From assembly GCF_004010195.1 (NCBI RefSeq), contig NC_057754.1:1095050-1150780 (forward strand): a DNA stretch of 55,731 nucleotides, in the 5' to 3' direction. The translations under genes were made by a program, and so were the position numbers. This document shows positions 1-55,731 of the stretch, one piece after another. Source of the stretch: Chiloscyllium plagiosum. Lineage: Eukaryota. The notes beneath the pieces are model-generated. The model saw only the letters and a list, made by a program, of their open reading frames with translations, did not search any database and had not been told where the DNA came from. Numbering within the stretch: position 1 is the stretch's first letter; the number at the start of each line of letters is the position of its first letter.

Positions 1-973
1 TGTTACTCTGAGCACTTACCCCCCCCCCGCCCCCCCCCCCCCCGCCACATTGGATTTGTAGGGATCAGTCAACAGTGTGGTCTTTTTTTTTAATAAAATC
101 CCTAACTTGGAAAAAAAACCTCTTCCCTTTAGTGTATTTATAAAATATCTTAGGGTTCTCCTTAATCCTATTCACAAATCCGTTTTTATTTCCCCGTTTT
201 CACTCTTCTAATTGCTTTCTTAAATTCCCTCTTATGCTTCCTGTATTTCTCTGGGGCCACAGCTGAGTTATTCCCTTTGGACTTGCTATTTTAGTTGGCT
301 TTAGTTAAGTATGAGGTATTCAGCTTGTGCAGTAACACCTTCCAGGCCACTGGGGGGGGTCAATGGTGTCATTTTGGGTGCAAACCCCACGAGGGTGCTG
401 CTGTTACCCCAAGCAGGGATGGAGCAAAGGAAGGAATTGCATCTAGATAGCAACTGCACCACCCTTGGGACATTGCCAGAAGAATATTTGGCAGCCAGTG
501 AGATAATTTTTGAAGTGTCGGCTTGGCCATATGCATATTAATCAAATGATTTATTAACTGGTCAGTTAATATCTGGAGGGTGAAATGTCAGGCCGTGAAT
601 ATTAGCCAGCCTTTGGTAACGGTAGTGTTTAAAGTTCATACCTACTGTACATACTGGCAGCCTATCAAGGCCTGTAAAGGGAATGTTTATTGTTTAATTC
701 TAGAGGGGCTGAATGGTCAGCTGTAACTAGGATGGGTGTCAGAGTGGAGTGGACCTCTTCAGGGGTGGGCAGTCCCAGAGAATCGGAATAACAAGCTGGG
801 CAGGCTGAGAGCACTGCATGCAGAGTGGGAAGGTTGAAGAAAAGGGTTACCATGGAGTGAGTGCTATGTGCTGAAGCTGGCTCAGGCCATCTCTGGGTTT
901 GAAATGACGTGTACCTGTCTGCGGCCATTCACTTGAGGAAAATTAACGTGTTATTTGCTTCTTTTCACTCCAG

Positions 974-1042
974 CTCTCGCTGAAATCCTCAGCGTTAAAG
1001 ACATCAGCGGGCGAAAGGTGTTCTATGTCCATTACATAGACT
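974..1042 (+). CDS. KAT5: KAT5 (Tip60) internal exon, Tudor-knot/chromodomain
   Basis: ttcactccag|CTCTCGCT...GACT|gtaagt, 69 nt. Translates (P)LAEILSVKDISGRKVFYVHYID, nearly identical to vertebrate Tip60 as recalled (PLAEILSVKDISGRKLFYVHYID). Confidence 0.96.
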
Positions 1043-1089
1043 GTAAGTATTATTCATAATGTCACACTTCACACAGTGCATTCCCATCT

Positions 1090-1437
1090 ATATAACCCGG
1101 GGGTACAGGACTGGTGGGGACAGGTCTATCCCTGTATAACACTGGGGTACAGTACTGGTGGGGACAGGCCTGTCACTGTATAACACTGGGGTACAGTACT
1201 AATGGGGATAGGTGTGTCACTGTATAACCCGGGGGTACAGTACTGGTGGGGACAGGCCTGTCCCTGTGTAACACTGGGGTACAGTACTGGTGGGGGACAG
1301 GTCTGTCCCTGTATAACACTGGGGTACAGTACTGGTGGGGACAGGTCTGTCACTGTATAACACTGGGGTACAGTACTGGTGGGGACAGGTCTGTCCCTGT
1401 ATAACACTGGGGTACAGTACTGGTGGGGACAGGTGTG
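1090..1437. repeat. 44-bp minisatellite, ~8 copies, in a KAT5 intron
   Basis: Unit CTGTATAACACTGGGGTACAGTACTGGTGGGGACAGGTCTGTC(A/C). Confidence 0.95.
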
Positions 1438-1745
1438 TTCAATAAATGTGTTGGGTGTGTGATAGCAGCAGTGAGTCTGGCTGGTGTTGATTGAAAGGAA
1501 AATACTGCACAAGGTGGGAATCTGAAGGTTTTGCCATGCTGTGGAGTGTGGTGGTTATCAGAGGTGAAGGTGTTTGCTGGAAAGGTGAGAAGGGTGGCAT
1601 CGAGGTAGTAATGTTGGTTCCGGGTAGTTGGGAGCCTGAGGAGTGTGGGGTCCAGCTGGTAATCCGGGGTGAGCGGCGTTTGGCTTTTCAGGTCTCTCTT
1701 TTCTCACTGGGCTGGGTGTTCAAGTCCAATCTTTTTTATTTATAG

Positions 1746-1882
1746 TTAACAAGCGTCTGGACGAGTGGGTGACTCCAGAAAGGTTGGATCTAAAGAAAAT
1801 CCAGTTCCCGAAAAAGGAAGCTAAGACTCCAACTAAGAATGGCCTCCCAGGATCCAGGCCGAGCTCTCCGGAGAGAGATCTG
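1746..1882 (+). CDS. KAT5: KAT5 internal exon
   Basis: ttttatttatag|TTAAC...GATCTG|gtaatg, 137 nt, phase compatible with the previous exon. Translates FNKRLDEWVTPERLDLKKIQFPKKEAKTPTKNGLPGSRPSSPERDL. Confidence 0.96.
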
Positions 1883-2663
1883 GTAATGACCCTCATAAAC
1901 GTCTCCAGAGATAGAGAGAGAGACATAAAGGATACAGGGTGCAAAGAGAGAGAAAGAGATGCTACGTGAGGAGGACAGAGAGAGGGGTCTCCGAGGCCAG
2001 ACAGGGAGTCTGCGAGGGGAGGACAGAGAGAAATGGGGCCAGTAAGGAGTGGATGGGGAGCAGTGTTGTGGGGGTGGGGGGAGCGATGGGGATGAAGAGG
2101 GGGAGAGAGAGGCTAAAAATTCAGAGTCCACTTGACAATGGGTCAAAACCCTCTCCTCATGTAGTTTAAATGGCTTTTCCCTTTGGGATTTGATATTCTT
2201 GCAGTTCTGTCCTGATGGATGGATAAATAAGCTTTATCAGCATCCGTCTATTCTTTTAGCGATAGTCCAGTTCTGTGCTACCAAGTGACTCTTGGTTTGA
2301 CTGTGCACATTCCACCTGATACTGTGACAAATGGACTCAAATTCAACTTGTCTCACTCTCTGGCAAATGACAGGCCTGGTTTCAGGTTTGAGGATCAATA
2401 TTTTGACCATTCCTCCAAATTTTACATTTCACTATTAGAGTAAGCGTGGTCCCCATTCTCCTCCATATGTGCAACACGGTCCAGTGGTACAGGCCAACAC
2501 AGATAAGAGTGAAGTGATGCTTTCACACAGCAGGTTACTAAAGCTAATGACGCAAAGGTTCAGTTCAAAGGCAATTTGAAAAAAAGATTCGAAGGGCTGG
2601 GATTAAAAGGAGATGGGCAAAGAGCCAGAGAGTGGGATTAGAATAGACAGCTCAAGGAGATAA

Positions 2664-2755
2664 GAGCTGAAAATGCGTTGCTGGAAAAGCGCAGCAGGTC
2701 AGGCAGCATCCAAGGAGCAGGAGAATCGACGTTTCGGGCATGAGCCCTTCTTCAG
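2664..2755 (-). mobile_element. ~90-nt hammerhead-bearing short element with 16-bp target-site duplication
   Basis: CAGCTCAAGGAGATAA occurs at 2648-2663 and 2753-2768. The body is shared with copies at ~11475-11550 and 13188-13348. Confidence 0.75.
2724..2755 (-). ncRNA. Minimal hammerhead ribozyme core in a short repeat element
   Basis: Minus strand CTGAAGA-A-GGGC-TCAT-GCCC-GAAAC-GTC-GATT. Shows the CUGANGA box, a 4-bp stem II, the GAAA box and a GUC cleavage triplet. Stem I 5' arm is truncated at the insertion boundary. Confidence 0.65.
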
Positions 2756-3972
2756 CTCAAGGAGATAACCCCAGCACAATGGATGGAAAACCATTTTATT
2801 CAATTATGGGGATATTGGTGTTGCTGGCAAGGTAGGCATTTATTGTCCATCCTTCGTTGCCCCCAAGGTGCTAATGATACAACTCATGTCTTGCTAAAAC
2901 ACTTCAGGGGCATTTGAGAGTCAAACACGCTGGCGAGGACTGGAGCAGATTTCCTTCCCTCAAAGATATTTGTGAACTGCTCACATTTTTACGACAATCC
3001 CTCATGCTTCAAGGCCACTTTTACTGATAATGACCATTATTAATCCCAGATTTCCTTTTCAAACGGAATTCAAATTTGCAAGATGCCAAGTTGGGATTTG
3101 AACTCGGTTTCTCTGGACTATCAATGTATTTCCCATTGTTGGTAAATAGAAGTGTCGAAGTAAACGCTAAGCTGTTTGAAATGCACTAAAAGAAAGAGCC
3201 GAATTGTAGCTTCAAATTGTTCGGAATGATATTTTCATTTGCACTCTCTAAGACTCATCATATGTTTATGCGAATCATGGGATTTTATTTTAAGCTTTGC
3301 TGTCTTATTTCCTATTCAACCATCTGAGATCCACACTCTGCCTAAAGTTCAGTCACTCACGCCCACTGTATTGGCTCCGATGTGTACAGCTGCATATCCA
3401 GATGTAGCATCCTTCCAGCTAATACCTGTAACTGGCACCGTCTGCTGCACTGCCCCCAGTTTCCCCTCCTCTTCCCCCCCCCCCCCCATCCTGAGGTCAG
3501 GGACTGAGCACAGTGACAGCAGGTGAAGTCTGACCAGGGTTTTGTGTACACCTTTCAGCTACAGGCCCCTCAACGTCACGGCCGACTTCCCCTTCGCCTC
3601 ATTCAGTTCTGGTTTTTGTTATCCTTGTCTACGAGCTTTTAATGATCTCTTAGACCCTCCCCCACCCCCACCCCCACCCAAACACCTCTGCCCCTTGTTA
3701 CTTGCTGCATGAGCTGGTCTCAGTTGGGTGGCCATGGGGGTGTTTCTCGTGGCCGGGATTGAGATGGAGAGAGAGAGAGAGGGGTGAGGATATGGGATGG
3801 AGTCGGTGGTGGTGGGGGGGGGGGGTGGTGGTGAGGGGAGGTGTAGGGTTGGAGGCAGCAGGAACAAGGGTGGGGTAGCGAGGCCCTGGAACGTGTTGAA
3901 GCCTGGCAAAAGCAGCCGTATTTGTGTTGTTGGACCGTGTACGTGAGTAACCTAATCTCTATTCCTCCTCAG

Positions 3973-4038
3973 AAGAAGACACTCGATCTTTCACTGCACA
4001 CATCAGCAGCAGGGATTGGCAAAACCATTCCAACACCG
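3973..4038 (+). CDS. KAT5: KAT5 66-nt symmetric exon (linker region)
   Basis: cctcctcag|AAGAAG...ACACCG|gtactg, phase 0/0. Translates KKTLDLSLHTSAAGIGKTIPTP, resembling the GKTLP(I/T)P linker motif of vertebrate KAT5. Confidence 0.8.
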
Positions 4039-4809
4039 GTACTGCAGATTTCTTAATCCTGTTCCAAGAGGGCTGTCTCTACCTTCCAGTTGATGTTATT
4101 AATGACAGTCAGTGCAGTGCCTCTGTCCCAGCCACAGCCATTTAAATTGCTTGTTCATTTCTTTTGATGATTACTGGTCCCCATTGCCTCCACCCATCCC
4201 CCTCCCTCTCACCAGTCACCCTGGGCTTTATTGGAGGGCATCTTAATGACCTCCCTGACTCTGTACTCTGCCACCGCATCACTGCAGAGACTGGCAGAGG
4301 TTATTTGTCCCTCTTCATTCCTCCTCCTGATTGTTTACAGTTCAGCTGCATCATAGCTCCCTGCTAGTTTGGATAGAAGTTCACCAGCCTCTGATTGGGG
4401 GGGGGGGGTCCCACAGACTAGGCTTCCGTTCCCTCGAGTGTCGAAGGTTAAGGGGTGACTGCATCTCGGGCTTTGGGATGATTTGGTAAAACAAAACAGG
4501 GTCAATCATGGTGTTGGTGGTGAGCAGCCCCAGCCTGGGGTTGGTGAAAAGGATTCATTCGGGTCCGTGGAGGGGAATCTCCAGGCAGGAGCTGCCCACT
4601 GGGAAATGCCAAAACTGAGATTAATCTGTTTTTTTTTTCTTTGTAACTGGGGGGTGGGTTTGTGAAGTTGCAGGATCAAAGTGGGGAGACAGTTTAGTTG
4701 TGAGCTAACTGAATGAATGGTGGAATTTGGCTCACCGCATCTTCCAGTCACTATTTCCCGTCCTCCCTTCACCCATTAACAATGCCTGCCTGTTTTCCTG
4801 GCAGGAAGG

Positions 4810-5110
4810 GGTGGCACGGTGGCTCAGTGGTTAGCGTTGCTGCGTTACAGCACCAGGGTCCCAGGTTCGATTCCACCCTCCGGCAACTGTCTGTGTGGAA
4901 GTTGCACATTCTCCCCGTGGTCTGCGTGGGGTTCCTCCCACAATCCAAAGGTGTGAAGGTTCGATGGATTGGCTGTGCTACAGTGCCTTGCAGTGACCAG
5001 GGATGTGTAGGTGGATTGCCTGTGGGAAATGCAGGGATAGGGTAAGTCTAGGAGGGACCCTGTTAGAAGGGTCAGTATGGGCTTGGTGTACACATTGCAG
5101 GGATTCTATG
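4810..5110 (+). mobile_element. tRNA-derived SINE (HE1/V-SINE-like)
   Basis: A box tggctcagtgg, B box ggttcgattcc, central tgtgtggaagttgcacattctccccgtg. Related copies at 10749 and 43585. Confidence 0.8.
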
Positions 5111-5714
5111 AGTCTAACGACTTGGGACAGTGTTGGGGCGAGTTGGGGACAGAGTCATTGGATCGGTGTTAGGCTAGTATCCGTTAAGAGTTTAGAATAC
5201 TGAGAGATGATCTTATTGAAACATATAAAGTCCTGAGAGGATGTTTCCCGTCACAGGGGATGTCTAGAACAAGGAGACACACCCTCAGGATGGGAGGGGC
5301 TGGGGTCCATGGAGATGAGGAGGAATCCCTTGACTCCTAGGGTCATGAGTTTGTAGAATTCTCTTCCACCAAAGACGAGTGGAGTCTGGGCCACTAGGTA
5401 CATTCAAGACCGAGTTAGAGGTTTTGAATTGATGAGGGAATTCAGTGTGGGGTGGGGATCTCACCCCCGTCCCTGTGTGAGCTCTGGCCTCAGCTGACAT
5501 CTCCTTGATGATTGAGAGTGGGACTGACAAACTCGAGTCGGGGTAGTTTTAACCAACTGAAGTGCTCAGTTACCTGAAACAATGCCCTTAGTTTAATGGA
5601 TGAATCGCTTGCCTGCTTTGGGCCAGTCTGGCCTGGGTGAAGGGGACAGCATGTTAAAACTCTCCAGCTTCTCACTCCTGAACGCCACCCTGGTGAGTCT
5701 GGGTGTGATTACTC

Positions 5715-6090
5715 TTCCCTTCTGGATCACAAGGGTCTGAGTGTTAGCCCCATGCTGGAGGCCTGAGCCCCGTATTCCAGGTCAGCACTCCCAGCACAGT
5801 GCTGGGCCAGGAGAGCGTTGCCATTTTGGTGGGGGAGGGGTGTCCCTTTTATTTTTGATGGACCCTTCTCACGTGTAAGTGAAATAATCCACAATTGCTA
5901 TTTTGTAAAAGTGAGAGAGTTCACCCACTGCCCTCAGTGGTAATCCCTGTGTCCAGTGCTACAGATAGAGTATCTGGTCATTTATTTAATTGGGGGCTGT
6001 TGCTTTGTGTCTGGCTGCTGCATTTCCTTCTGTAAAGTCTGGAATTGGCTGCGGAGCTTTGAGACACCCTGAGGTGGGGAAAGGAGCTGG
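5715..6090 (+). mobile_element. Diverged SINE, possibly Deu-domain type
   Basis: Contains tatctggtcatt...tggctgctgcatttcc...gctttgagacaccctgagg motifs recalled from Deu/L2-tail SINEs. Highly diverged. Confidence 0.4.
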
Positions 6091-8766
6091 AGAAATAGGA
6101 ACCTTGCGTACCGTGTACAGTCCTGTTGTGTATTGTACTGTGTCTGTGAGTAACTTAGCAATGTTCAGTCGACTATGACCCACAAGCAGACTGGGCCCTC
6201 TGTGAATGGATTTCTGGATCATGGGGTTTTTTTTGCCATTACACAAGGCCAGCCACCCTGCTTTAACGTGGCAGCAACTCATCAGTAGTGTACTCCCTGG
6301 TGACAAGACCTTACCCCCTGGACCAACAGCCATTTGTTTCTGTGCCAGTGTGACTGCCACATTCCCTACATTGGTGGTCCTGCCCTGCAGTGGTGAAAGG
6401 GGCTTTTCTTTTTCATATAAATGCAAGTCTCTCACTGTGGGTAGGTGATGGGGGAAGAGACTATAATTACACCAGTATTGATGGGCGAGGGAGGGGGCTC
6501 TAATGAGAAAGCAGTGTTCCACTCCCCGTGCCTCCCCAATCCTTAGCTGGACGACATGTGTGTGCATGTGTTTGGTGAAGCCAGCACCGTATTTAGATGA
6601 GCCACTGTCAGAAACCCATTGCATAGTCTTCGGCTCAAGTTGCAACGGTAATGGGTCCCTGTACAACAGGTAGCCTGGTTCAGGTTAATAGCCGGGGGAG
6701 CAGCAACTCTTATAGCTCAGCTTGGGACTGTTAGTGCTTGAGTGACCAACTGATTCATCTAGCGGCTCCCCTCCTGCCTGAATGGAGCCTTCATGTCGAG
6801 AGAGTCCGACTTCCTGGTCCCTGGGCCGTGGAGTATCGGAATCCCACTGTCCACAATGTCTCAATGTCGATTTCCTAAGACACTTCACAGGAACGTAAAT
6901 CCCAGGCAGAATGAGGGCGATATCAGGGGCTCGCTCGGTGTAAAGGAGGAGAGAGAGCCAGAGAGGTTTACTGAGGGAGTTTCGCAGCTTGATGTCTCAG
7001 GCAGCTGAAGGCACCAGTGGTGGGCCGATGGAAAGCGGTGGATGCTCAAGAGGCTGGAGTTGGAGGAGCACAGAGATCTTGGAGGGTTGTAGGGGCTGGC
7101 GGAGGTGACAGCGATAGGGAGGAGGCCACAGTGGGGATTTGGAGACCAGCTGAGCATCAATCAGTCAGGCTGCCATTGGTCACTCTACCAGGATAACCTG
7201 TTGTGTCTCTTTCTCCCCCTTCTATGGTATTGTGTGGAGCAGGGCTTGCCTTACTTAGCCTCAAGTGCTAGTTTACAAAGGGTCTCTGTCGTGAAGATAC
7301 CAGACAGGACCAACAGCATCGAAAACGTCACAAAAAATTTGTTATCCGTGAGTTGCCTTTATACTTGTTTGACCGCTTGCTGGTGATTTGAGTCAGTTGT
7401 GATGCAATTTAACCCCTTTCTAGCCCCGTAGTACCCATGTTCTGGATTGTTACTCCCCGCCCCACACTCCCTCTCGGATCGGATGCCCAATACATCGGCA
7501 CCACAGCCACCCATTAAAATGTCTCCGTGGCTTTCTGTTGTGTTGGCGTGTGCTCTAGCCAGCACAACCACCGTACCCCCAAACCTTAGCGCCACAGTCT
7601 GGTATCTGACCTGTCATCCCTGGGTGCCAGCAAGTGTCCATCCAATACAAACCTGGTTTTATGATGGCAGCCCTGCAGGCCGGGGACAAAGGGGAGAAAG
7701 CTGCAGGGCCCTGGTGGGAGATCAGTCCTCTGCTCTTTGAGTTTAAATGTGTCCATCGTCCAAGGAGTGAGTGACGTTGGGTTATACTACTGTAACCTCT
7801 CCTCATGTTGGGTTAGATTACTGTATCTGCGTCCAGACCTGTGCTCTATGTCACACTGCCGCGCTACCTTTGGCCAGGCCGGCTGTCCACATTTACAATG
7901 GGAACTCCCTAAGTAAACATGTCACGGCGCAGCAGCACCTCCACTGGTGAGAGGGTGCAACCACAGCGTGACCTGTTTACATGGGAACCGCCCAGTTTGG
8001 GGTACTTTTGGCAGAATGTGCACAACGGTGGTGAATATATCTGATAGGAGACAGGCTGAATGGGGGAATAGAAATGTTTTGCAATGTTCCCAATGATTTG
8101 AGTGTATCTTTGCTTTAACTCCTTGCTTTCTGCAATCTGGTCAGGTGCGTTATAGACTGCAGCCCGGACGACCTTTCACTCTGGCAAACTTGCTGACTTT
8201 GCGTCCAACTTGAAATCCAATCTGCCCTTCCATCCTGTGTACCCCCACCCTGGCCCAGTGAGCCATCTGACTAGTCATGAGCTTGTCTCCGAATCCTTCA
8301 CCTTCCAATGGCAGTGTCACACACATCGATTAATAGAGACAAGATTCTCTTCAAACCCACTGCTTTCTAAGTCCTTTGCTTGCTGTCAGTCAGCAGGCGC
8401 TGTTACTACTGGGTATTCCTTAGTTCAGGAACAGGGGGCCATTCGACATCTCCAACCCCACCTTCCCCCCCCCCCCCCCCAACTTGGACCATTTATATGG
8501 GAATAAAGAAATCCTTCAGCCCCTTGAGCAAGCCCCCTCCTTGTGCCTATTATGTGGGACCAGCAGGAGGTCCACTTAGCCCCCTTCATACCTGTTAGCC
8601 CCGTATCACTCAATATCCTCACCCAACAGAAATCTCAAAATCTTACCCTTGAAAGGCTGGGTTATCCCTCAGCGAGCCTGTTGGTGGAAGGGGTGCAGTG
8701 GGAATGCAGGTCGAGGTTTCCAGATCCTTTGCTGATGTAGAATTGGGGAAATGGCTCCCAGTAGAC

Positions 8767-9266
8767 NNNNNNNNNNNNNNNNNNNNNNNNNNNNNNNNNN
8801 NNNNNNNNNNNNNNNNNNNNNNNNNNNNNNNNNNNNNNNNNNNNNNNNNNNNNNNNNNNNNNNNNNNNNNNNNNNNNNNNNNNNNNNNNNNNNNNNNNNN
8901 NNNNNNNNNNNNNNNNNNNNNNNNNNNNNNNNNNNNNNNNNNNNNNNNNNNNNNNNNNNNNNNNNNNNNNNNNNNNNNNNNNNNNNNNNNNNNNNNNNNN
9001 NNNNNNNNNNNNNNNNNNNNNNNNNNNNNNNNNNNNNNNNNNNNNNNNNNNNNNNNNNNNNNNNNNNNNNNNNNNNNNNNNNNNNNNNNNNNNNNNNNNN
9101 NNNNNNNNNNNNNNNNNNNNNNNNNNNNNNNNNNNNNNNNNNNNNNNNNNNNNNNNNNNNNNNNNNNNNNNNNNNNNNNNNNNNNNNNNNNNNNNNNNNN
9201 NNNNNNNNNNNNNNNNNNNNNNNNNNNNNNNNNNNNNNNNNNNNNNNNNNNNNNNNNNNNNNNNNN
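8767..9266. other. Assembly gap, exactly 500 N
   Basis: N run. The round size suggests an unsized scaffolding join. Confidence 0.98.
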
Positions 9267-10325
9267 AGGTGTATTTCTCGTTCACTCTGAGACGTAATCA
9301 GCAGGCACATCCTAACAGCAGTAGGAACATCGTGAATCTATTCTGCCTTCATTGCAGCATCTGCAAGAATTAGGAGTCGCAATGCACTCAACTGCAGCAG
9401 AGTTAAATGGTCAGGGTATACTGTTGGATTCCAAACCTATCCTCCTCTCACCTCCTCTTCCCTGGTGCAGCTAGCGTTTGCTGTGAATTGCTAGTCACTT
9501 ACTCCGTTTAGCAATATGGTGACCTGAAAGTGCCTGTGGACTGTAAATTATGACCCAGCGATGATACAAGCCAGCTGGATATTGATTTGGATTGTTACCT
9601 GGTCTGTTTGACAATTATTAAAATGGACATTCAGATACGTTTCAGATTAAATTTCTTTCTCGCCTGCTTTGTCTTTTTCATCAGGGACTGAAGCGATTAT
9701 CATGAATGTGGGCTGGAATGTATACGGCTGGCACATGTAATGGGGACAGCATTGATTCAGTAGGTTCCGTCTCCCTCCCTGCTCTGTCACTTCAGAACCA
9801 AGTGCTCGGGCTTGGGTTCTCGGAGGTCTGTCCCAAGGCCCAGCTTCAGGGTTTTGGTAAATTGTCAGAAAATGAGCTGGCGCTGGAGCCATGATCCTGA
9901 GCCCACTCTCTCTCCCCTCCTGTGGTGTTAGGTTCTGAAAACCTCAGACTTTGTCGCTGTGCATGTACAGGCTGCCATTCACTCTCGCTGTTTAGCTTGT
10001 GCGACCATTTGAGAGAATGGGATGCAGGAAAGGATGTTACTAGCTCCTTTCATGGAGCCTGCAGTTTAGAATATCATACAAATTAGGAGTAGGCCACTCA
10101 GCCCCTCCAGAGCCTTTCAGTCCGGTCACTGCCTTGCATTGCCACCTACCCTGCTATCCCTGACACTCTCTGACTCGCTAGTCAGTCAAGAATTTGTCAC
10201 CCGCTGCCCCTAAAAAAACTGCCATCTGGTTAAAGCTGTCTCTGTGCTAGAAATCTGAGGAGACTGGGATGTGAGGGTGAGAGTAAAGCTGCAGGACTGT
10301 ATCGTTTCACCTTCCTGTGTTTTAG

Positions 10326-10407
10326 TGAGGAGAAGGAAGAGGAGACTGTGGAGGATCAGGAGGTGAAGGGAGAGAGCGAGGCTGCTGATGAAGGAACACT
10401 GGAGAAG
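10326..10407 (+). CDS. GANAB: GANAB exon 7 (acidic linker), opposite strand to exons 1-6
   Basis: tgtgttttag|T...GAGAAG|gtaagt. The phase-2 start fits the end of exon 5 or 6. Translates EEKEEETVEDQEVKGESEAADEGTLEK. Confidence 0.85.
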
Positions 10408-10748
10408 GTAAGTGGTAGCTGCAGGACACTGTGTGTGAGTGCACGCGTGTGCCCATGCCCCTGTATGTCTAAGCGATGGTAAACATGTGCCCACGCTCCC
10501 ATGGTAAATATGTGCAGAACAAGCTGTTCATACCTTCTGCTTTGCAGGAAATGACTTCTCCTAATACCCACTGCTGCCCAAGCAGGCACTTCCTACGCAA
10601 TCTCTACTACTTACAGGGAACTGAAACCCAGGGTATCCTGGAGAATTCACCCACAAGCCCCTCAACACTGCCTATGCCCCTTTCATACTGGAAGAGTCTA
10701 GTGCCTTTGTGTTGTCTTTATCCAGTATGATTCAGGGTTGGGGGTGGG

Positions 10749-11030
10749 GGCGTGCGACTCAGCAGTTAACACTGCTGCCTCAGTGCCAGGGACCCTAGTT
10801 CAATACAGCCTCGGGTGACTGTCTGTTTGGAGTTTGCACATTCTCCCCTCATGTTTGCGTGGGTTTCCTCCCACAATCCAAAGGTGTGCAGGTTAGAGTG
10901 GATTGGTCATACTAAATTGTCCTTCATGTTCAGGCTAGGTGGATTAGCTATGGGAAATACAGGGATCAATTAAGGAGGGTGACTCTCAATGGGCCAAATA
11001 GGCTCTGTCAGCACTGTAGGGATTCTATCA
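10749..11030 (+). mobile_element. tRNA-derived SINE (HE1/V-SINE-like)
   Basis: Same family as 4810-5110, with ggagtttgcacattctcccc, gggtttcctcccacaatccaaag and a ctgtagggattctat tail. Confidence 0.78.
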
Positions 11031-11329
11031 TCCCTGCCCTGCCCTGGTCTGGTTTTGTCTTGGAAGTAAACCTTCATCATGCAGTGTAGAAGTTGACTGG
11101 TGAGAGCCAGACATTCTCCACTTCTGCACTTCAACGTCTGTCCACATTCCCTGGTGTGTCAGTGAAGGCACTGTCCCATCTAGTTATGGTCTTGTAGATA
11201 GCTGTCAGGTTGACCTTACCTTGTGTCTGGGAGCTGAGAGATCATGTGCTGACACAGCAAGAATGTTCCTCTTTTAGATCTCAGGGACCGATCCCTGCCT
11301 TATCCCAGGGCCAACCTTTCAACTCGACA

Positions 11330-11552
11330 CCGTCCTTATGATCTATCCTACTTGTCCATCTTCCTTCCTACCTATCCACTCCACCCTCCTCTCTCTGACC
11401 CATTGCCATTGCCCCCACCTTCATCACCTATCTCACACTCCGCCACCTCTCCACCCCCTCGGCTCACACCCTCATTCCTGATGAAGGGCTTTTCCTGCTC
11501 CTCAGCTGCTGTCTGACCTGCTGTGCTTTTCCAGCACCACACTCTCGACTTG
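11330..11552 (+). mobile_element. Longer copy of the same short element family, hammerhead partly deleted
   Basis: A pyrimidine-rich leader is followed by cattcCTGATGAAGGGCTTT, with the GCCCGAAAC half missing, then the shared tail cctgctcctcagctgctgtctgacctgctgtgcttttccagca. Confidence 0.6.
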
Positions 11553-11796
11553 GGTCTCGGGGGCCATCAGTGTAAGAATCTGGTCAGGAATACCAGAGAA
11601 ACTTCCTCACTCAAAGTGGGTGGGCCTCTCTCCCACAGCGCTGGTCAAGGTGAATAATGTTGATGTATGTTTGAAGGGTGGGGGGGGATGCACAAGAGAG
11701 ACAAGGGAATATGGTGGGGGTGGAGTGAGAATGGGTAGAGTAAAAATGACCGCGTGGATCTGATATGTTTGTTATAATTGTATATTCCGTTATCAG

Positions 11797-11896
11797 CCTG
11801 AAGATAAAGACTCCCAGAAGGAGAGTGAAGAGAAAGAGGACGAGTCTGCAATGTGGGAGGAAACGTTTAAAACTCACACTGACTCCAAACCCAATG
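11797..11896 (+). CDS. GANAB: GANAB exon 8
   Basis: tatcag|CCT...AATG|gtaatg. Translates PEDKDSQKESEEKEDESAMWEETFKTHTDSKPN(G), with the conserved WEETFKTHxDSKP motif. Confidence 0.96.
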
Positions 11897-12179
11897 GTAA
11901 TGTCAGGGGAACCGGCTTCAGTCCCATTACTGCCTGGTCACTGAGCAATACTCGGGCAGGGGTGGGGGCTACCCTGACTTCAGTCTCATTTCTGTGATCA
12001 GGGAGTAAACTGTACAAACACTGTTGTATTAAGGTTCCGGGGCATGGGGTGGGTTAAGTGAAATATTGATTCCTTGATTGAGTTTACTACATCGTTCACG
12101 CCAGCACAATTTCCTTCAGGAATGGTGGTTTGTAACTTGACCTGGATATATCTGAGGTACTAGGTCAGGTCCTAATTGA

Positions 12180-13110
12180 CTTAGCTGCTAGACTGGGTCT
12201 GCAGCTGATGGTAATGGACTCCCTCACCAATCTGCCAGCTGCAGATGTCTCTGTCCATGAGAGGATCGGTAAGGGTAAGCACCACACAATCCCTGTGGAG
12301 ACAAATTTCCACCATCACATTGAGAATACCCTCCATCGTGTTGTGTCGTTCTAACACTCTGCTAAATGGGGCACCATTAGCTGACACTGAAGTATTCAAA
12401 TGCAGCAAGATCTGGACAATATCCAGGGTTGGGCTGGCATGTGGCAAATAACATTGGTGCCACACAAAAGCCAGGCTATGAGCATCTCCAGTAAGAGACA
12501 ATCTAACCACGATCAACATCCTGAGGGATATTGTTGACCAGAAACTCAGTTGGACTCCACATAAATACATGGCTGCAAGGGCAGGTCAGAGGCTGGGAAT
12601 CCTGCAGTGAGTAACTCCCCAAAGCTTGTCCATCATATACAAAGCATGAGCATGATGGAGTACAGACTCCAACAACACTCAAGAAACTTGACACAGTCTA
12701 GGACAATGTAGCCCACTTGATTGCCCTCTCATCTACATTCATCTACCTCCCCCCCCCTTCTACAAGATACACTGCAGAAACTCACCAAAGACCCTCCGGC
12801 AGCACCTTCCAAACCCACGGCTACTTCCATCCAGAAGGACGAGGGGCAGCAGGTACATGGGAACACCATCCCCTGCAAGTTCCCCTCTGAGCCCCTCGCC
12901 ATCCCGACTTGGAAATATCTCACCGTTCCCTCAGTGTGGCTGGGTCAGGATCCTGGAATTCCCTCCCTAATGGCATTGTGGATCACCCCATGGTAGGGAC
13001 TGCAGCATTCGAAAAGGCAGCTCACCACTAACTTTTCGAGGGCAACTAGGAATGGGCAATAAATGCTGGGCTGGACAATGACACCCACATTCCACAATGG
13101 ATTTTAAAAA
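12180..13110 (+). mobile_element. Degenerate non-LTR retrotransposon (CR1/L2 group) 3' fragment
   Basis: RT-like remnant cagcaagatctggacaatatccagggttgggct (QQDLDNIQGWA) with many frameshifts. A related piece lies at ~22500-22730. Confidence 0.65.
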
Positions 13111-13187
13111 CTGCAGCTGGGACACTTGACCCAGTGTTCAAAGCTATAGAAAAATGTGACGTCTGCAGGTGCTGGAAATCAGAGTTG

Positions 13188-13348
13188 AGAGCGTGTTGCT
13201 GGGAGAGCACAGCAGGTCAGGCAGCATCCGAGCAGCAGGAGAATCAACGTTTCAGGCATAATCCTGATGAAGCGATTATGCCCAAAATGTCGATTCTCCT
13301 GCTCCTCAGATGCTGCCTGACCTGCTGTGCCTTCCCAGCACCACACTC
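13188..13348. mobile_element. Palindromic dimer of the hammerhead-bearing short element
   Basis: The left arm (~13188-13262) is the approximate reverse complement of the right arm (~13276-13348). A degenerate core CTGATGAAGCGATTATGCCCAAAATGTC sits at the centre. Confidence 0.7.
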
Positions 13349-13568
13349 ACTGCTCCAAAGCTGTAGACCCAAGATTCACCCAGAGACCAGAGAACATATT
13401 CTTGGCTCAGTGTCCAAGTAACGCCGCACTGTGGGAGAGTGGCCAGGCATTTTCCACATAAATTGCGTCCCGTTTGGTGCTCAGATGATGACTGTTTGTC
13501 AGGGTGGACTGAGCTCTGTCTGGTTTGAGTGTACAGTGTTGATTCACACATGTTTATCTCTGCTTCAG

Positions 13569-13665
13569 GACCGTCCTCTGTTGGCCTGGACTTCTCTCTT
13601 CCTGGTTTTGAACATGTTTATGGGATTCCTGAGCATGCTGACAGCCTGAAACTCAAGACCACGGA
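13569..13665 (+). CDS. GANAB: GANAB exon 9
   Basis: gcttcag|GA...GGA|gtaagt, 97 nt. Translates [31 protein letters not shown](D). Confidence 0.96.
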
Positions 13666-14176
13666 GTAAGTGCCAGCCACTGAGGCTGACAGAGATTCTT
13701 TTAAAGACTTTGTCTGTGCAGACTCTGGGAAACCAGCAGTGAGGCTTTTGCCTGTTGTCTGAACATTGAGTAGAGGGTAGGTTGGGTCAGGGAGTTGTTG
13801 AGGGATTCTCCTTACTTTACTGATTGTTCTCCCCAGTGATGAGGTCATTTCTATCGCTATGCATTGAAGCTTGCTGTGTTTAAATTGGCTGCCTTTTTCC
13901 TTCATAATCACAGGACCCACCGTTAAGATCCACTTCACAAAATGGCTGATTCTCACTACTCCCAGAAGGACTACAATAGTTCATTATTTAATTCAAAATG
14001 CAAAGTCCCTGACAGTCCCGACTGAGAATCTGGTTAACAGAGGACGCCAACAAGGGTCCGGTACTCAACAAATAAGTAAATTCTAATCACAAAGGAGCAG
14101 CTATGAACTATCACCACGTTCTGATGGCTGAAACCATGTTTTAAACCCCAGGCCATATATAGACAAGCACAACATG

Positions 14177-14711
14177 TTCAATTCTAGTTTCTCTCCTATC
14201 GGAAGGATGTTGGGAAACTTGAAAGGGTTCAGAAAAGACTCTCCAGGATGTTGCCAGGGTTGGAGGATCTGAGCTACAGGGAGAGGCTGAAAAGGCTGGG
14301 GCTGTTTTCCCTGGAGCATCGGAGGCTGAGGGGTGCCCTTATAGAGGCTTATAAAATCATGAGGGGCATGGATAGGGTAAATAGACAAAATCTTTTCCCT
14401 GAAGTCGGGGAGTACAGAACTAGAGGGCATAGGTTTAGGGTGAGAGGGGAAAGATATAAAAAGGGACCTAAGGGGCAACTGTTTCACACAGAGGGTGGTA
14501 CGTGTGTAGAATGAGCTGTCAGAGGAAGTGGTGGAGACTGGTACAATTACAGCATTTAAAAGGCATCTGGATGGTAAATGGATAGGAAGGGTTTAGAGGG
14601 ATATGGGCCGGGTGCTGGCAAATGGGACTAGATTAATTTAGGATATCTGGTTGGCATGGATGAGTCTGACTGAAGGGTCTGTTTCCGTGCTGTACATCTC
14701 TCTGACTCCAT
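14177..14711 (+). mobile_element. CR1-type LINE 3' fragment
   Basis: LSYRERLKRLGLFSLEHRRLRGALIEAYKIM...TRGH matches the CR1 ORF2 C-terminus. A 3' tail follows. Confidence 0.9.
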
Positions 14712-15499
14712 AATGTTTCTTTACCCTCTGCCCAAAAAAACCCCAAGGTAACACAGTTCCACAGCCTCATTGCACAGGCTCTGTTGAGAAGTTCCTTTTG
14801 CTCATCCACACTTTTGTTTTTCAACTGCCTTTCTCTAGGTTCTTCAGGAGGCACCGGGAGGTTGGTACACTAACTACAAAGTCTCTTTGTTATTCTTGAA
14901 GGCAACTGCTTACAGCAACTGATAGAAGGAGAAATAACTGGCTTTCTTCTGGATACCACACAGAGAGGGAGAAAGCCAGCTCGCCCTTCCAGCAGTCTGA
15001 AGGACTCTGTTAATTGTTAGCACCCACAATCTGCCCAGTAACCAATCAGAGAGCTGTCATTGGGCTGAGGACCTTTTACATCCAGACTGGTCACAGTTGT
15101 ACAAACCAACCCCAGTGACTTGTTGCCTGCCAAACCTCCCTTCCTGGTGCAGTGATGTCTACAAACACCACCCCTCCCAAACACACTCAGCATCTCAATT
15201 CCTTGTTTTGAAAAGGACAGCAATTCATTCCACACTCCTTGGTTCTTAAACAGTCTTCTTTTTTCACCCCCACCTTTGCCCAAAATCCAAAATACAGGAA
15301 ATAAAATGACATGGTCTTTACACCATGCTTCAAAACAAAGTCCTGCATTAGCTGTGAAATCCTGGGCTGGCTTTTAAAGGGACACTACCTATCTCTCCCT
15401 GACTGATCCGTGCTGAGATTAGGAAGATCCCCACAGGTCAGTCAACAGTTGGCGTTTTGAAGTGTGTGCATATTTACTATTTCTTTCCCTTCTGTTCAG

Positions 15500-15680
15500 T
15501 GGTGGAGACCCGTACCGTCTGTATAACCTGGATGTGTTCCAGTACGAGATATTTAACCCCATGGCTCTGTATGGTGCTGTACCTCTTCTGCTAGCGCACA
15601 ATCTCCGCAGGACTCTGGGCATCTTCTGGCTGAATGCTGCTGAGACTTGGGTAGACATCAGCTCCAACACAGCAGGCAAG
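15500..15680 (+). CDS. GANAB: GANAB exon 10
   Basis: tgttcag|T...AAG|gtgggt. Translates [60 protein letters not shown]. Confidence 0.97.
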
Positions 15681-16144
15681 GTGGGTACCATAGGCCCTCG
15701 CTTTCCAGAACTTCGGGTATTAATTGGGAGCCTTCCCTGTCTCTCCCAGCCCCCAACTCGCCATCCATCGAGGAGCTGCCTCAAACAGTCTGTGGGCCCT
15801 CCGTGTGGGTCGGAGGGAGTAGGATGGCAGAAGGACGCTGGGAAGTAGTTACGTGGTGATGCTGGAGGGGGTTCAGACTTTGGGAAAAGGAGGTTGTCTA
15901 CTCTGACCGTTCTTCCTGGGGATTGTAAAGAGTTGTTGGATTCTGTGTGTCTGTGTAGAGATGAAGGTGATTGAGGATCACTGAGGGGTTCTGTAACAGG
16001 AGAAAGGCCCCCCCCCCCCCCCCACCAGGTTCAAATGGATGCTCAGCATAAGACCATTTTGGAGCAAGACTAGAATAGGCAGAGGCCATTCAGCCCCTCC
16101 AGCCTGGTCTAGCACTCAGGTCATGCCTCCATTTTTTTTTAAGG

Positions 16145-16495
16145 TAGGCAATGGCCTAGTGCTATTATTGCGAGACTATTAATCCAGGGATCCAAGTAAT
16201 GTTCGGGAGACCCAGGTTCAAATCCCACCACAGCAAATGGAGGCATTTGAATTCAATAAAACAGTCTGGAGTTGTGGGTCTAATGGATGTTGCGACAGCA
16301 TAGTCTATTGTCAGGAAAGCCCATCTGGCTCATTAATGTCCTTTCGGGAAAGAGATCTGTCATCTTTATCTGGTCTGGCCTGTATGTGACTCCAGACCCA
16401 CAGCAATGTGGTTGACACTGAACTGCCCTCTGGGCAATTAGGGATGGGCCATAAATGCTGGTCCAGCCAGTGACACCCACATGATGTTAAGGCAA
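16145..16495 (+). mobile_element. tRNA-derived SINE with LINE-derived 3' tail
   Basis: A-box-like tggcctagtg and B box ggttcaaatccc. The tail gggcaattagggatgggccataaatgctgg matches the LINE tail at ~13040-13095. Confidence 0.7.
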
Positions 16496-16607
16496 TAAAC
16501 CCCCCCCGCCCCCCTCATATCTGAGAGATCCTAGACTATTGCCTGGTGAATAAAGACTGCCTGTGGTTCAGTCGTTCTGGTTCTCACTGACCTCAATCCC
16601 TCCACAG

Positions 16608-16761
16608 ACTCTGTTTGGGAAGATGCTGGATTATGTTCAGGGGGCGAATGAAATTCCACAGACTGACGTGCGCTGGATTTCTGAGAGTGGGATCATCGAT
16701 GTTTTCCTGCTCCTGGGCCCTTCTCCGTTTGATGTCTTCAGACAGTACACCTCACTGACAG
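16608..16761 (+). CDS. GANAB: GANAB exon 11
   Basis: ccacag|ACT...ACAG|gtaagt. Translates [51 protein letters not shown](G). Confidence 0.97.
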
Positions 16762-17134
16762 GTAAGTCAGCCACAGTGGGTGAGGGTTTGACTGGGTTAC
16801 TGCTGGTATCCTGGGGTGAATGCTCAGACAGGATCTCTGGAACGTTGCCAGTGCCTTACTGATATGTCTGTGACTGTCATAGGAACAGGAAGGGGCACTG
16901 TCTGTGTCCCTCGAGCATGTTCTTGTGTGTGAACATGGGCCTCCTGACAACACCTCTGAATGATCTGGCCTCCCACAGCAGAATGTAACTCCTTCCTCTT
17001 TGGGAGCTTCTAATAGAACATTTCCTGTGTCCGCGTCCTCTTTGTACCTTTATTTACGTCTTGAATTCCCATCACCACAGCCCTGATTCCTGTGCTCATT
17101 TTAACGCTCCCTATTAGCTCATTAGCAAGTGATA

Positions 17135-17365
17135 GAAAGAGGACAGATGTGAGAGGTAGTTTGTTTACTCAGGGAGTAGTAGGGGGCGTGGAAAGCAGTG
17201 CCTGCAGCAGTCATAGACTCGCCAACCTTCAGGGCATTTAAATGGTCATTGGATAGGCGTATGGATGAGAATGGAACAGTGTAGGACAGATGGGCTTCAG
17301 ATTGGTTTCACAGGTCAGCATGACATCGAGGACCAAAGGACCTGTATTGCGCTGTAATGTTCTAA
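17135..17365 (+). mobile_element. Short CR1-type 3' end fragment
   Basis: Contains tttgtttactcagggagtagt...gcatttaaatggtcattggatagg...ggacctgtattgcgctgtaatgttcta. Confidence 0.6.
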
Positions 17366-18165
17366 GACCTTTCAATCTCAACCTTTAAATATCATCTTAA
17401 CCGTCCCTGCTCCAATGGGAACGATCCTAGTGTCTCCAGTCTCTCTGCACATGCTGTGAAGTCCCTCTTGCTTGGTCCTGTCCCAGTAAATCTCCCTGCA
17501 CACCCTGTCCAAGGCCTCGATGGCCTTCCTGAAGTATTGGCATACAGGACTCCACCTGGTTCATTGCTTTTGCAAACAATGCCTCTGTTTATAAAGCCTG
17601 GGAACTAGGATGTGTTTTCTTCTAAACAGCCTTTTCAACCTGTCTTACTGGTTCCAGAGGTTAGTGTATGTACAGCGCCCTGTAACCCCTCCCAGGTCCC
17701 TCTGTTCCTGCATCATTTTGATCACTACATATCAGCTAATGCAACTGGAAGCTCAGTTCAACTGGAATGTGGGTGGTTTGATTGCGCGAGCTAGTACATG
17801 GCTGAGGGGCCGAACAGCTTTTTCCTATGCTGCATGATTGGAGAGCTGATTGAGCTGGATGATATACACAAGCCTGACTGCTGATTTAACTAAAAGACCT
17901 TGTTTGTGGGATGTGGGAAGGTGGAGAAGGTGGGGATCAGCAGCTGCCTTGACTAGGGATAGGGTACGGTGCTGTTGGGGAGGGAATTCCAGGATTTTTC
18001 AGCAAGTGATATATTTCCAAGTCAGGATGGTGAATGGCTTGGAGGGGAACTTGGAGGGAGTTGGTATTGCTATGTATCTGCTGCCTTTGTCCCTCTCGGC
18101 TGTAGAGGCTGCAGGTTTGGAAGGTGCTGTCAATTCTAGTGACTGTCTCTCTTGGCCTGCCCCAG

Positions 18166-18401
18166 GAACACAGGCTCTGCCCCCTCTCTTCGCCATCAGC
18201 TACCACCAGTGCCGCTGGAATTACAACGACGATGAAGATGTCCATACTGTAGATGCTGGTTTTGATGAGCATGACATTCCCTATGATGTTATCTGGCTGG
18301 ACATCGAGCACACTGATGGGAAGCGGTACTTCACCTGGGATCCCAACAAATTCCCCAATCCCAAGGAGATGCTGCAAAACCTGGCCGCCAAGAAACGGAA
18401 G
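18166..18401 (+). CDS. GANAB: GANAB exon 12 (start of GH31 barrel)
   Basis: gccccag|GA...AAG|gtaagg. Translates [19 protein letters not shown]...[19 protein letters not shown]...AAKKRK. Confidence 0.97.
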
Positions 18402-18504
18402 GTAAGGGAGCGGGAATGAGGAACGCTGGGGGATAATGGGTTAGCGGTTGTTCTTTGGAAAGCTGTACTGTCTGTGGATCACTAACTCCATGTCACCCCT
18501 CCAG

Positions 18505-18631
18505 ATGGTCAGTATAGTGGACCCCCACATTAAGATTGACAGCAGCTACAAGATTCACACCACCATCCAATCTCGCAACTTCTACGTTAAGACGAAGGAT
18601 GGAAATGATTACGAAGGCTGGTGTTGGCCAG
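18505..18631 (+). CDS. GANAB: GANAB exon 13
   Basis: Follows a 103-nt intron with an ACTAAC branch point. ccag|ATG...CCAG|gtaatt. Translates [42 protein letters not shown](G). Confidence 0.97.
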
Positions 18632-18739
18632 GTAATTGTTCACAATAACTGCTCGGTAACTGTTCGTCCATCCTGCTCAGCCCAGACCTTTCTCGAGCTT
18701 CCTCCTGTCTGTGTAACAATCAGGACCTCAACAGTAATT

Positions 18740-19034
18740 GTGACTTGCATTTGCATAGCGCCTTGTCAGTAGTAAAACGGCTCCGGGCTTCGTAAGTGCG
18801 GAAATGACACTGCATTTGATGTTGTGATCATTTGAGGACAAAACGCACAACCGAGGAATGAGTTTTAATGGAGGATCTGAAAAGAAGGTAATAAATCGTG
18901 GAAACAGTTCCAGGTTTTTGTAGCTGGGCGTCTGTAAGGCCAGCCAGGAGCAGGGAGGGGCTCAGATCTCAAGGGCGTACGGCTGAGAGGGAGAGAATAT
19001 AGGGGCTGGAGGGGGTGTACAGAGACGGGTGGGG
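18740..19034 (-). mobile_element. Degenerate L2-like 3' fragment adjoining the 24-bp array
   Basis: acttgcatttgcatagcgcc is a typical reverse-complement L2 tail. Similar to 6880-7150 and 41340-41500. Confidence 0.4.
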
Positions 19035-20638
19035 CCCCCGGCCGCCTCGGAGATCTCACCCCCGGCCGCCTCGGAGATCTCACCCCCGGCCGCCTCGGAG
19101 ATCTCACCCCCGGCCGCCTCGGAGATCTCACCCCCGGCCGCCTCGGAGATCTCACCCCCGGCCGCCTCGGAGATCTCACCCCCGGCCGCCTCGGAGATCT
19201 CACCCCCGGCCGCCTCGGAGATCTCACCCCCGGCCGCCTCGGAGATCTCACCCCCGGCCGCCTCGGAGATCTCACCCCCGGCCGCCTCGGAGATCTCACC
19301 CCCGGCCGCCTCGGAGATCTCACCCCCGGCCGCCTCGGAGATCTCACCCCCGGCCGCCTCGGAGATCTCACCCCCGGCCGCCTCGGAGATCTCACCCCCG
19401 GCCGCCTCGGAGATCTCACCCCCGGCCGCCTCGGAGATCTCACCCCCGGCCGCCTCGGAGATCTCACCCCCGGCCGCCTCGGAGATCTCACCCCCGGCCG
19501 CCTCGGAGATCTCACCCCCGGCCGCCTCGGAGATCTCACCCCCGGCCGCCTCGGAGATCTCACCCCCGGCCGCCTCGGAGATCTCACCCCCGGCCGCCTC
19601 GGAGATCTCACCCCCGGCCGCCTCGGAGATCTCACCCCCGGCCGCCTCGGAGATCTCACCCCCGGCCGCCTCGGAGATCTCACCCCCGGCCGCCTCGGAG
19701 ATCTCACCCCCGGCCGCCTCGGAGATCTCACCCCCGGCCGCCTCGGAGATCTCACCCCCGGCCGCCTCGGAGATCTCACCCCCGGCCGCCTCGGAGATCT
19801 CACCCCCGGCCGCCTCGGAGATCTCACCCCCGGCCGCCTCGGAGATCTCACCCCCGGCCGCCTCGGAGATCTCACCCCCGGCCGCCTCGGAGATCTCACC
19901 CCCGGCCGCCTCGGAGATCTCACCCCCGGCCGCCTCGGAGATCTCACCCCCGGCCGCCTCGGAGATCTCACCCCCGGCCGCCTCGGAGATCTCACCCCCG
20001 GCCGCCTCGGAGATCTCACCCCCGGCCGCCTCGGAGATCTCACCCCCGGCCGCCTCGGAGATCTCACCCCCGGCCGCCTCGGAGATCTCACCCCCGGCCG
20101 CCTCGGAGATCTCACCCCCGGCCGCCTCGGAGATCTCACCCCCGGCCGCCTCGGAGATCTCACCCCCGGCCGCCTCGGAGATCTCACCCCCGGCCGCCTC
20201 GGAGATCTCACCCCCGGCCGCCTCGGAGATCTCACCCCCGGCCGCCTCGGAGATCTCACCCCCGGCCGCCTCGGAGATCTCACCCCCGGCCGCCTCGGAG
20301 ATCTCACCCCCGGCCGCCTCGGAGATCTCACCCCCGGCCGCCTCGGAGATCTCACCCCCGGCCGCCTCGGAGATCTCACCCCCGGCCGCCTCGGAGATCT
20401 CACCCCCGGCCGCCTCGGAGATCTCACCCCCGGCCGCCTCGGAGATCTCACCCCCGGCCGCCTCGGAGATCTCACCCCCGGCCGCCTCGGAGATCTCACC
20501 CCCGGCCGCCTCGGAGATCTCACCCCCGGCCGCCTCGGAGATCTCACCCCCGGCCGCCTCGGAGATCTCACCCCCGGCCGCCTCGGAGATCTCACCCCCG
20601 GCCGCCTCGGAGATCTCACCCCCGGCCGCCTCGGAGAT
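19035..20638. repeat. Perfect 24-bp CpG-rich minisatellite, ~67 copies, GANAB intron 13
   Basis: Unit CCCCCGGCCGCCTCGGAGATCTCA. The ORF track shows 8-aa periodicity. Confidence 0.98.
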
Positions 20639-20941
20639 AACACTGAGATAGCCGAGGGACCTGAGCTGAGCCCTGTTGCTGTATGTGATCTGACCCGCTA
20701 CAGTTGCTCACTGCTTCCCCGCTGTGGTCTTGTATGCGGTGATCCCTGCATTCTTTGTTCACACCTACACACACACATCGCCTCTCAGTGAGTGGCTCAC
20801 AGGTCTCATTGGCACTTGTTAAGCTGTGGGTGATTGTTCTGACTCTGTGTGAGCTGTTAGTTGATGCTGTGGGTACGGTGAGCTGCTGGGTGTCTGAGGT
20901 ACAGACCTGCTGTGTAATCCTTGTTTGTCTGTCTGTCCTAG

Positions 20942-21021
20942 GTTCAGCTGGTTATCCTGACTTCACCAATCCGGAGATGCGATCTTGGTGGGCCAGCATG
21001 TTTGCTTACGATCAGTATGAG
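20942..21021 (+). CDS. GANAB: GANAB exon 14
   Basis: gtcctag|GT...GAG|gtcagt. Translates [26 protein letters not shown]. Confidence 0.96.
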
Positions 21022-22276
21022 GTCAGTCAGAACATTCCCTATCATTACCTTTTACAGCCTGGGGTGCTGCTACTCTGCCTTCTCACTCCAACTTCAGTCT
21101 AGGGGAGGGGGTTGGGTTTAGTTTTCAAAATCTGCACCTCTGTAACCAGCTGACAAAATCCCCCATCCGGATATGAAATGTACAAAGGGACAGAGTATAC
21201 AAAAATGTTCTCTTGGGCTCAGCCTTGTACCAAAAATAGCTTTATTCTACATCCAGTTTGGTATTGCCCAAATTCACAGTCCCCTTACAATAAAATCTGA
21301 GGCTGGCAAAGGGTTCTCACTGATAGCTGTGACACAGTGAGAGCCTGGAGAGAAAGTGGGAGTCAGTCAGAGCTCCTCAACGCCCCAATGCTGCCTCAGA
21401 GCTTGCAGAAGCCCATTGGAGACCCTGACCCACCCCTTTGGAAAGCTCTGTTCTCTTGTTTTATAGGTAACCCCCTGACTTGCCTCTTAGTGCTGACTGC
21501 TGTAAAGGGTAAGGGGGCTGTTATCTATCCCAGCTCAGATGTTTCCTTTCCTTTTAGAGAAAGGAATTACAGTTTGTACCTCCCATCCCAGAGTTGCTTC
21601 ATAGCCAATGCAGGGCTGTTTTTGGGCGCCCTGCAGCCTTTGTTGGTTTTTGTCCGCACAGCAAGATCCCAGTAAGGGTCATGTGGTTGAGATCCAGGTA
21701 GCTGTATTTTTTTTTATATTTAGACATGTTGGTTGAGGGACAGATTCTGGCTTTGGGAAACCAGGGAGAATTCCTCAAATCCCACTGCTGTTCAAGGACA
21801 GCTGGATGGCAATATCTGTCCAGCCTCAGGAACAGTGAGCTGGAATGTGGGTCTGTGAAACTGCACAGGCAGTCCACGGAGCTCAACCCTAGCACCACTG
21901 CGGAAACAGCAATCCTGAGGGTACTCGCTGCACCACTCCAAAACAGAATGGTGTTCGAGTCAAACTTTGGGACTGCTGGTGAATAGGTATCCAGCCAAAC
22001 AAAAGTGAATTATCCTCCAATGCTGGATCCATACTGGGGGAAGCTGGATTAAAAACCACCAGAGGGTAGCCATCTCAGATGAAAATGAGGATTCCTTTCT
22101 TCAAAGGGTGATGAAACTGTGAGACTCTTTCCCAGAGAAATGAGAGTGTGCCTGTGTCTCTGTGTGCACTTGATTCGAGTGGAAGAAAGTATTTGCATGC
22201 CTACGGCGAATGGACTTCCCTTTTGAGAATGTCTAACTCTGTGTTTTCTGTACCCATCCCTACCCTGTGTGATAAG

Positions 22277-22420
22277 GGCTCCATGGATAATCTGTACACG
22301 TGGAATGATATGAATGAGCCCTCTGTGTTCAATGGGCCAGAGGTGACCATGCACAAGGACGCTGTTCACATGGGTGGCTTTGAACACCGAGATGTTCACA
22401 ATCTTTATGCTTTGTATGTG
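22277..22420 (+). CDS. GANAB: GANAB exon 15 with GH31 catalytic nucleophile motif WNDMNE
   Basis: gataag|GGC...GTG|gtgagt. Translates [48 protein letters not shown]. Confidence 0.97.
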
Positions 22421-23287
22421 GTGAGTAATGGAGTGGGAGCCAACTCTGCTACAGTGCAGGTGACCCTTTAGTATTTCACCTTGTACACATATCTGGAATA
22501 TTCAACCTATTCAGAACCTGAACTGGGCTCGCCACATAAACATGGTGGCCATGAGGTCAGGTCAGAGGCTGGGAATCCTGCAGTGAGTAACTCCCCCCAG
22601 AGCATGTCCCACCATCTACAAGTCAGGAGGGTGAGGGAATACTCCCCACTTGCCCCTGGATGGGGGCAACTCCAACAACACTCAAGAAGTTCGACATAAT
22701 CCAGGAGAAAGCAGCCCCCGCTGGATTGGCCCCACCCCCACCATTTTCAACACAGTGACCGTAGAACCCACCACCACAGTGCCCTTATGTTGACTGCACC
22801 TTGGGAGGGAGAGAGCGAGATACCAACACACTGTCTCTAAACTGACAGTGGGGCTAATAGGATTACTTGGCATGGACAGGTTCCACAGACTGAACTAGAA
22901 TTCCCAAGAATTGAAGAGATTAAAGGTGAGTGTTAGCAAGGTGTTTAAAGGATTTGATAGGATCGATCCTAACAGTTTGTTCCCTGGAGTACAGGTAGAC
23001 CAGAACATGGGGCAGAATCTTGTCATTTGACCAGAGTGCTCAGGGGTCCTGTCAGGAAGCACTTCCTCAAACAAAAGGCCCACCTCAGGGCCTTCACGGT
23101 CTATTGGAAATGTTCAGATTTAAGTGGAAATGTTTCTGATGAACCAAGGCTAGTAAGGTTATGGAACAAAGGTGAGTAAGGTGGAGTTAAAGTACAGATC
23201 AGGCGAGTGCTGTATGAATGATGGGATAGGCCTGAGGGGCCGAATAACCACCATCTGTTGTTTCGGTTTAATATTAGTGATCTTTGG

Positions 23288-24510
23288 TCATACTGTACAG
23301 AAACTGACCCTTCGGCTCAACTCCATGCCGACCAGATATCCTAACCTAATCTAGTCCCATTTGTCAGCACTTGGCCCATATCCCTCGCAACACTTCCTAT
23401 TTATATACCCATCCAGATGCCTTTTTAATGTTGCAATTGTACCAGCTTCCACCATTTCCTCTGGCAGCTCGTTCCATACATGTACCACCCTCTGCATGAA
23501 AAAGTTACCCATCCCACCTTAAACCTATGCCCTCTAGTTCAGGACTCCCCCCACCCTAGAAGGAAGGTCTTGCCTATTTACTCTATCCATGCCCCTCATG
23601 ATTTTATAAACCTCTATAAGGTCACCCCTCAGCCTCCGACACTCCAGGGAAAACAGCCTCAGTCTATTCAGTCTCGCGCTCGCTCCGTCTCGCGCTCGCT
23701 CCGTCTCGCGCTCGCTCCGTCTCGCGCTCGCTCCGTCTCGCGCTCGCTCCCTCAAGTCCTCCAACTCTGGCAACATCCTTGTAAATCTTTTCTACGTCCT
23801 TTCCAGTTTAACAACAACTTTCCTATAGCAGGGAGACCAGAACTGAACACACTATTCCAACAGTGGTCTAACCAATAGCCTGTACAACTGCAATATGACC
23901 TCCCAACTCCTGTACTCAGTGTTCTGACCAGTGAAGACAAGTGTGCCAAATCACTATCCTGTTTACCTGTGACTCCACTTTCAAGGAGCTATGCATCTGC
24001 ACTCCAAGGTGTCTTTGTTCAGCAACACTCCCCAGGACCTGTGTGTAAGTGTATAACTCCTGCTCTGATTTGTCTTTCCAAAATGCAGCACCTCACATTT
24101 ATCTGAATTAAACTCCATCTGCCACTCCTTGCCCCATTGACCCATCTGATCAAGATCCCCATTGTAATCTGAGGTAACCTTCTTGACTGTCCACTACACC
24201 TCCAAATTCTCATCCAACTTGTTTACTTGAATGACAAAAAGCAGGAGACCCAGCACCAATCCTTGCAGCACATCAATGGTCACCAGCCTCCACTCCACAA
24301 ACCATCCCTGCACCACCACCCTCTGTGTCTCCTACCTTCAAGCCAAATTTCTATCCAGATGGCTAGCTCTTGCTGGATCCCATGTGATCTAACCTTACTA
24401 ACCAGTCGATCAGGTGGAACCCTGTCAAACGCTTTACTGAAGTCCATCAAGACAGCATCTACTGCTCTGCCTTCACCAATCTTCTTTGTCACCTCTTCAA
24501 TAAAAAACTC
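23288..24510 (-). mobile_element. CR1-type LINE fragment (~1.2 kb, RT to 3' end)
   Basis: Minus-strand remnants [17 protein letters not shown] and LFSLECRRLRGDLIEVYKIMRG, with frameshifts. Confidence 0.9.
23671..23750. repeat. 16-bp tandem repeat x5 inside a CR1 fragment
   Basis: (GTCTCGCGCTCGCTCC)5. Confidence 0.92.
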
Positions 24511-24541
24511 CAATGTTCTTCTCCCTCTGCTTACTTTACAG

Positions 24542-24638
24542 CAAATGGCCACGTCAGATGGTCAGATCCAGCGGTCTGGCGGGACAGAGAGGCCCTTTGT
24601 CCTCACCAGGGGTTTCTTTGCTGGCTCCCAACGTTACG
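24542..24638 (+). CDS. GANAB: GANAB exon 16 (last GANAB exon visible; 3' exons absent from window)
   Basis: actttacag|CAA...TACG|gtgagt. Translates [32 protein letters not shown](G). Confidence 0.96.
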
Positions 24639-25341
24639 GTGAGTTCTTCCCCCTTCCCCCATCCCCAGTTCATTAAAGCCTTCGTGTACCTTGGTTAGAT
24701 TTGGAGTGCACTGTGTACGTATAGCCACAACATTGTTGCACCGATACAGGGGTTCTGCCTTGCCCCCAAACCTGCCCTGCCCTGCCCTGCCCTGCCTGCT
24801 GAGGGGATAGACAGAGCCAAGATCGAGGGATCTGAGGAGAATCTTTTATACCCTGGGGGATGATGGGGCTCTGGAATGTACCATGTGGGAGGATAGTTTA
24901 GGTGGGAATCCCCATCAATATCTGACATTCCCAAATAAATCCAGTGGGGACTTTGGGAGAAAGATTCCTGACCCCCACCAGAGAATGGGAAAAATGTGGA
25001 ACTAACTCCTGCAGGGAAGGCTCAAGGAGAGTCCTGAGGATTATGTTTAAGGCAGAAACTGGATAAACTGATGGGGGGAGAAAGAAATTGGGGTCAGGGT
25101 GAGGAATGAGATGGTGGGGAGTGCGGGGGATGCTCTGAAACACCAGGGATATCAGCCAATGGCTGAATGGCCTGCTTCTGTGCTGTGTAATCTCACCTGG
25201 TAATTGAAGGCATAGAGTCATACACCACGGACACAGACCCTACAGCCCAACTAGTCCATGCTGATCCTAACCCCAAACTAAACTAGTCCCAGCTGCCTGC
25301 TCCTGGCCCATATCTCCAACCCTTTCCCAGTCATGTCGCTT

Positions 25342-25841
25342 NNNNNNNNNNNNNNNNNNNNNNNNNNNNNNNNNNNNNNNNNNNNNNNNNNNNNNNNNNN
25401 NNNNNNNNNNNNNNNNNNNNNNNNNNNNNNNNNNNNNNNNNNNNNNNNNNNNNNNNNNNNNNNNNNNNNNNNNNNNNNNNNNNNNNNNNNNNNNNNNNNN
25501 NNNNNNNNNNNNNNNNNNNNNNNNNNNNNNNNNNNNNNNNNNNNNNNNNNNNNNNNNNNNNNNNNNNNNNNNNNNNNNNNNNNNNNNNNNNNNNNNNNNN
25601 NNNNNNNNNNNNNNNNNNNNNNNNNNNNNNNNNNNNNNNNNNNNNNNNNNNNNNNNNNNNNNNNNNNNNNNNNNNNNNNNNNNNNNNNNNNNNNNNNNNN
25701 NNNNNNNNNNNNNNNNNNNNNNNNNNNNNNNNNNNNNNNNNNNNNNNNNNNNNNNNNNNNNNNNNNNNNNNNNNNNNNNNNNNNNNNNNNNNNNNNNNNN
25801 NNNNNNNNNNNNNNNNNNNNNNNNNNNNNNNNNNNNNNNNN
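25342..25841. other. Assembly gap, exactly 500 N
   Basis: N run. The preceding contig ends inside a CR1-like tail. Confidence 0.98.
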
Positions 25842-28489
25842 CTCCGATTGGTCCCACCCACCCATCTCACACCCAGCCACCAGTGCTCCTTCCCCAGCTC
25901 CAGATCTGGTGAATGTATTCTGACCTACCATTTCTCTGATCTCCACTGCCTCCTTTTGAACCTGCTCCCACTGCACTTTCAGGCAGCGCATCCCAGATCA
26001 CAACAGCTCGCTGCCTCCTTTAAAACGTTCTCCTCAGAATCACAAAACACAGAGAAGGCCCTTCATCCTATTGAGCGTGTATCACCAAAACTACGCTATA
26101 TCTACAAGTGGCCTGAATGCTCTTCAATCTGTGTCCGTCTGGGGGTGGCTGACCTTCCTGCTGCTGGGAACAGGTTCACACTGACTTGCACCGATCCTGT
26201 TCAATCTCCTTTCACTTCCCCTCAGGTTGGTTCAGTGTGTGCGAGAGAGAGAGGACCCCCTGAATAATATTGGAGTTGAACTGACAGAAGAGGGGGGGAA
26301 CTGGGCACTGCAGAGACGTATGGTACAGTGCGCGTACAGAGAACACTGCCTTCTTGTTGCAGAAATGCCTCATTACAACAATATCCTCTGACCGCACAAG
26401 CTCACGATTCCTGTTCTCGGCTCCTGCTCCAGTTCCATTGCTGACCAGCCACGGCCCTTGTCAATATTACACATTCGCTCAAGCTGCACCTTCCTTCATA
26501 CTCGAGGGGAGACTGCAATGTGGAGGAGCAGCAGTCCAGGCTGCTCCAGAATTCCGGGTTTACGGCACCACCCTTGCTGCAAGAGCTACTGAATCTTCCC
26601 AACAATCCATTTGAAAAGCTCACAAAGAGCTCCTCCAGTCCAGGTCCAATCAGAAATGTGAGCTCACTGTGTCTTCCTCACAAACTCCTGCAGATCTGGT
26701 TCAGTAACACAGCCAGTTATGGGAATGCTGCTGGCTGTCCTGTAGGTTTCACCAAACCCCTCCCACGTTGGGCACATTGCAGCTTACAGAAACTCCACAA
26801 AATGTATGCCACAAAGCCTTGCACAGAATATTCAAGAGACTAGCATCAGACAGCACCGGAACAGTTAACCTGAAAACTTGCCCCAAACCAGGAAGTTAAG
26901 CTCAGTGCTTACATACACCTCTGCCCTTCCTGAGGCTGGGCACGTGGACGTGAGGAATCTTAGGAGACATCTATCTGTAAATTCAAACCTCAAAACGTCG
27001 TGCCCTTTCAAAGGGGGAGAAAAGTGGTAAAGCAGTACAGGATTAAGTTCAAAATCTTGCAAGAGACAATGACAAGTTAAATTTCAGGACTCATCTCACA
27101 GCATCTTCACACATTGTGGAGGAGAACACCCTCTGCATCTCACCTGGTTACTGGGTCCCATGCAGTAAGTTGATTGCATGGCCTAACATATACGGTCAAT
27201 CACCGACTGGGACACCCTTCCAACTAATCTCACTGCAGACACCTCTTCTCCTGGCTCAGTCTCTGTGCTAAGGCCAAGTGCAGCCTCAGACCCTGCACTA
27301 GCAAACAGTGATGAAGCAACGGTGGGGCATGTGCAGCTCAGTAGAACTAAGTGTTAAAGTGCTCTCATACTTTCAACACACCATGCCTCAGAATATTAGA
27401 AGGTTACACTCTGTAAAACGTGCAGCAAACCATTGGATGTGTTTGATATAATTACCCTGGGTGTCGTAGCTTTGAGCCAATGGATTCACTATGGACTGCA
27501 CTAGCCCATCTTTAAACTGAGCTCTGAGGGGGTCATTTCATCCGATTGGATCACACCCACTCTGGAAACCACACGGCATCGCAGGACAGTGCTCGCTCTG
27601 AATAACACATGTCACAGAACATGAAGACTCCCATTTTTAACATTAGGGCTGCAGCGATAACTTTGTATAGGGCTTAGTTATGGTGTGTCTGTGCGTGTGC
27701 CTGAGCAACAGATGCCAAGTGCAGCTGAACTGAACCCAGATCAAGGAAGATTGAAGAGGAGCAGCGTTTTACCACTGACTGACCCATTGTCACATTACCA
27801 GCTCAGGCCCAGCCAGGGAACGGATCACCCAGTGCTTCCATCCACCCCTTTTCAACAACCCAGGGAGCGGGAGAGCTGGCTTCTGCTGAGGCTAGCCCAC
27901 TAGGCGTACCTAGGGGCACCATGACAATCAGACAGTACCTTTGGAGTGAGGGCAAGGGGAGACAGCGGGGGAATAAAGACCAATGAGCAGACGGTGCTGG
28001 GGAAGCAATAAACTGACTCACAGCTTTCAGGACTAATGCTGTATGTCAGCCAGCAGCAAACACAGATTAGCAAGGGGCAGAAGCAAATGCATTAGTCCCA
28101 CCAAAGACAGATTAACAAGATGAAAAGTCAGAATAAAAAGGGACAAGCAAGTGGTAATGAACTAGCTGTGATGTGACAGCAGCAGGAACACCAAAAAGTT
28201 GGGCAGAATGAGCTGGGAGTGAAAACTAATGCAAAAGCTAAAGCAGTCAGCAAGCTCTAGGCTAGGAGCGGGGCACGGCCCTGTCTAGGTGGACATGTTA
28301 ACTTACACTCAATTCAAACAGGATGAAGAGTCAAAGTGTCAGGTCATGTAAAACACCTGCTCACCTCTTCTCCAGGTTATATCCTGTGGTTCCAGAGGCC
28401 ACCTCCTTTTACCTGTTAAAATTTAATAATTCAACACGGTGCCCCACAACAGTGTCAGATAAATCTCTCCGGTTAGTCGGAGGGAACAC

Positions 28490-28930
28490 AGGGGCCCGAG
28501 GGTTGGAGGGCCGAATGTGGCGTGTGCCTGTCTGTGTGCGCACATGCGTGTATTCGGGGAGTGGCCAGGGACAGTGGGTGTAGGTGCATGTATTTGGGGA
28601 GGGTGTCAAGTTCAGCTTGAGTGTGTTGGAGGGCCCATGTGTGACGTGTGCCTGTGTGCAGGTGCGTGCATTTGGGGAGGGGGCCAGGGACACCATGTAG
28701 GGGTGGGTGTGGGTGCGTGCATGTATTTGGGGAGGGGATTATGGACAGGGCATGCTGTGCGTTGGAGGGCCCTTGTGCGGAGTATGCGCACGCGCGCACA
28801 TGTACTTGGGGACAGGGCGTGCTGTGTATGTTGGAGGGCCGATGTGCAGTGTGTGTGTCTGTGCACGCGCACGTGTGTATTTGGGGATGGGGGTAAAGGA
28901 CAGCGTGTGAATGTGTGCACATGCATCAGT
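28490..28930. repeat. Degenerate GT-rich tandem repeat
   Basis: Recurring ttggagggcc and tgtatttgggga motifs, about 4 units. Confidence 0.7.
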
Positions 28931-29210
28931 CAGAGCTGGTGCAGGCAGAGTGTGAACACAGAAGGGGTACAGGCAGGCAGACTGGTGTCAGATGCTGTGT
29001 TCGTGGATATATAGATCCCTACCAAGCACATAGCATCTGTGGGGAGATGTCAGGCCGGTGACAGGCAGAGAGAAAAGCACCAGGGCTATGAGAGATTTAG
29101 GGAGGGATCGAAGGTGGTGATGATGGAGAAACAATTCAAAGTCTGAGAGAAGATTTGTAGCTCGGGTGCTCGTTGTTGTGGTTCTGTTCGCCGAGCTGGG
29201 AATTTGTGTT

Positions 29211-29250
29211 GCAGACGTTTCATCCCCTGTCTAGGTGACATCCTCAGTGC
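29211..29250 (-). ncRNA. Minimal type I hammerhead core (Penelope-type), sense to GANAB pre-mRNA
   Basis: Minus strand GCA-CTGAGGA-T-GTCACCT-AGAC-AGGGGAT-GAAAC-GTC-TGC. Stem I is GCA/TGC, and stem II closes with a G-U pair. Confidence 0.65.
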
Positions 29251-29527
29251 TTGGGAGCCTCCTGTGAAGCGCTTCTGTGATCTTTCCTCCGGCATTTATA
29301 GTGGTTTGAATCTGCCGCTTCCAGTTGTCAGTTCCAGCTGAGAACAGGCAGGGAATTCCTAGAGACATGGCACTCATCCACAGATTCAGTCAATAAGCAC
29401 ATCGACCTGGACCCAATATACCGGCCACTGCAGCGGACAGCTGGAACTGACAACCGGAAGCGGCAGATTTAAATCACTATAAATGCCGGAGGAAAGATCA
29501 CAGAAGCGCTTCACAGGAGGCTACCAA

Positions 29528-29567
29528 GCACTGAGGATGTCACCTAGACAGGGGACGAAACGTCTGC
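29528..29567 (+). ncRNA. Minimal type I hammerhead core (Penelope-type)
   Basis: GCA-CTGAGGA-T-GTCACCT-AGAC-AGGGGAC-GAAAC-GTC-TGC. All core nucleotides are present, with palindromic ACGT at loop III. Confidence 0.72.
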
Positions 29568-30755
29568 AACACAGATTCCCAACTCGGCGAACAGAGAAAC
29601 CAATGTAACAGGTTAGCGGTGCTCAACTTAGTGATGTTATGAACCAACCACTTGACTCGGTCCCTGGGACGGGATGGTGGAAACGTGATATCTCCCTTCC
29701 CAACAGCAATCCTACGGCCTCTCAGGACAGAGGGGAGGACGTTTACAACCTCGCTCACCTCATCGACTTCAACAGATCGACTCAGCAGGTACACTGCTGC
29801 ATCTGAACAGCCTCTCATGAGGTTGGGGAGATTAAACAGCCCCATTAGGATTGCTCTTGGTTAACAAAGGTCTCTCTCAAAGCCATCTTCTACAAAAGGC
29901 AGAAGCCAGGTTATTTTTGTAGAGAAAGCTGACATTCCAGGGCCAGCAGCAAACGCCAGAGACAGATTGGATTAGTCTGCATGGTGGCTCTCAACTCCGG
30001 AGTGGGGGGTGATCCTACAAAAAACTACAACCATCACTGTGACAAGGTCCCTGCAATTCATCACCCTACCTGAAAGAGGCACTCTGGTGTTCAAGTAAGC
30101 TTCTCCTGCCAAGTGAGAACATTACATGAATGAATGAATCTACAGAGACATGTCTAACCTGACTGCTCATCCTCCAACTCCAAGCATTCCACACTGGGCA
30201 GCCAGCAGACACCCACTGATGGTACTTTCAAACCAAAGTTTACAAGGGCATGTTCAAAGCTGCTCGAGGCTTTACTCAGTCCCTTCGCCATAAGCAAAAA
30301 GCCAGAACAGAAGCGTGCATGCACTGGTGATGAAGGGGATGCAACAGGTGCAGAGTTTAGCACAGCCAGGGAGGTACAAGGTTCAGGGTCGCTGTATCTC
30401 ATGAGCATCTCTACCACAGAATCCGCCTCACCTCCTGCCTGGGTCTGCTGTCGATTCTCTGATGAGAGAGAGATCACCGTGATCAGTTAATAACTCCACA
30501 GCAGGTTAGCAGGGGGCACCCTGAATAGAGTCTCTCATCGTGGAACACTGCACAGAGCAGTAGGAGTTAAGCTCGCTGGAGAAGTTTGGGATTGGATCGA
30601 TGTTTTATCCATTGATCAGGTCTATGTTTTCACATCAGTGTGGTGTGCAGAGAGATTCTGATCTCCCCTCTGCTTTAATATCGTTGCAACCCCAAGCATT
30701 AGTATCATTAGGTGCACAAACAGGACTAAAAAGACAGCGTTGGTGCAGCATTTAC

Positions 30756-30821
30756 CTAATGAACATGTTCTTGATTTTACTCCACATGCTACCGACTGTG
30801 CTACTAATTTTTTCCGTGTAA
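30756..30821 (-). CDS. GANAB: GANAB exon 6, 66-nt cassette-type exon
   Basis: ccaccccctcag|T...ATTAG|gtaaat, phase 2/2. Translates YTEKISSTVGSMWSKIKNMFI(S), matching the recalled mammalian alternatively spliced insert [22 protein letters not shown]. Confidence 0.9.
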
Positions 30822-31055
30822 CTGAGGGGGTGGAAGTTGCAAAGAGGTGGGAGGGGTGGGGAGAAACAAAATGGAATAAAATAACAAATAAAAAACAAAA
30901 TGAGTTTCAGTTGTGGTTGTTCAGACAGTAAAACACCAAGAGCTTATACAATTTTTACCAGCAGTCACACAACAAGGGAAGAAATCTGCCTATCTCCTGC
31001 ACACCACAGCTATTGGCACCCATCACACCCAACACTGAAAGCAGGGGAGCCAGAC

Positions 31056-34000
31056 AGAGAGAACGCGAGAGAACGCGAGAGAGGAGAGAGAGAACGCGAG
31101 AGAGGAGAGAGAGAACGGAGAGAGGAGGAGAGAGAACGCGAGAGAGGAGAGAGAGAACGCGAGAGAGGAGAGAGAGAACGCGAGAGAGGAGAGAGAGAAC
31201 GCGAGAGAGGAGAGAGAGAACGCGAGAGAGGAGAGAGAGAACGCGAGAGAGGAGAGAGAGAACGCGAGAGAGGAGAGAGAGAACGCGAGAGAGGAGAGAG
31301 AGAACGCGAGAGAGGAGAGAGAGAACGCGAGAGAGGAGAGAGAGAACGCGAGAGAGGAGAGAGAGAACGCGAGAGAGGAGAGAGAGAACGCGAGAGAGGA
31401 GAGAGAGAACGCGAGAGAGGAGAGAGAGAACGCGAGAGAGGAGAGAGAGAACGCGAGAGAGGAGAGAGAGAACGCGAGAGAGGAGAGAGAGAACGCGAGA
31501 GAGGAGAGAGAGAACGCGAGAGAGGAGAGAGAGAACGCGAGAGAGGAGAGAGAGAACGCGAGAGAGGAGAGAGAGAACGCGAGAGAGGAGAGAGAGAACG
31601 CGAGAGAGGAGAGAGAGAACGCGAGAGAGGAGAGAGAGAACGCGAGAGAGGAGAGAGAGAACGCGAGAGAGGAGAGAGAGAACGCGAGAGAGGAGAGAGA
31701 GAACGCGAGAGAGGAGAGAGAGAACGCGAGAGAGGAGAGAGAGAACGCGAGAGAGGAGAGAGAGAACGCGAGAGAGGAGAGAGAGAACGCGAGAGAGGAG
31801 AGAGAGAACGCGAGAGAGGAGAGAGAGAACGCGAGAGAGGAGAGAGAGAACGCGAGAGAGGAGAGAGAGAACGCGAGAGAGGAGAGAGAGAACGCGAGAG
31901 AGGAGAGAGAGAACGCGAGAGAGGAGAGAGAGAACGCGAGAGAGGAGAGAGAGAACGCGAGAGAGGAGAGAGAGAACGCGAGAGAGGAGAGAGAGAACGC
32001 GAGAGAGGAGAGAGAGAACGCGAGAGAGGAGAGAGAGAACGCGAGAGAGGAGAGAGAGAACGCGAGAGAGGAGAGAGAGAACGCGAGAGAGGAGAGAGAG
32101 AACGCGAGAGAGGAGAGAGAGAACGCGAGAGAGGAGAGAGAGAACGCGAGAGAGGAGAGAGAGAACGCGAGAGAGGAGAGAGAGAACGCGAGAGAGGAGA
32201 GAGAGAACGCGAGAGAGGAGAGAGAGAACGCGAGAGAGGAGAGAGAGAACGCGAGAGAGGAGAGAGAGAACGCGAGAGAGGAGAGAGAGAACGCGAGAGA
32301 GGAGAGAGAGAACGCGAGAGAGGAGAGAGAGAACGCGAGAGAGGAGAGAGAGAACGCGAGAGAGGAGAGAGAGAACGCGAGAGAGGAGAGAGAGAACGCG
32401 AGAGAGGAGAGAGAGAACGCGAGAGAGGAGAGAGAGAACGCGAGAGAGGAGAGAGAGAACGCGAGAGAGGAGAGAGAGAACGCGAGAGAGGAGAGAGAGA
32501 ACGCGAGAGAGGAGAGAGAGAACGCGAGAGAGGAGAGAGAGAACGCGAGAGAGGAGAGAGAGAACGCGAGAGAGGAGAGAGAGAACGCGAGAGAGGAGAG
32601 AGAGAACGCGAGAGAGGAGAGAGAGAACGCGAGAGAGGAGAGAGAGAACGCGAGAGAGGAGAGAGAGAACGCGAGAGAGGAGAGAGAGAACGCGAGAGAG
32701 GAGAGAGAGAACGCGAGAGAGGAGAGAGAGAACGCGAGAGAGGAGAGAGAGAACGCGAGAGAGGAGAGAGAGAACGCGAGAGAGGAGAGAGAGAACGCGA
32801 GAGAGGAGAGAGAGAACGCGAGAGAGGAGAGAGAGAACGCGAGAGAGGAGAGAGAGAACGCGAGAGAGGAGAGAGAGAACGCGAGAGAGGAGAGAGAGAA
32901 CGCGAGAGAGGAGAGAGAGAACGCGAGAGAGGAGAGAGAGAACGCGAGAGAGGAGAGAGAGAACGCGAGAGAGGAGAGAGAGAACGCGAGAGAGGAGAGA
33001 GAGAACGCGAGAGAGGAGAGAGAGAACGCGAGAGAGGAGAGAGAGAACGCGAGAGAGGAGAGAGAGAACGCGAGAGAGGAGAGAGAGAACGCGAGAGAGG
33101 AGAGAGAGAACGCGAGAGAGGAGAGAGAGAACGCGAGAGAGGAGAGAGAGAACGCGAGAGAGGAGAGAGAGAACGCGAGAGAGGAGAGAGAGAACGCGAG
33201 AGAGGAGAGAGAGAACGCGAGAGAGGAGAGAGAGAACGCGAGAGAGGAGAGAGAGAACGCGAGAGAGGAGAGAGAGAACGCGAGAGAGGAGAGAGAGAAC
33301 GCGAGAGAGGAGAGAGAGAACGCGAGAGAGGAGAGAGAGAACGCGAGAGAGGAGAGAGAGAACGCGAGAGAGGAGAGAGAGAACGCGAGAGAGGAGAGAG
33401 AGAACGCGAGAGAGGAGAGAGAGAACGCGAGAGAGGAGAGAGAGAACGCGAGAGAGGAGAGAGAGAACGCGAGAGAGGAGAGAGAGAACGCGAGAGAGGA
33501 GAGAGAGAACGCGAGAGAGGAGAGAGAGAACGCGAGAGAGGAGAGAGAGAACGCGAGAGAGGAGAGAGAGAACGCGAGAGAGGAGAGAGAGAACGCGAGA
33601 GAGGAGAGAGAGAACGCGAGAGAGGAGAGAGAGAACGCGAGAGAGGAGAGAGAGAACGCGAGAGAGGAGAGAGAGAACGCGAGAGAGGAGAGAGAGAACG
33701 CGAGAGAGGAGAGAGAGAACGCGAGAGAGGAGAGAGAGAACGCGAGAGAGGAGAGAGAGAACGCGAGAGAGGAGAGAGAGAACGCGAGAGAGGAGAGAGA
33801 GAACGCGAGAGAGGAGAGAGAGAACGCGAGAGAGGAGAGAGAGAACGCGAGAGAGGAGAGAGAGAACGCGAGAGAGGAGAGAGAGAACGCGAGAGAGGAG
33901 AGAGAGAACGCGAGAGAGGAGAGAGAGAACGCGAGAGAGGAGAGAGAGAACGCGAGAGAGGAGAGAGAGAACGCGAGAGAGGAGAGAGAGAACGCGAGAG

Positions 34001-34159
34001 AGGAGAGAGAGAACGCGAGAGAGGAGAGAGAGAACGCGAGAGAGGAGAGAGAGAACGCGAGAGAGGAGAGAGAGAACGCGAGAGAGGAGAGAGAGAACGC
34101 GAGAGAGGAGAGAGCGAGAGAGAGAAAGAGAGAACGCGAGAGAGAGAGAGAACGCGAGA
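31056..34159. repeat. ~3.1-kb 21-bp purine-rich minisatellite, ~145 copies, GANAB intron 5
   Basis: Unit GAGAGAACGCGAGAGAGGAGA, essentially invariant, with 7-aa periodicity in the ORF track. Confidence 0.98.
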
Positions 34160-34413
34160 CTCCCCAGCTCTAATGGTCAAACCAACTGGCAAACCATGAC
34201 ACTGGGACAGCTATGTAAAGGGAATGACTCACAAGGAGCTTGACAGGAAAGAGAGAACGCGAGAGAGAGAAAGAGAGAACGCGAGAGAGAGAAAGAGAGA
34301 ACGCGAGAGAGAGAGAGAACGCGAGACTCCCCAGCTCTAATGGTCAAACCAACTGGCAAACCATGACACTGGGACAGCTATGTAAAGGGAATGACTCACA
34401 AGGAGCTTGACAG
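34120..34413. repeat. Local tandem duplication, 167-bp period
   Basis: gactccccagctctaatgg...ggagcttgacag is identical at 34158-34246 and 34325-34413. Each copy is preceded by GA/ACGC repeats. Confidence 0.92.
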
Positions 34414-36224
34414 TTAAAACAGATCGCTGAAGCTGATTCCCCTCAGAGTGATGGGAGGGTCTCCAGGCAGCAGTAGTCCTCTGCTACCTGGCCCCAGTGA
34501 ATACATCAAATGGCTGATGACAGCAGGATCTCCAAACATCTCAGGCAAGTCCTCTCTGGGTCACATGTAACATCTGAGCTGTCCAGCAGGGAAGCCAGGA
34601 ATGCCATGCCTACTGCATACCCCAGGCTGCAGTCATTGGCTGATCATCAGTCCAGACTTGGGAATAAAGCCCAAGTAGGATATGAACAGATCTGATGACT
34701 GGGAAAACTGCAATAGCTGAAAGAGAGAGAAAGACCAGCAGACCCCTTCCCAATAACAAAACCACACACAGAAGACATTCAAAACACAACAAAATAGCAG
34801 AGCTATTTGGAGAAAAGTGGGTGAGAAAAATCCATCAATTGCATGGGGAACAGCCCTGCTTTTACATGGCAAACAAAGAGCTGCAAGGGAAACAGCAACA
34901 TCATGTATTTCTAGAATGTTATCAAACATCCCAAAGTGTTTCACAGAGTCAGGAGAAAACAGAGTCTCAGCTCCCTGGAGCATGAGAGTGATCAGCACAG
35001 GAGACCAAAAACCCGGAGATATCACAAGAGGATATTAAAAGAAGCGACAAGATCATGGGCGACTGCTTATTGCAGTAACAGTGGATCGGTGGCAGCGTCC
35101 CTACCTCAGGGTTAGAGGCCCAGGTTCAAGTCCAATTATCCCAAAGGTGTGCCATAACAATCACTGGACAGGTTAATTACAGGAAACTACAAAATGTGTT
35201 AGCAGTTTAGAGATCCCACCTGCCTGATACCTAAAACGGAAGATTATCTCACAAGGAAAGGTTGGATCTGTATCCATCAGAACTTGGGAGAATGAATGCA
35301 GTTCTTACTGAGAGACAGGACACCCTGAGGGGATTGACTTGGTGGATGCTGAGAGATGGCTTCTCCTCCTGGAGTAAGGGACATGCTTTCAAAAGGGGCT
35401 CCTCATTTAAGGTGAGATGTTGGAAGGATGTTCTTCACTCAGACGGGCTGTGGAACACACTCATCTCCTGGGAACAGTGGACTCAGGATCACTGAATATA
35501 CATTCAAGGCCAAGATAGATGGACAAAGGAAGGGAGTGTGTGTGATATATATGGGGGGGAAGCGGGAGAATCTGGTGCTGAGAGCACAATTAGATCAGCC
35601 ATGATTCAGCAGAACACGAGAGGGGCTGAATGGCCTCCCACCACTCCTATTTCATAGGCCACAAAAACCCAGATGGGACTGCAAGCTTCATGCTATAGAG
35701 GATGAGGGAATGTAGAGCTTGCCAGCTGCAATAATGGACTCACTAGGGCTGCTGCTTAGTCTGAACAAACAACCATGGGGCAGCTCTGACGGCAGAGAGT
35801 AGAGACTGCTCCCAGTAACTGTGGTGTCTAAAACAAGGGGAAAATGGATACAGGGCTAAAACGTAAGATATTTAAGAACAGAGGGTACAACCTGCTTTCG
35901 ACTGAGACAGGAGTCCACTCCCAGGTTGAGGTGGAAATACAGGCAAAAATCAACATTCAAGATGAGACCGGGCAAAGGAGAAAGGACCATGGAAGAGGGT
36001 GTTGACACAGATGAACACGGGCACCCATTGGCTGGACTGAATGACAAGACTAAAAGCAGCAATTTTAAAAAACAATTTATTCTCAAGATCGAGGCATCAG
36101 TGGCACGGCCAGTGTTTATGGCCCTTCCTGATTTGTCCCTTAAGGTGGTGGCAGTGAGCTGTCTACTTGAACAATCCCAGTCCATGAGGCAGAGATACAG
36201 GAAGTAATTGAGGTGGTCAGTCGG

Positions 36225-36640
36225 GTGTTAACCTTTGTTATGAGAAGTACTGAACACAAAAGGAAGATGTTGTCCTTCAGTAATACAAGGCATTAGTGAG
36301 ACCAGATCTCAAATACTGAGCAGCTTTCAAGGAAAGAAGGAACACATTGGAGTAAGTTCAGCGAAGGGTTACAAGACTGATGTCTGGAGTGGGTGGCTGG
36401 TATTATGAAGAAAGGTTAGACAGACTGGGCTTCAACATTAGAAACATGAGTTGGGGGCTGAGGTGGGGAGCCTTGATTAAAGTGCCCAAGACTCCAAATG
36501 GTTGGATATGGAAATAATGTTTCCTCGTGGCTCAGTCCAAGGCTAAGGGAGTAAGTTTTATCTGTAGGGATGGCTCTTTCAGGATAGAGATGAGGAGAAT
36601 TTTTTTCCTCTGCGTTGAGAGCGTTTGGAACTCTGCCTCA
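36225..36640 (+). mobile_element. Diverged CR1-type fragment
   Basis: tacaaggcattagtgagacca (YKALVRP), gttcagcgaagggttacaagactg and tatgaagaaaggttagacagactggg (YEERLDRL). Confidence 0.65.
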
Positions 36641-36699
36641 GAAGAGGGGGGACTTATAGATTTATTTTTAAAGACAGGAGTGGGCTGGGCTTTTAAAAC

Positions 36700-36845
36700 T
36701 ACAAATTCTGCAGAAACTCAGCAGGTCTGGCATCGTCCATGGAGACAAGAAACAGTCAACATTTCGAGCCTGATATGACTTCTTCAAAACTGAAGCATTA
36801 ACAGAGTTTCTGTAGCACTTTGTGTTTGTTTGAGGTCTCCAGCAT
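36700..36845 (-). mobile_element. Decayed hammerhead-type short element
   Basis: Minus strand TTGAAGAAGTCATATCAGGCTCGAAATGTTGAC followed by a gccagacctgctgagtttctgcag tail. The core is mutated. Confidence 0.45.
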
Positions 36846-37386
36846 TAAGAGTGTTTGGCTCAGTGAATACATTCTTGTTAAGAGAATCAAAGGTTATTAG
36901 TTTAAATGAGAATGTGGAATTGACCATGATCTTATTGAATAGCTGAGGGCTTTCTCTGCTCCTAATTTCTATGTTTGGAAGGTACAGTCAGAGGGCTATT
37001 ATGGAGGGTGTTCTAGATTCAGACCCAGCAACAGTGAAGGAACAACAATATGGTGCTGACTCAGGATGACATTCAACTTGGAGGGGAACAAGGGAGGAGT
37101 TACTAAAACAGTTAGGTAACAAGTTGGATAATGACAAGCCAATAAGAGACTCGCAGGAAGTTATAACTGAAACAGATGAAGACCTTGATAATAACTGCAC
37201 ATTCTATACCGCTGGGTCAAATAATTAATATTTTTACAGAAGCAGAAATAAAAGAAATCTGCAAGTATACATCCTTCATTTCGGTCAACTCAGGGACGAG
37301 AAAGAGGGACACTGGGAAATAGTTGGTGAATTTTTCACACCCTGGAGTTTTAATTCTGTAACTGAGACAGCTGAGTGAGTACTCAC

Positions 37387-37566
37387 GAGTCCTTCCTTTT
37401 TCGTAAGTGCTCAAACACCATCAGCCCCCGCGAGTTGATACTCAGCAGCAGCTCATTCCCAGTCATGATGTCCATTCTGAACGGCTTGGAGGTGATGATC
37501 ACTTTGTACAACTTGTTTTCAAAGCCCAGTTCCACACTGTCTTCATCCCTGCCTACAACTGTTAAG
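37387..37566 (-). CDS. GANAB: GANAB exon 5
   Basis: ctttcag|C...GACTC|gtgagt, 180 nt. Translates LTVVGRDEDSVELGFENKLYKVIITSKPFRMDIMTGNELLLSINSRGLMVFEHLRKRKD(S). Confidence 0.95.
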
Positions 37567-37639
37567 CTGAAAGCCAGAAAACACATCCATTACCTTTATG
37601 CAGGATGGTCCGATTTAAAATCTATTAACAATCTGGTCA

Positions 37640-37800
37640 GAAGTCACACGACACCAGGTTACAGTTCAACAGGAAGTGACTTCTCCTGACAAAGGAGCAG
37701 CGCTCCGAAAGCTTGCAATTTCAAATAAACCCATTGGACCATTACCTGGTAACTTCTGATTTTGCCCACCCAGTCCAACACCAACACCAACACCTCCATG
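37640..37800 (+). mobile_element. Copy of the 45625-45745 family with mutated hammerhead core
   Basis: CTGACAAAGGAGCAGCGCTCCGAAAGCTT followed by aaataaacccattggaccattacctgg...cccagtccaacacc. A partial inverted arm lies upstream. Confidence 0.6.
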
Positions 37801-37874
37801 CCATGGTCTCAAAATATTTGAGCAAACCACCAGACAGCTGTTCCAGAATGCAAGGTGGGAAAACATTATAAAAA

Positions 37875-38445
37875 AACTCTTTATTCTGTACCTAATCCTG
37901 TGCTATCCCTGTCCTGGGAGGATCTGATGGGGACAGTGTTGAGAGACTTTAACTTCAGTTTAAAAGGATAGGAATAGATTTCCTCTGCATCTTTACCCCC
38001 ATGCTATACCTAGCCTGGTACAGTTTGTTGCAGACAGTGTTGAGTTATTGTTATTTTCAACCTAAAAGAGTAAAGAAAGCTTTACTCTGTACCTGGTCCA
38101 CTGTTATCCCTGTCCTCTGAGTGTTTGACGGGACAGTTTAAGTTCAGTGTTCAGCTTAAAACTCTAAGGGAGCTTCAACTTCAGTTTAAAAGGGTAGAAG
38201 GAGCTTTACTCTTAGCTAACATAGTGTTGTTCCTGTCCTGCAAATGTTTGATTGGGACAGTGTACACAGAGCTTCACTCTGTACCGTACCTACCTATGGG
38301 GACAGTATAGTTTGTGACTTTCTGCTTGAGAGAGGAGAGATAGCTTTACTCTGCATCTAATCCCGTCCTGGGAGCGTTTGATGGGGATGGTGTTGAGGAA
38401 GTTTTAGTTTCTGATTAAAAAAAGGAGTACCCTGTATTTGACCCC
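37875..38445. repeat. Degenerate tandem repeat, GANAB intron 4
   Basis: Recurring ctttactctgta...ccctgtcctgggag..tttgatggggacagtgt units. Confidence 0.7.
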
Positions 38446-38450
38446 AGACT

Positions 38451-38548
38451 GAAACAGAAATGGCTGGAAAAGCTCACCATGTCTGACAGTATCCGTGGAG
38501 AGAAATCAGGGTTAACGTTTCAGGGAGAGCGACCCTGCCTCAGAACTG
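38451..38548 (-). mobile_element. Decayed hammerhead-type short element
   Basis: Minus strand AGTT-CTGAGGC-AGGGTCGCTCTCCCT-GAAAC-GTT-AAC followed by a cagacatggtgagcttttccagc tail. Confidence 0.5.
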
Positions 38549-38709
38549 CATTCGACCCCATGTTGATTTAATTCCCGAAACCAATCGTCAGTTTAAAATT
38601 CACATTCAATAAATAGGTACCTCAATTCCTTCAACAGCTTCACAAAAAGGAGTGTACGTATCGGAATACTGTGGAGTAAGGAACCAAAACAAGTCGGCTA
38701 GCAACTTAC

Positions 38710-38837
38710 GGTACAGTAGGCGGCTCTTGCACTAACACATCCCGAACTTCATATCTTGTTTTCAGTGGATTTAATTCATTGATTTTAATCCTGGTCATAT
38801 TCCCTTGCAGACCATATACTTCAAGTAGGAGCGGAAC
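38710..38837 (-). CDS. GANAB: GANAB exon 4
   Basis: ttcacag|GTT...CC|gtaagt, 128 nt. Translates VPLLLEVYGLQGNMTRIKINELNPLKTRYEVRDVLVQEPPTV(P). Confidence 0.95.
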
Positions 38838-39511
38838 CTGTGAAAGATGCAAGGATTCACATCTCTATCCAACTCCAACCAGGGGTGACAAACCGGCTCC
38901 ACAGTAATGTCCACCCCTCCCCTCCCCTTCCCTCCCACTTGTTTAGCTCTCTGTCTGGCTGCGGCCAACATTGTGATGCTGATGTTGAGGTTCAGCTCCA
39001 GAGGTAGCAGCAAAAGAGTTCAATGTAAGTGGGCTTGGCCCACAGCAGTTTCTCCTCCCATCGCTGCTGCTATTTGTTCCAGGTTGGACTTTCCACCATT
39101 CCCAGCTCTGCTCGCTGTTTGATGACAATAGCTGAATGGAAATCAGGAAGGTGGCTGAGAAATGACCATGGAGGATGGGAAGCCCAAGCTGAAATGCCCT
39201 AGAGAAGAACAAACATGGTTTGGGGCTGTACCTGACTCCCTGTGAGGACAGGGACTGGGGCTTTGGATGGAGAGATTTAGAGCTGGCTTCAGGGGTTGTG
39301 TTCCCTTCAGCTGGAGGTGGGATCCCAACAGTCAACACAGAGTCTCAGCTAAAATATTCACCTGTATTCCCAAATGCTTCTAAACCACAGCACAGGAGAC
39401 GACCAATCCGCCCATTATTTCCATGCTGGCTCTTTGATATCAATCAGTGCATTCCAGAGCACAACAGAAATAAAATTCTCACCCCACTCCCAAAGACACA
39501 GCACCACTCAC

Positions 39512-39620
39512 CTTATTCACTTCATTAATCAGCTGCAGCTTCACGCTTTCATGGGTCACATCCAATGAGTTGAGCAGAGCGCGATAGGGAGAATTCTCCG
39601 GTTTAATATTCCTCTGTCGC
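39512..39620 (-). CDS. GANAB: GANAB exon 3
   Basis: ctttcccag|G...AAG|gtgagt, 109 nt. Translates RQRNIKPENSPYRALLNSLDVTHESVKLQLINEVNK. Confidence 0.95.
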
Positions 39621-39763
39621 CTGGGAAAGAATAATTGCAGTCATCAGACAGTTTGCATCTCAGTCCAATTGTTCTGAAATAGAACTCTCTTCAGCCAAGT
39701 GGTGGGTGCAGCAACAGCTCAAAGCAAACTGGCTCACAGATGGAGCACAGAGTTATAAATCAC

Positions 39764-40423
39764 ATGAAAGTGGAGTTGCAGGTAGATAGGATAGTGAAGG
39801 CAGCGTTTGGTATGCTTTCCTTTATTGGTCAGAGTATTGAGTACAGGAGTTGGGAGGTCATGTTGTGACTGTACAGGACGTTGGTTAGGCCACTGTTGGA
39901 ATATTGTGTACAATTCTGGTCTCTTTTCTACGGAAAGATGTTGTGAAACTTGAAAGGGTTCAGAAAAGATTTACAAGGATGTTGCCAGGGTTGGAGGATC
40001 TGAGCTATAGGGAGAGGCTGAACAGGCTGGGGCTGTTTTCCCTGGAGCGTTGGAGGCTGAGGGGTGACCTTATAGAGGTTTACAAAATTATGAGGGGCAT
40101 GGATAGGATAAATAGGCAAAGTCTTTTCCCTTGGGTCGGGGAGTCCAGAACTAGAGGGCATAGGTTTAGGGTGAGAGGGGAAAGGTATAAAAGGCACCTA
40201 AGGGGCAACTTTTTTCACGCAGAGGGTGTACGTGCCAGAGAAAGTGATGGAGGCTGGTACAATTGCAACATTTAAGAGGCATTTGGATGGGTCTCTGAAT
40301 AGGAAGGGTTTGGAGGGATATGGGCCGGGTGCTGGCAGGTGGGACTAGATTGGGTTGGGATATCTGGTCGGCATGGATGGGTTGGACCGAAGGGTCTGTT
40401 TCCATACTGTACATCTTTATGAC
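39764..40423 (+). mobile_element. CR1-type LINE 3' fragment
   Basis: LERVQKRFTRMLPGLEDLSYRERLNRLGLFSLERWRLRGDLIEVYKIM, plus 3' tail. Confidence 0.92.
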
Positions 40424-40545
40424 ATAACACCAGGATATTGTCCAGCAGGTTCAATTGGAAGTACAGGCTTTCAAATAAACTGTTGGACCATAACCTGGTG
40501 TGGTGTGGATTTTTAACTTTGTCCATCCCAGTCCAACACCTCTAC
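40424..40545. mobile_element. Palindromic remnant of the 45625-45745 family without ribozyme core
   Basis: acaccaggatattgtccagcagg...tgttggaccataacctggtgt form imperfect inverted arms, followed by the tail cccagtccaacacc. Confidence 0.55.
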
Positions 40546-40555
40546 ATTGTGGAGC

Positions 40556-41163
40556 AGAGTCACAGAGATGTACATCACAGATACAGACCTTTCAATCCAA
40601 CTCGTCCATGCTAACCAGATATCTGAAATTAATCTAGTCCCTTTTGCCAGCACCTGGCCCATATCCCTCTAAGTGCCCTGTCTGTTCATATACCCATCCA
40701 AATGCCTCTTAAATGTTGCAATTGTACCAGCCTCCACCACATCCTCTGGCAGCTCATTCCATACACGTACCACCCTCTGCCTGAAAAAGTTTCCCCTTAG
40801 GTTCCTTTTAAATCTTTCCCCTCTCTTCCTAAACCTATGCCCTCTACTTCTGGACACCCCCACCCCAGGGAAAACACCTTGACTATTTACCCTATCCATG
40901 CCCCTCATGATTTCATAAATCTCTATAAGGTCACTCCTCAGCCTCCGACGCTCCAGGGAAAACAGCCCCAGCCTGTTCAGCCTCTCCCTGTAGCTCAAAC
41001 CCTCCAACCCTGGCAACATCCTTGCAAATTTTTTCTGAACCATTTCAAGTTTTACAACATCCTTCCTACAGGAAGGAGACCAGAATTGCACACAATATTC
41101 CAAAAGTGGCCTAACCAATGTCCTGTACAGCCGCAACATGACCTCCCAACTCCTATACTCAAT
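40556..41163 (-). mobile_element. CR1-type LINE 3' fragment, inverted relative to 39764-40423
   Basis: LYRTLVRPLLEYCVQFWSP...NFFRQRVVRVWNELPEDVVEA...FKRHLD. Confidence 0.92.
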
Positions 41164-41589
41164 CCAGACAGACACAGAAATACATGATTCCGGGCACTGA
41201 AATCTAGCTCGTCAGGAATTTCTCTAACCTGGCTCAGGAATTAGCATTTGCAGGTCCCAGGGAACAAATAGCCAGCTGCTTTTCCTTACAGATAGGTAAC
41301 TAGGCACATCTAATCCACACACAACACTTTCCAACAGTCAAACCTTTATAGGCGCTTCACAGGAGTATAAATCGGACAGAAATGCTGCTCAGGGGGTATC
41401 AAAGAAAGGTATTCCACAACACAGTCAATGGCACTGGTTTTAAGAAGCTTCTTTAAAGAGAGAGGGACAGACAGGTTTAGGAAGGCAAAGTTGGACATTA
41501 ATAAGATATGGAGAGACACATGTGAAGGCTTACAAAACAAAAAAGACAATGTCAAAATGCAAGATGATGCAGGAGTATTTGCTGACATC

Positions 41590-42910
41590 TTTCACCACTC
41601 CTGACTACGACCTGAAGTCCCCTCCTGCTTCAAAAAGACCAACATCATCCTGGTGCCAAATATCCCTCATGCAGCATGCCTCAATGACTCCAGCTCAGTG
41701 GCTCTGACCTCCAACATTATGGGAGTGCTTCCAGAGGTTAGTCAGAGCTCACATCAACTCCAGCCTGCCTCAATCCCCTGCAATTCACCTCCAGTCAGAA
41801 AGGTCCATGGCCGACACCATCTTCCTGCCCCTGCATTCATCCCTGGAATGTCTCGGACTTACTGACTACAGCTCCTCTTTCAACACCATCATTCCAAACT
41901 AATCTCCAAACTCTGAGAGCAGGTCTCTGCTTCATCCCCGGCAACTAGATCTTCGACTTCCTGATGCACAGCCCACGAACAGTGAGAATAGGCAGCACCA
42001 GCTCCCTCATGATAACCTTCAACAGCAGCACCCCACAGGCTGTGTACCCAACCTCTTACTATACCCCATTATACATCCATGGCTGTGCAGGCAAACACTG
42101 TCCTAACTCCATCCACAGCTTCGCTGACGACACCATCGCTGTAGGCCTGAGACAGAGTGCTTGGTGGTGTGGTATCAAGAGAACAAGCTCACCCTCAACA
42201 TCAGCAAAACAGAAGATCTGGTCATTAACTTCAGGAAGCAAGGTGGATGGTACGTCGCTGTCTATATCATTGGAGATGGTGGAGACGGGTGCGAGCGTCA
42301 AGCTCCTCGGATCACCTGGTCCATCCACGTTGATGCTACAATCAAGAATCCATAGCCATGTCTCCACTTCCTCGGGCAGCTATGGAAATTCAGTATGTCC
42401 ATAAAGACTCTTACCAATTTTTGCAGAAAGGCACCATTTTATCTGGATGCATCTGGTATGGCTTGGTAGTCTGCCCAGGACCCAAAGAAACGACAGAATT
42501 GAGAACACAGCCCAGTCTATCACGCAATCTGGTCTTCCATCCATTGACTATTTGTGCTTCCCACTGCCTCAAAGGCAGCCATTGCCAAAGACCCCTCTCA
42601 CTCTGGTCATAATCTCTTCCAATCTCTGCCATTGGGCAGAAGATACAAAAGCTTAAACACATGGACCAACAGATACAAGAACAGCTTTTTCCCCACTGTT
42701 ATACTTCTGGATGGACCCCTTAATTTTAAATTGAATGTTGATCTTGCTCTTTGTGCACCTTCTCTGCAACTGTAACATTGTAATCCTCGTTCAGTTCTAT
42801 TACCCTAACGCACTTCGTATGTTATGATCTGCCTGTATTACACACAAAACAAGACTTTTGACTGTACCTAGATACATGTGACAATAATAAATCAAATCAG
42901 GTTAAATCAA
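41590..42910 (+). mobile_element. Degenerate Rex1/Babar-like LINE fragment
   Basis: Remnants CLNDSSSVALTS, FADDT, WYQENKLTLNISKT and DPSHSGHNLFQSLPLGRRYKSL. The tail has aataaatcaaatc repeats. Confidence 0.7.
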
Positions 42911-43113
42911 ACAATCTCACCAGTCTATGAACTAATACACCGAAAGGTGCCCTCACGTTAATACTCATTATTCGACTCGCTCAGCCTACAAGTTTAAAGT
43001 AAAACCCCATTTGCATCAATTTTACAGCTTCTAAAACATAAAAGACAAAACACTTGGAGACAAAGGACATGGATTGAGAAAGATTTTGACCCTTGTATTT
43101 TGTGAATACTTAC

Positions 43114-43215
43114 TTGCAGAATGCACTTTGTTCACAGGTTTTAAAGTTACTTCTGTCCACAGCTTCTGTTGTAGTGATATGAAGAGCCACCCAAGTTAGG
43201 AATATCCATCGCACA
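43114..43215 (-). CDS. GANAB: GANAB exon 2 (signal peptide end, mature N-terminus)
   Basis: ctctttccag|T...TGCAA|gtaagt. Translates VRWIFLTWVALHITTTEAVDRSNFKTCEQSAFC(K), containing the hallmark AVDRSNFKTC motif. Confidence 0.96.
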
Positions 43216-43584
43216 CTGGAAAGAGAGACAGTAAGTGAACCTATTTTTAAACTAACTGATCAAGTGTAGGACACCCACCAATGACTCCTCACACACCTAG
43301 AGTTTGGAACACTGTACTCACAAATACCAGAGTCAATGCTACATCAATGTACAAATCACCACATCCAACAGCATCAAATCTGATAAGCCAGTCACAAACA
43401 CATCAAAATTAGAGGTGTACAGCATTATCATAAGTTGAAAGTACTTCCCCCTCCCCACAAATTACGATTTAAAGCCTCAACATTTTTTAAAAAGTGTTTC
43501 TCGTGATCAGTCATTATTTGGAAAACGCAGCAGTCAATTTTCACACCTCTAGTTCAAGGCGTAAATGATCAGATTATGTTTTAT

Positions 43585-43905
43585 CATAGAATCACTACAA
43601 TGTGGAAACAGGCCATTCGACCCAATGTGTCCTCACCGACCCACTGAAGAGTAACTCACCCAGATCCATTCCCCTATCCTATTATTCTACATTTACTCCC
43701 AACTAATGCACCTAAGCTACACATCCCTGAACACTATGGACAATTTACATTGACCAATTTATCTAACCTGCACATTTTTAGACTGTGGGAGGAAACCCAC
43801 ACAGACGCAGGGAGAATGTGCAACTTCCACACAATTGCCCAAGGCTGGAATTGAACCCAGGTTCCAGGCGCTGTGTGGCAGCAGTGCTAACCACTGAGCC
43901 ATCAC
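43585..43905 (-). mobile_element. tRNA-derived SINE (HE1/V-SINE-like)
   Basis: Reverse complement reads tggctcagtggttagcactgctgcc...ggttcaattcc...gttgcacattctccc. The tail ends in tgtagtgattctatg. Confidence 0.8.
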
Positions 43906-44110
43906 GTTGATTAGGAAGCTGGATTCACAGGCAGGGGAATAGGAGTTGAGAGGTAGTATGAGGTAATGGGGATGGTGAGGGGAGTTGGGGAGTAGGAGAA
44001 TAAATGGGTTGAGCTGGGGGTGAAGAGGAAGTCATCTGTGGGCGGTTCATGTGGAGTGGGGGTCTATCTGTGGGTGAAGGTGAGTTAGTGGGGTGGGGGT
44101 TCTGTCTGCA

Positions 44111-44625
44111 NNNNNNNNNNNNNNNNNNNNNNNNNNNNNNNNNNNNNNNNNNNNNNNNNNNNNNNNNNNNNNNNNNNNNNNNNNNNNNNNNNNNNNNNNN
44201 NNNNNNNNNNNNNNNNNNNNNNNNNNNNNNNNNNNNNNNNNNNNNNNNNNNNNNNNNNNNNNNNNNNNNNNNNNNNNNNNNNNNNNNNNNNNNNNNNNNN
44301 NNNNNNNNNNNNNNNNNNNNNNNNNNNNNNNNNNNNNNNNNNNNNNNNNNNNNNNNNNNNNNNNNNNNNNNNNNNNNNNNNNNNNNNNNNNNNNNNNNNN
44401 NNNNNNNNNNNNNNNNNNNNNNNNNNNNNNNNNNNNNNNNNNNNNNNNNNNNNNNNNNNNNNNNNNNNNNNNNNNNNNNNNNNNNNNNNNNNNNNNNNNN
44501 NNNNNNNNNNNNNNNNNNNNNNNNNNNNNNNNNNNNNNNNNNNNNNNNNNNNNNNNNNNNNNNNNNNNNNNNNNNNNNNNNNNNNNNNNNNNNNNNNNNN
44601 NNNNNNNNNNNNNNNNNNNNNNNNN
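44111..44625. other. Assembly gap, 515 N
   Basis: N run flanked by G-rich repeats. Confidence 0.98.
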
Positions 44626-44724
44626 GTGGGGGAGGGGCCTGTCTGTGGGGGAGGGGCCTGTCTGTGGGGGAGGGGCCTGTGGGGTGGGGGAGGGGCCTGT
44701 CTGTGGGGGAGGGGGAGGGGCCTG
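44626..44724. repeat. G-rich ~19-bp repeat running into a gap, GANAB intron 1
   Basis: (GTGGGGGAGGGGCCTGTCT)n. Confidence 0.85.
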
Positions 44725-44941
44725 CCGCCTCCAGGCCGCTCCTGTTGCTAACCTCCTGGCGGCAGGAAATCCTGCTCCCCCTGAGCCCGGCTCCATTAGA
44801 AACCCCTGATAACGCACAAGTCCGTGTCCCCACGCGGAAGGAGCGAGGTTCTGGTCTCTCTCCCTACATTTGCTCCTCCCCGTCCGGGACCTACGGACAA
44901 CAGACTCAAAGGGAAACCCTAAAGCCCAGGACCCGCTTCAC

Positions 44942-44967
44942 CTCAGCCTCAGCTCCACCGCCGCCAT
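44942..44967 (-). CDS. GANAB: GANAB exon 1 (coding part)
   Basis: Minus strand AAGATGGCGGCGGTGGAGCTGAGGCTGAG|gtgaag gives MAAVELRL(S). It lies in a CpG-rich promoter, and its phase-2 end fits exon 2. Confidence 0.85.
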
Positions 44968-45305
44968 CTTGGCCGAGCTCGAGCCGCCCGCGTGACGTCA
45001 GCGCGCCCCTGAACTTTACCCGCGGACAAGCCCCGCCCCTCAGCCGGCACGGAGCGCGGACACGTCAGCTCAATCTGATTGGCATGCGCGGGCAGGGGCG
45101 GGGTCACAGGCAAGACGCGGAGCATCACGGGTGGCGGGCTCACGGCGATTTGATTGACACGACGTCGTACGTCACTGGGAACGGGGTCAGAGCGGGGTGA
45201 TTGACTTGGCTCTGTACGTCTACCGGGGCGTGGTCAGATCTCGGTGATTGACATGTTCCTGTGCTTCACTGGGGGCGGGGTCACGGCCAGGGGTGATTGA
45301 CAGCT
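44961..45305 (-). promoter_or_regulatory. GANAB CpG-rich promoter with no obvious TATA box
   Basis: YY1-like CCGCCATCTT at 44961-44970 over the ATG. TGACGTCA at 44993-45000, GACACGTCA at 45059-45067, CCAAT box (ATTGG) at 45078-45082. GC boxes near 45030, 45095 and 45271, plus four TGATTGAC motifs. Confidence 0.8.
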
Positions 45306-45624
45306 CAGACAGAGTCATTGCAGGAGGCTGTTCAGCCCATCCTGTCCAGACCTGCTGGGCCAAATGGTCTGTTTCCACACTACAAGGATTCTATGCTGGG
45401 CATCTCAGAGTATTTTCTAGAGCCCCTGTAACTCAATCTGCCCCTGCTTTACATCCATAACAAAAAGGAACAGGAATAGGCCACTGGAGTTTGCTCCACC
45501 ATTCAATAGGATCATGGCTGATCCAACATTCCTCACTCTCACTTTGCTGCCCCTTCGCCATGACCCTCAATCCCCCGCCTGATCCAGAGTCTATTAATCT
45601 CAGCCATAAATATCCACCATGACT

Positions 45625-45745
45625 TGGAGGTGCGGGTGTTTGACTGGGGTGGACGAGGTTAAAAAATCACACCACACCAGGTTATAGTCCAACAGGTTCA
45701 TTTGGAAGCACTAGCTTTCGGAGCGACGCTCCTTCATCAGGTGGC
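45625..45745 (-). mobile_element. Short hammerhead-bearing element (Penelope-type terminal repeat)
   Basis: Intact core followed by cttccaaatgaacctgttggactataacctggtgtggtgtgattttttaacc...cagtcaaacacc, shared with the 37640 and 40424 copies. Confidence 0.7.
45709..45743 (-). ncRNA. Minimal type I hammerhead core
   Basis: Minus strand CAC-CTGATGA-A-GGAGC-GTC-GCTCC-GAAA-GC-TA-GTG. Stem I is CAC/GTG, stem II is a perfect 5 bp, loop III has palindromic AGCT, and the NUH triplet is CUA. Confidence 0.72.
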
Positions 45746-46002
45746 TCTGGGAATGGAATCTTTAACTATCTGTGAACATACACACCCAGATCCCTGTGCA
45801 GCCACAGTCCCTCAGAATTGTACCCAATATTGGATATTGTATTTCCATATTTCTTCAAACCACAAATCCATCAGGTCTCTGCACTCAACTTTATCTGTGA
45901 CCTACCCTCCATGCTCTGTCAACCTGTCGATGGCTTCCTCACAGTTCACAGCATTTCACATCATTCACAAACTTTTAAACAATGCTCTGTAGACCGATAG
46001 GT

Positions 46003-47010
46003 AGAGCAGGGGGGATAGAGTGAGAGAGCAGGGGGGGATAGAGTGAGAGAGCAGGGATAGAGTGAGAGAGCAGGGGGGATAGAGTGAGANNNNNNNNNNN
46101 NNNNNNNNNNNNNNNNNNNNNNNNNNNNNNNNNNNNNNNNNNNNNNNNNNNNNNNNNNNNNNNNNNNNNNNNNNNNNNNNNNNNNNNNNNNNNNNNNNNN
46201 NNNNNNNNNNNNNNNNNNNNNNNNNNNNNNNNNNNNNNNNNNNNNNNNNNNNNNNNNNNNNNNNNNNNNNNNNNNNNNNNNNNNNNNNNNNNNNNNNNNN
46301 NNNNNNNNNNNNNNNNNNNNNNNNNNNNNNNNNNNNNNNNNNNNNNNNNNNNNNNNNNNNNNNNNNNNNNNNNNNNNNNNNNNNNNNNNNNNNNNNNNNN
46401 NNNNNNNNNNNNNNNNNNNNNNNNNNNNNNNNNNNNNNNNNNNNNNNNNNNNNNNNNNNNNNNNNNNNNNNNNNNNNNNNNNNNNNNNNNNNNNNNNNNN
46501 NNNNNNNNNNNNNNNNNNNNNNNNNNNNNNNNNNNNNNNNNNNNNNNNNNNNNNNNNNNNNNNNNNNNNNNNNNNNNNNNNNNNNNNNNNNNNNNNNNNN
46601 NNNNNNNNNNNNNNNNNNNNNNNNNNNNNNNNNNNNNNNNNNNNNNNNNNNNNNNNNNNNNNNNNNNNNNNNNNNNNNNNNNNNNNNNNNNNNNNNNNNN
46701 NNNNNNNNNNNNNNNNNNNNNNNNNNNNNNNNNNNNNNNNNNNNNNNNNNNNNNNNNNNNNNNNNNNNNNNNNNNNNNNNNNNNNNNNNNNNNNNNNNNN
46801 NNNNNNNNNNNNNNNNNNNNNNNNNNNNNNNNNNNNNNNNNNNNNNNNNNNNNNNNNNNNNNNNNNNNNNNNNNNAGAGATATGGGGGGATAGAGTGAGA
46901 GAGGAGGGGGTATAGAGTGAGAGAGGAGGGGGTATAGAGTGAGAGAGGAGGGGGTATAGAATGAGAGAGGAGGGGGTATAGAGTGAGAGAGGAGGGGGTA
47001 TAGAGTGAGT
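46003..47010. repeat. Purine-rich ~22-24-bp repeat spanning the 786-N gap
   Basis: GGGGG(A/T)ATAGAGTGAGAGAG(C/G)A units on both sides of the gap. Confidence 0.85.
46090..46875. other. Assembly gap, 786 N
   Basis: N run flanked by the same purine-rich repeat. Confidence 0.98.
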
Positions 47011-47363
47011 GAGCAGGTAGCAGTCACGGTATATGTGGAACTGGGAGCTACTTCCCTATTAGTGGCCATTCAGCCCCTCGAGCATGCTCTGTCATTCAAT
47101 AGAATCACAACCGATCTCCTAGCACAGTGCCGTGTTCTCACCTTTCAGCCTGATCATTAATTATCTCATTGTACAAGCATGTATCCGTTATGGACATACT
47201 GTGTCTGAGCACTGATAGCCCCTTGAGGTGGAGTGTCCTCTGGGGCAGAGAGTTTTAAACATTCATGGTGAAGTAATGTCTCACGGGACTGACTGACTTT
47301 AGGATGGTCTCCCAGTAGAGGGTCAGGTTGGAGTGTTCAATACCAGCAGCACACACATTAACA

Positions 47364-47369
47364 TTTATT
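47364..47369 (-). terminator. Candidate INTS5 polyadenylation signal AATAAA
   Basis: First minus-strand AATAAA I found downstream of the INTS5 stop. It is followed by GU-rich sequence (tgttaatgtgtgtgctg). Confidence 0.55.
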
Positions 47370-48039
47370 TCAACTCTCAACGTTTCTCTTTAAAAACCTT
47401 CGAGGGAACAATTTACAAAACAGAAAGGTTAATATTCACAAACTTCAATATTCTATTTACAAGAGTACTCCAGCCTCGTGGGCTTCACCTCAAATTGCTG
47501 GCAGTTGTAGGTTAGTCCATCTTCACGTGGGGAGCTACTGGAGTCAAATGGGAAATCAGCAAGAGACCGAAAGTGAGAACGTGAGACTGAGAGAAAGAGA
47601 GAGCATGAGACAGAGAATCAGAGAGAAGGATAAAAAGAACAAAAAGAGAGAGAGAGAATGAGAAAGAAATGGAGACAGGGCGAAACAAAGAGAAAGAGGA
47701 AATGGTGGGGTTAACAGCACGGGTCAGAGACTGAAAGACAGGGGAGAGAGAGAGAGAAAGAATGTGAGATAGAGAGAGAAAACACAGAGGCACTGCATAT
47801 CCCAAGGAGCAGAGAATAACGTTTGGCACAGCAAGATCCCATTGTCCCTGACACCTTCAGGATCATATGGGCTAGTCGTTGATAATCTGAGAATGCAGCA
47901 TATTTTAAAATTACAGCTCGCAACACAACAGGAATGTGCAGAGAACTGTCCCATATCACTGCTGTGGGCTAAGTCACCTGCAACAGCTCAATATCATTGT
48001 CTTCAGGAGATCACTGCTCTGAACATGCCAGCTGATCAG

Positions 48040-51000
48040 GGTTTGGGTACGGTCAGGTGATCGGGGGGTTGGGTACGGTCAGGTGATCGCGGGTGATCGG
48101 GTGTTCGGGGACCGTGTGTGTCGGGTGATCGGGGGGTGGGGATGGTGTGTGTCGGGTGATCGGGTGTTCGGGGACCGTGTGTGTCGGGTGATCGGGGGGT
48201 GGGGACGGTGTGTGTCGGGTGATCGGGTGTTCGGGGACGGTGTGTGTCGGGTGATCGGGTGATCGGGTGTTCGGGGACGGTGTGTGTCGGGTGATCGGGT
48301 GTTCGGGGACCGTGTGTGTCGGGTGATCGGGGGGTGGGGATGGTGTGTGTCGGGTGATCGGGTGTTCGGGGACCGTGTGTGTCGGGTGATCGGGGGGTGG
48401 GGATGGTGTGTGTCGGGTGATCGGGTGTTCGGGGACCGTGTGTGTCGGGTGATCGGGGGGTGGGGATGGTGTGTGTCGGGTGATCGGGTGTTCGGGGACC
48501 GTGTGTGTCGGGTGATCGGGGGGTGGGGACGGTGTGTGTCGGGTGATCGGGTGTTCGGGGACGGTGTGTGTCGGGTGATCGGGTGATCGGGTGTTCGGGG
48601 ACGGTGTGTGTCGGGTGATCGGGTGTTCGGGGACCGTGTGTGTCGGGTGATCGGGGGGTGGGGATGGTGTGTGTCGGGTGATCGGGTGTTCGGGGACCGT
48701 GTGTGTCGGGTGATCGGGGGGTGGGGATGGTGTGTGTCGGGTGATCGGGTGTTCGGGGACCGTGTGTGTCGGGTGATCGGGGGGTGGGGATGGTGTGTGT
48801 CGGGTGATCGGGTGTTCGGGGACCGTGTGTGTCGGGTGATCGGGGGGTGGGGACGGTGTGTGTCGGGTGATCGGGTGTTCGGGGACGGTGTGTGTCGGGT
48901 GATCGGGTGATCGGGTGTTCGGGGACGGTGTGTGTCGGGTGATCGGGTGTTCGGGGACCGTGTGTGTCGGGTGATCGGGGGGTGGGGATGGTGTGTGTCG
49001 GGTGATCGGGTGTTCGGGGACCGTGTGTGTCGGGTGATCGGGGGGTGGGGATGGTGTGTGTCGGGTGATCGGGTGTTCGGGGACCGTGTGTGTCGGGTGA
49101 TCGGGGGGTGGGGATGGTGTGTGTCGGGTGATCGGGTGTTCGGGGACCGTGTGTGTCGGGTGATCGGGGGGTGGGGACGGTGTGTGTCGGGTGATCGGGT
49201 GTTCGGGGACGGTGTGTGTCGGGTGATCGGGTGATCGGGTGTTCGGGGACGGTGTGTGTCGGGTGATCGGGTGTTCGGGGACCGTGTGTGTCGGGTGATC
49301 GGGGGGTGGGGATGGTGTGTGTCGGGTGATCGGGTGTTCGGGGACCGTGTGTGTCGGGTGATCGGGGGGTGGGGATGGTGTGTGTCGGGTGATCGGGTGT
49401 TCGGGGACCGTGTGTGTCGGGTGATCGGGGGGTGGGGATGGTGTGTGTCGGGTGATCGGGTGTTCGGGGACCGTGTGTGTCGGGTGATCGGGGGGTGGGG
49501 ACGGTGTGTGTCGGGTGATCGGGTGTTCGGGGACGGTGTGTGTCGGGTGATCGGGTGATCGGGTGTTCGGGGACGGTGTGTGTCGGGTGATCGGGTGTTC
49601 GGGGACCGTGTGTGTCGGGTGATCGGGGGGTGGGGATGGTGTGTGTCGGGTGATCGGGTGTTCGGGGACCGTGTGTGTCGGGTGATCGGGGGGTGGGGAT
49701 GGTGTGTGTCGGGTGATCGGGTGTTCGGGGACCGTGTGTGTCGGGTGATCGGGGGGTGGGGATGGTGTGTGTCGGGTGATCGGGTGTTCGGGGACCGTGT
49801 GTGTCGGGTGATCGGGGGGTGGGGACGGTGTGTGTCGGGTGATCGGGTGTTCGGGGACGGTGTGTGTCGGGTGATCGGGTGATCGGGTGTTCGGGGACGG
49901 TGTGTGTCGGGTGATCGGGTGTTCGGGGACCGTGTGTGTCGGGTGATCGGGGGGTGGGGATGGTGTGTGTCGGGTGATCGGGTGTTCGGGGACCGTGTGT
50001 GTCGGGTGATCGGGGGGTGGGGATGGTGTGTGTCGGGTGATCGGGTGTTCGGGGACCGTGTGTGTCGGGTGATCGGGGGGTGGGGATGGTGTGTGTCGGG
50101 TGATCGGGTGTTCGGGGACCGTGTGTGTCGGGTGATCGGGGGGTGGGGACGGTGTGTGTCGGGTGATCGGGTGTTCGGGGACGGTGTGTGTCGGGTGATC
50201 GGGTGATCGGGTGTTCGGGGACGGTGTGTGTCGGGTGATCGGGTGTTCGGGGACCGTGTGTGTCGGGTGATCGGGGGGTGGGGATGGTGTGTGTCGGGTG
50301 ATCGGGTGTTCGGGGACCGTGTGTGTCGGGTGATCGGGGGGTGGGGATGGTGTGTGTCGGGTGATCGGGTGTTCGGGGACCGTGTGTGTCGGGTGATCGG
50401 GGGGTGGGGATGGTGTGTGTCGGGTGATCGGGTGTTCGGGGACCGTGTGTGTCGGGTGATCGGGGGGTGGGGACGGTGTGTGTCGGGTGATCGGGTGTTC
50501 GGGGACGGTGTGTGTCGGGTGATCGGGTGATCGGGTGTTCGGGGACGGTGTGTGTCGGGTGATCGGGTGTTCGGGGACCGTGTGTGTCGGGTGATCGGGG
50601 GGTGGGGATGGTGTGTGTCGGGTGATCGGGTGTTCGGGGACCGTGTGTGTCGGGTGATCGGGGGGTGGGGATGGTGTGTGTCGGGTGATCGGGTGTTCGG
50701 GGACCGTGTGTGTCGGGTGATCGGGGGGTGGGGATGGTGTGTGTCGGGTGATCGGGTGTTCGGGGACCGTGTGTGTCGGGTGATCGGGGGGTGGGGACGG
50801 TGTGTGTCGGGTGATCGGGTGTTCGGGGACGGTGTGTGTCGGGTGATCGGGTGATCGGGTGTTCGGGGACGGTGTGTGTCGGGTGATCGGGTGTTCGGGG
50901 ACCGTGTGTGTCGGGTGATCGGGGGGTGGGGATGGTGTGTGTCGGGTGATCGGGTGTTCGGGGACCGTGTGTGTCGGGTGATCGGGGGGTGGGGATGGTG

Positions 51001-51971
51001 TGTGTCGGGTGATCGGGTGTTCGGGGACCGTGTGTGTCGGGTGATCGGGGGGTGGGGATGGTGTGTGTCGGGTGATCGGGTGTTCGGGGACCGTGTGTGT
51101 CGGGTGATCGGGGGGTGGGGACGGTGTGTGTCGGGTGATCGGGTGTTCGGGGACGGTGTGTGTCGGGTGATCGGGTGATCGGGTGTTCGGGGACGGTGTG
51201 TGTCGGGTGATCGGGTGTTCGGGGACCGTGTGTGTCGGGTGATCGGGGGGTGGGGATGGTGTGTGTCGGGTGATCGGGTGTTCGGGGACCGTGTGTGTCG
51301 GGTGATCGGGGGGTGGGGATGGTGTGTGTCGGGTGATCGGGTGTTCGGGGACCGTGTGTGTCGGGTGATCGGGGGGTGGGGATGGTGTGTGTCGGGTGAT
51401 CGGGTGTTCGGGGACCGTGTGTGTCGGGTGATCGGGGGGTGGGGATGGTGTGTGTCGGGTGATCGGGTGTTCGGGGACGGTGTGTGTCGGGTGATCGGGT
51501 GATCGGGTGTTCGGGGACGGTGTGTGTCGGGTGATCGGGTGTTCGGGGACCGTGTGTGTCGGGTGATCGGGGGGTGGGGATGGTGTGTGTCGGGTGATCG
51601 GGTGTTCGGGGACCGTGTGTGTCGGGTGATCGGGGGGTGGGGATGGTGTGTGTCGGGTGATCGGGTGTTCGGGGACCGTGTGTGTCGGGTGATCGGGGGG
51701 TGGGGATGGTGTGTGTCGGGTGATCGGGTGTTCGGGGACCGTGTGTGTCGGGTGATCGGGGGGTGGGGATGGTGTGTGTCGGGTGATCGGGTGTTCGGGG
51801 ACGGTGTGTGTCGGGTGATCGGGTGATCGGGTGTTCGGGGACGGTGTGTGTCGGGTGATCGGGTGATCGGGTGTTCGGGGACGGTGTGTGTCGGGTGATC
51901 GGGTGTTCGGGGACGGTGTGTGTCGGGTGATCGGGTGATCGGGTGTTCGGGGACGGTGTGTGTCGGGTGAT
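48040..51971. repeat. ~3.9-kb satellite with 31/32-bp monomers and a 324-bp higher-order repeat
   Basis: Monomers GGGTGATCGGGTGTTCGGGGACCGTGTGTGTC (32) and GGGTGATCGGGGGGTGGGGATGGTGTGTGTC (31). Near-identical ORFs recur every 324 nt, 11 times. Confidence 0.97.
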
Positions 51972-52062
51972 CCCGTTGGTGATGTGTCAGTGAATGGTCC
52001 TCTCTGTGGAATCCCGCAGCCCCTGCCCTGTGCGATGGCGAATGGCGATGGCAGAGCCCGGA

Positions 52063-54943
52063 TCAGATCTGAAAGCGACCACACAAGTGGCCGAGTTGCT
52101 CGATGTTCTTGTGGAGGATGCTGTGCAGGACGTCCAGGTACTTGCTGGTGTCACCGTCCCGCGTGAAGTCCCGGTAAAACTGGCCTTGCTCGGGGTCAAA
52201 GGTGAACTTCTGGGGCAGGGGGCCATTGTCCTTCATGTAATCCCAGACGGTGAGCAGCAGGAGGTGCACCTCGAAGGGGGTGAGGAGGTGGAAGATCTCG
52301 TGCATGTTACTCAGCACGGGTGGCAGGAGCTGCCCCTCGCCCATACAGGATACCAGCCAGCAGGAAGCCTGGAGCTGCCACCGGGTGCTGGTGGTCAGGC
52401 TGTCCCGGGAAGCCTCCCAGTGGGCCATCAGGGTGGCCAGAAGACCCCGGAGCAGCACCGAGCAGTAACAGAGAGCTGGCCTCCCCAGGGCCACCAGCTG
52501 CAGCAGGGGGAAGAACAGCGGGTTCCCCTCAAAGTGGTTGCGGATTTGCAGATCCCGTTCTACAGTGTTGCGGGCATGGTCCTCAGTGGGCCAGGCCAGC
52601 TCGCTGTTAGTGACATCTGGGCACAGCTCCTCTACCAGGGCCATGGCCACAGCCTTGGCAGCCTCTGGGTTAATGGGGGGCACGGCCAGACCACCCTCAG
52701 GCTGTGCTAGGGGTCTCCTCCATTGGCTGCCACACCTCACCAACAGGCTCAGCAGCTGGTATAGGTTTTCAGAGGCTTCCAGAGGCCCTGGGGAGGAGGG
52801 CGAAGGGGAGACTAAGGAGGCTGAGGGTTTCAGACCACGCCCGATGATGCCAGCATGGAAGACGGCCCAAACGCTGCCCCCGAAGTTGACGGCAGTGCCA
52901 AAGCGGCGGTTCACGTCCAGCAGGGAGTCTCCGGGAGCAGGGGCCAGGGGCTCCTGGGGCCTGGGGCTTCCCCAGGGGGTCCCGCCGAACAGGCCAGGTT
53001 CCTGGGTGGCAGAGCGGACCAGCTGCTGCAGGACGACCCGCAGGGCGCTGGGAGAGACTGAGCTGAGCCGGCCCAGCAACCGGGAGCTGTCCTGGGCTGA
53101 GCCATGCCGGCCGTGCCTCAGGGCCCTCAGGAAGTGACAGACTCCGGCCTGGGCTAGGCCCGAGAGCAGGGCGGGGCCCGGGGAAGGGGGAAGGGGCACC
53201 GCCGAGAGCAGAGCGGCGGCCACCTCAGAGAGCCGAGCCTCTGGGCGCCTCAGCAGCTGGCCCAGGTCCCTCACATGGGAGGACAGGGCCTCAGCTAGGC
53301 CCCGACCTATGGCGGAGGGGGAGGGGAGAGCGGACCCTTCCTCCTCACTCAGCTCGCCGTCCTCCCCTTCAGCTTCCCTCTCCTCCCCGTCCCGCTGCAG
53401 CAGCAGGGCCAGGTTAGTCAGGAGCTGGGCGGCCTGGGTCTCAGGCAGGCTGGAGGAGTGCAGCCCGTCCACGCAGCGCCTGACAGTGGCCTGCAGCAGC
53501 CCTGGCACCGAGGCTGAGAGCTGGTCGTGCAGCCTGATGGCCAAGGTCAGCTCCTCGGGGCTCCGTGCCAGCACCAGGAGGTGGCCCAGAGCCTCAGTGG
53601 CACAGCTCTGCCCGCTGTAGACGCAGAGCAAGGCCAGCAGCTGGTGTTGCCAGAGATGCCTCTTCCGCTCCAGCCTCAGGGTCTCCTGGCACAGGTCCCT
53701 GACCCGGGACTTCAGCTCCTCAAAGAAGGGGACGGTGCGAGGGGTCTGGCTCTCCCCAGGGCCTCCCAGGGGACGGTTATAGACCAGCTTCTGCAGGTTG
53801 AGGAGGAGCAGCTGGATGATACGGTGACAGGCCTCCCGGACCCCATCCCTGACCACCAGGCCTGGCGTGGTGATGACCGAGGCCGGCATGGCGGTGTTGA
53901 CCAGGAACTGGAGGATGTGGTAGGCCCCGGGCCCGGCCTGGCAGATCAGGTGCACCACCAGCCCCAGCAGGTTATCGGCATCGTCCCGGCTCAGCCCGGC
54001 AAACTGCTGCTGGAGCTGCTCCAACACCGGAGGGGTCAGAGAGTCCACCAGCTCACCGGAGACCGTGCCCAGCAGCGCCGGGGACATGGCAGCCAGCTGC
54101 AGCAGGAAGGGAACCGTGGCGTTGTGCTGGGGCTCCCGGCTAGGCCTCAGGCTCTCCTGGAACATCAGCAGCAGCTCCTGCCTAATGCTGTCCGAGTGAC
54201 GAGTGGCCAGGTGGCCCAGAATGCCCACGACCGACGCCATCTTGGGCACCCGCTTGTCTGCCAGTGATGGGAAGAGGGGGTCCATCACAGAGGAGGCTCC
54301 GTGCATACAGAAATCCTTCAGGCCACAGGACAGCACCCGGCTGATGATGGTGTTGGGGAAGGAGGAGCCGATGTGAGCCACCACCCAGTCAAAGTGTGGT
54401 GAGTGCTGCACCGAAGTGTCCAGGAGGGCGTCCACGCAGGCGTCTGGGCAGCTGCTGATCATAGAGGACAGGCACTGCACATAGATCTCCATCAGCACCC
54501 GGGTGGCCTTGCATGACATCCAGAGATGGAGCAGCTCGTTCAGGCTGCTGGTGTGTGGCACCTGGTGCCAGCTGGAATATTTACTGCTGAGCTGCCCCAT
54601 CAGCTCGATGGACCAGGCCGAGACCAGCGGAGCCCAGGCCTTGGGGTTGGACTGCACAAACTCAGACAGCACGCCCTGAATCTCCTGGGTGACGTCGTCC
54701 AGGCCCGGCTGAGACATTCCTGGGGGTCCGCCCGCCCCTTCCCGGTTCAGCTCCAGGATGTAGCCGCTCACGTACTCGTCGAAGACCCCCCGCAGGTGCT
54801 CGAGGACTGCGGCCCGGGCTGGGGGCAGGTTCCGGAGCAGCAAGATCCCGCAGCGGGCGTGCTCCTTCACCGACAGCTTGTGACCGTGTACCTGGTCAAT
54901 GCCGCTGATAAACGCCTTCATCTCCTGCAGCAGCTCCTGCGAA
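52063..54943 (-). CDS. INTS5: Integrator complex subunit 5, large coding exon (short first exon not seen in window)
   Basis: Acceptor ttcggttgcag|TTCGCAGGAG, then an uninterrupted frame to TGA at 52065-52063. Motifs [45 protein letters not shown] and TVERDLQI match INTS5 as recalled. Confidence 0.95.
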
Positions 54944-55169
54944 CTGCAACCGAACGGGGAAATCAGTACCAGGCCATTCAGCCCATCACATACCATGCCT
55001 GCCCTCCGAGAGATCTCTCCGAGTCATCCCCCCAACACCACACCTCACCGCAGCTTCCTCCTCCTCCAGTTTCTCTCCCTCCCTTTTCACAACAACTCAC
55101 TTCCACAAACAAAACATTCTCCTCAACCTTCCCCACCCCCAGCCACGCCTCCCACTGCCTCTTTTCTGC

Positions 55170-55731
55170 ACTGTCGGGGGGTCGCTCTGTCGGGGGGCCG
55201 CACTGTCAGGGGGGGCCGCACTGTCGGAGGGTCAGTGCTGAGGGAGTGGGCACTCTCGGAGGGTCAGTGCTGAGGGAGCGGGTACTGTCAGAGGGTCAGT
55301 GCTGAGGGAGTGGGCACTCTCGGAGGGTCAGTGCTGAAGGAGCGCCGCAACGTCGGAGGGTCAGTGCTGAGGGAGTGGGCACTGTCGGAGGGTCAGCGCT
55401 GAGGGAGTGGGCACAGTCAGAGGGTCAGCGCTGAGGAAGCGGGCACTGTCGGAGGGACAGTGCTGAGGGAGCGGGCACTGTCGGAGGGACAGTGCTGAGG
55501 GAGTGGGCACTGTCGGAGGGACAGTGCTGAGGGAGCGGGCACTGTCGGAGGGACAGTGCTGAGGGAGTGGGCACTGTCGGAGGGTCAGTGCTGAGGGAGT
55601 GGGCACTGTCGGAGGGTCAGTGCTGAGGGAGTGGGCACTGTCGGAGGGTCAGCGCTGAGGGAGTGGGCACAGTCAGAGGGTCAGCGCTGAGGAAGCGGGC
55701 ACTGTCGGAGGGTCAGTGCTGAGGGAGTGGG
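55170..55731. repeat. 32-bp minisatellite in the INTS5 intron, running off the window end
   Basis: Unit GGGCACTGTCGGAGGGTCAGTGCTGAGGGAGT with variants. Confidence 0.95.

Follow-up and report, generated by a model that had tools for sequence, protein, structure and literature searches.

The window analysed here, a stretch of 55,731 nucleotides of Chiloscyllium plagiosum contig NC_057754.1 (positions 1,095,050 to 1,150,780), carries hammerhead-like motifs at nine sites, which belong to three repeat families, designated A (with an older branch, A2), B and C, and which amount to eight insertions, as the sites near 29230 and 29545 form opposite arms of a single insertion. A preliminary description of this DNA had listed at least nine hammerheads or remnants; a motif is present at all nine sites, but the complete core of CUGANGA, an extra base, a paired stem II, GAAA, the palindromic pair and NUH is found at only four (C3 at 2755, 29247 and 45740 on the minus strand, and at 29531 on the plus strand). 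Two further sites show one core mismatch, namely the loss of G8 at 37686 (plus strand) and of A9 at 38543 (minus strand), and the remaining three are broken: the half with GAAA and the cut site is deleted at 11478 (plus), G12 is lost and stem II disrupted at 13264 (plus), and C3 is lost and stem II disrupted at 36787 (minus). A 3-bp stem I is kept in the complete cores at 29247, 29531 and 45740. It was correctly stated that one extra nucleotide always follows CTGANGA (nine of nine sites; A in families A, A2 and B, U in family C), and the stem II sequences named (GGGC/GCCC, GGAGC/GCTCC and GTCACCT/AGGGGAC) are right, that of family C having an internal A-G mismatch. The order of CUGANGA and GAAA..NUH is that of a type I hammerhead, as in the minimal hammerheads of Penelope-like elements (PLEs). 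The covariation check that had been proposed gave a divided outcome, as stem II differs between families A, B and C and still pairs, whereas within family A no compensatory change, and no non-CpG stem II variant at 4% or above, occurs among the variants listed.

A strict scan returned five matches in 43,706 non-tandem bases, four of them at the named sites, against a mean of 0.7 and a maximum of 4 in 200 dinucleotide shuffles; the fifth, at 40941, lies inside a LINE and was set aside as a chance match. A relaxed minimal-hammerhead descriptor, composed after the sites had been seen, gave six matches, all at named sites and all with G10.1 paired and positions 15.2/16.2 complementary, where 60 Markov simulations gave 0.03 on average. 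The motifs do not occur by chance. An Rfam search of the window yielded no match even at E<=1, and single-strand folding revealed no unusual stability, with z < -2 in one of nine motifs, where it reflects a fold-back junction hairpin and not the ribozyme fold.

Family A is represented by a 92-nt stub at 2664-2755 (minus strand), which starts at the hammerhead C3 and retains the complete core with a 4-bp stem II, cleavage being predicted between 2728 and 2727. At the junction, target DNA has replaced the 5' strand of stem I. A target-site duplication at 2648-2663 is identical at 16/16 positions to 2753-2768, three bases being common with the first bases of the element. The copy at 11470-11550 (plus strand) contains the 5' half of the core (C3 at 11478) and is preceded by approximately 170-190 nt of C/T-rich DNA, which may be the 3' UTR of the element and of which only the last 8 bases are confirmed family sequence. 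A fold-back consists of a long arm at 13151-13263 (minus), which begins in loop II and has a 38-nt tail beyond the short arm, and a short arm at 13264-13353 (plus), which begins at C3; it is flanked by a 12/14 target duplication (13137-13150 and 13354-13367). Two A2 stubs on the minus strand complete the set: the first, at 36700-36792 with approximate boundaries, is mutated at position 3 (36787) and has a 5-bp stem I with one G-U, and the second, at 38447-38547 with its core at 38543, is flanked by a 12/14 target duplication (38433-38446 and 38547-38560). No ORF link emerged for this family, as a phmmer search with a 35-aa frame of the family A tail matched four proteins, all unrelated repeat proteins, and a word search with a 51-aa frame of the 11478 copy retained none of 28 candidates at E<=0.01, which is weak evidence.

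Family B comprises a fold-back at 37641-37807, in which a short decayed minus arm (approximately 37641-37680) is joined to a plus arm whose core at 37686 keeps an intact 5-bp stem II despite the loss of G8, and a minus-strand stub at 45616-45743 (approximate boundaries) with a complete core (C3 at 45740), a 5-bp stem II, a 3-bp stem I and the cut triplet CUA. A tail-only fold-back pair without CUGANGA, absent from the preliminary list, lies at 40419-40540 between two LINE 3' ends. The arms are unequal in both the fold-back and the tail-only pair. No target duplication was found for the stub or for any other family B insertion in the window; an 8-bp match flanking 40419-40540 was rejected because it belongs to the LINE ends. 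The notion that the LINE arms at 39836-41163 had been duplicated by the fold-back between them was likewise discarded, as they are 87.7% alike and thus no closer to one another than to a third copy (88.7% and 86.7%).

The family C insertion is the one with coding content. Its main arm, at 29341-29595 (plus strand), carries ~43 codons from the end of a PLE endonuclease domain, a TATAAA at 29478 and a hammerhead core with C3 at 29531 and a predicted cut after 29564, and the AUG at 29537 is formed by A9-U9.1-G10.1 of the core. The long arm of the fold-back, at 29133-29340 (minus strand), carries a complete core (C3 at 29247) with G-U at 10.1/11.1, an AUG at 29241 whose reading frame corresponds to the N-terminus of a reverse transcriptase (RT) protein, and a 50-nt A/C-rich tail; a 7-bp target duplication (29126-29132 and 29594-29600, 7/7) encloses the insert. 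At its C-terminus the ORF matches an RT-bearing protein of Chiloscyllium punctatum, P0002 (82% over 72 aa), and at its N-terminus a second protein of that species, P0022 (89% over 56 aa, the match running through the hammerhead). As the window has only the ends of the ORF, the RT assignment is taken from P0022, which passes the Pfam cut-off for RVT_1, and the GIY-YIG assignment from P0051, which passes the cut-offs for both RVT_1 and GIY-YIG and is 46% identical over 428 aa to P0002, whose own RVT_1 score is slightly below the cut-off. Shark matches to the ORF range from 61 to 93% and flatworm matches from about 43 to 56%. Because the end of an ORF meets the start of an ORF at the hammerhead, family C has a pseudo-LTR layout, and it is a truncated piece of a protein-coding, endonuclease-bearing (EN+) PLE. 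The predicted cut lies 28 nt downstream of the AUG and would separate the AUG from the ORF; the long arm ends 109 nt after the AUG and the short arm at +59.

The eight named insertions share an anatomy across families. Three are head-to-head fold-backs with one longer arm, to which the tail-only pair is to be added. Target duplications of 7-16 bp (16/16, 12/14, 12/14 and 7/7) accompany four insertions, the chance of a match of at least 12/14 near the junctions being 0.0006, and none was found for the other four. The 5' ends differ among the insertions of all three families, and in six of the eight one arm starts within about 8 nt of C3. On account of the unequal fold-back arms and/or target duplications, the insertions are interpreted as PLE insertion products. 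Two accounts of EN+ PLEs describe insertions with an inverted truncated copy and a 30-40 bp tail (Arkhipova et al., 2013, PMC3846280; Craig et al., 2021, PMC8557442), and the shark insertions share with these units the head-to-head inverted truncated copy, the tail on one arm, the variable target duplications and the microhomology junctions. The inverted truncated arm with a tail is seen in both A and B, and the duplications, as between these two, in A only. However, the shark units measure only 90-460 nt and lack an ORF except in family C, and the family C tail of 50 nt exceeds the published 30-40.

Family A is very abundant, with 86,383 contigs in set X1 and 64,900 in set X3 matching the stretch 2664-2755, counted as distinct contigs with junction contigs represented in excess. 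Its variation is mostly confined to CpGs and loop positions, and the core-region DNA variants at 6-17% are, among the variants listed, CpG transitions or changes at N7 or in loop II. The genomic copies form two 3' end classes, near 2679 and past 2656, and show opposite-strand joints at 2755; upstream, agreement drops to 0.37-0.48 beyond about 8 common bases. None of the 18 classes of loose ends listed falls at the cut site. A few contigs have same-strand joints going back 40-77, and short tandems thus exist elsewhere in the genome. When a 19-base motif of family A was used to scan metagenomes, 81 loci were obtained, which were dismissed as chance since the longest BLAST match to the window elements was 40 nt and centred on the motif. 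Family A sequence occurs in poly(A) RNA on both strands, and 2,828 reads of RNA set X21, a poly(A) single-cell library and hence a poor test of cleavage, show no pile of read beginnings or ends at the cut site; a second RNA set, X22, contributed no matching read. A-to-G changes at the catalytic A14 and A15.1 reach 9-10% of the RNA reads of one strand against less than 0.5% in DNA; the strand direction agrees with editing in 10 of 14 cases (p=0.18, not significant).

Taken together, the insertions are in all probability short, 5'-truncated end-pieces of PLEs in which the hammerhead is a passenger, a reading that is shown for family C and likely for families A and B. The preliminary description was sound in recognising PLE-type minimal type I hammerheads with a palindromic 15.2/16.2 pair, and several families at high copy number, but its assignment of these families to a non-autonomous, SINE-like class is not supported: family C is coding, the 5' ends vary, and the fold-backs and duplications point to PLE insertion products. 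For families A and B, an origin as non-autonomous, SINE-like PLE derivatives, in which PLE proteins acting in trans would mobilise short master RNAs starting immediately upstream of the hammerhead, is unlikely. A short RNA of this kind would also yield 5' ends that cluster upstream of C3, within about 8 nt of it, and the abundance of family A and the fruitless searches with its 35-aa and 51-aa frames point the same way; moreover, pseudo-LTRs are able to drive integration in trans (PMC3846280), and vertebrate non-LTR retrozymes have been proposed as PLE derivatives (bioRxiv 10.64898/2026.07.22.740005). However, the junctions vary by copy, as some arms start in loop II or near GAAA and others at C3; upstream of the 11478 copy the flank is intact and family-like, and this copy may extend further; and family C displays the same anatomy and is coding. 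In addition, no near-identical pair of A or of B copies is present in the window (about 72-91% in local matches), and neither a tRNA-derived head nor an Rfam match was detected, although decayed heads may escape detection.

An origin as non-LTR retrozymes, in which tandem hammerhead repeats self-cleave as dimers and circularise, is highly improbable. The shark motifs resemble these elements (Cervera and De la Pena, 2020, PMC7229834; Li et al., 2026, bioRxiv 10.64898/2026.07.22.740005) in the type I hammerhead, the palindromic helix III position, the non-coding sequence and the kinship to PLE pseudo-LTRs, and such elements have been reported in one chondrichthyan genome. However, non-LTR retrozymes are defined by tandem units that each contain a hammerhead, whereas none of the eight insertions is tandem on one strand, no array was detected by Tandem Repeats Finder at any named site, and the fold-back arms are mutually antisense. 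Cleavage as cis-dimers finds no support at these loci, as no insertion carries two hammerheads on one strand. A helix III dimer was not the lowest-energy form in any of three cofolds of two copies, and the absence of a pile of RNA ends described above argues weakly in the same direction. Domestication of some copies as regulators of a host pre-mRNA is scarcely credible; copies are indeed present in the vicinity of glycoside hydrolase 31 exons and of sequence upstream of INTS5, and family A sequence is found in poly(A) RNA of both strands, but six of the nine sites lack a complete core with stems, orientations are mixed, and the variation resembles CpG decay.

A model can be constructed in which the PLE transcript would contain a pseudo-LTR, where the hammerhead leads into the ORF start. 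The GIY-YIG endonuclease would cut the target in staggered fashion, giving rise to the 7-16 bp duplications, and reverse transcription would begin inside the RNA at either of two sites some 40-50 nt apart downstream of the hammerhead, the two start sites accounting for one arm being short and the other long and tailed, while copying from both nicks may generate the head-to-head fold-backs. Copying would mostly halt early, often within a few bases of the hammerhead core on its upstream side, and the copies would afterwards decay neutrally, chiefly at CpGs. The stubs would then probably be made by the endonuclease and reverse transcriptase of the element itself on a template of uncut RNA, and the ribozyme likely acts, if at all, in an active master RNA with the help of a protein or partner, not in the genomic stubs. 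A more speculative scheme, put forward here as a long shot, holds that a short template RNA truly starts at the hammerhead; the shark PLE RT might prime just downstream of this 5' hammerhead and run off the RNA start, thereby mass-producing ribozyme stubs of ~100 nt, with families A and B as ORF-less parasites at very high copy number, and the host might edit fold-back RNAs (A-to-G at A14 and A15.1) and so disarm the ribozyme.

The minimal hammerheads of metazoan PLEs, comprising CUGANGAH, a helix II closed by G-C, GAAA, the palindromic pair and NUH with a short helix I, have been described as several families per genome, mostly as single motifs in truncated PLEs and occasionally as opposite-strand pairs 100-700 bp apart (Cervera and De la Pena, 2014, PMC4209133). 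The shark motifs fit the consensus in Fig. S3 of that study, and the opposite-strand pair of family C is 284 bp apart; stem I is weaker in family A than the published 4-5 bp. Family C is close to the Clonorchis motif of the same figure, and the nearest relatives of its ORF outside sharks include flatworm proteins. Nine motifs within 55.7 kb, and distinct contigs numbering tens of thousands for one family, may be set against ~4,000-9,000 motifs per genome in coelacanth and Xenopus, these counts not being like-for-like. In the Anolis Poseidon element PAc (Frangieh et al., 2024, PMC11167929), the ORF opens at stem II, within the hammerhead and past C3 and G8, the cut falls 26 nt after the start, and RT starts at +111-118, two start sites producing a tail. 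Family C resembles PAc in that its ORF starts inside the hammerhead, with the cut 28 rather than 26 nt after the AUG, and in that the insert 3' ends lie at two internal sites, with an A/C-rich tail near +110; a lack of RNA reads ending at the cut site is likewise common to the shark data and PAc. It differs in the length of the tail, 50 nt against 30-40, and in the short arm, which ends at +59. Families A and B have no AUG in the core because of the A at position 9.1.

Cartilaginous fish are absent from the species in Table S1 and Fig. S3 of PMC4209133, and a search of a limited literature collection found no paper on shark PLE hammerheads. As PLE minimal hammerheads have been known since 2014, the cartilaginous-fish families missed by Rfam constitute a modest addition. 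Family C provides a second example of an AUG built from the hammerhead A9, the extra base and G10.1, and its insert ends at two internal sites lend the Anolis in vitro model support from a distant vertebrate. The huge number of natural insertions would make this genome suited to mapping the starts and stops of PLE reverse transcription, and to asking if these ribozymes are ever active in vivo.

All nine hammerhead-like sites named in the preliminary description proved real by alignment, core inspection, and strict and relaxed scans, and their reading as hammerheads of Penelope-like element (PLE) type was correct, the motif layout being that of the PLE minimal-hammerhead consensus in PMC4209133. 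Alignment sorts the sites, designated by C3 position and strand, into family A (2755-, 11478+, and 13264+), an older branch, A2, related to A and with common sequence 3′ of the ribozyme (36787- and 38543-), family B (37686+ and 45740-), and family C (29247- and 29531+); because both C sites are arms of a single insertion, the nine sites amount to eight insertions. Of the nine, four retain a complete core and a paired stem II, and three of these also keep a 3-bp stem I; at two sites a single core position is mismatched, and the remaining three are more degraded. A strict hammerhead scan gave five hits versus 0.7 expected (200 shuffles, none of which reached five), and a relaxed descriptor gave six, all at named sites, versus 0.03 in 60 simulations. 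One of the five strict hits, lying inside a LINE, was rejected as a chance match, and Rfam recovered none of the nine sites.

Family C is, as judged from its translated sequence, coding PLE DNA. The center and right arm of the insertion at 29133-29595 translate to the C-terminus of P0002, an RT-bearing protein of the shark Chiloscyllium punctatum (82% over 72 aa), which in turn matches, at 46% over 428 aa, a second protein that passes the Pfam cut-offs for RVT_1 and GIY-YIG. The family C core contains an AUG, formed by A9, the extra U, and G10.1 (at 29537 and 29241), and the frame that it opens matches the N-terminus of P0022, another C. punctatum RT protein, at 89% over 56 aa, a stretch that takes in 18 codons before the core AUG. 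As the end and the start of the ORF thus meet at the hammerhead, family C represents a PLE pseudo-LTR. The annotated start of P0022 is an upstream in-frame AUG overlapping a TATAAA at 29478, and, if this element promotes transcription, no AUG in family C RNA would precede the core AUG. The predicted cut falls 28 nt past the core AUG, and the long and short arms end at +109 and +59 nt; for Anolis PAc, the published report places the ORF start at stem II, the cut 26 nt past that start, and the onset of reverse transcription at +111-118, with a tail defined by two start sites (PMC11167929). Within the window, a repeat-encoded peptide matched C. punctatum proteins at 86-95% for four of five candidates, which points to a bamboo shark or a near relative as the likely host. 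The annotated ends of P0001 and P0003, Chiloscyllium isoforms of a 5′-nucleotidase-domain protein and of MAP3K7, consist of family C endonuclease sequence, and are either exonized PLE pieces or annotation artifacts. The closest named non-shark relatives of the family C ORF (P0007-P0122) are mostly from parasitic flatworms, at about 43-56% identity, and this affinity is accompanied by a hammerhead close to the Clonorchis PLE motif (PMC4209133, Fig. S3); the likeness may come from the sampling of databases, from ancient common descent, or from transfer.

Three of the eight insertions are head-to-head fold-backs with one longer arm (tail lengths: A, 38 nt; C, 50 nt), as is an additional, tail-only pair of family B outside the named sites, at 40419-40540. 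At 39836-41163, two LINE 3′ ends, which we take to be CR1-like, stand tail-to-tail, and this tail-only pair occupies the exact space separating them; the LINE arms share 87.7% identity, no closer than either is to a third copy at 14175-14708, and are thus likely to be separate insertions. Target duplications accompany four of the eight insertions (16/16, 12/14, 12/14, and 7/7), the chance of a 12/14 duplication near a junction being 0.0006 and the 7-mer, weak alone, being supported by its presence at both junctions; none was found at 11478, 36787, 37686, or 45740. The pattern described for endonuclease-bearing PLEs is the same, with truncated copies in inverted orientation, duplications of variable length, and a tail of 30-40 bp at one end (PMC8557442; PMC3846280). 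Hammerheads in truncated PLEs are of an already known kind, single or opposite-strand minimal examples having been described in 2014 (PMC4209133). No report of shark PLE hammerheads was among the papers listed by literature searches, and the retrozyme families of the one chondrichthyan examined in a further study may bear on novelty (bioRxiv 10.64898/2026.07.22.740005).

Copies of family A elsewhere in the genome were sampled by mapping to the copy at 2560-2860 only. Matching contigs numbered 86,383 in DNA run X1 and 64,900 in X3, nearly all on the 92-nt element, totals which show family A to be very abundant and are not a copy number; the flanks were covered by single contigs at depth 4-6. 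To the right of this copy, 2802-2856 is a further small repeat (summed depth about 2,000-3,600 in DNA contigs). Loose ends form two 3′-end classes, near 2679 and at a tail past 2656 (0.67-0.86 agreement), with none at the cut site, 2727, among the 18 rows listed. Opposite-strand joints occur at 2755, and about 8 bases upstream of C3 are common before agreement drops to 0.37-0.48, likewise in uncollapsed RNA reads. A few contigs carry same-strand joints going back 40-77, so that at other genomic sites the A end also occurs in short, incomplete tandem form. In the core, those DNA variants that reach 6-12% represent CpG transitions (at 11.1, 12, 15.2, 16.2, 17, and 1.1), the remainder falling at N7 (17%) and in loop II (up to 65%), a distribution that points to neutral decay over master variants differing at free positions. 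Stem covariation thus exists between families and was not seen within A, where no non-CpG stem II change occurs among the variants listed.

RNA run X21, a poly(A) single-cell library, yielded 2,828 reads for the family A copy, on both strands and with no pile of read beginnings or ends; RNA run X22 gave none. Relative to DNA, X21 shows an excess of A>G and T>C rows (median ratio 5.5 in 14 rows versus 1.7 in 25 others, p=0.003). This comparison is between different samples, uses rows chosen by a 4% threshold, and may be governed by a few of the copies that are expressed. Both catalytic adenines, A14 and A15.1 (2728-2735), read as G at 9-10% in one orientation, 1-2% in the other, and <0.5% in DNA; however, the overall strand test was not significant (10/14 rows, p=0.18). 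This gives no more than a lead to possible A-to-I editing of family A transcripts. Published work describes a lizard Penelope, as well as palindromic repeats, as heavily edited (PMC5625713).

The window is animal DNA with four N gaps and large, almost perfectly homogeneous tandem arrays (99-100% matches) at 19035-20638 (24-nt unit), 31067-34159 (21-nt), and 48090-51943 (324-nt), whose uniformity is either genuine or an artifact of assembly. Exons of a glycoside hydrolase 31 gene, presumably GANAB, occupy about 15400-22500 on the forward strand, and a single-exon INTS5 frame of 986 codons occupies 52063-55023 on the reverse; we assume the two genes to be neighbors in other vertebrates. A dispersed repeat of about 200 nt, SINE-like in size and without a tRNA or Rfam match, has three copies that are 75-77% alike (4820-5038, 10758-10966, and 43717-43901); the label "SINE" for other repeats here is likewise our assumption.

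The coding sequence of C, the fold-backs, the tails, and the duplications favor PLE insertion debris over the non-autonomous, SINE-like families proposed in the preliminary description. That A and B form a true non-autonomous family is unlikely; such a family would accord with two protein searches using A-derived frames, which tied A to no ORF (blank or chance matches), and with the positions of arm starts, which in six of eight insertions lie no more than about 8 nt upstream of C3 and would fit early termination at structure, transcript-start run-off, or a short dedicated master RNA. A metagenome scan returned chance matches only (81/81 loci). None of the eight insertions is tandem, which argues against their being retrozymes and, with the antisense partner arm that would preclude a cis-dimer in fold-backs, against the dimeric cleavage once suggested; by base-pairing with the fold-back ribozyme, that arm would probably also block it.

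In published accounts of PLE insertion, the endonuclease nicks both strands, priming is internal at two sites, and uncut RNA is the main template, cleavage being low and dimer- or protein-assisted (PMC11167929; PMC4209133). The present analysis shows the motifs, the families, the coding origin of C, the fold-backs, tails, and duplications, and the abundance and CpG-dominated variation of A. On a mechanism of this kind, families A and B would, like C, derive from autonomous PLEs, and the genomic stubs would be inactive as ribozymes. The feature is real, and its best reading is as ordinary debris of PLE insertion.
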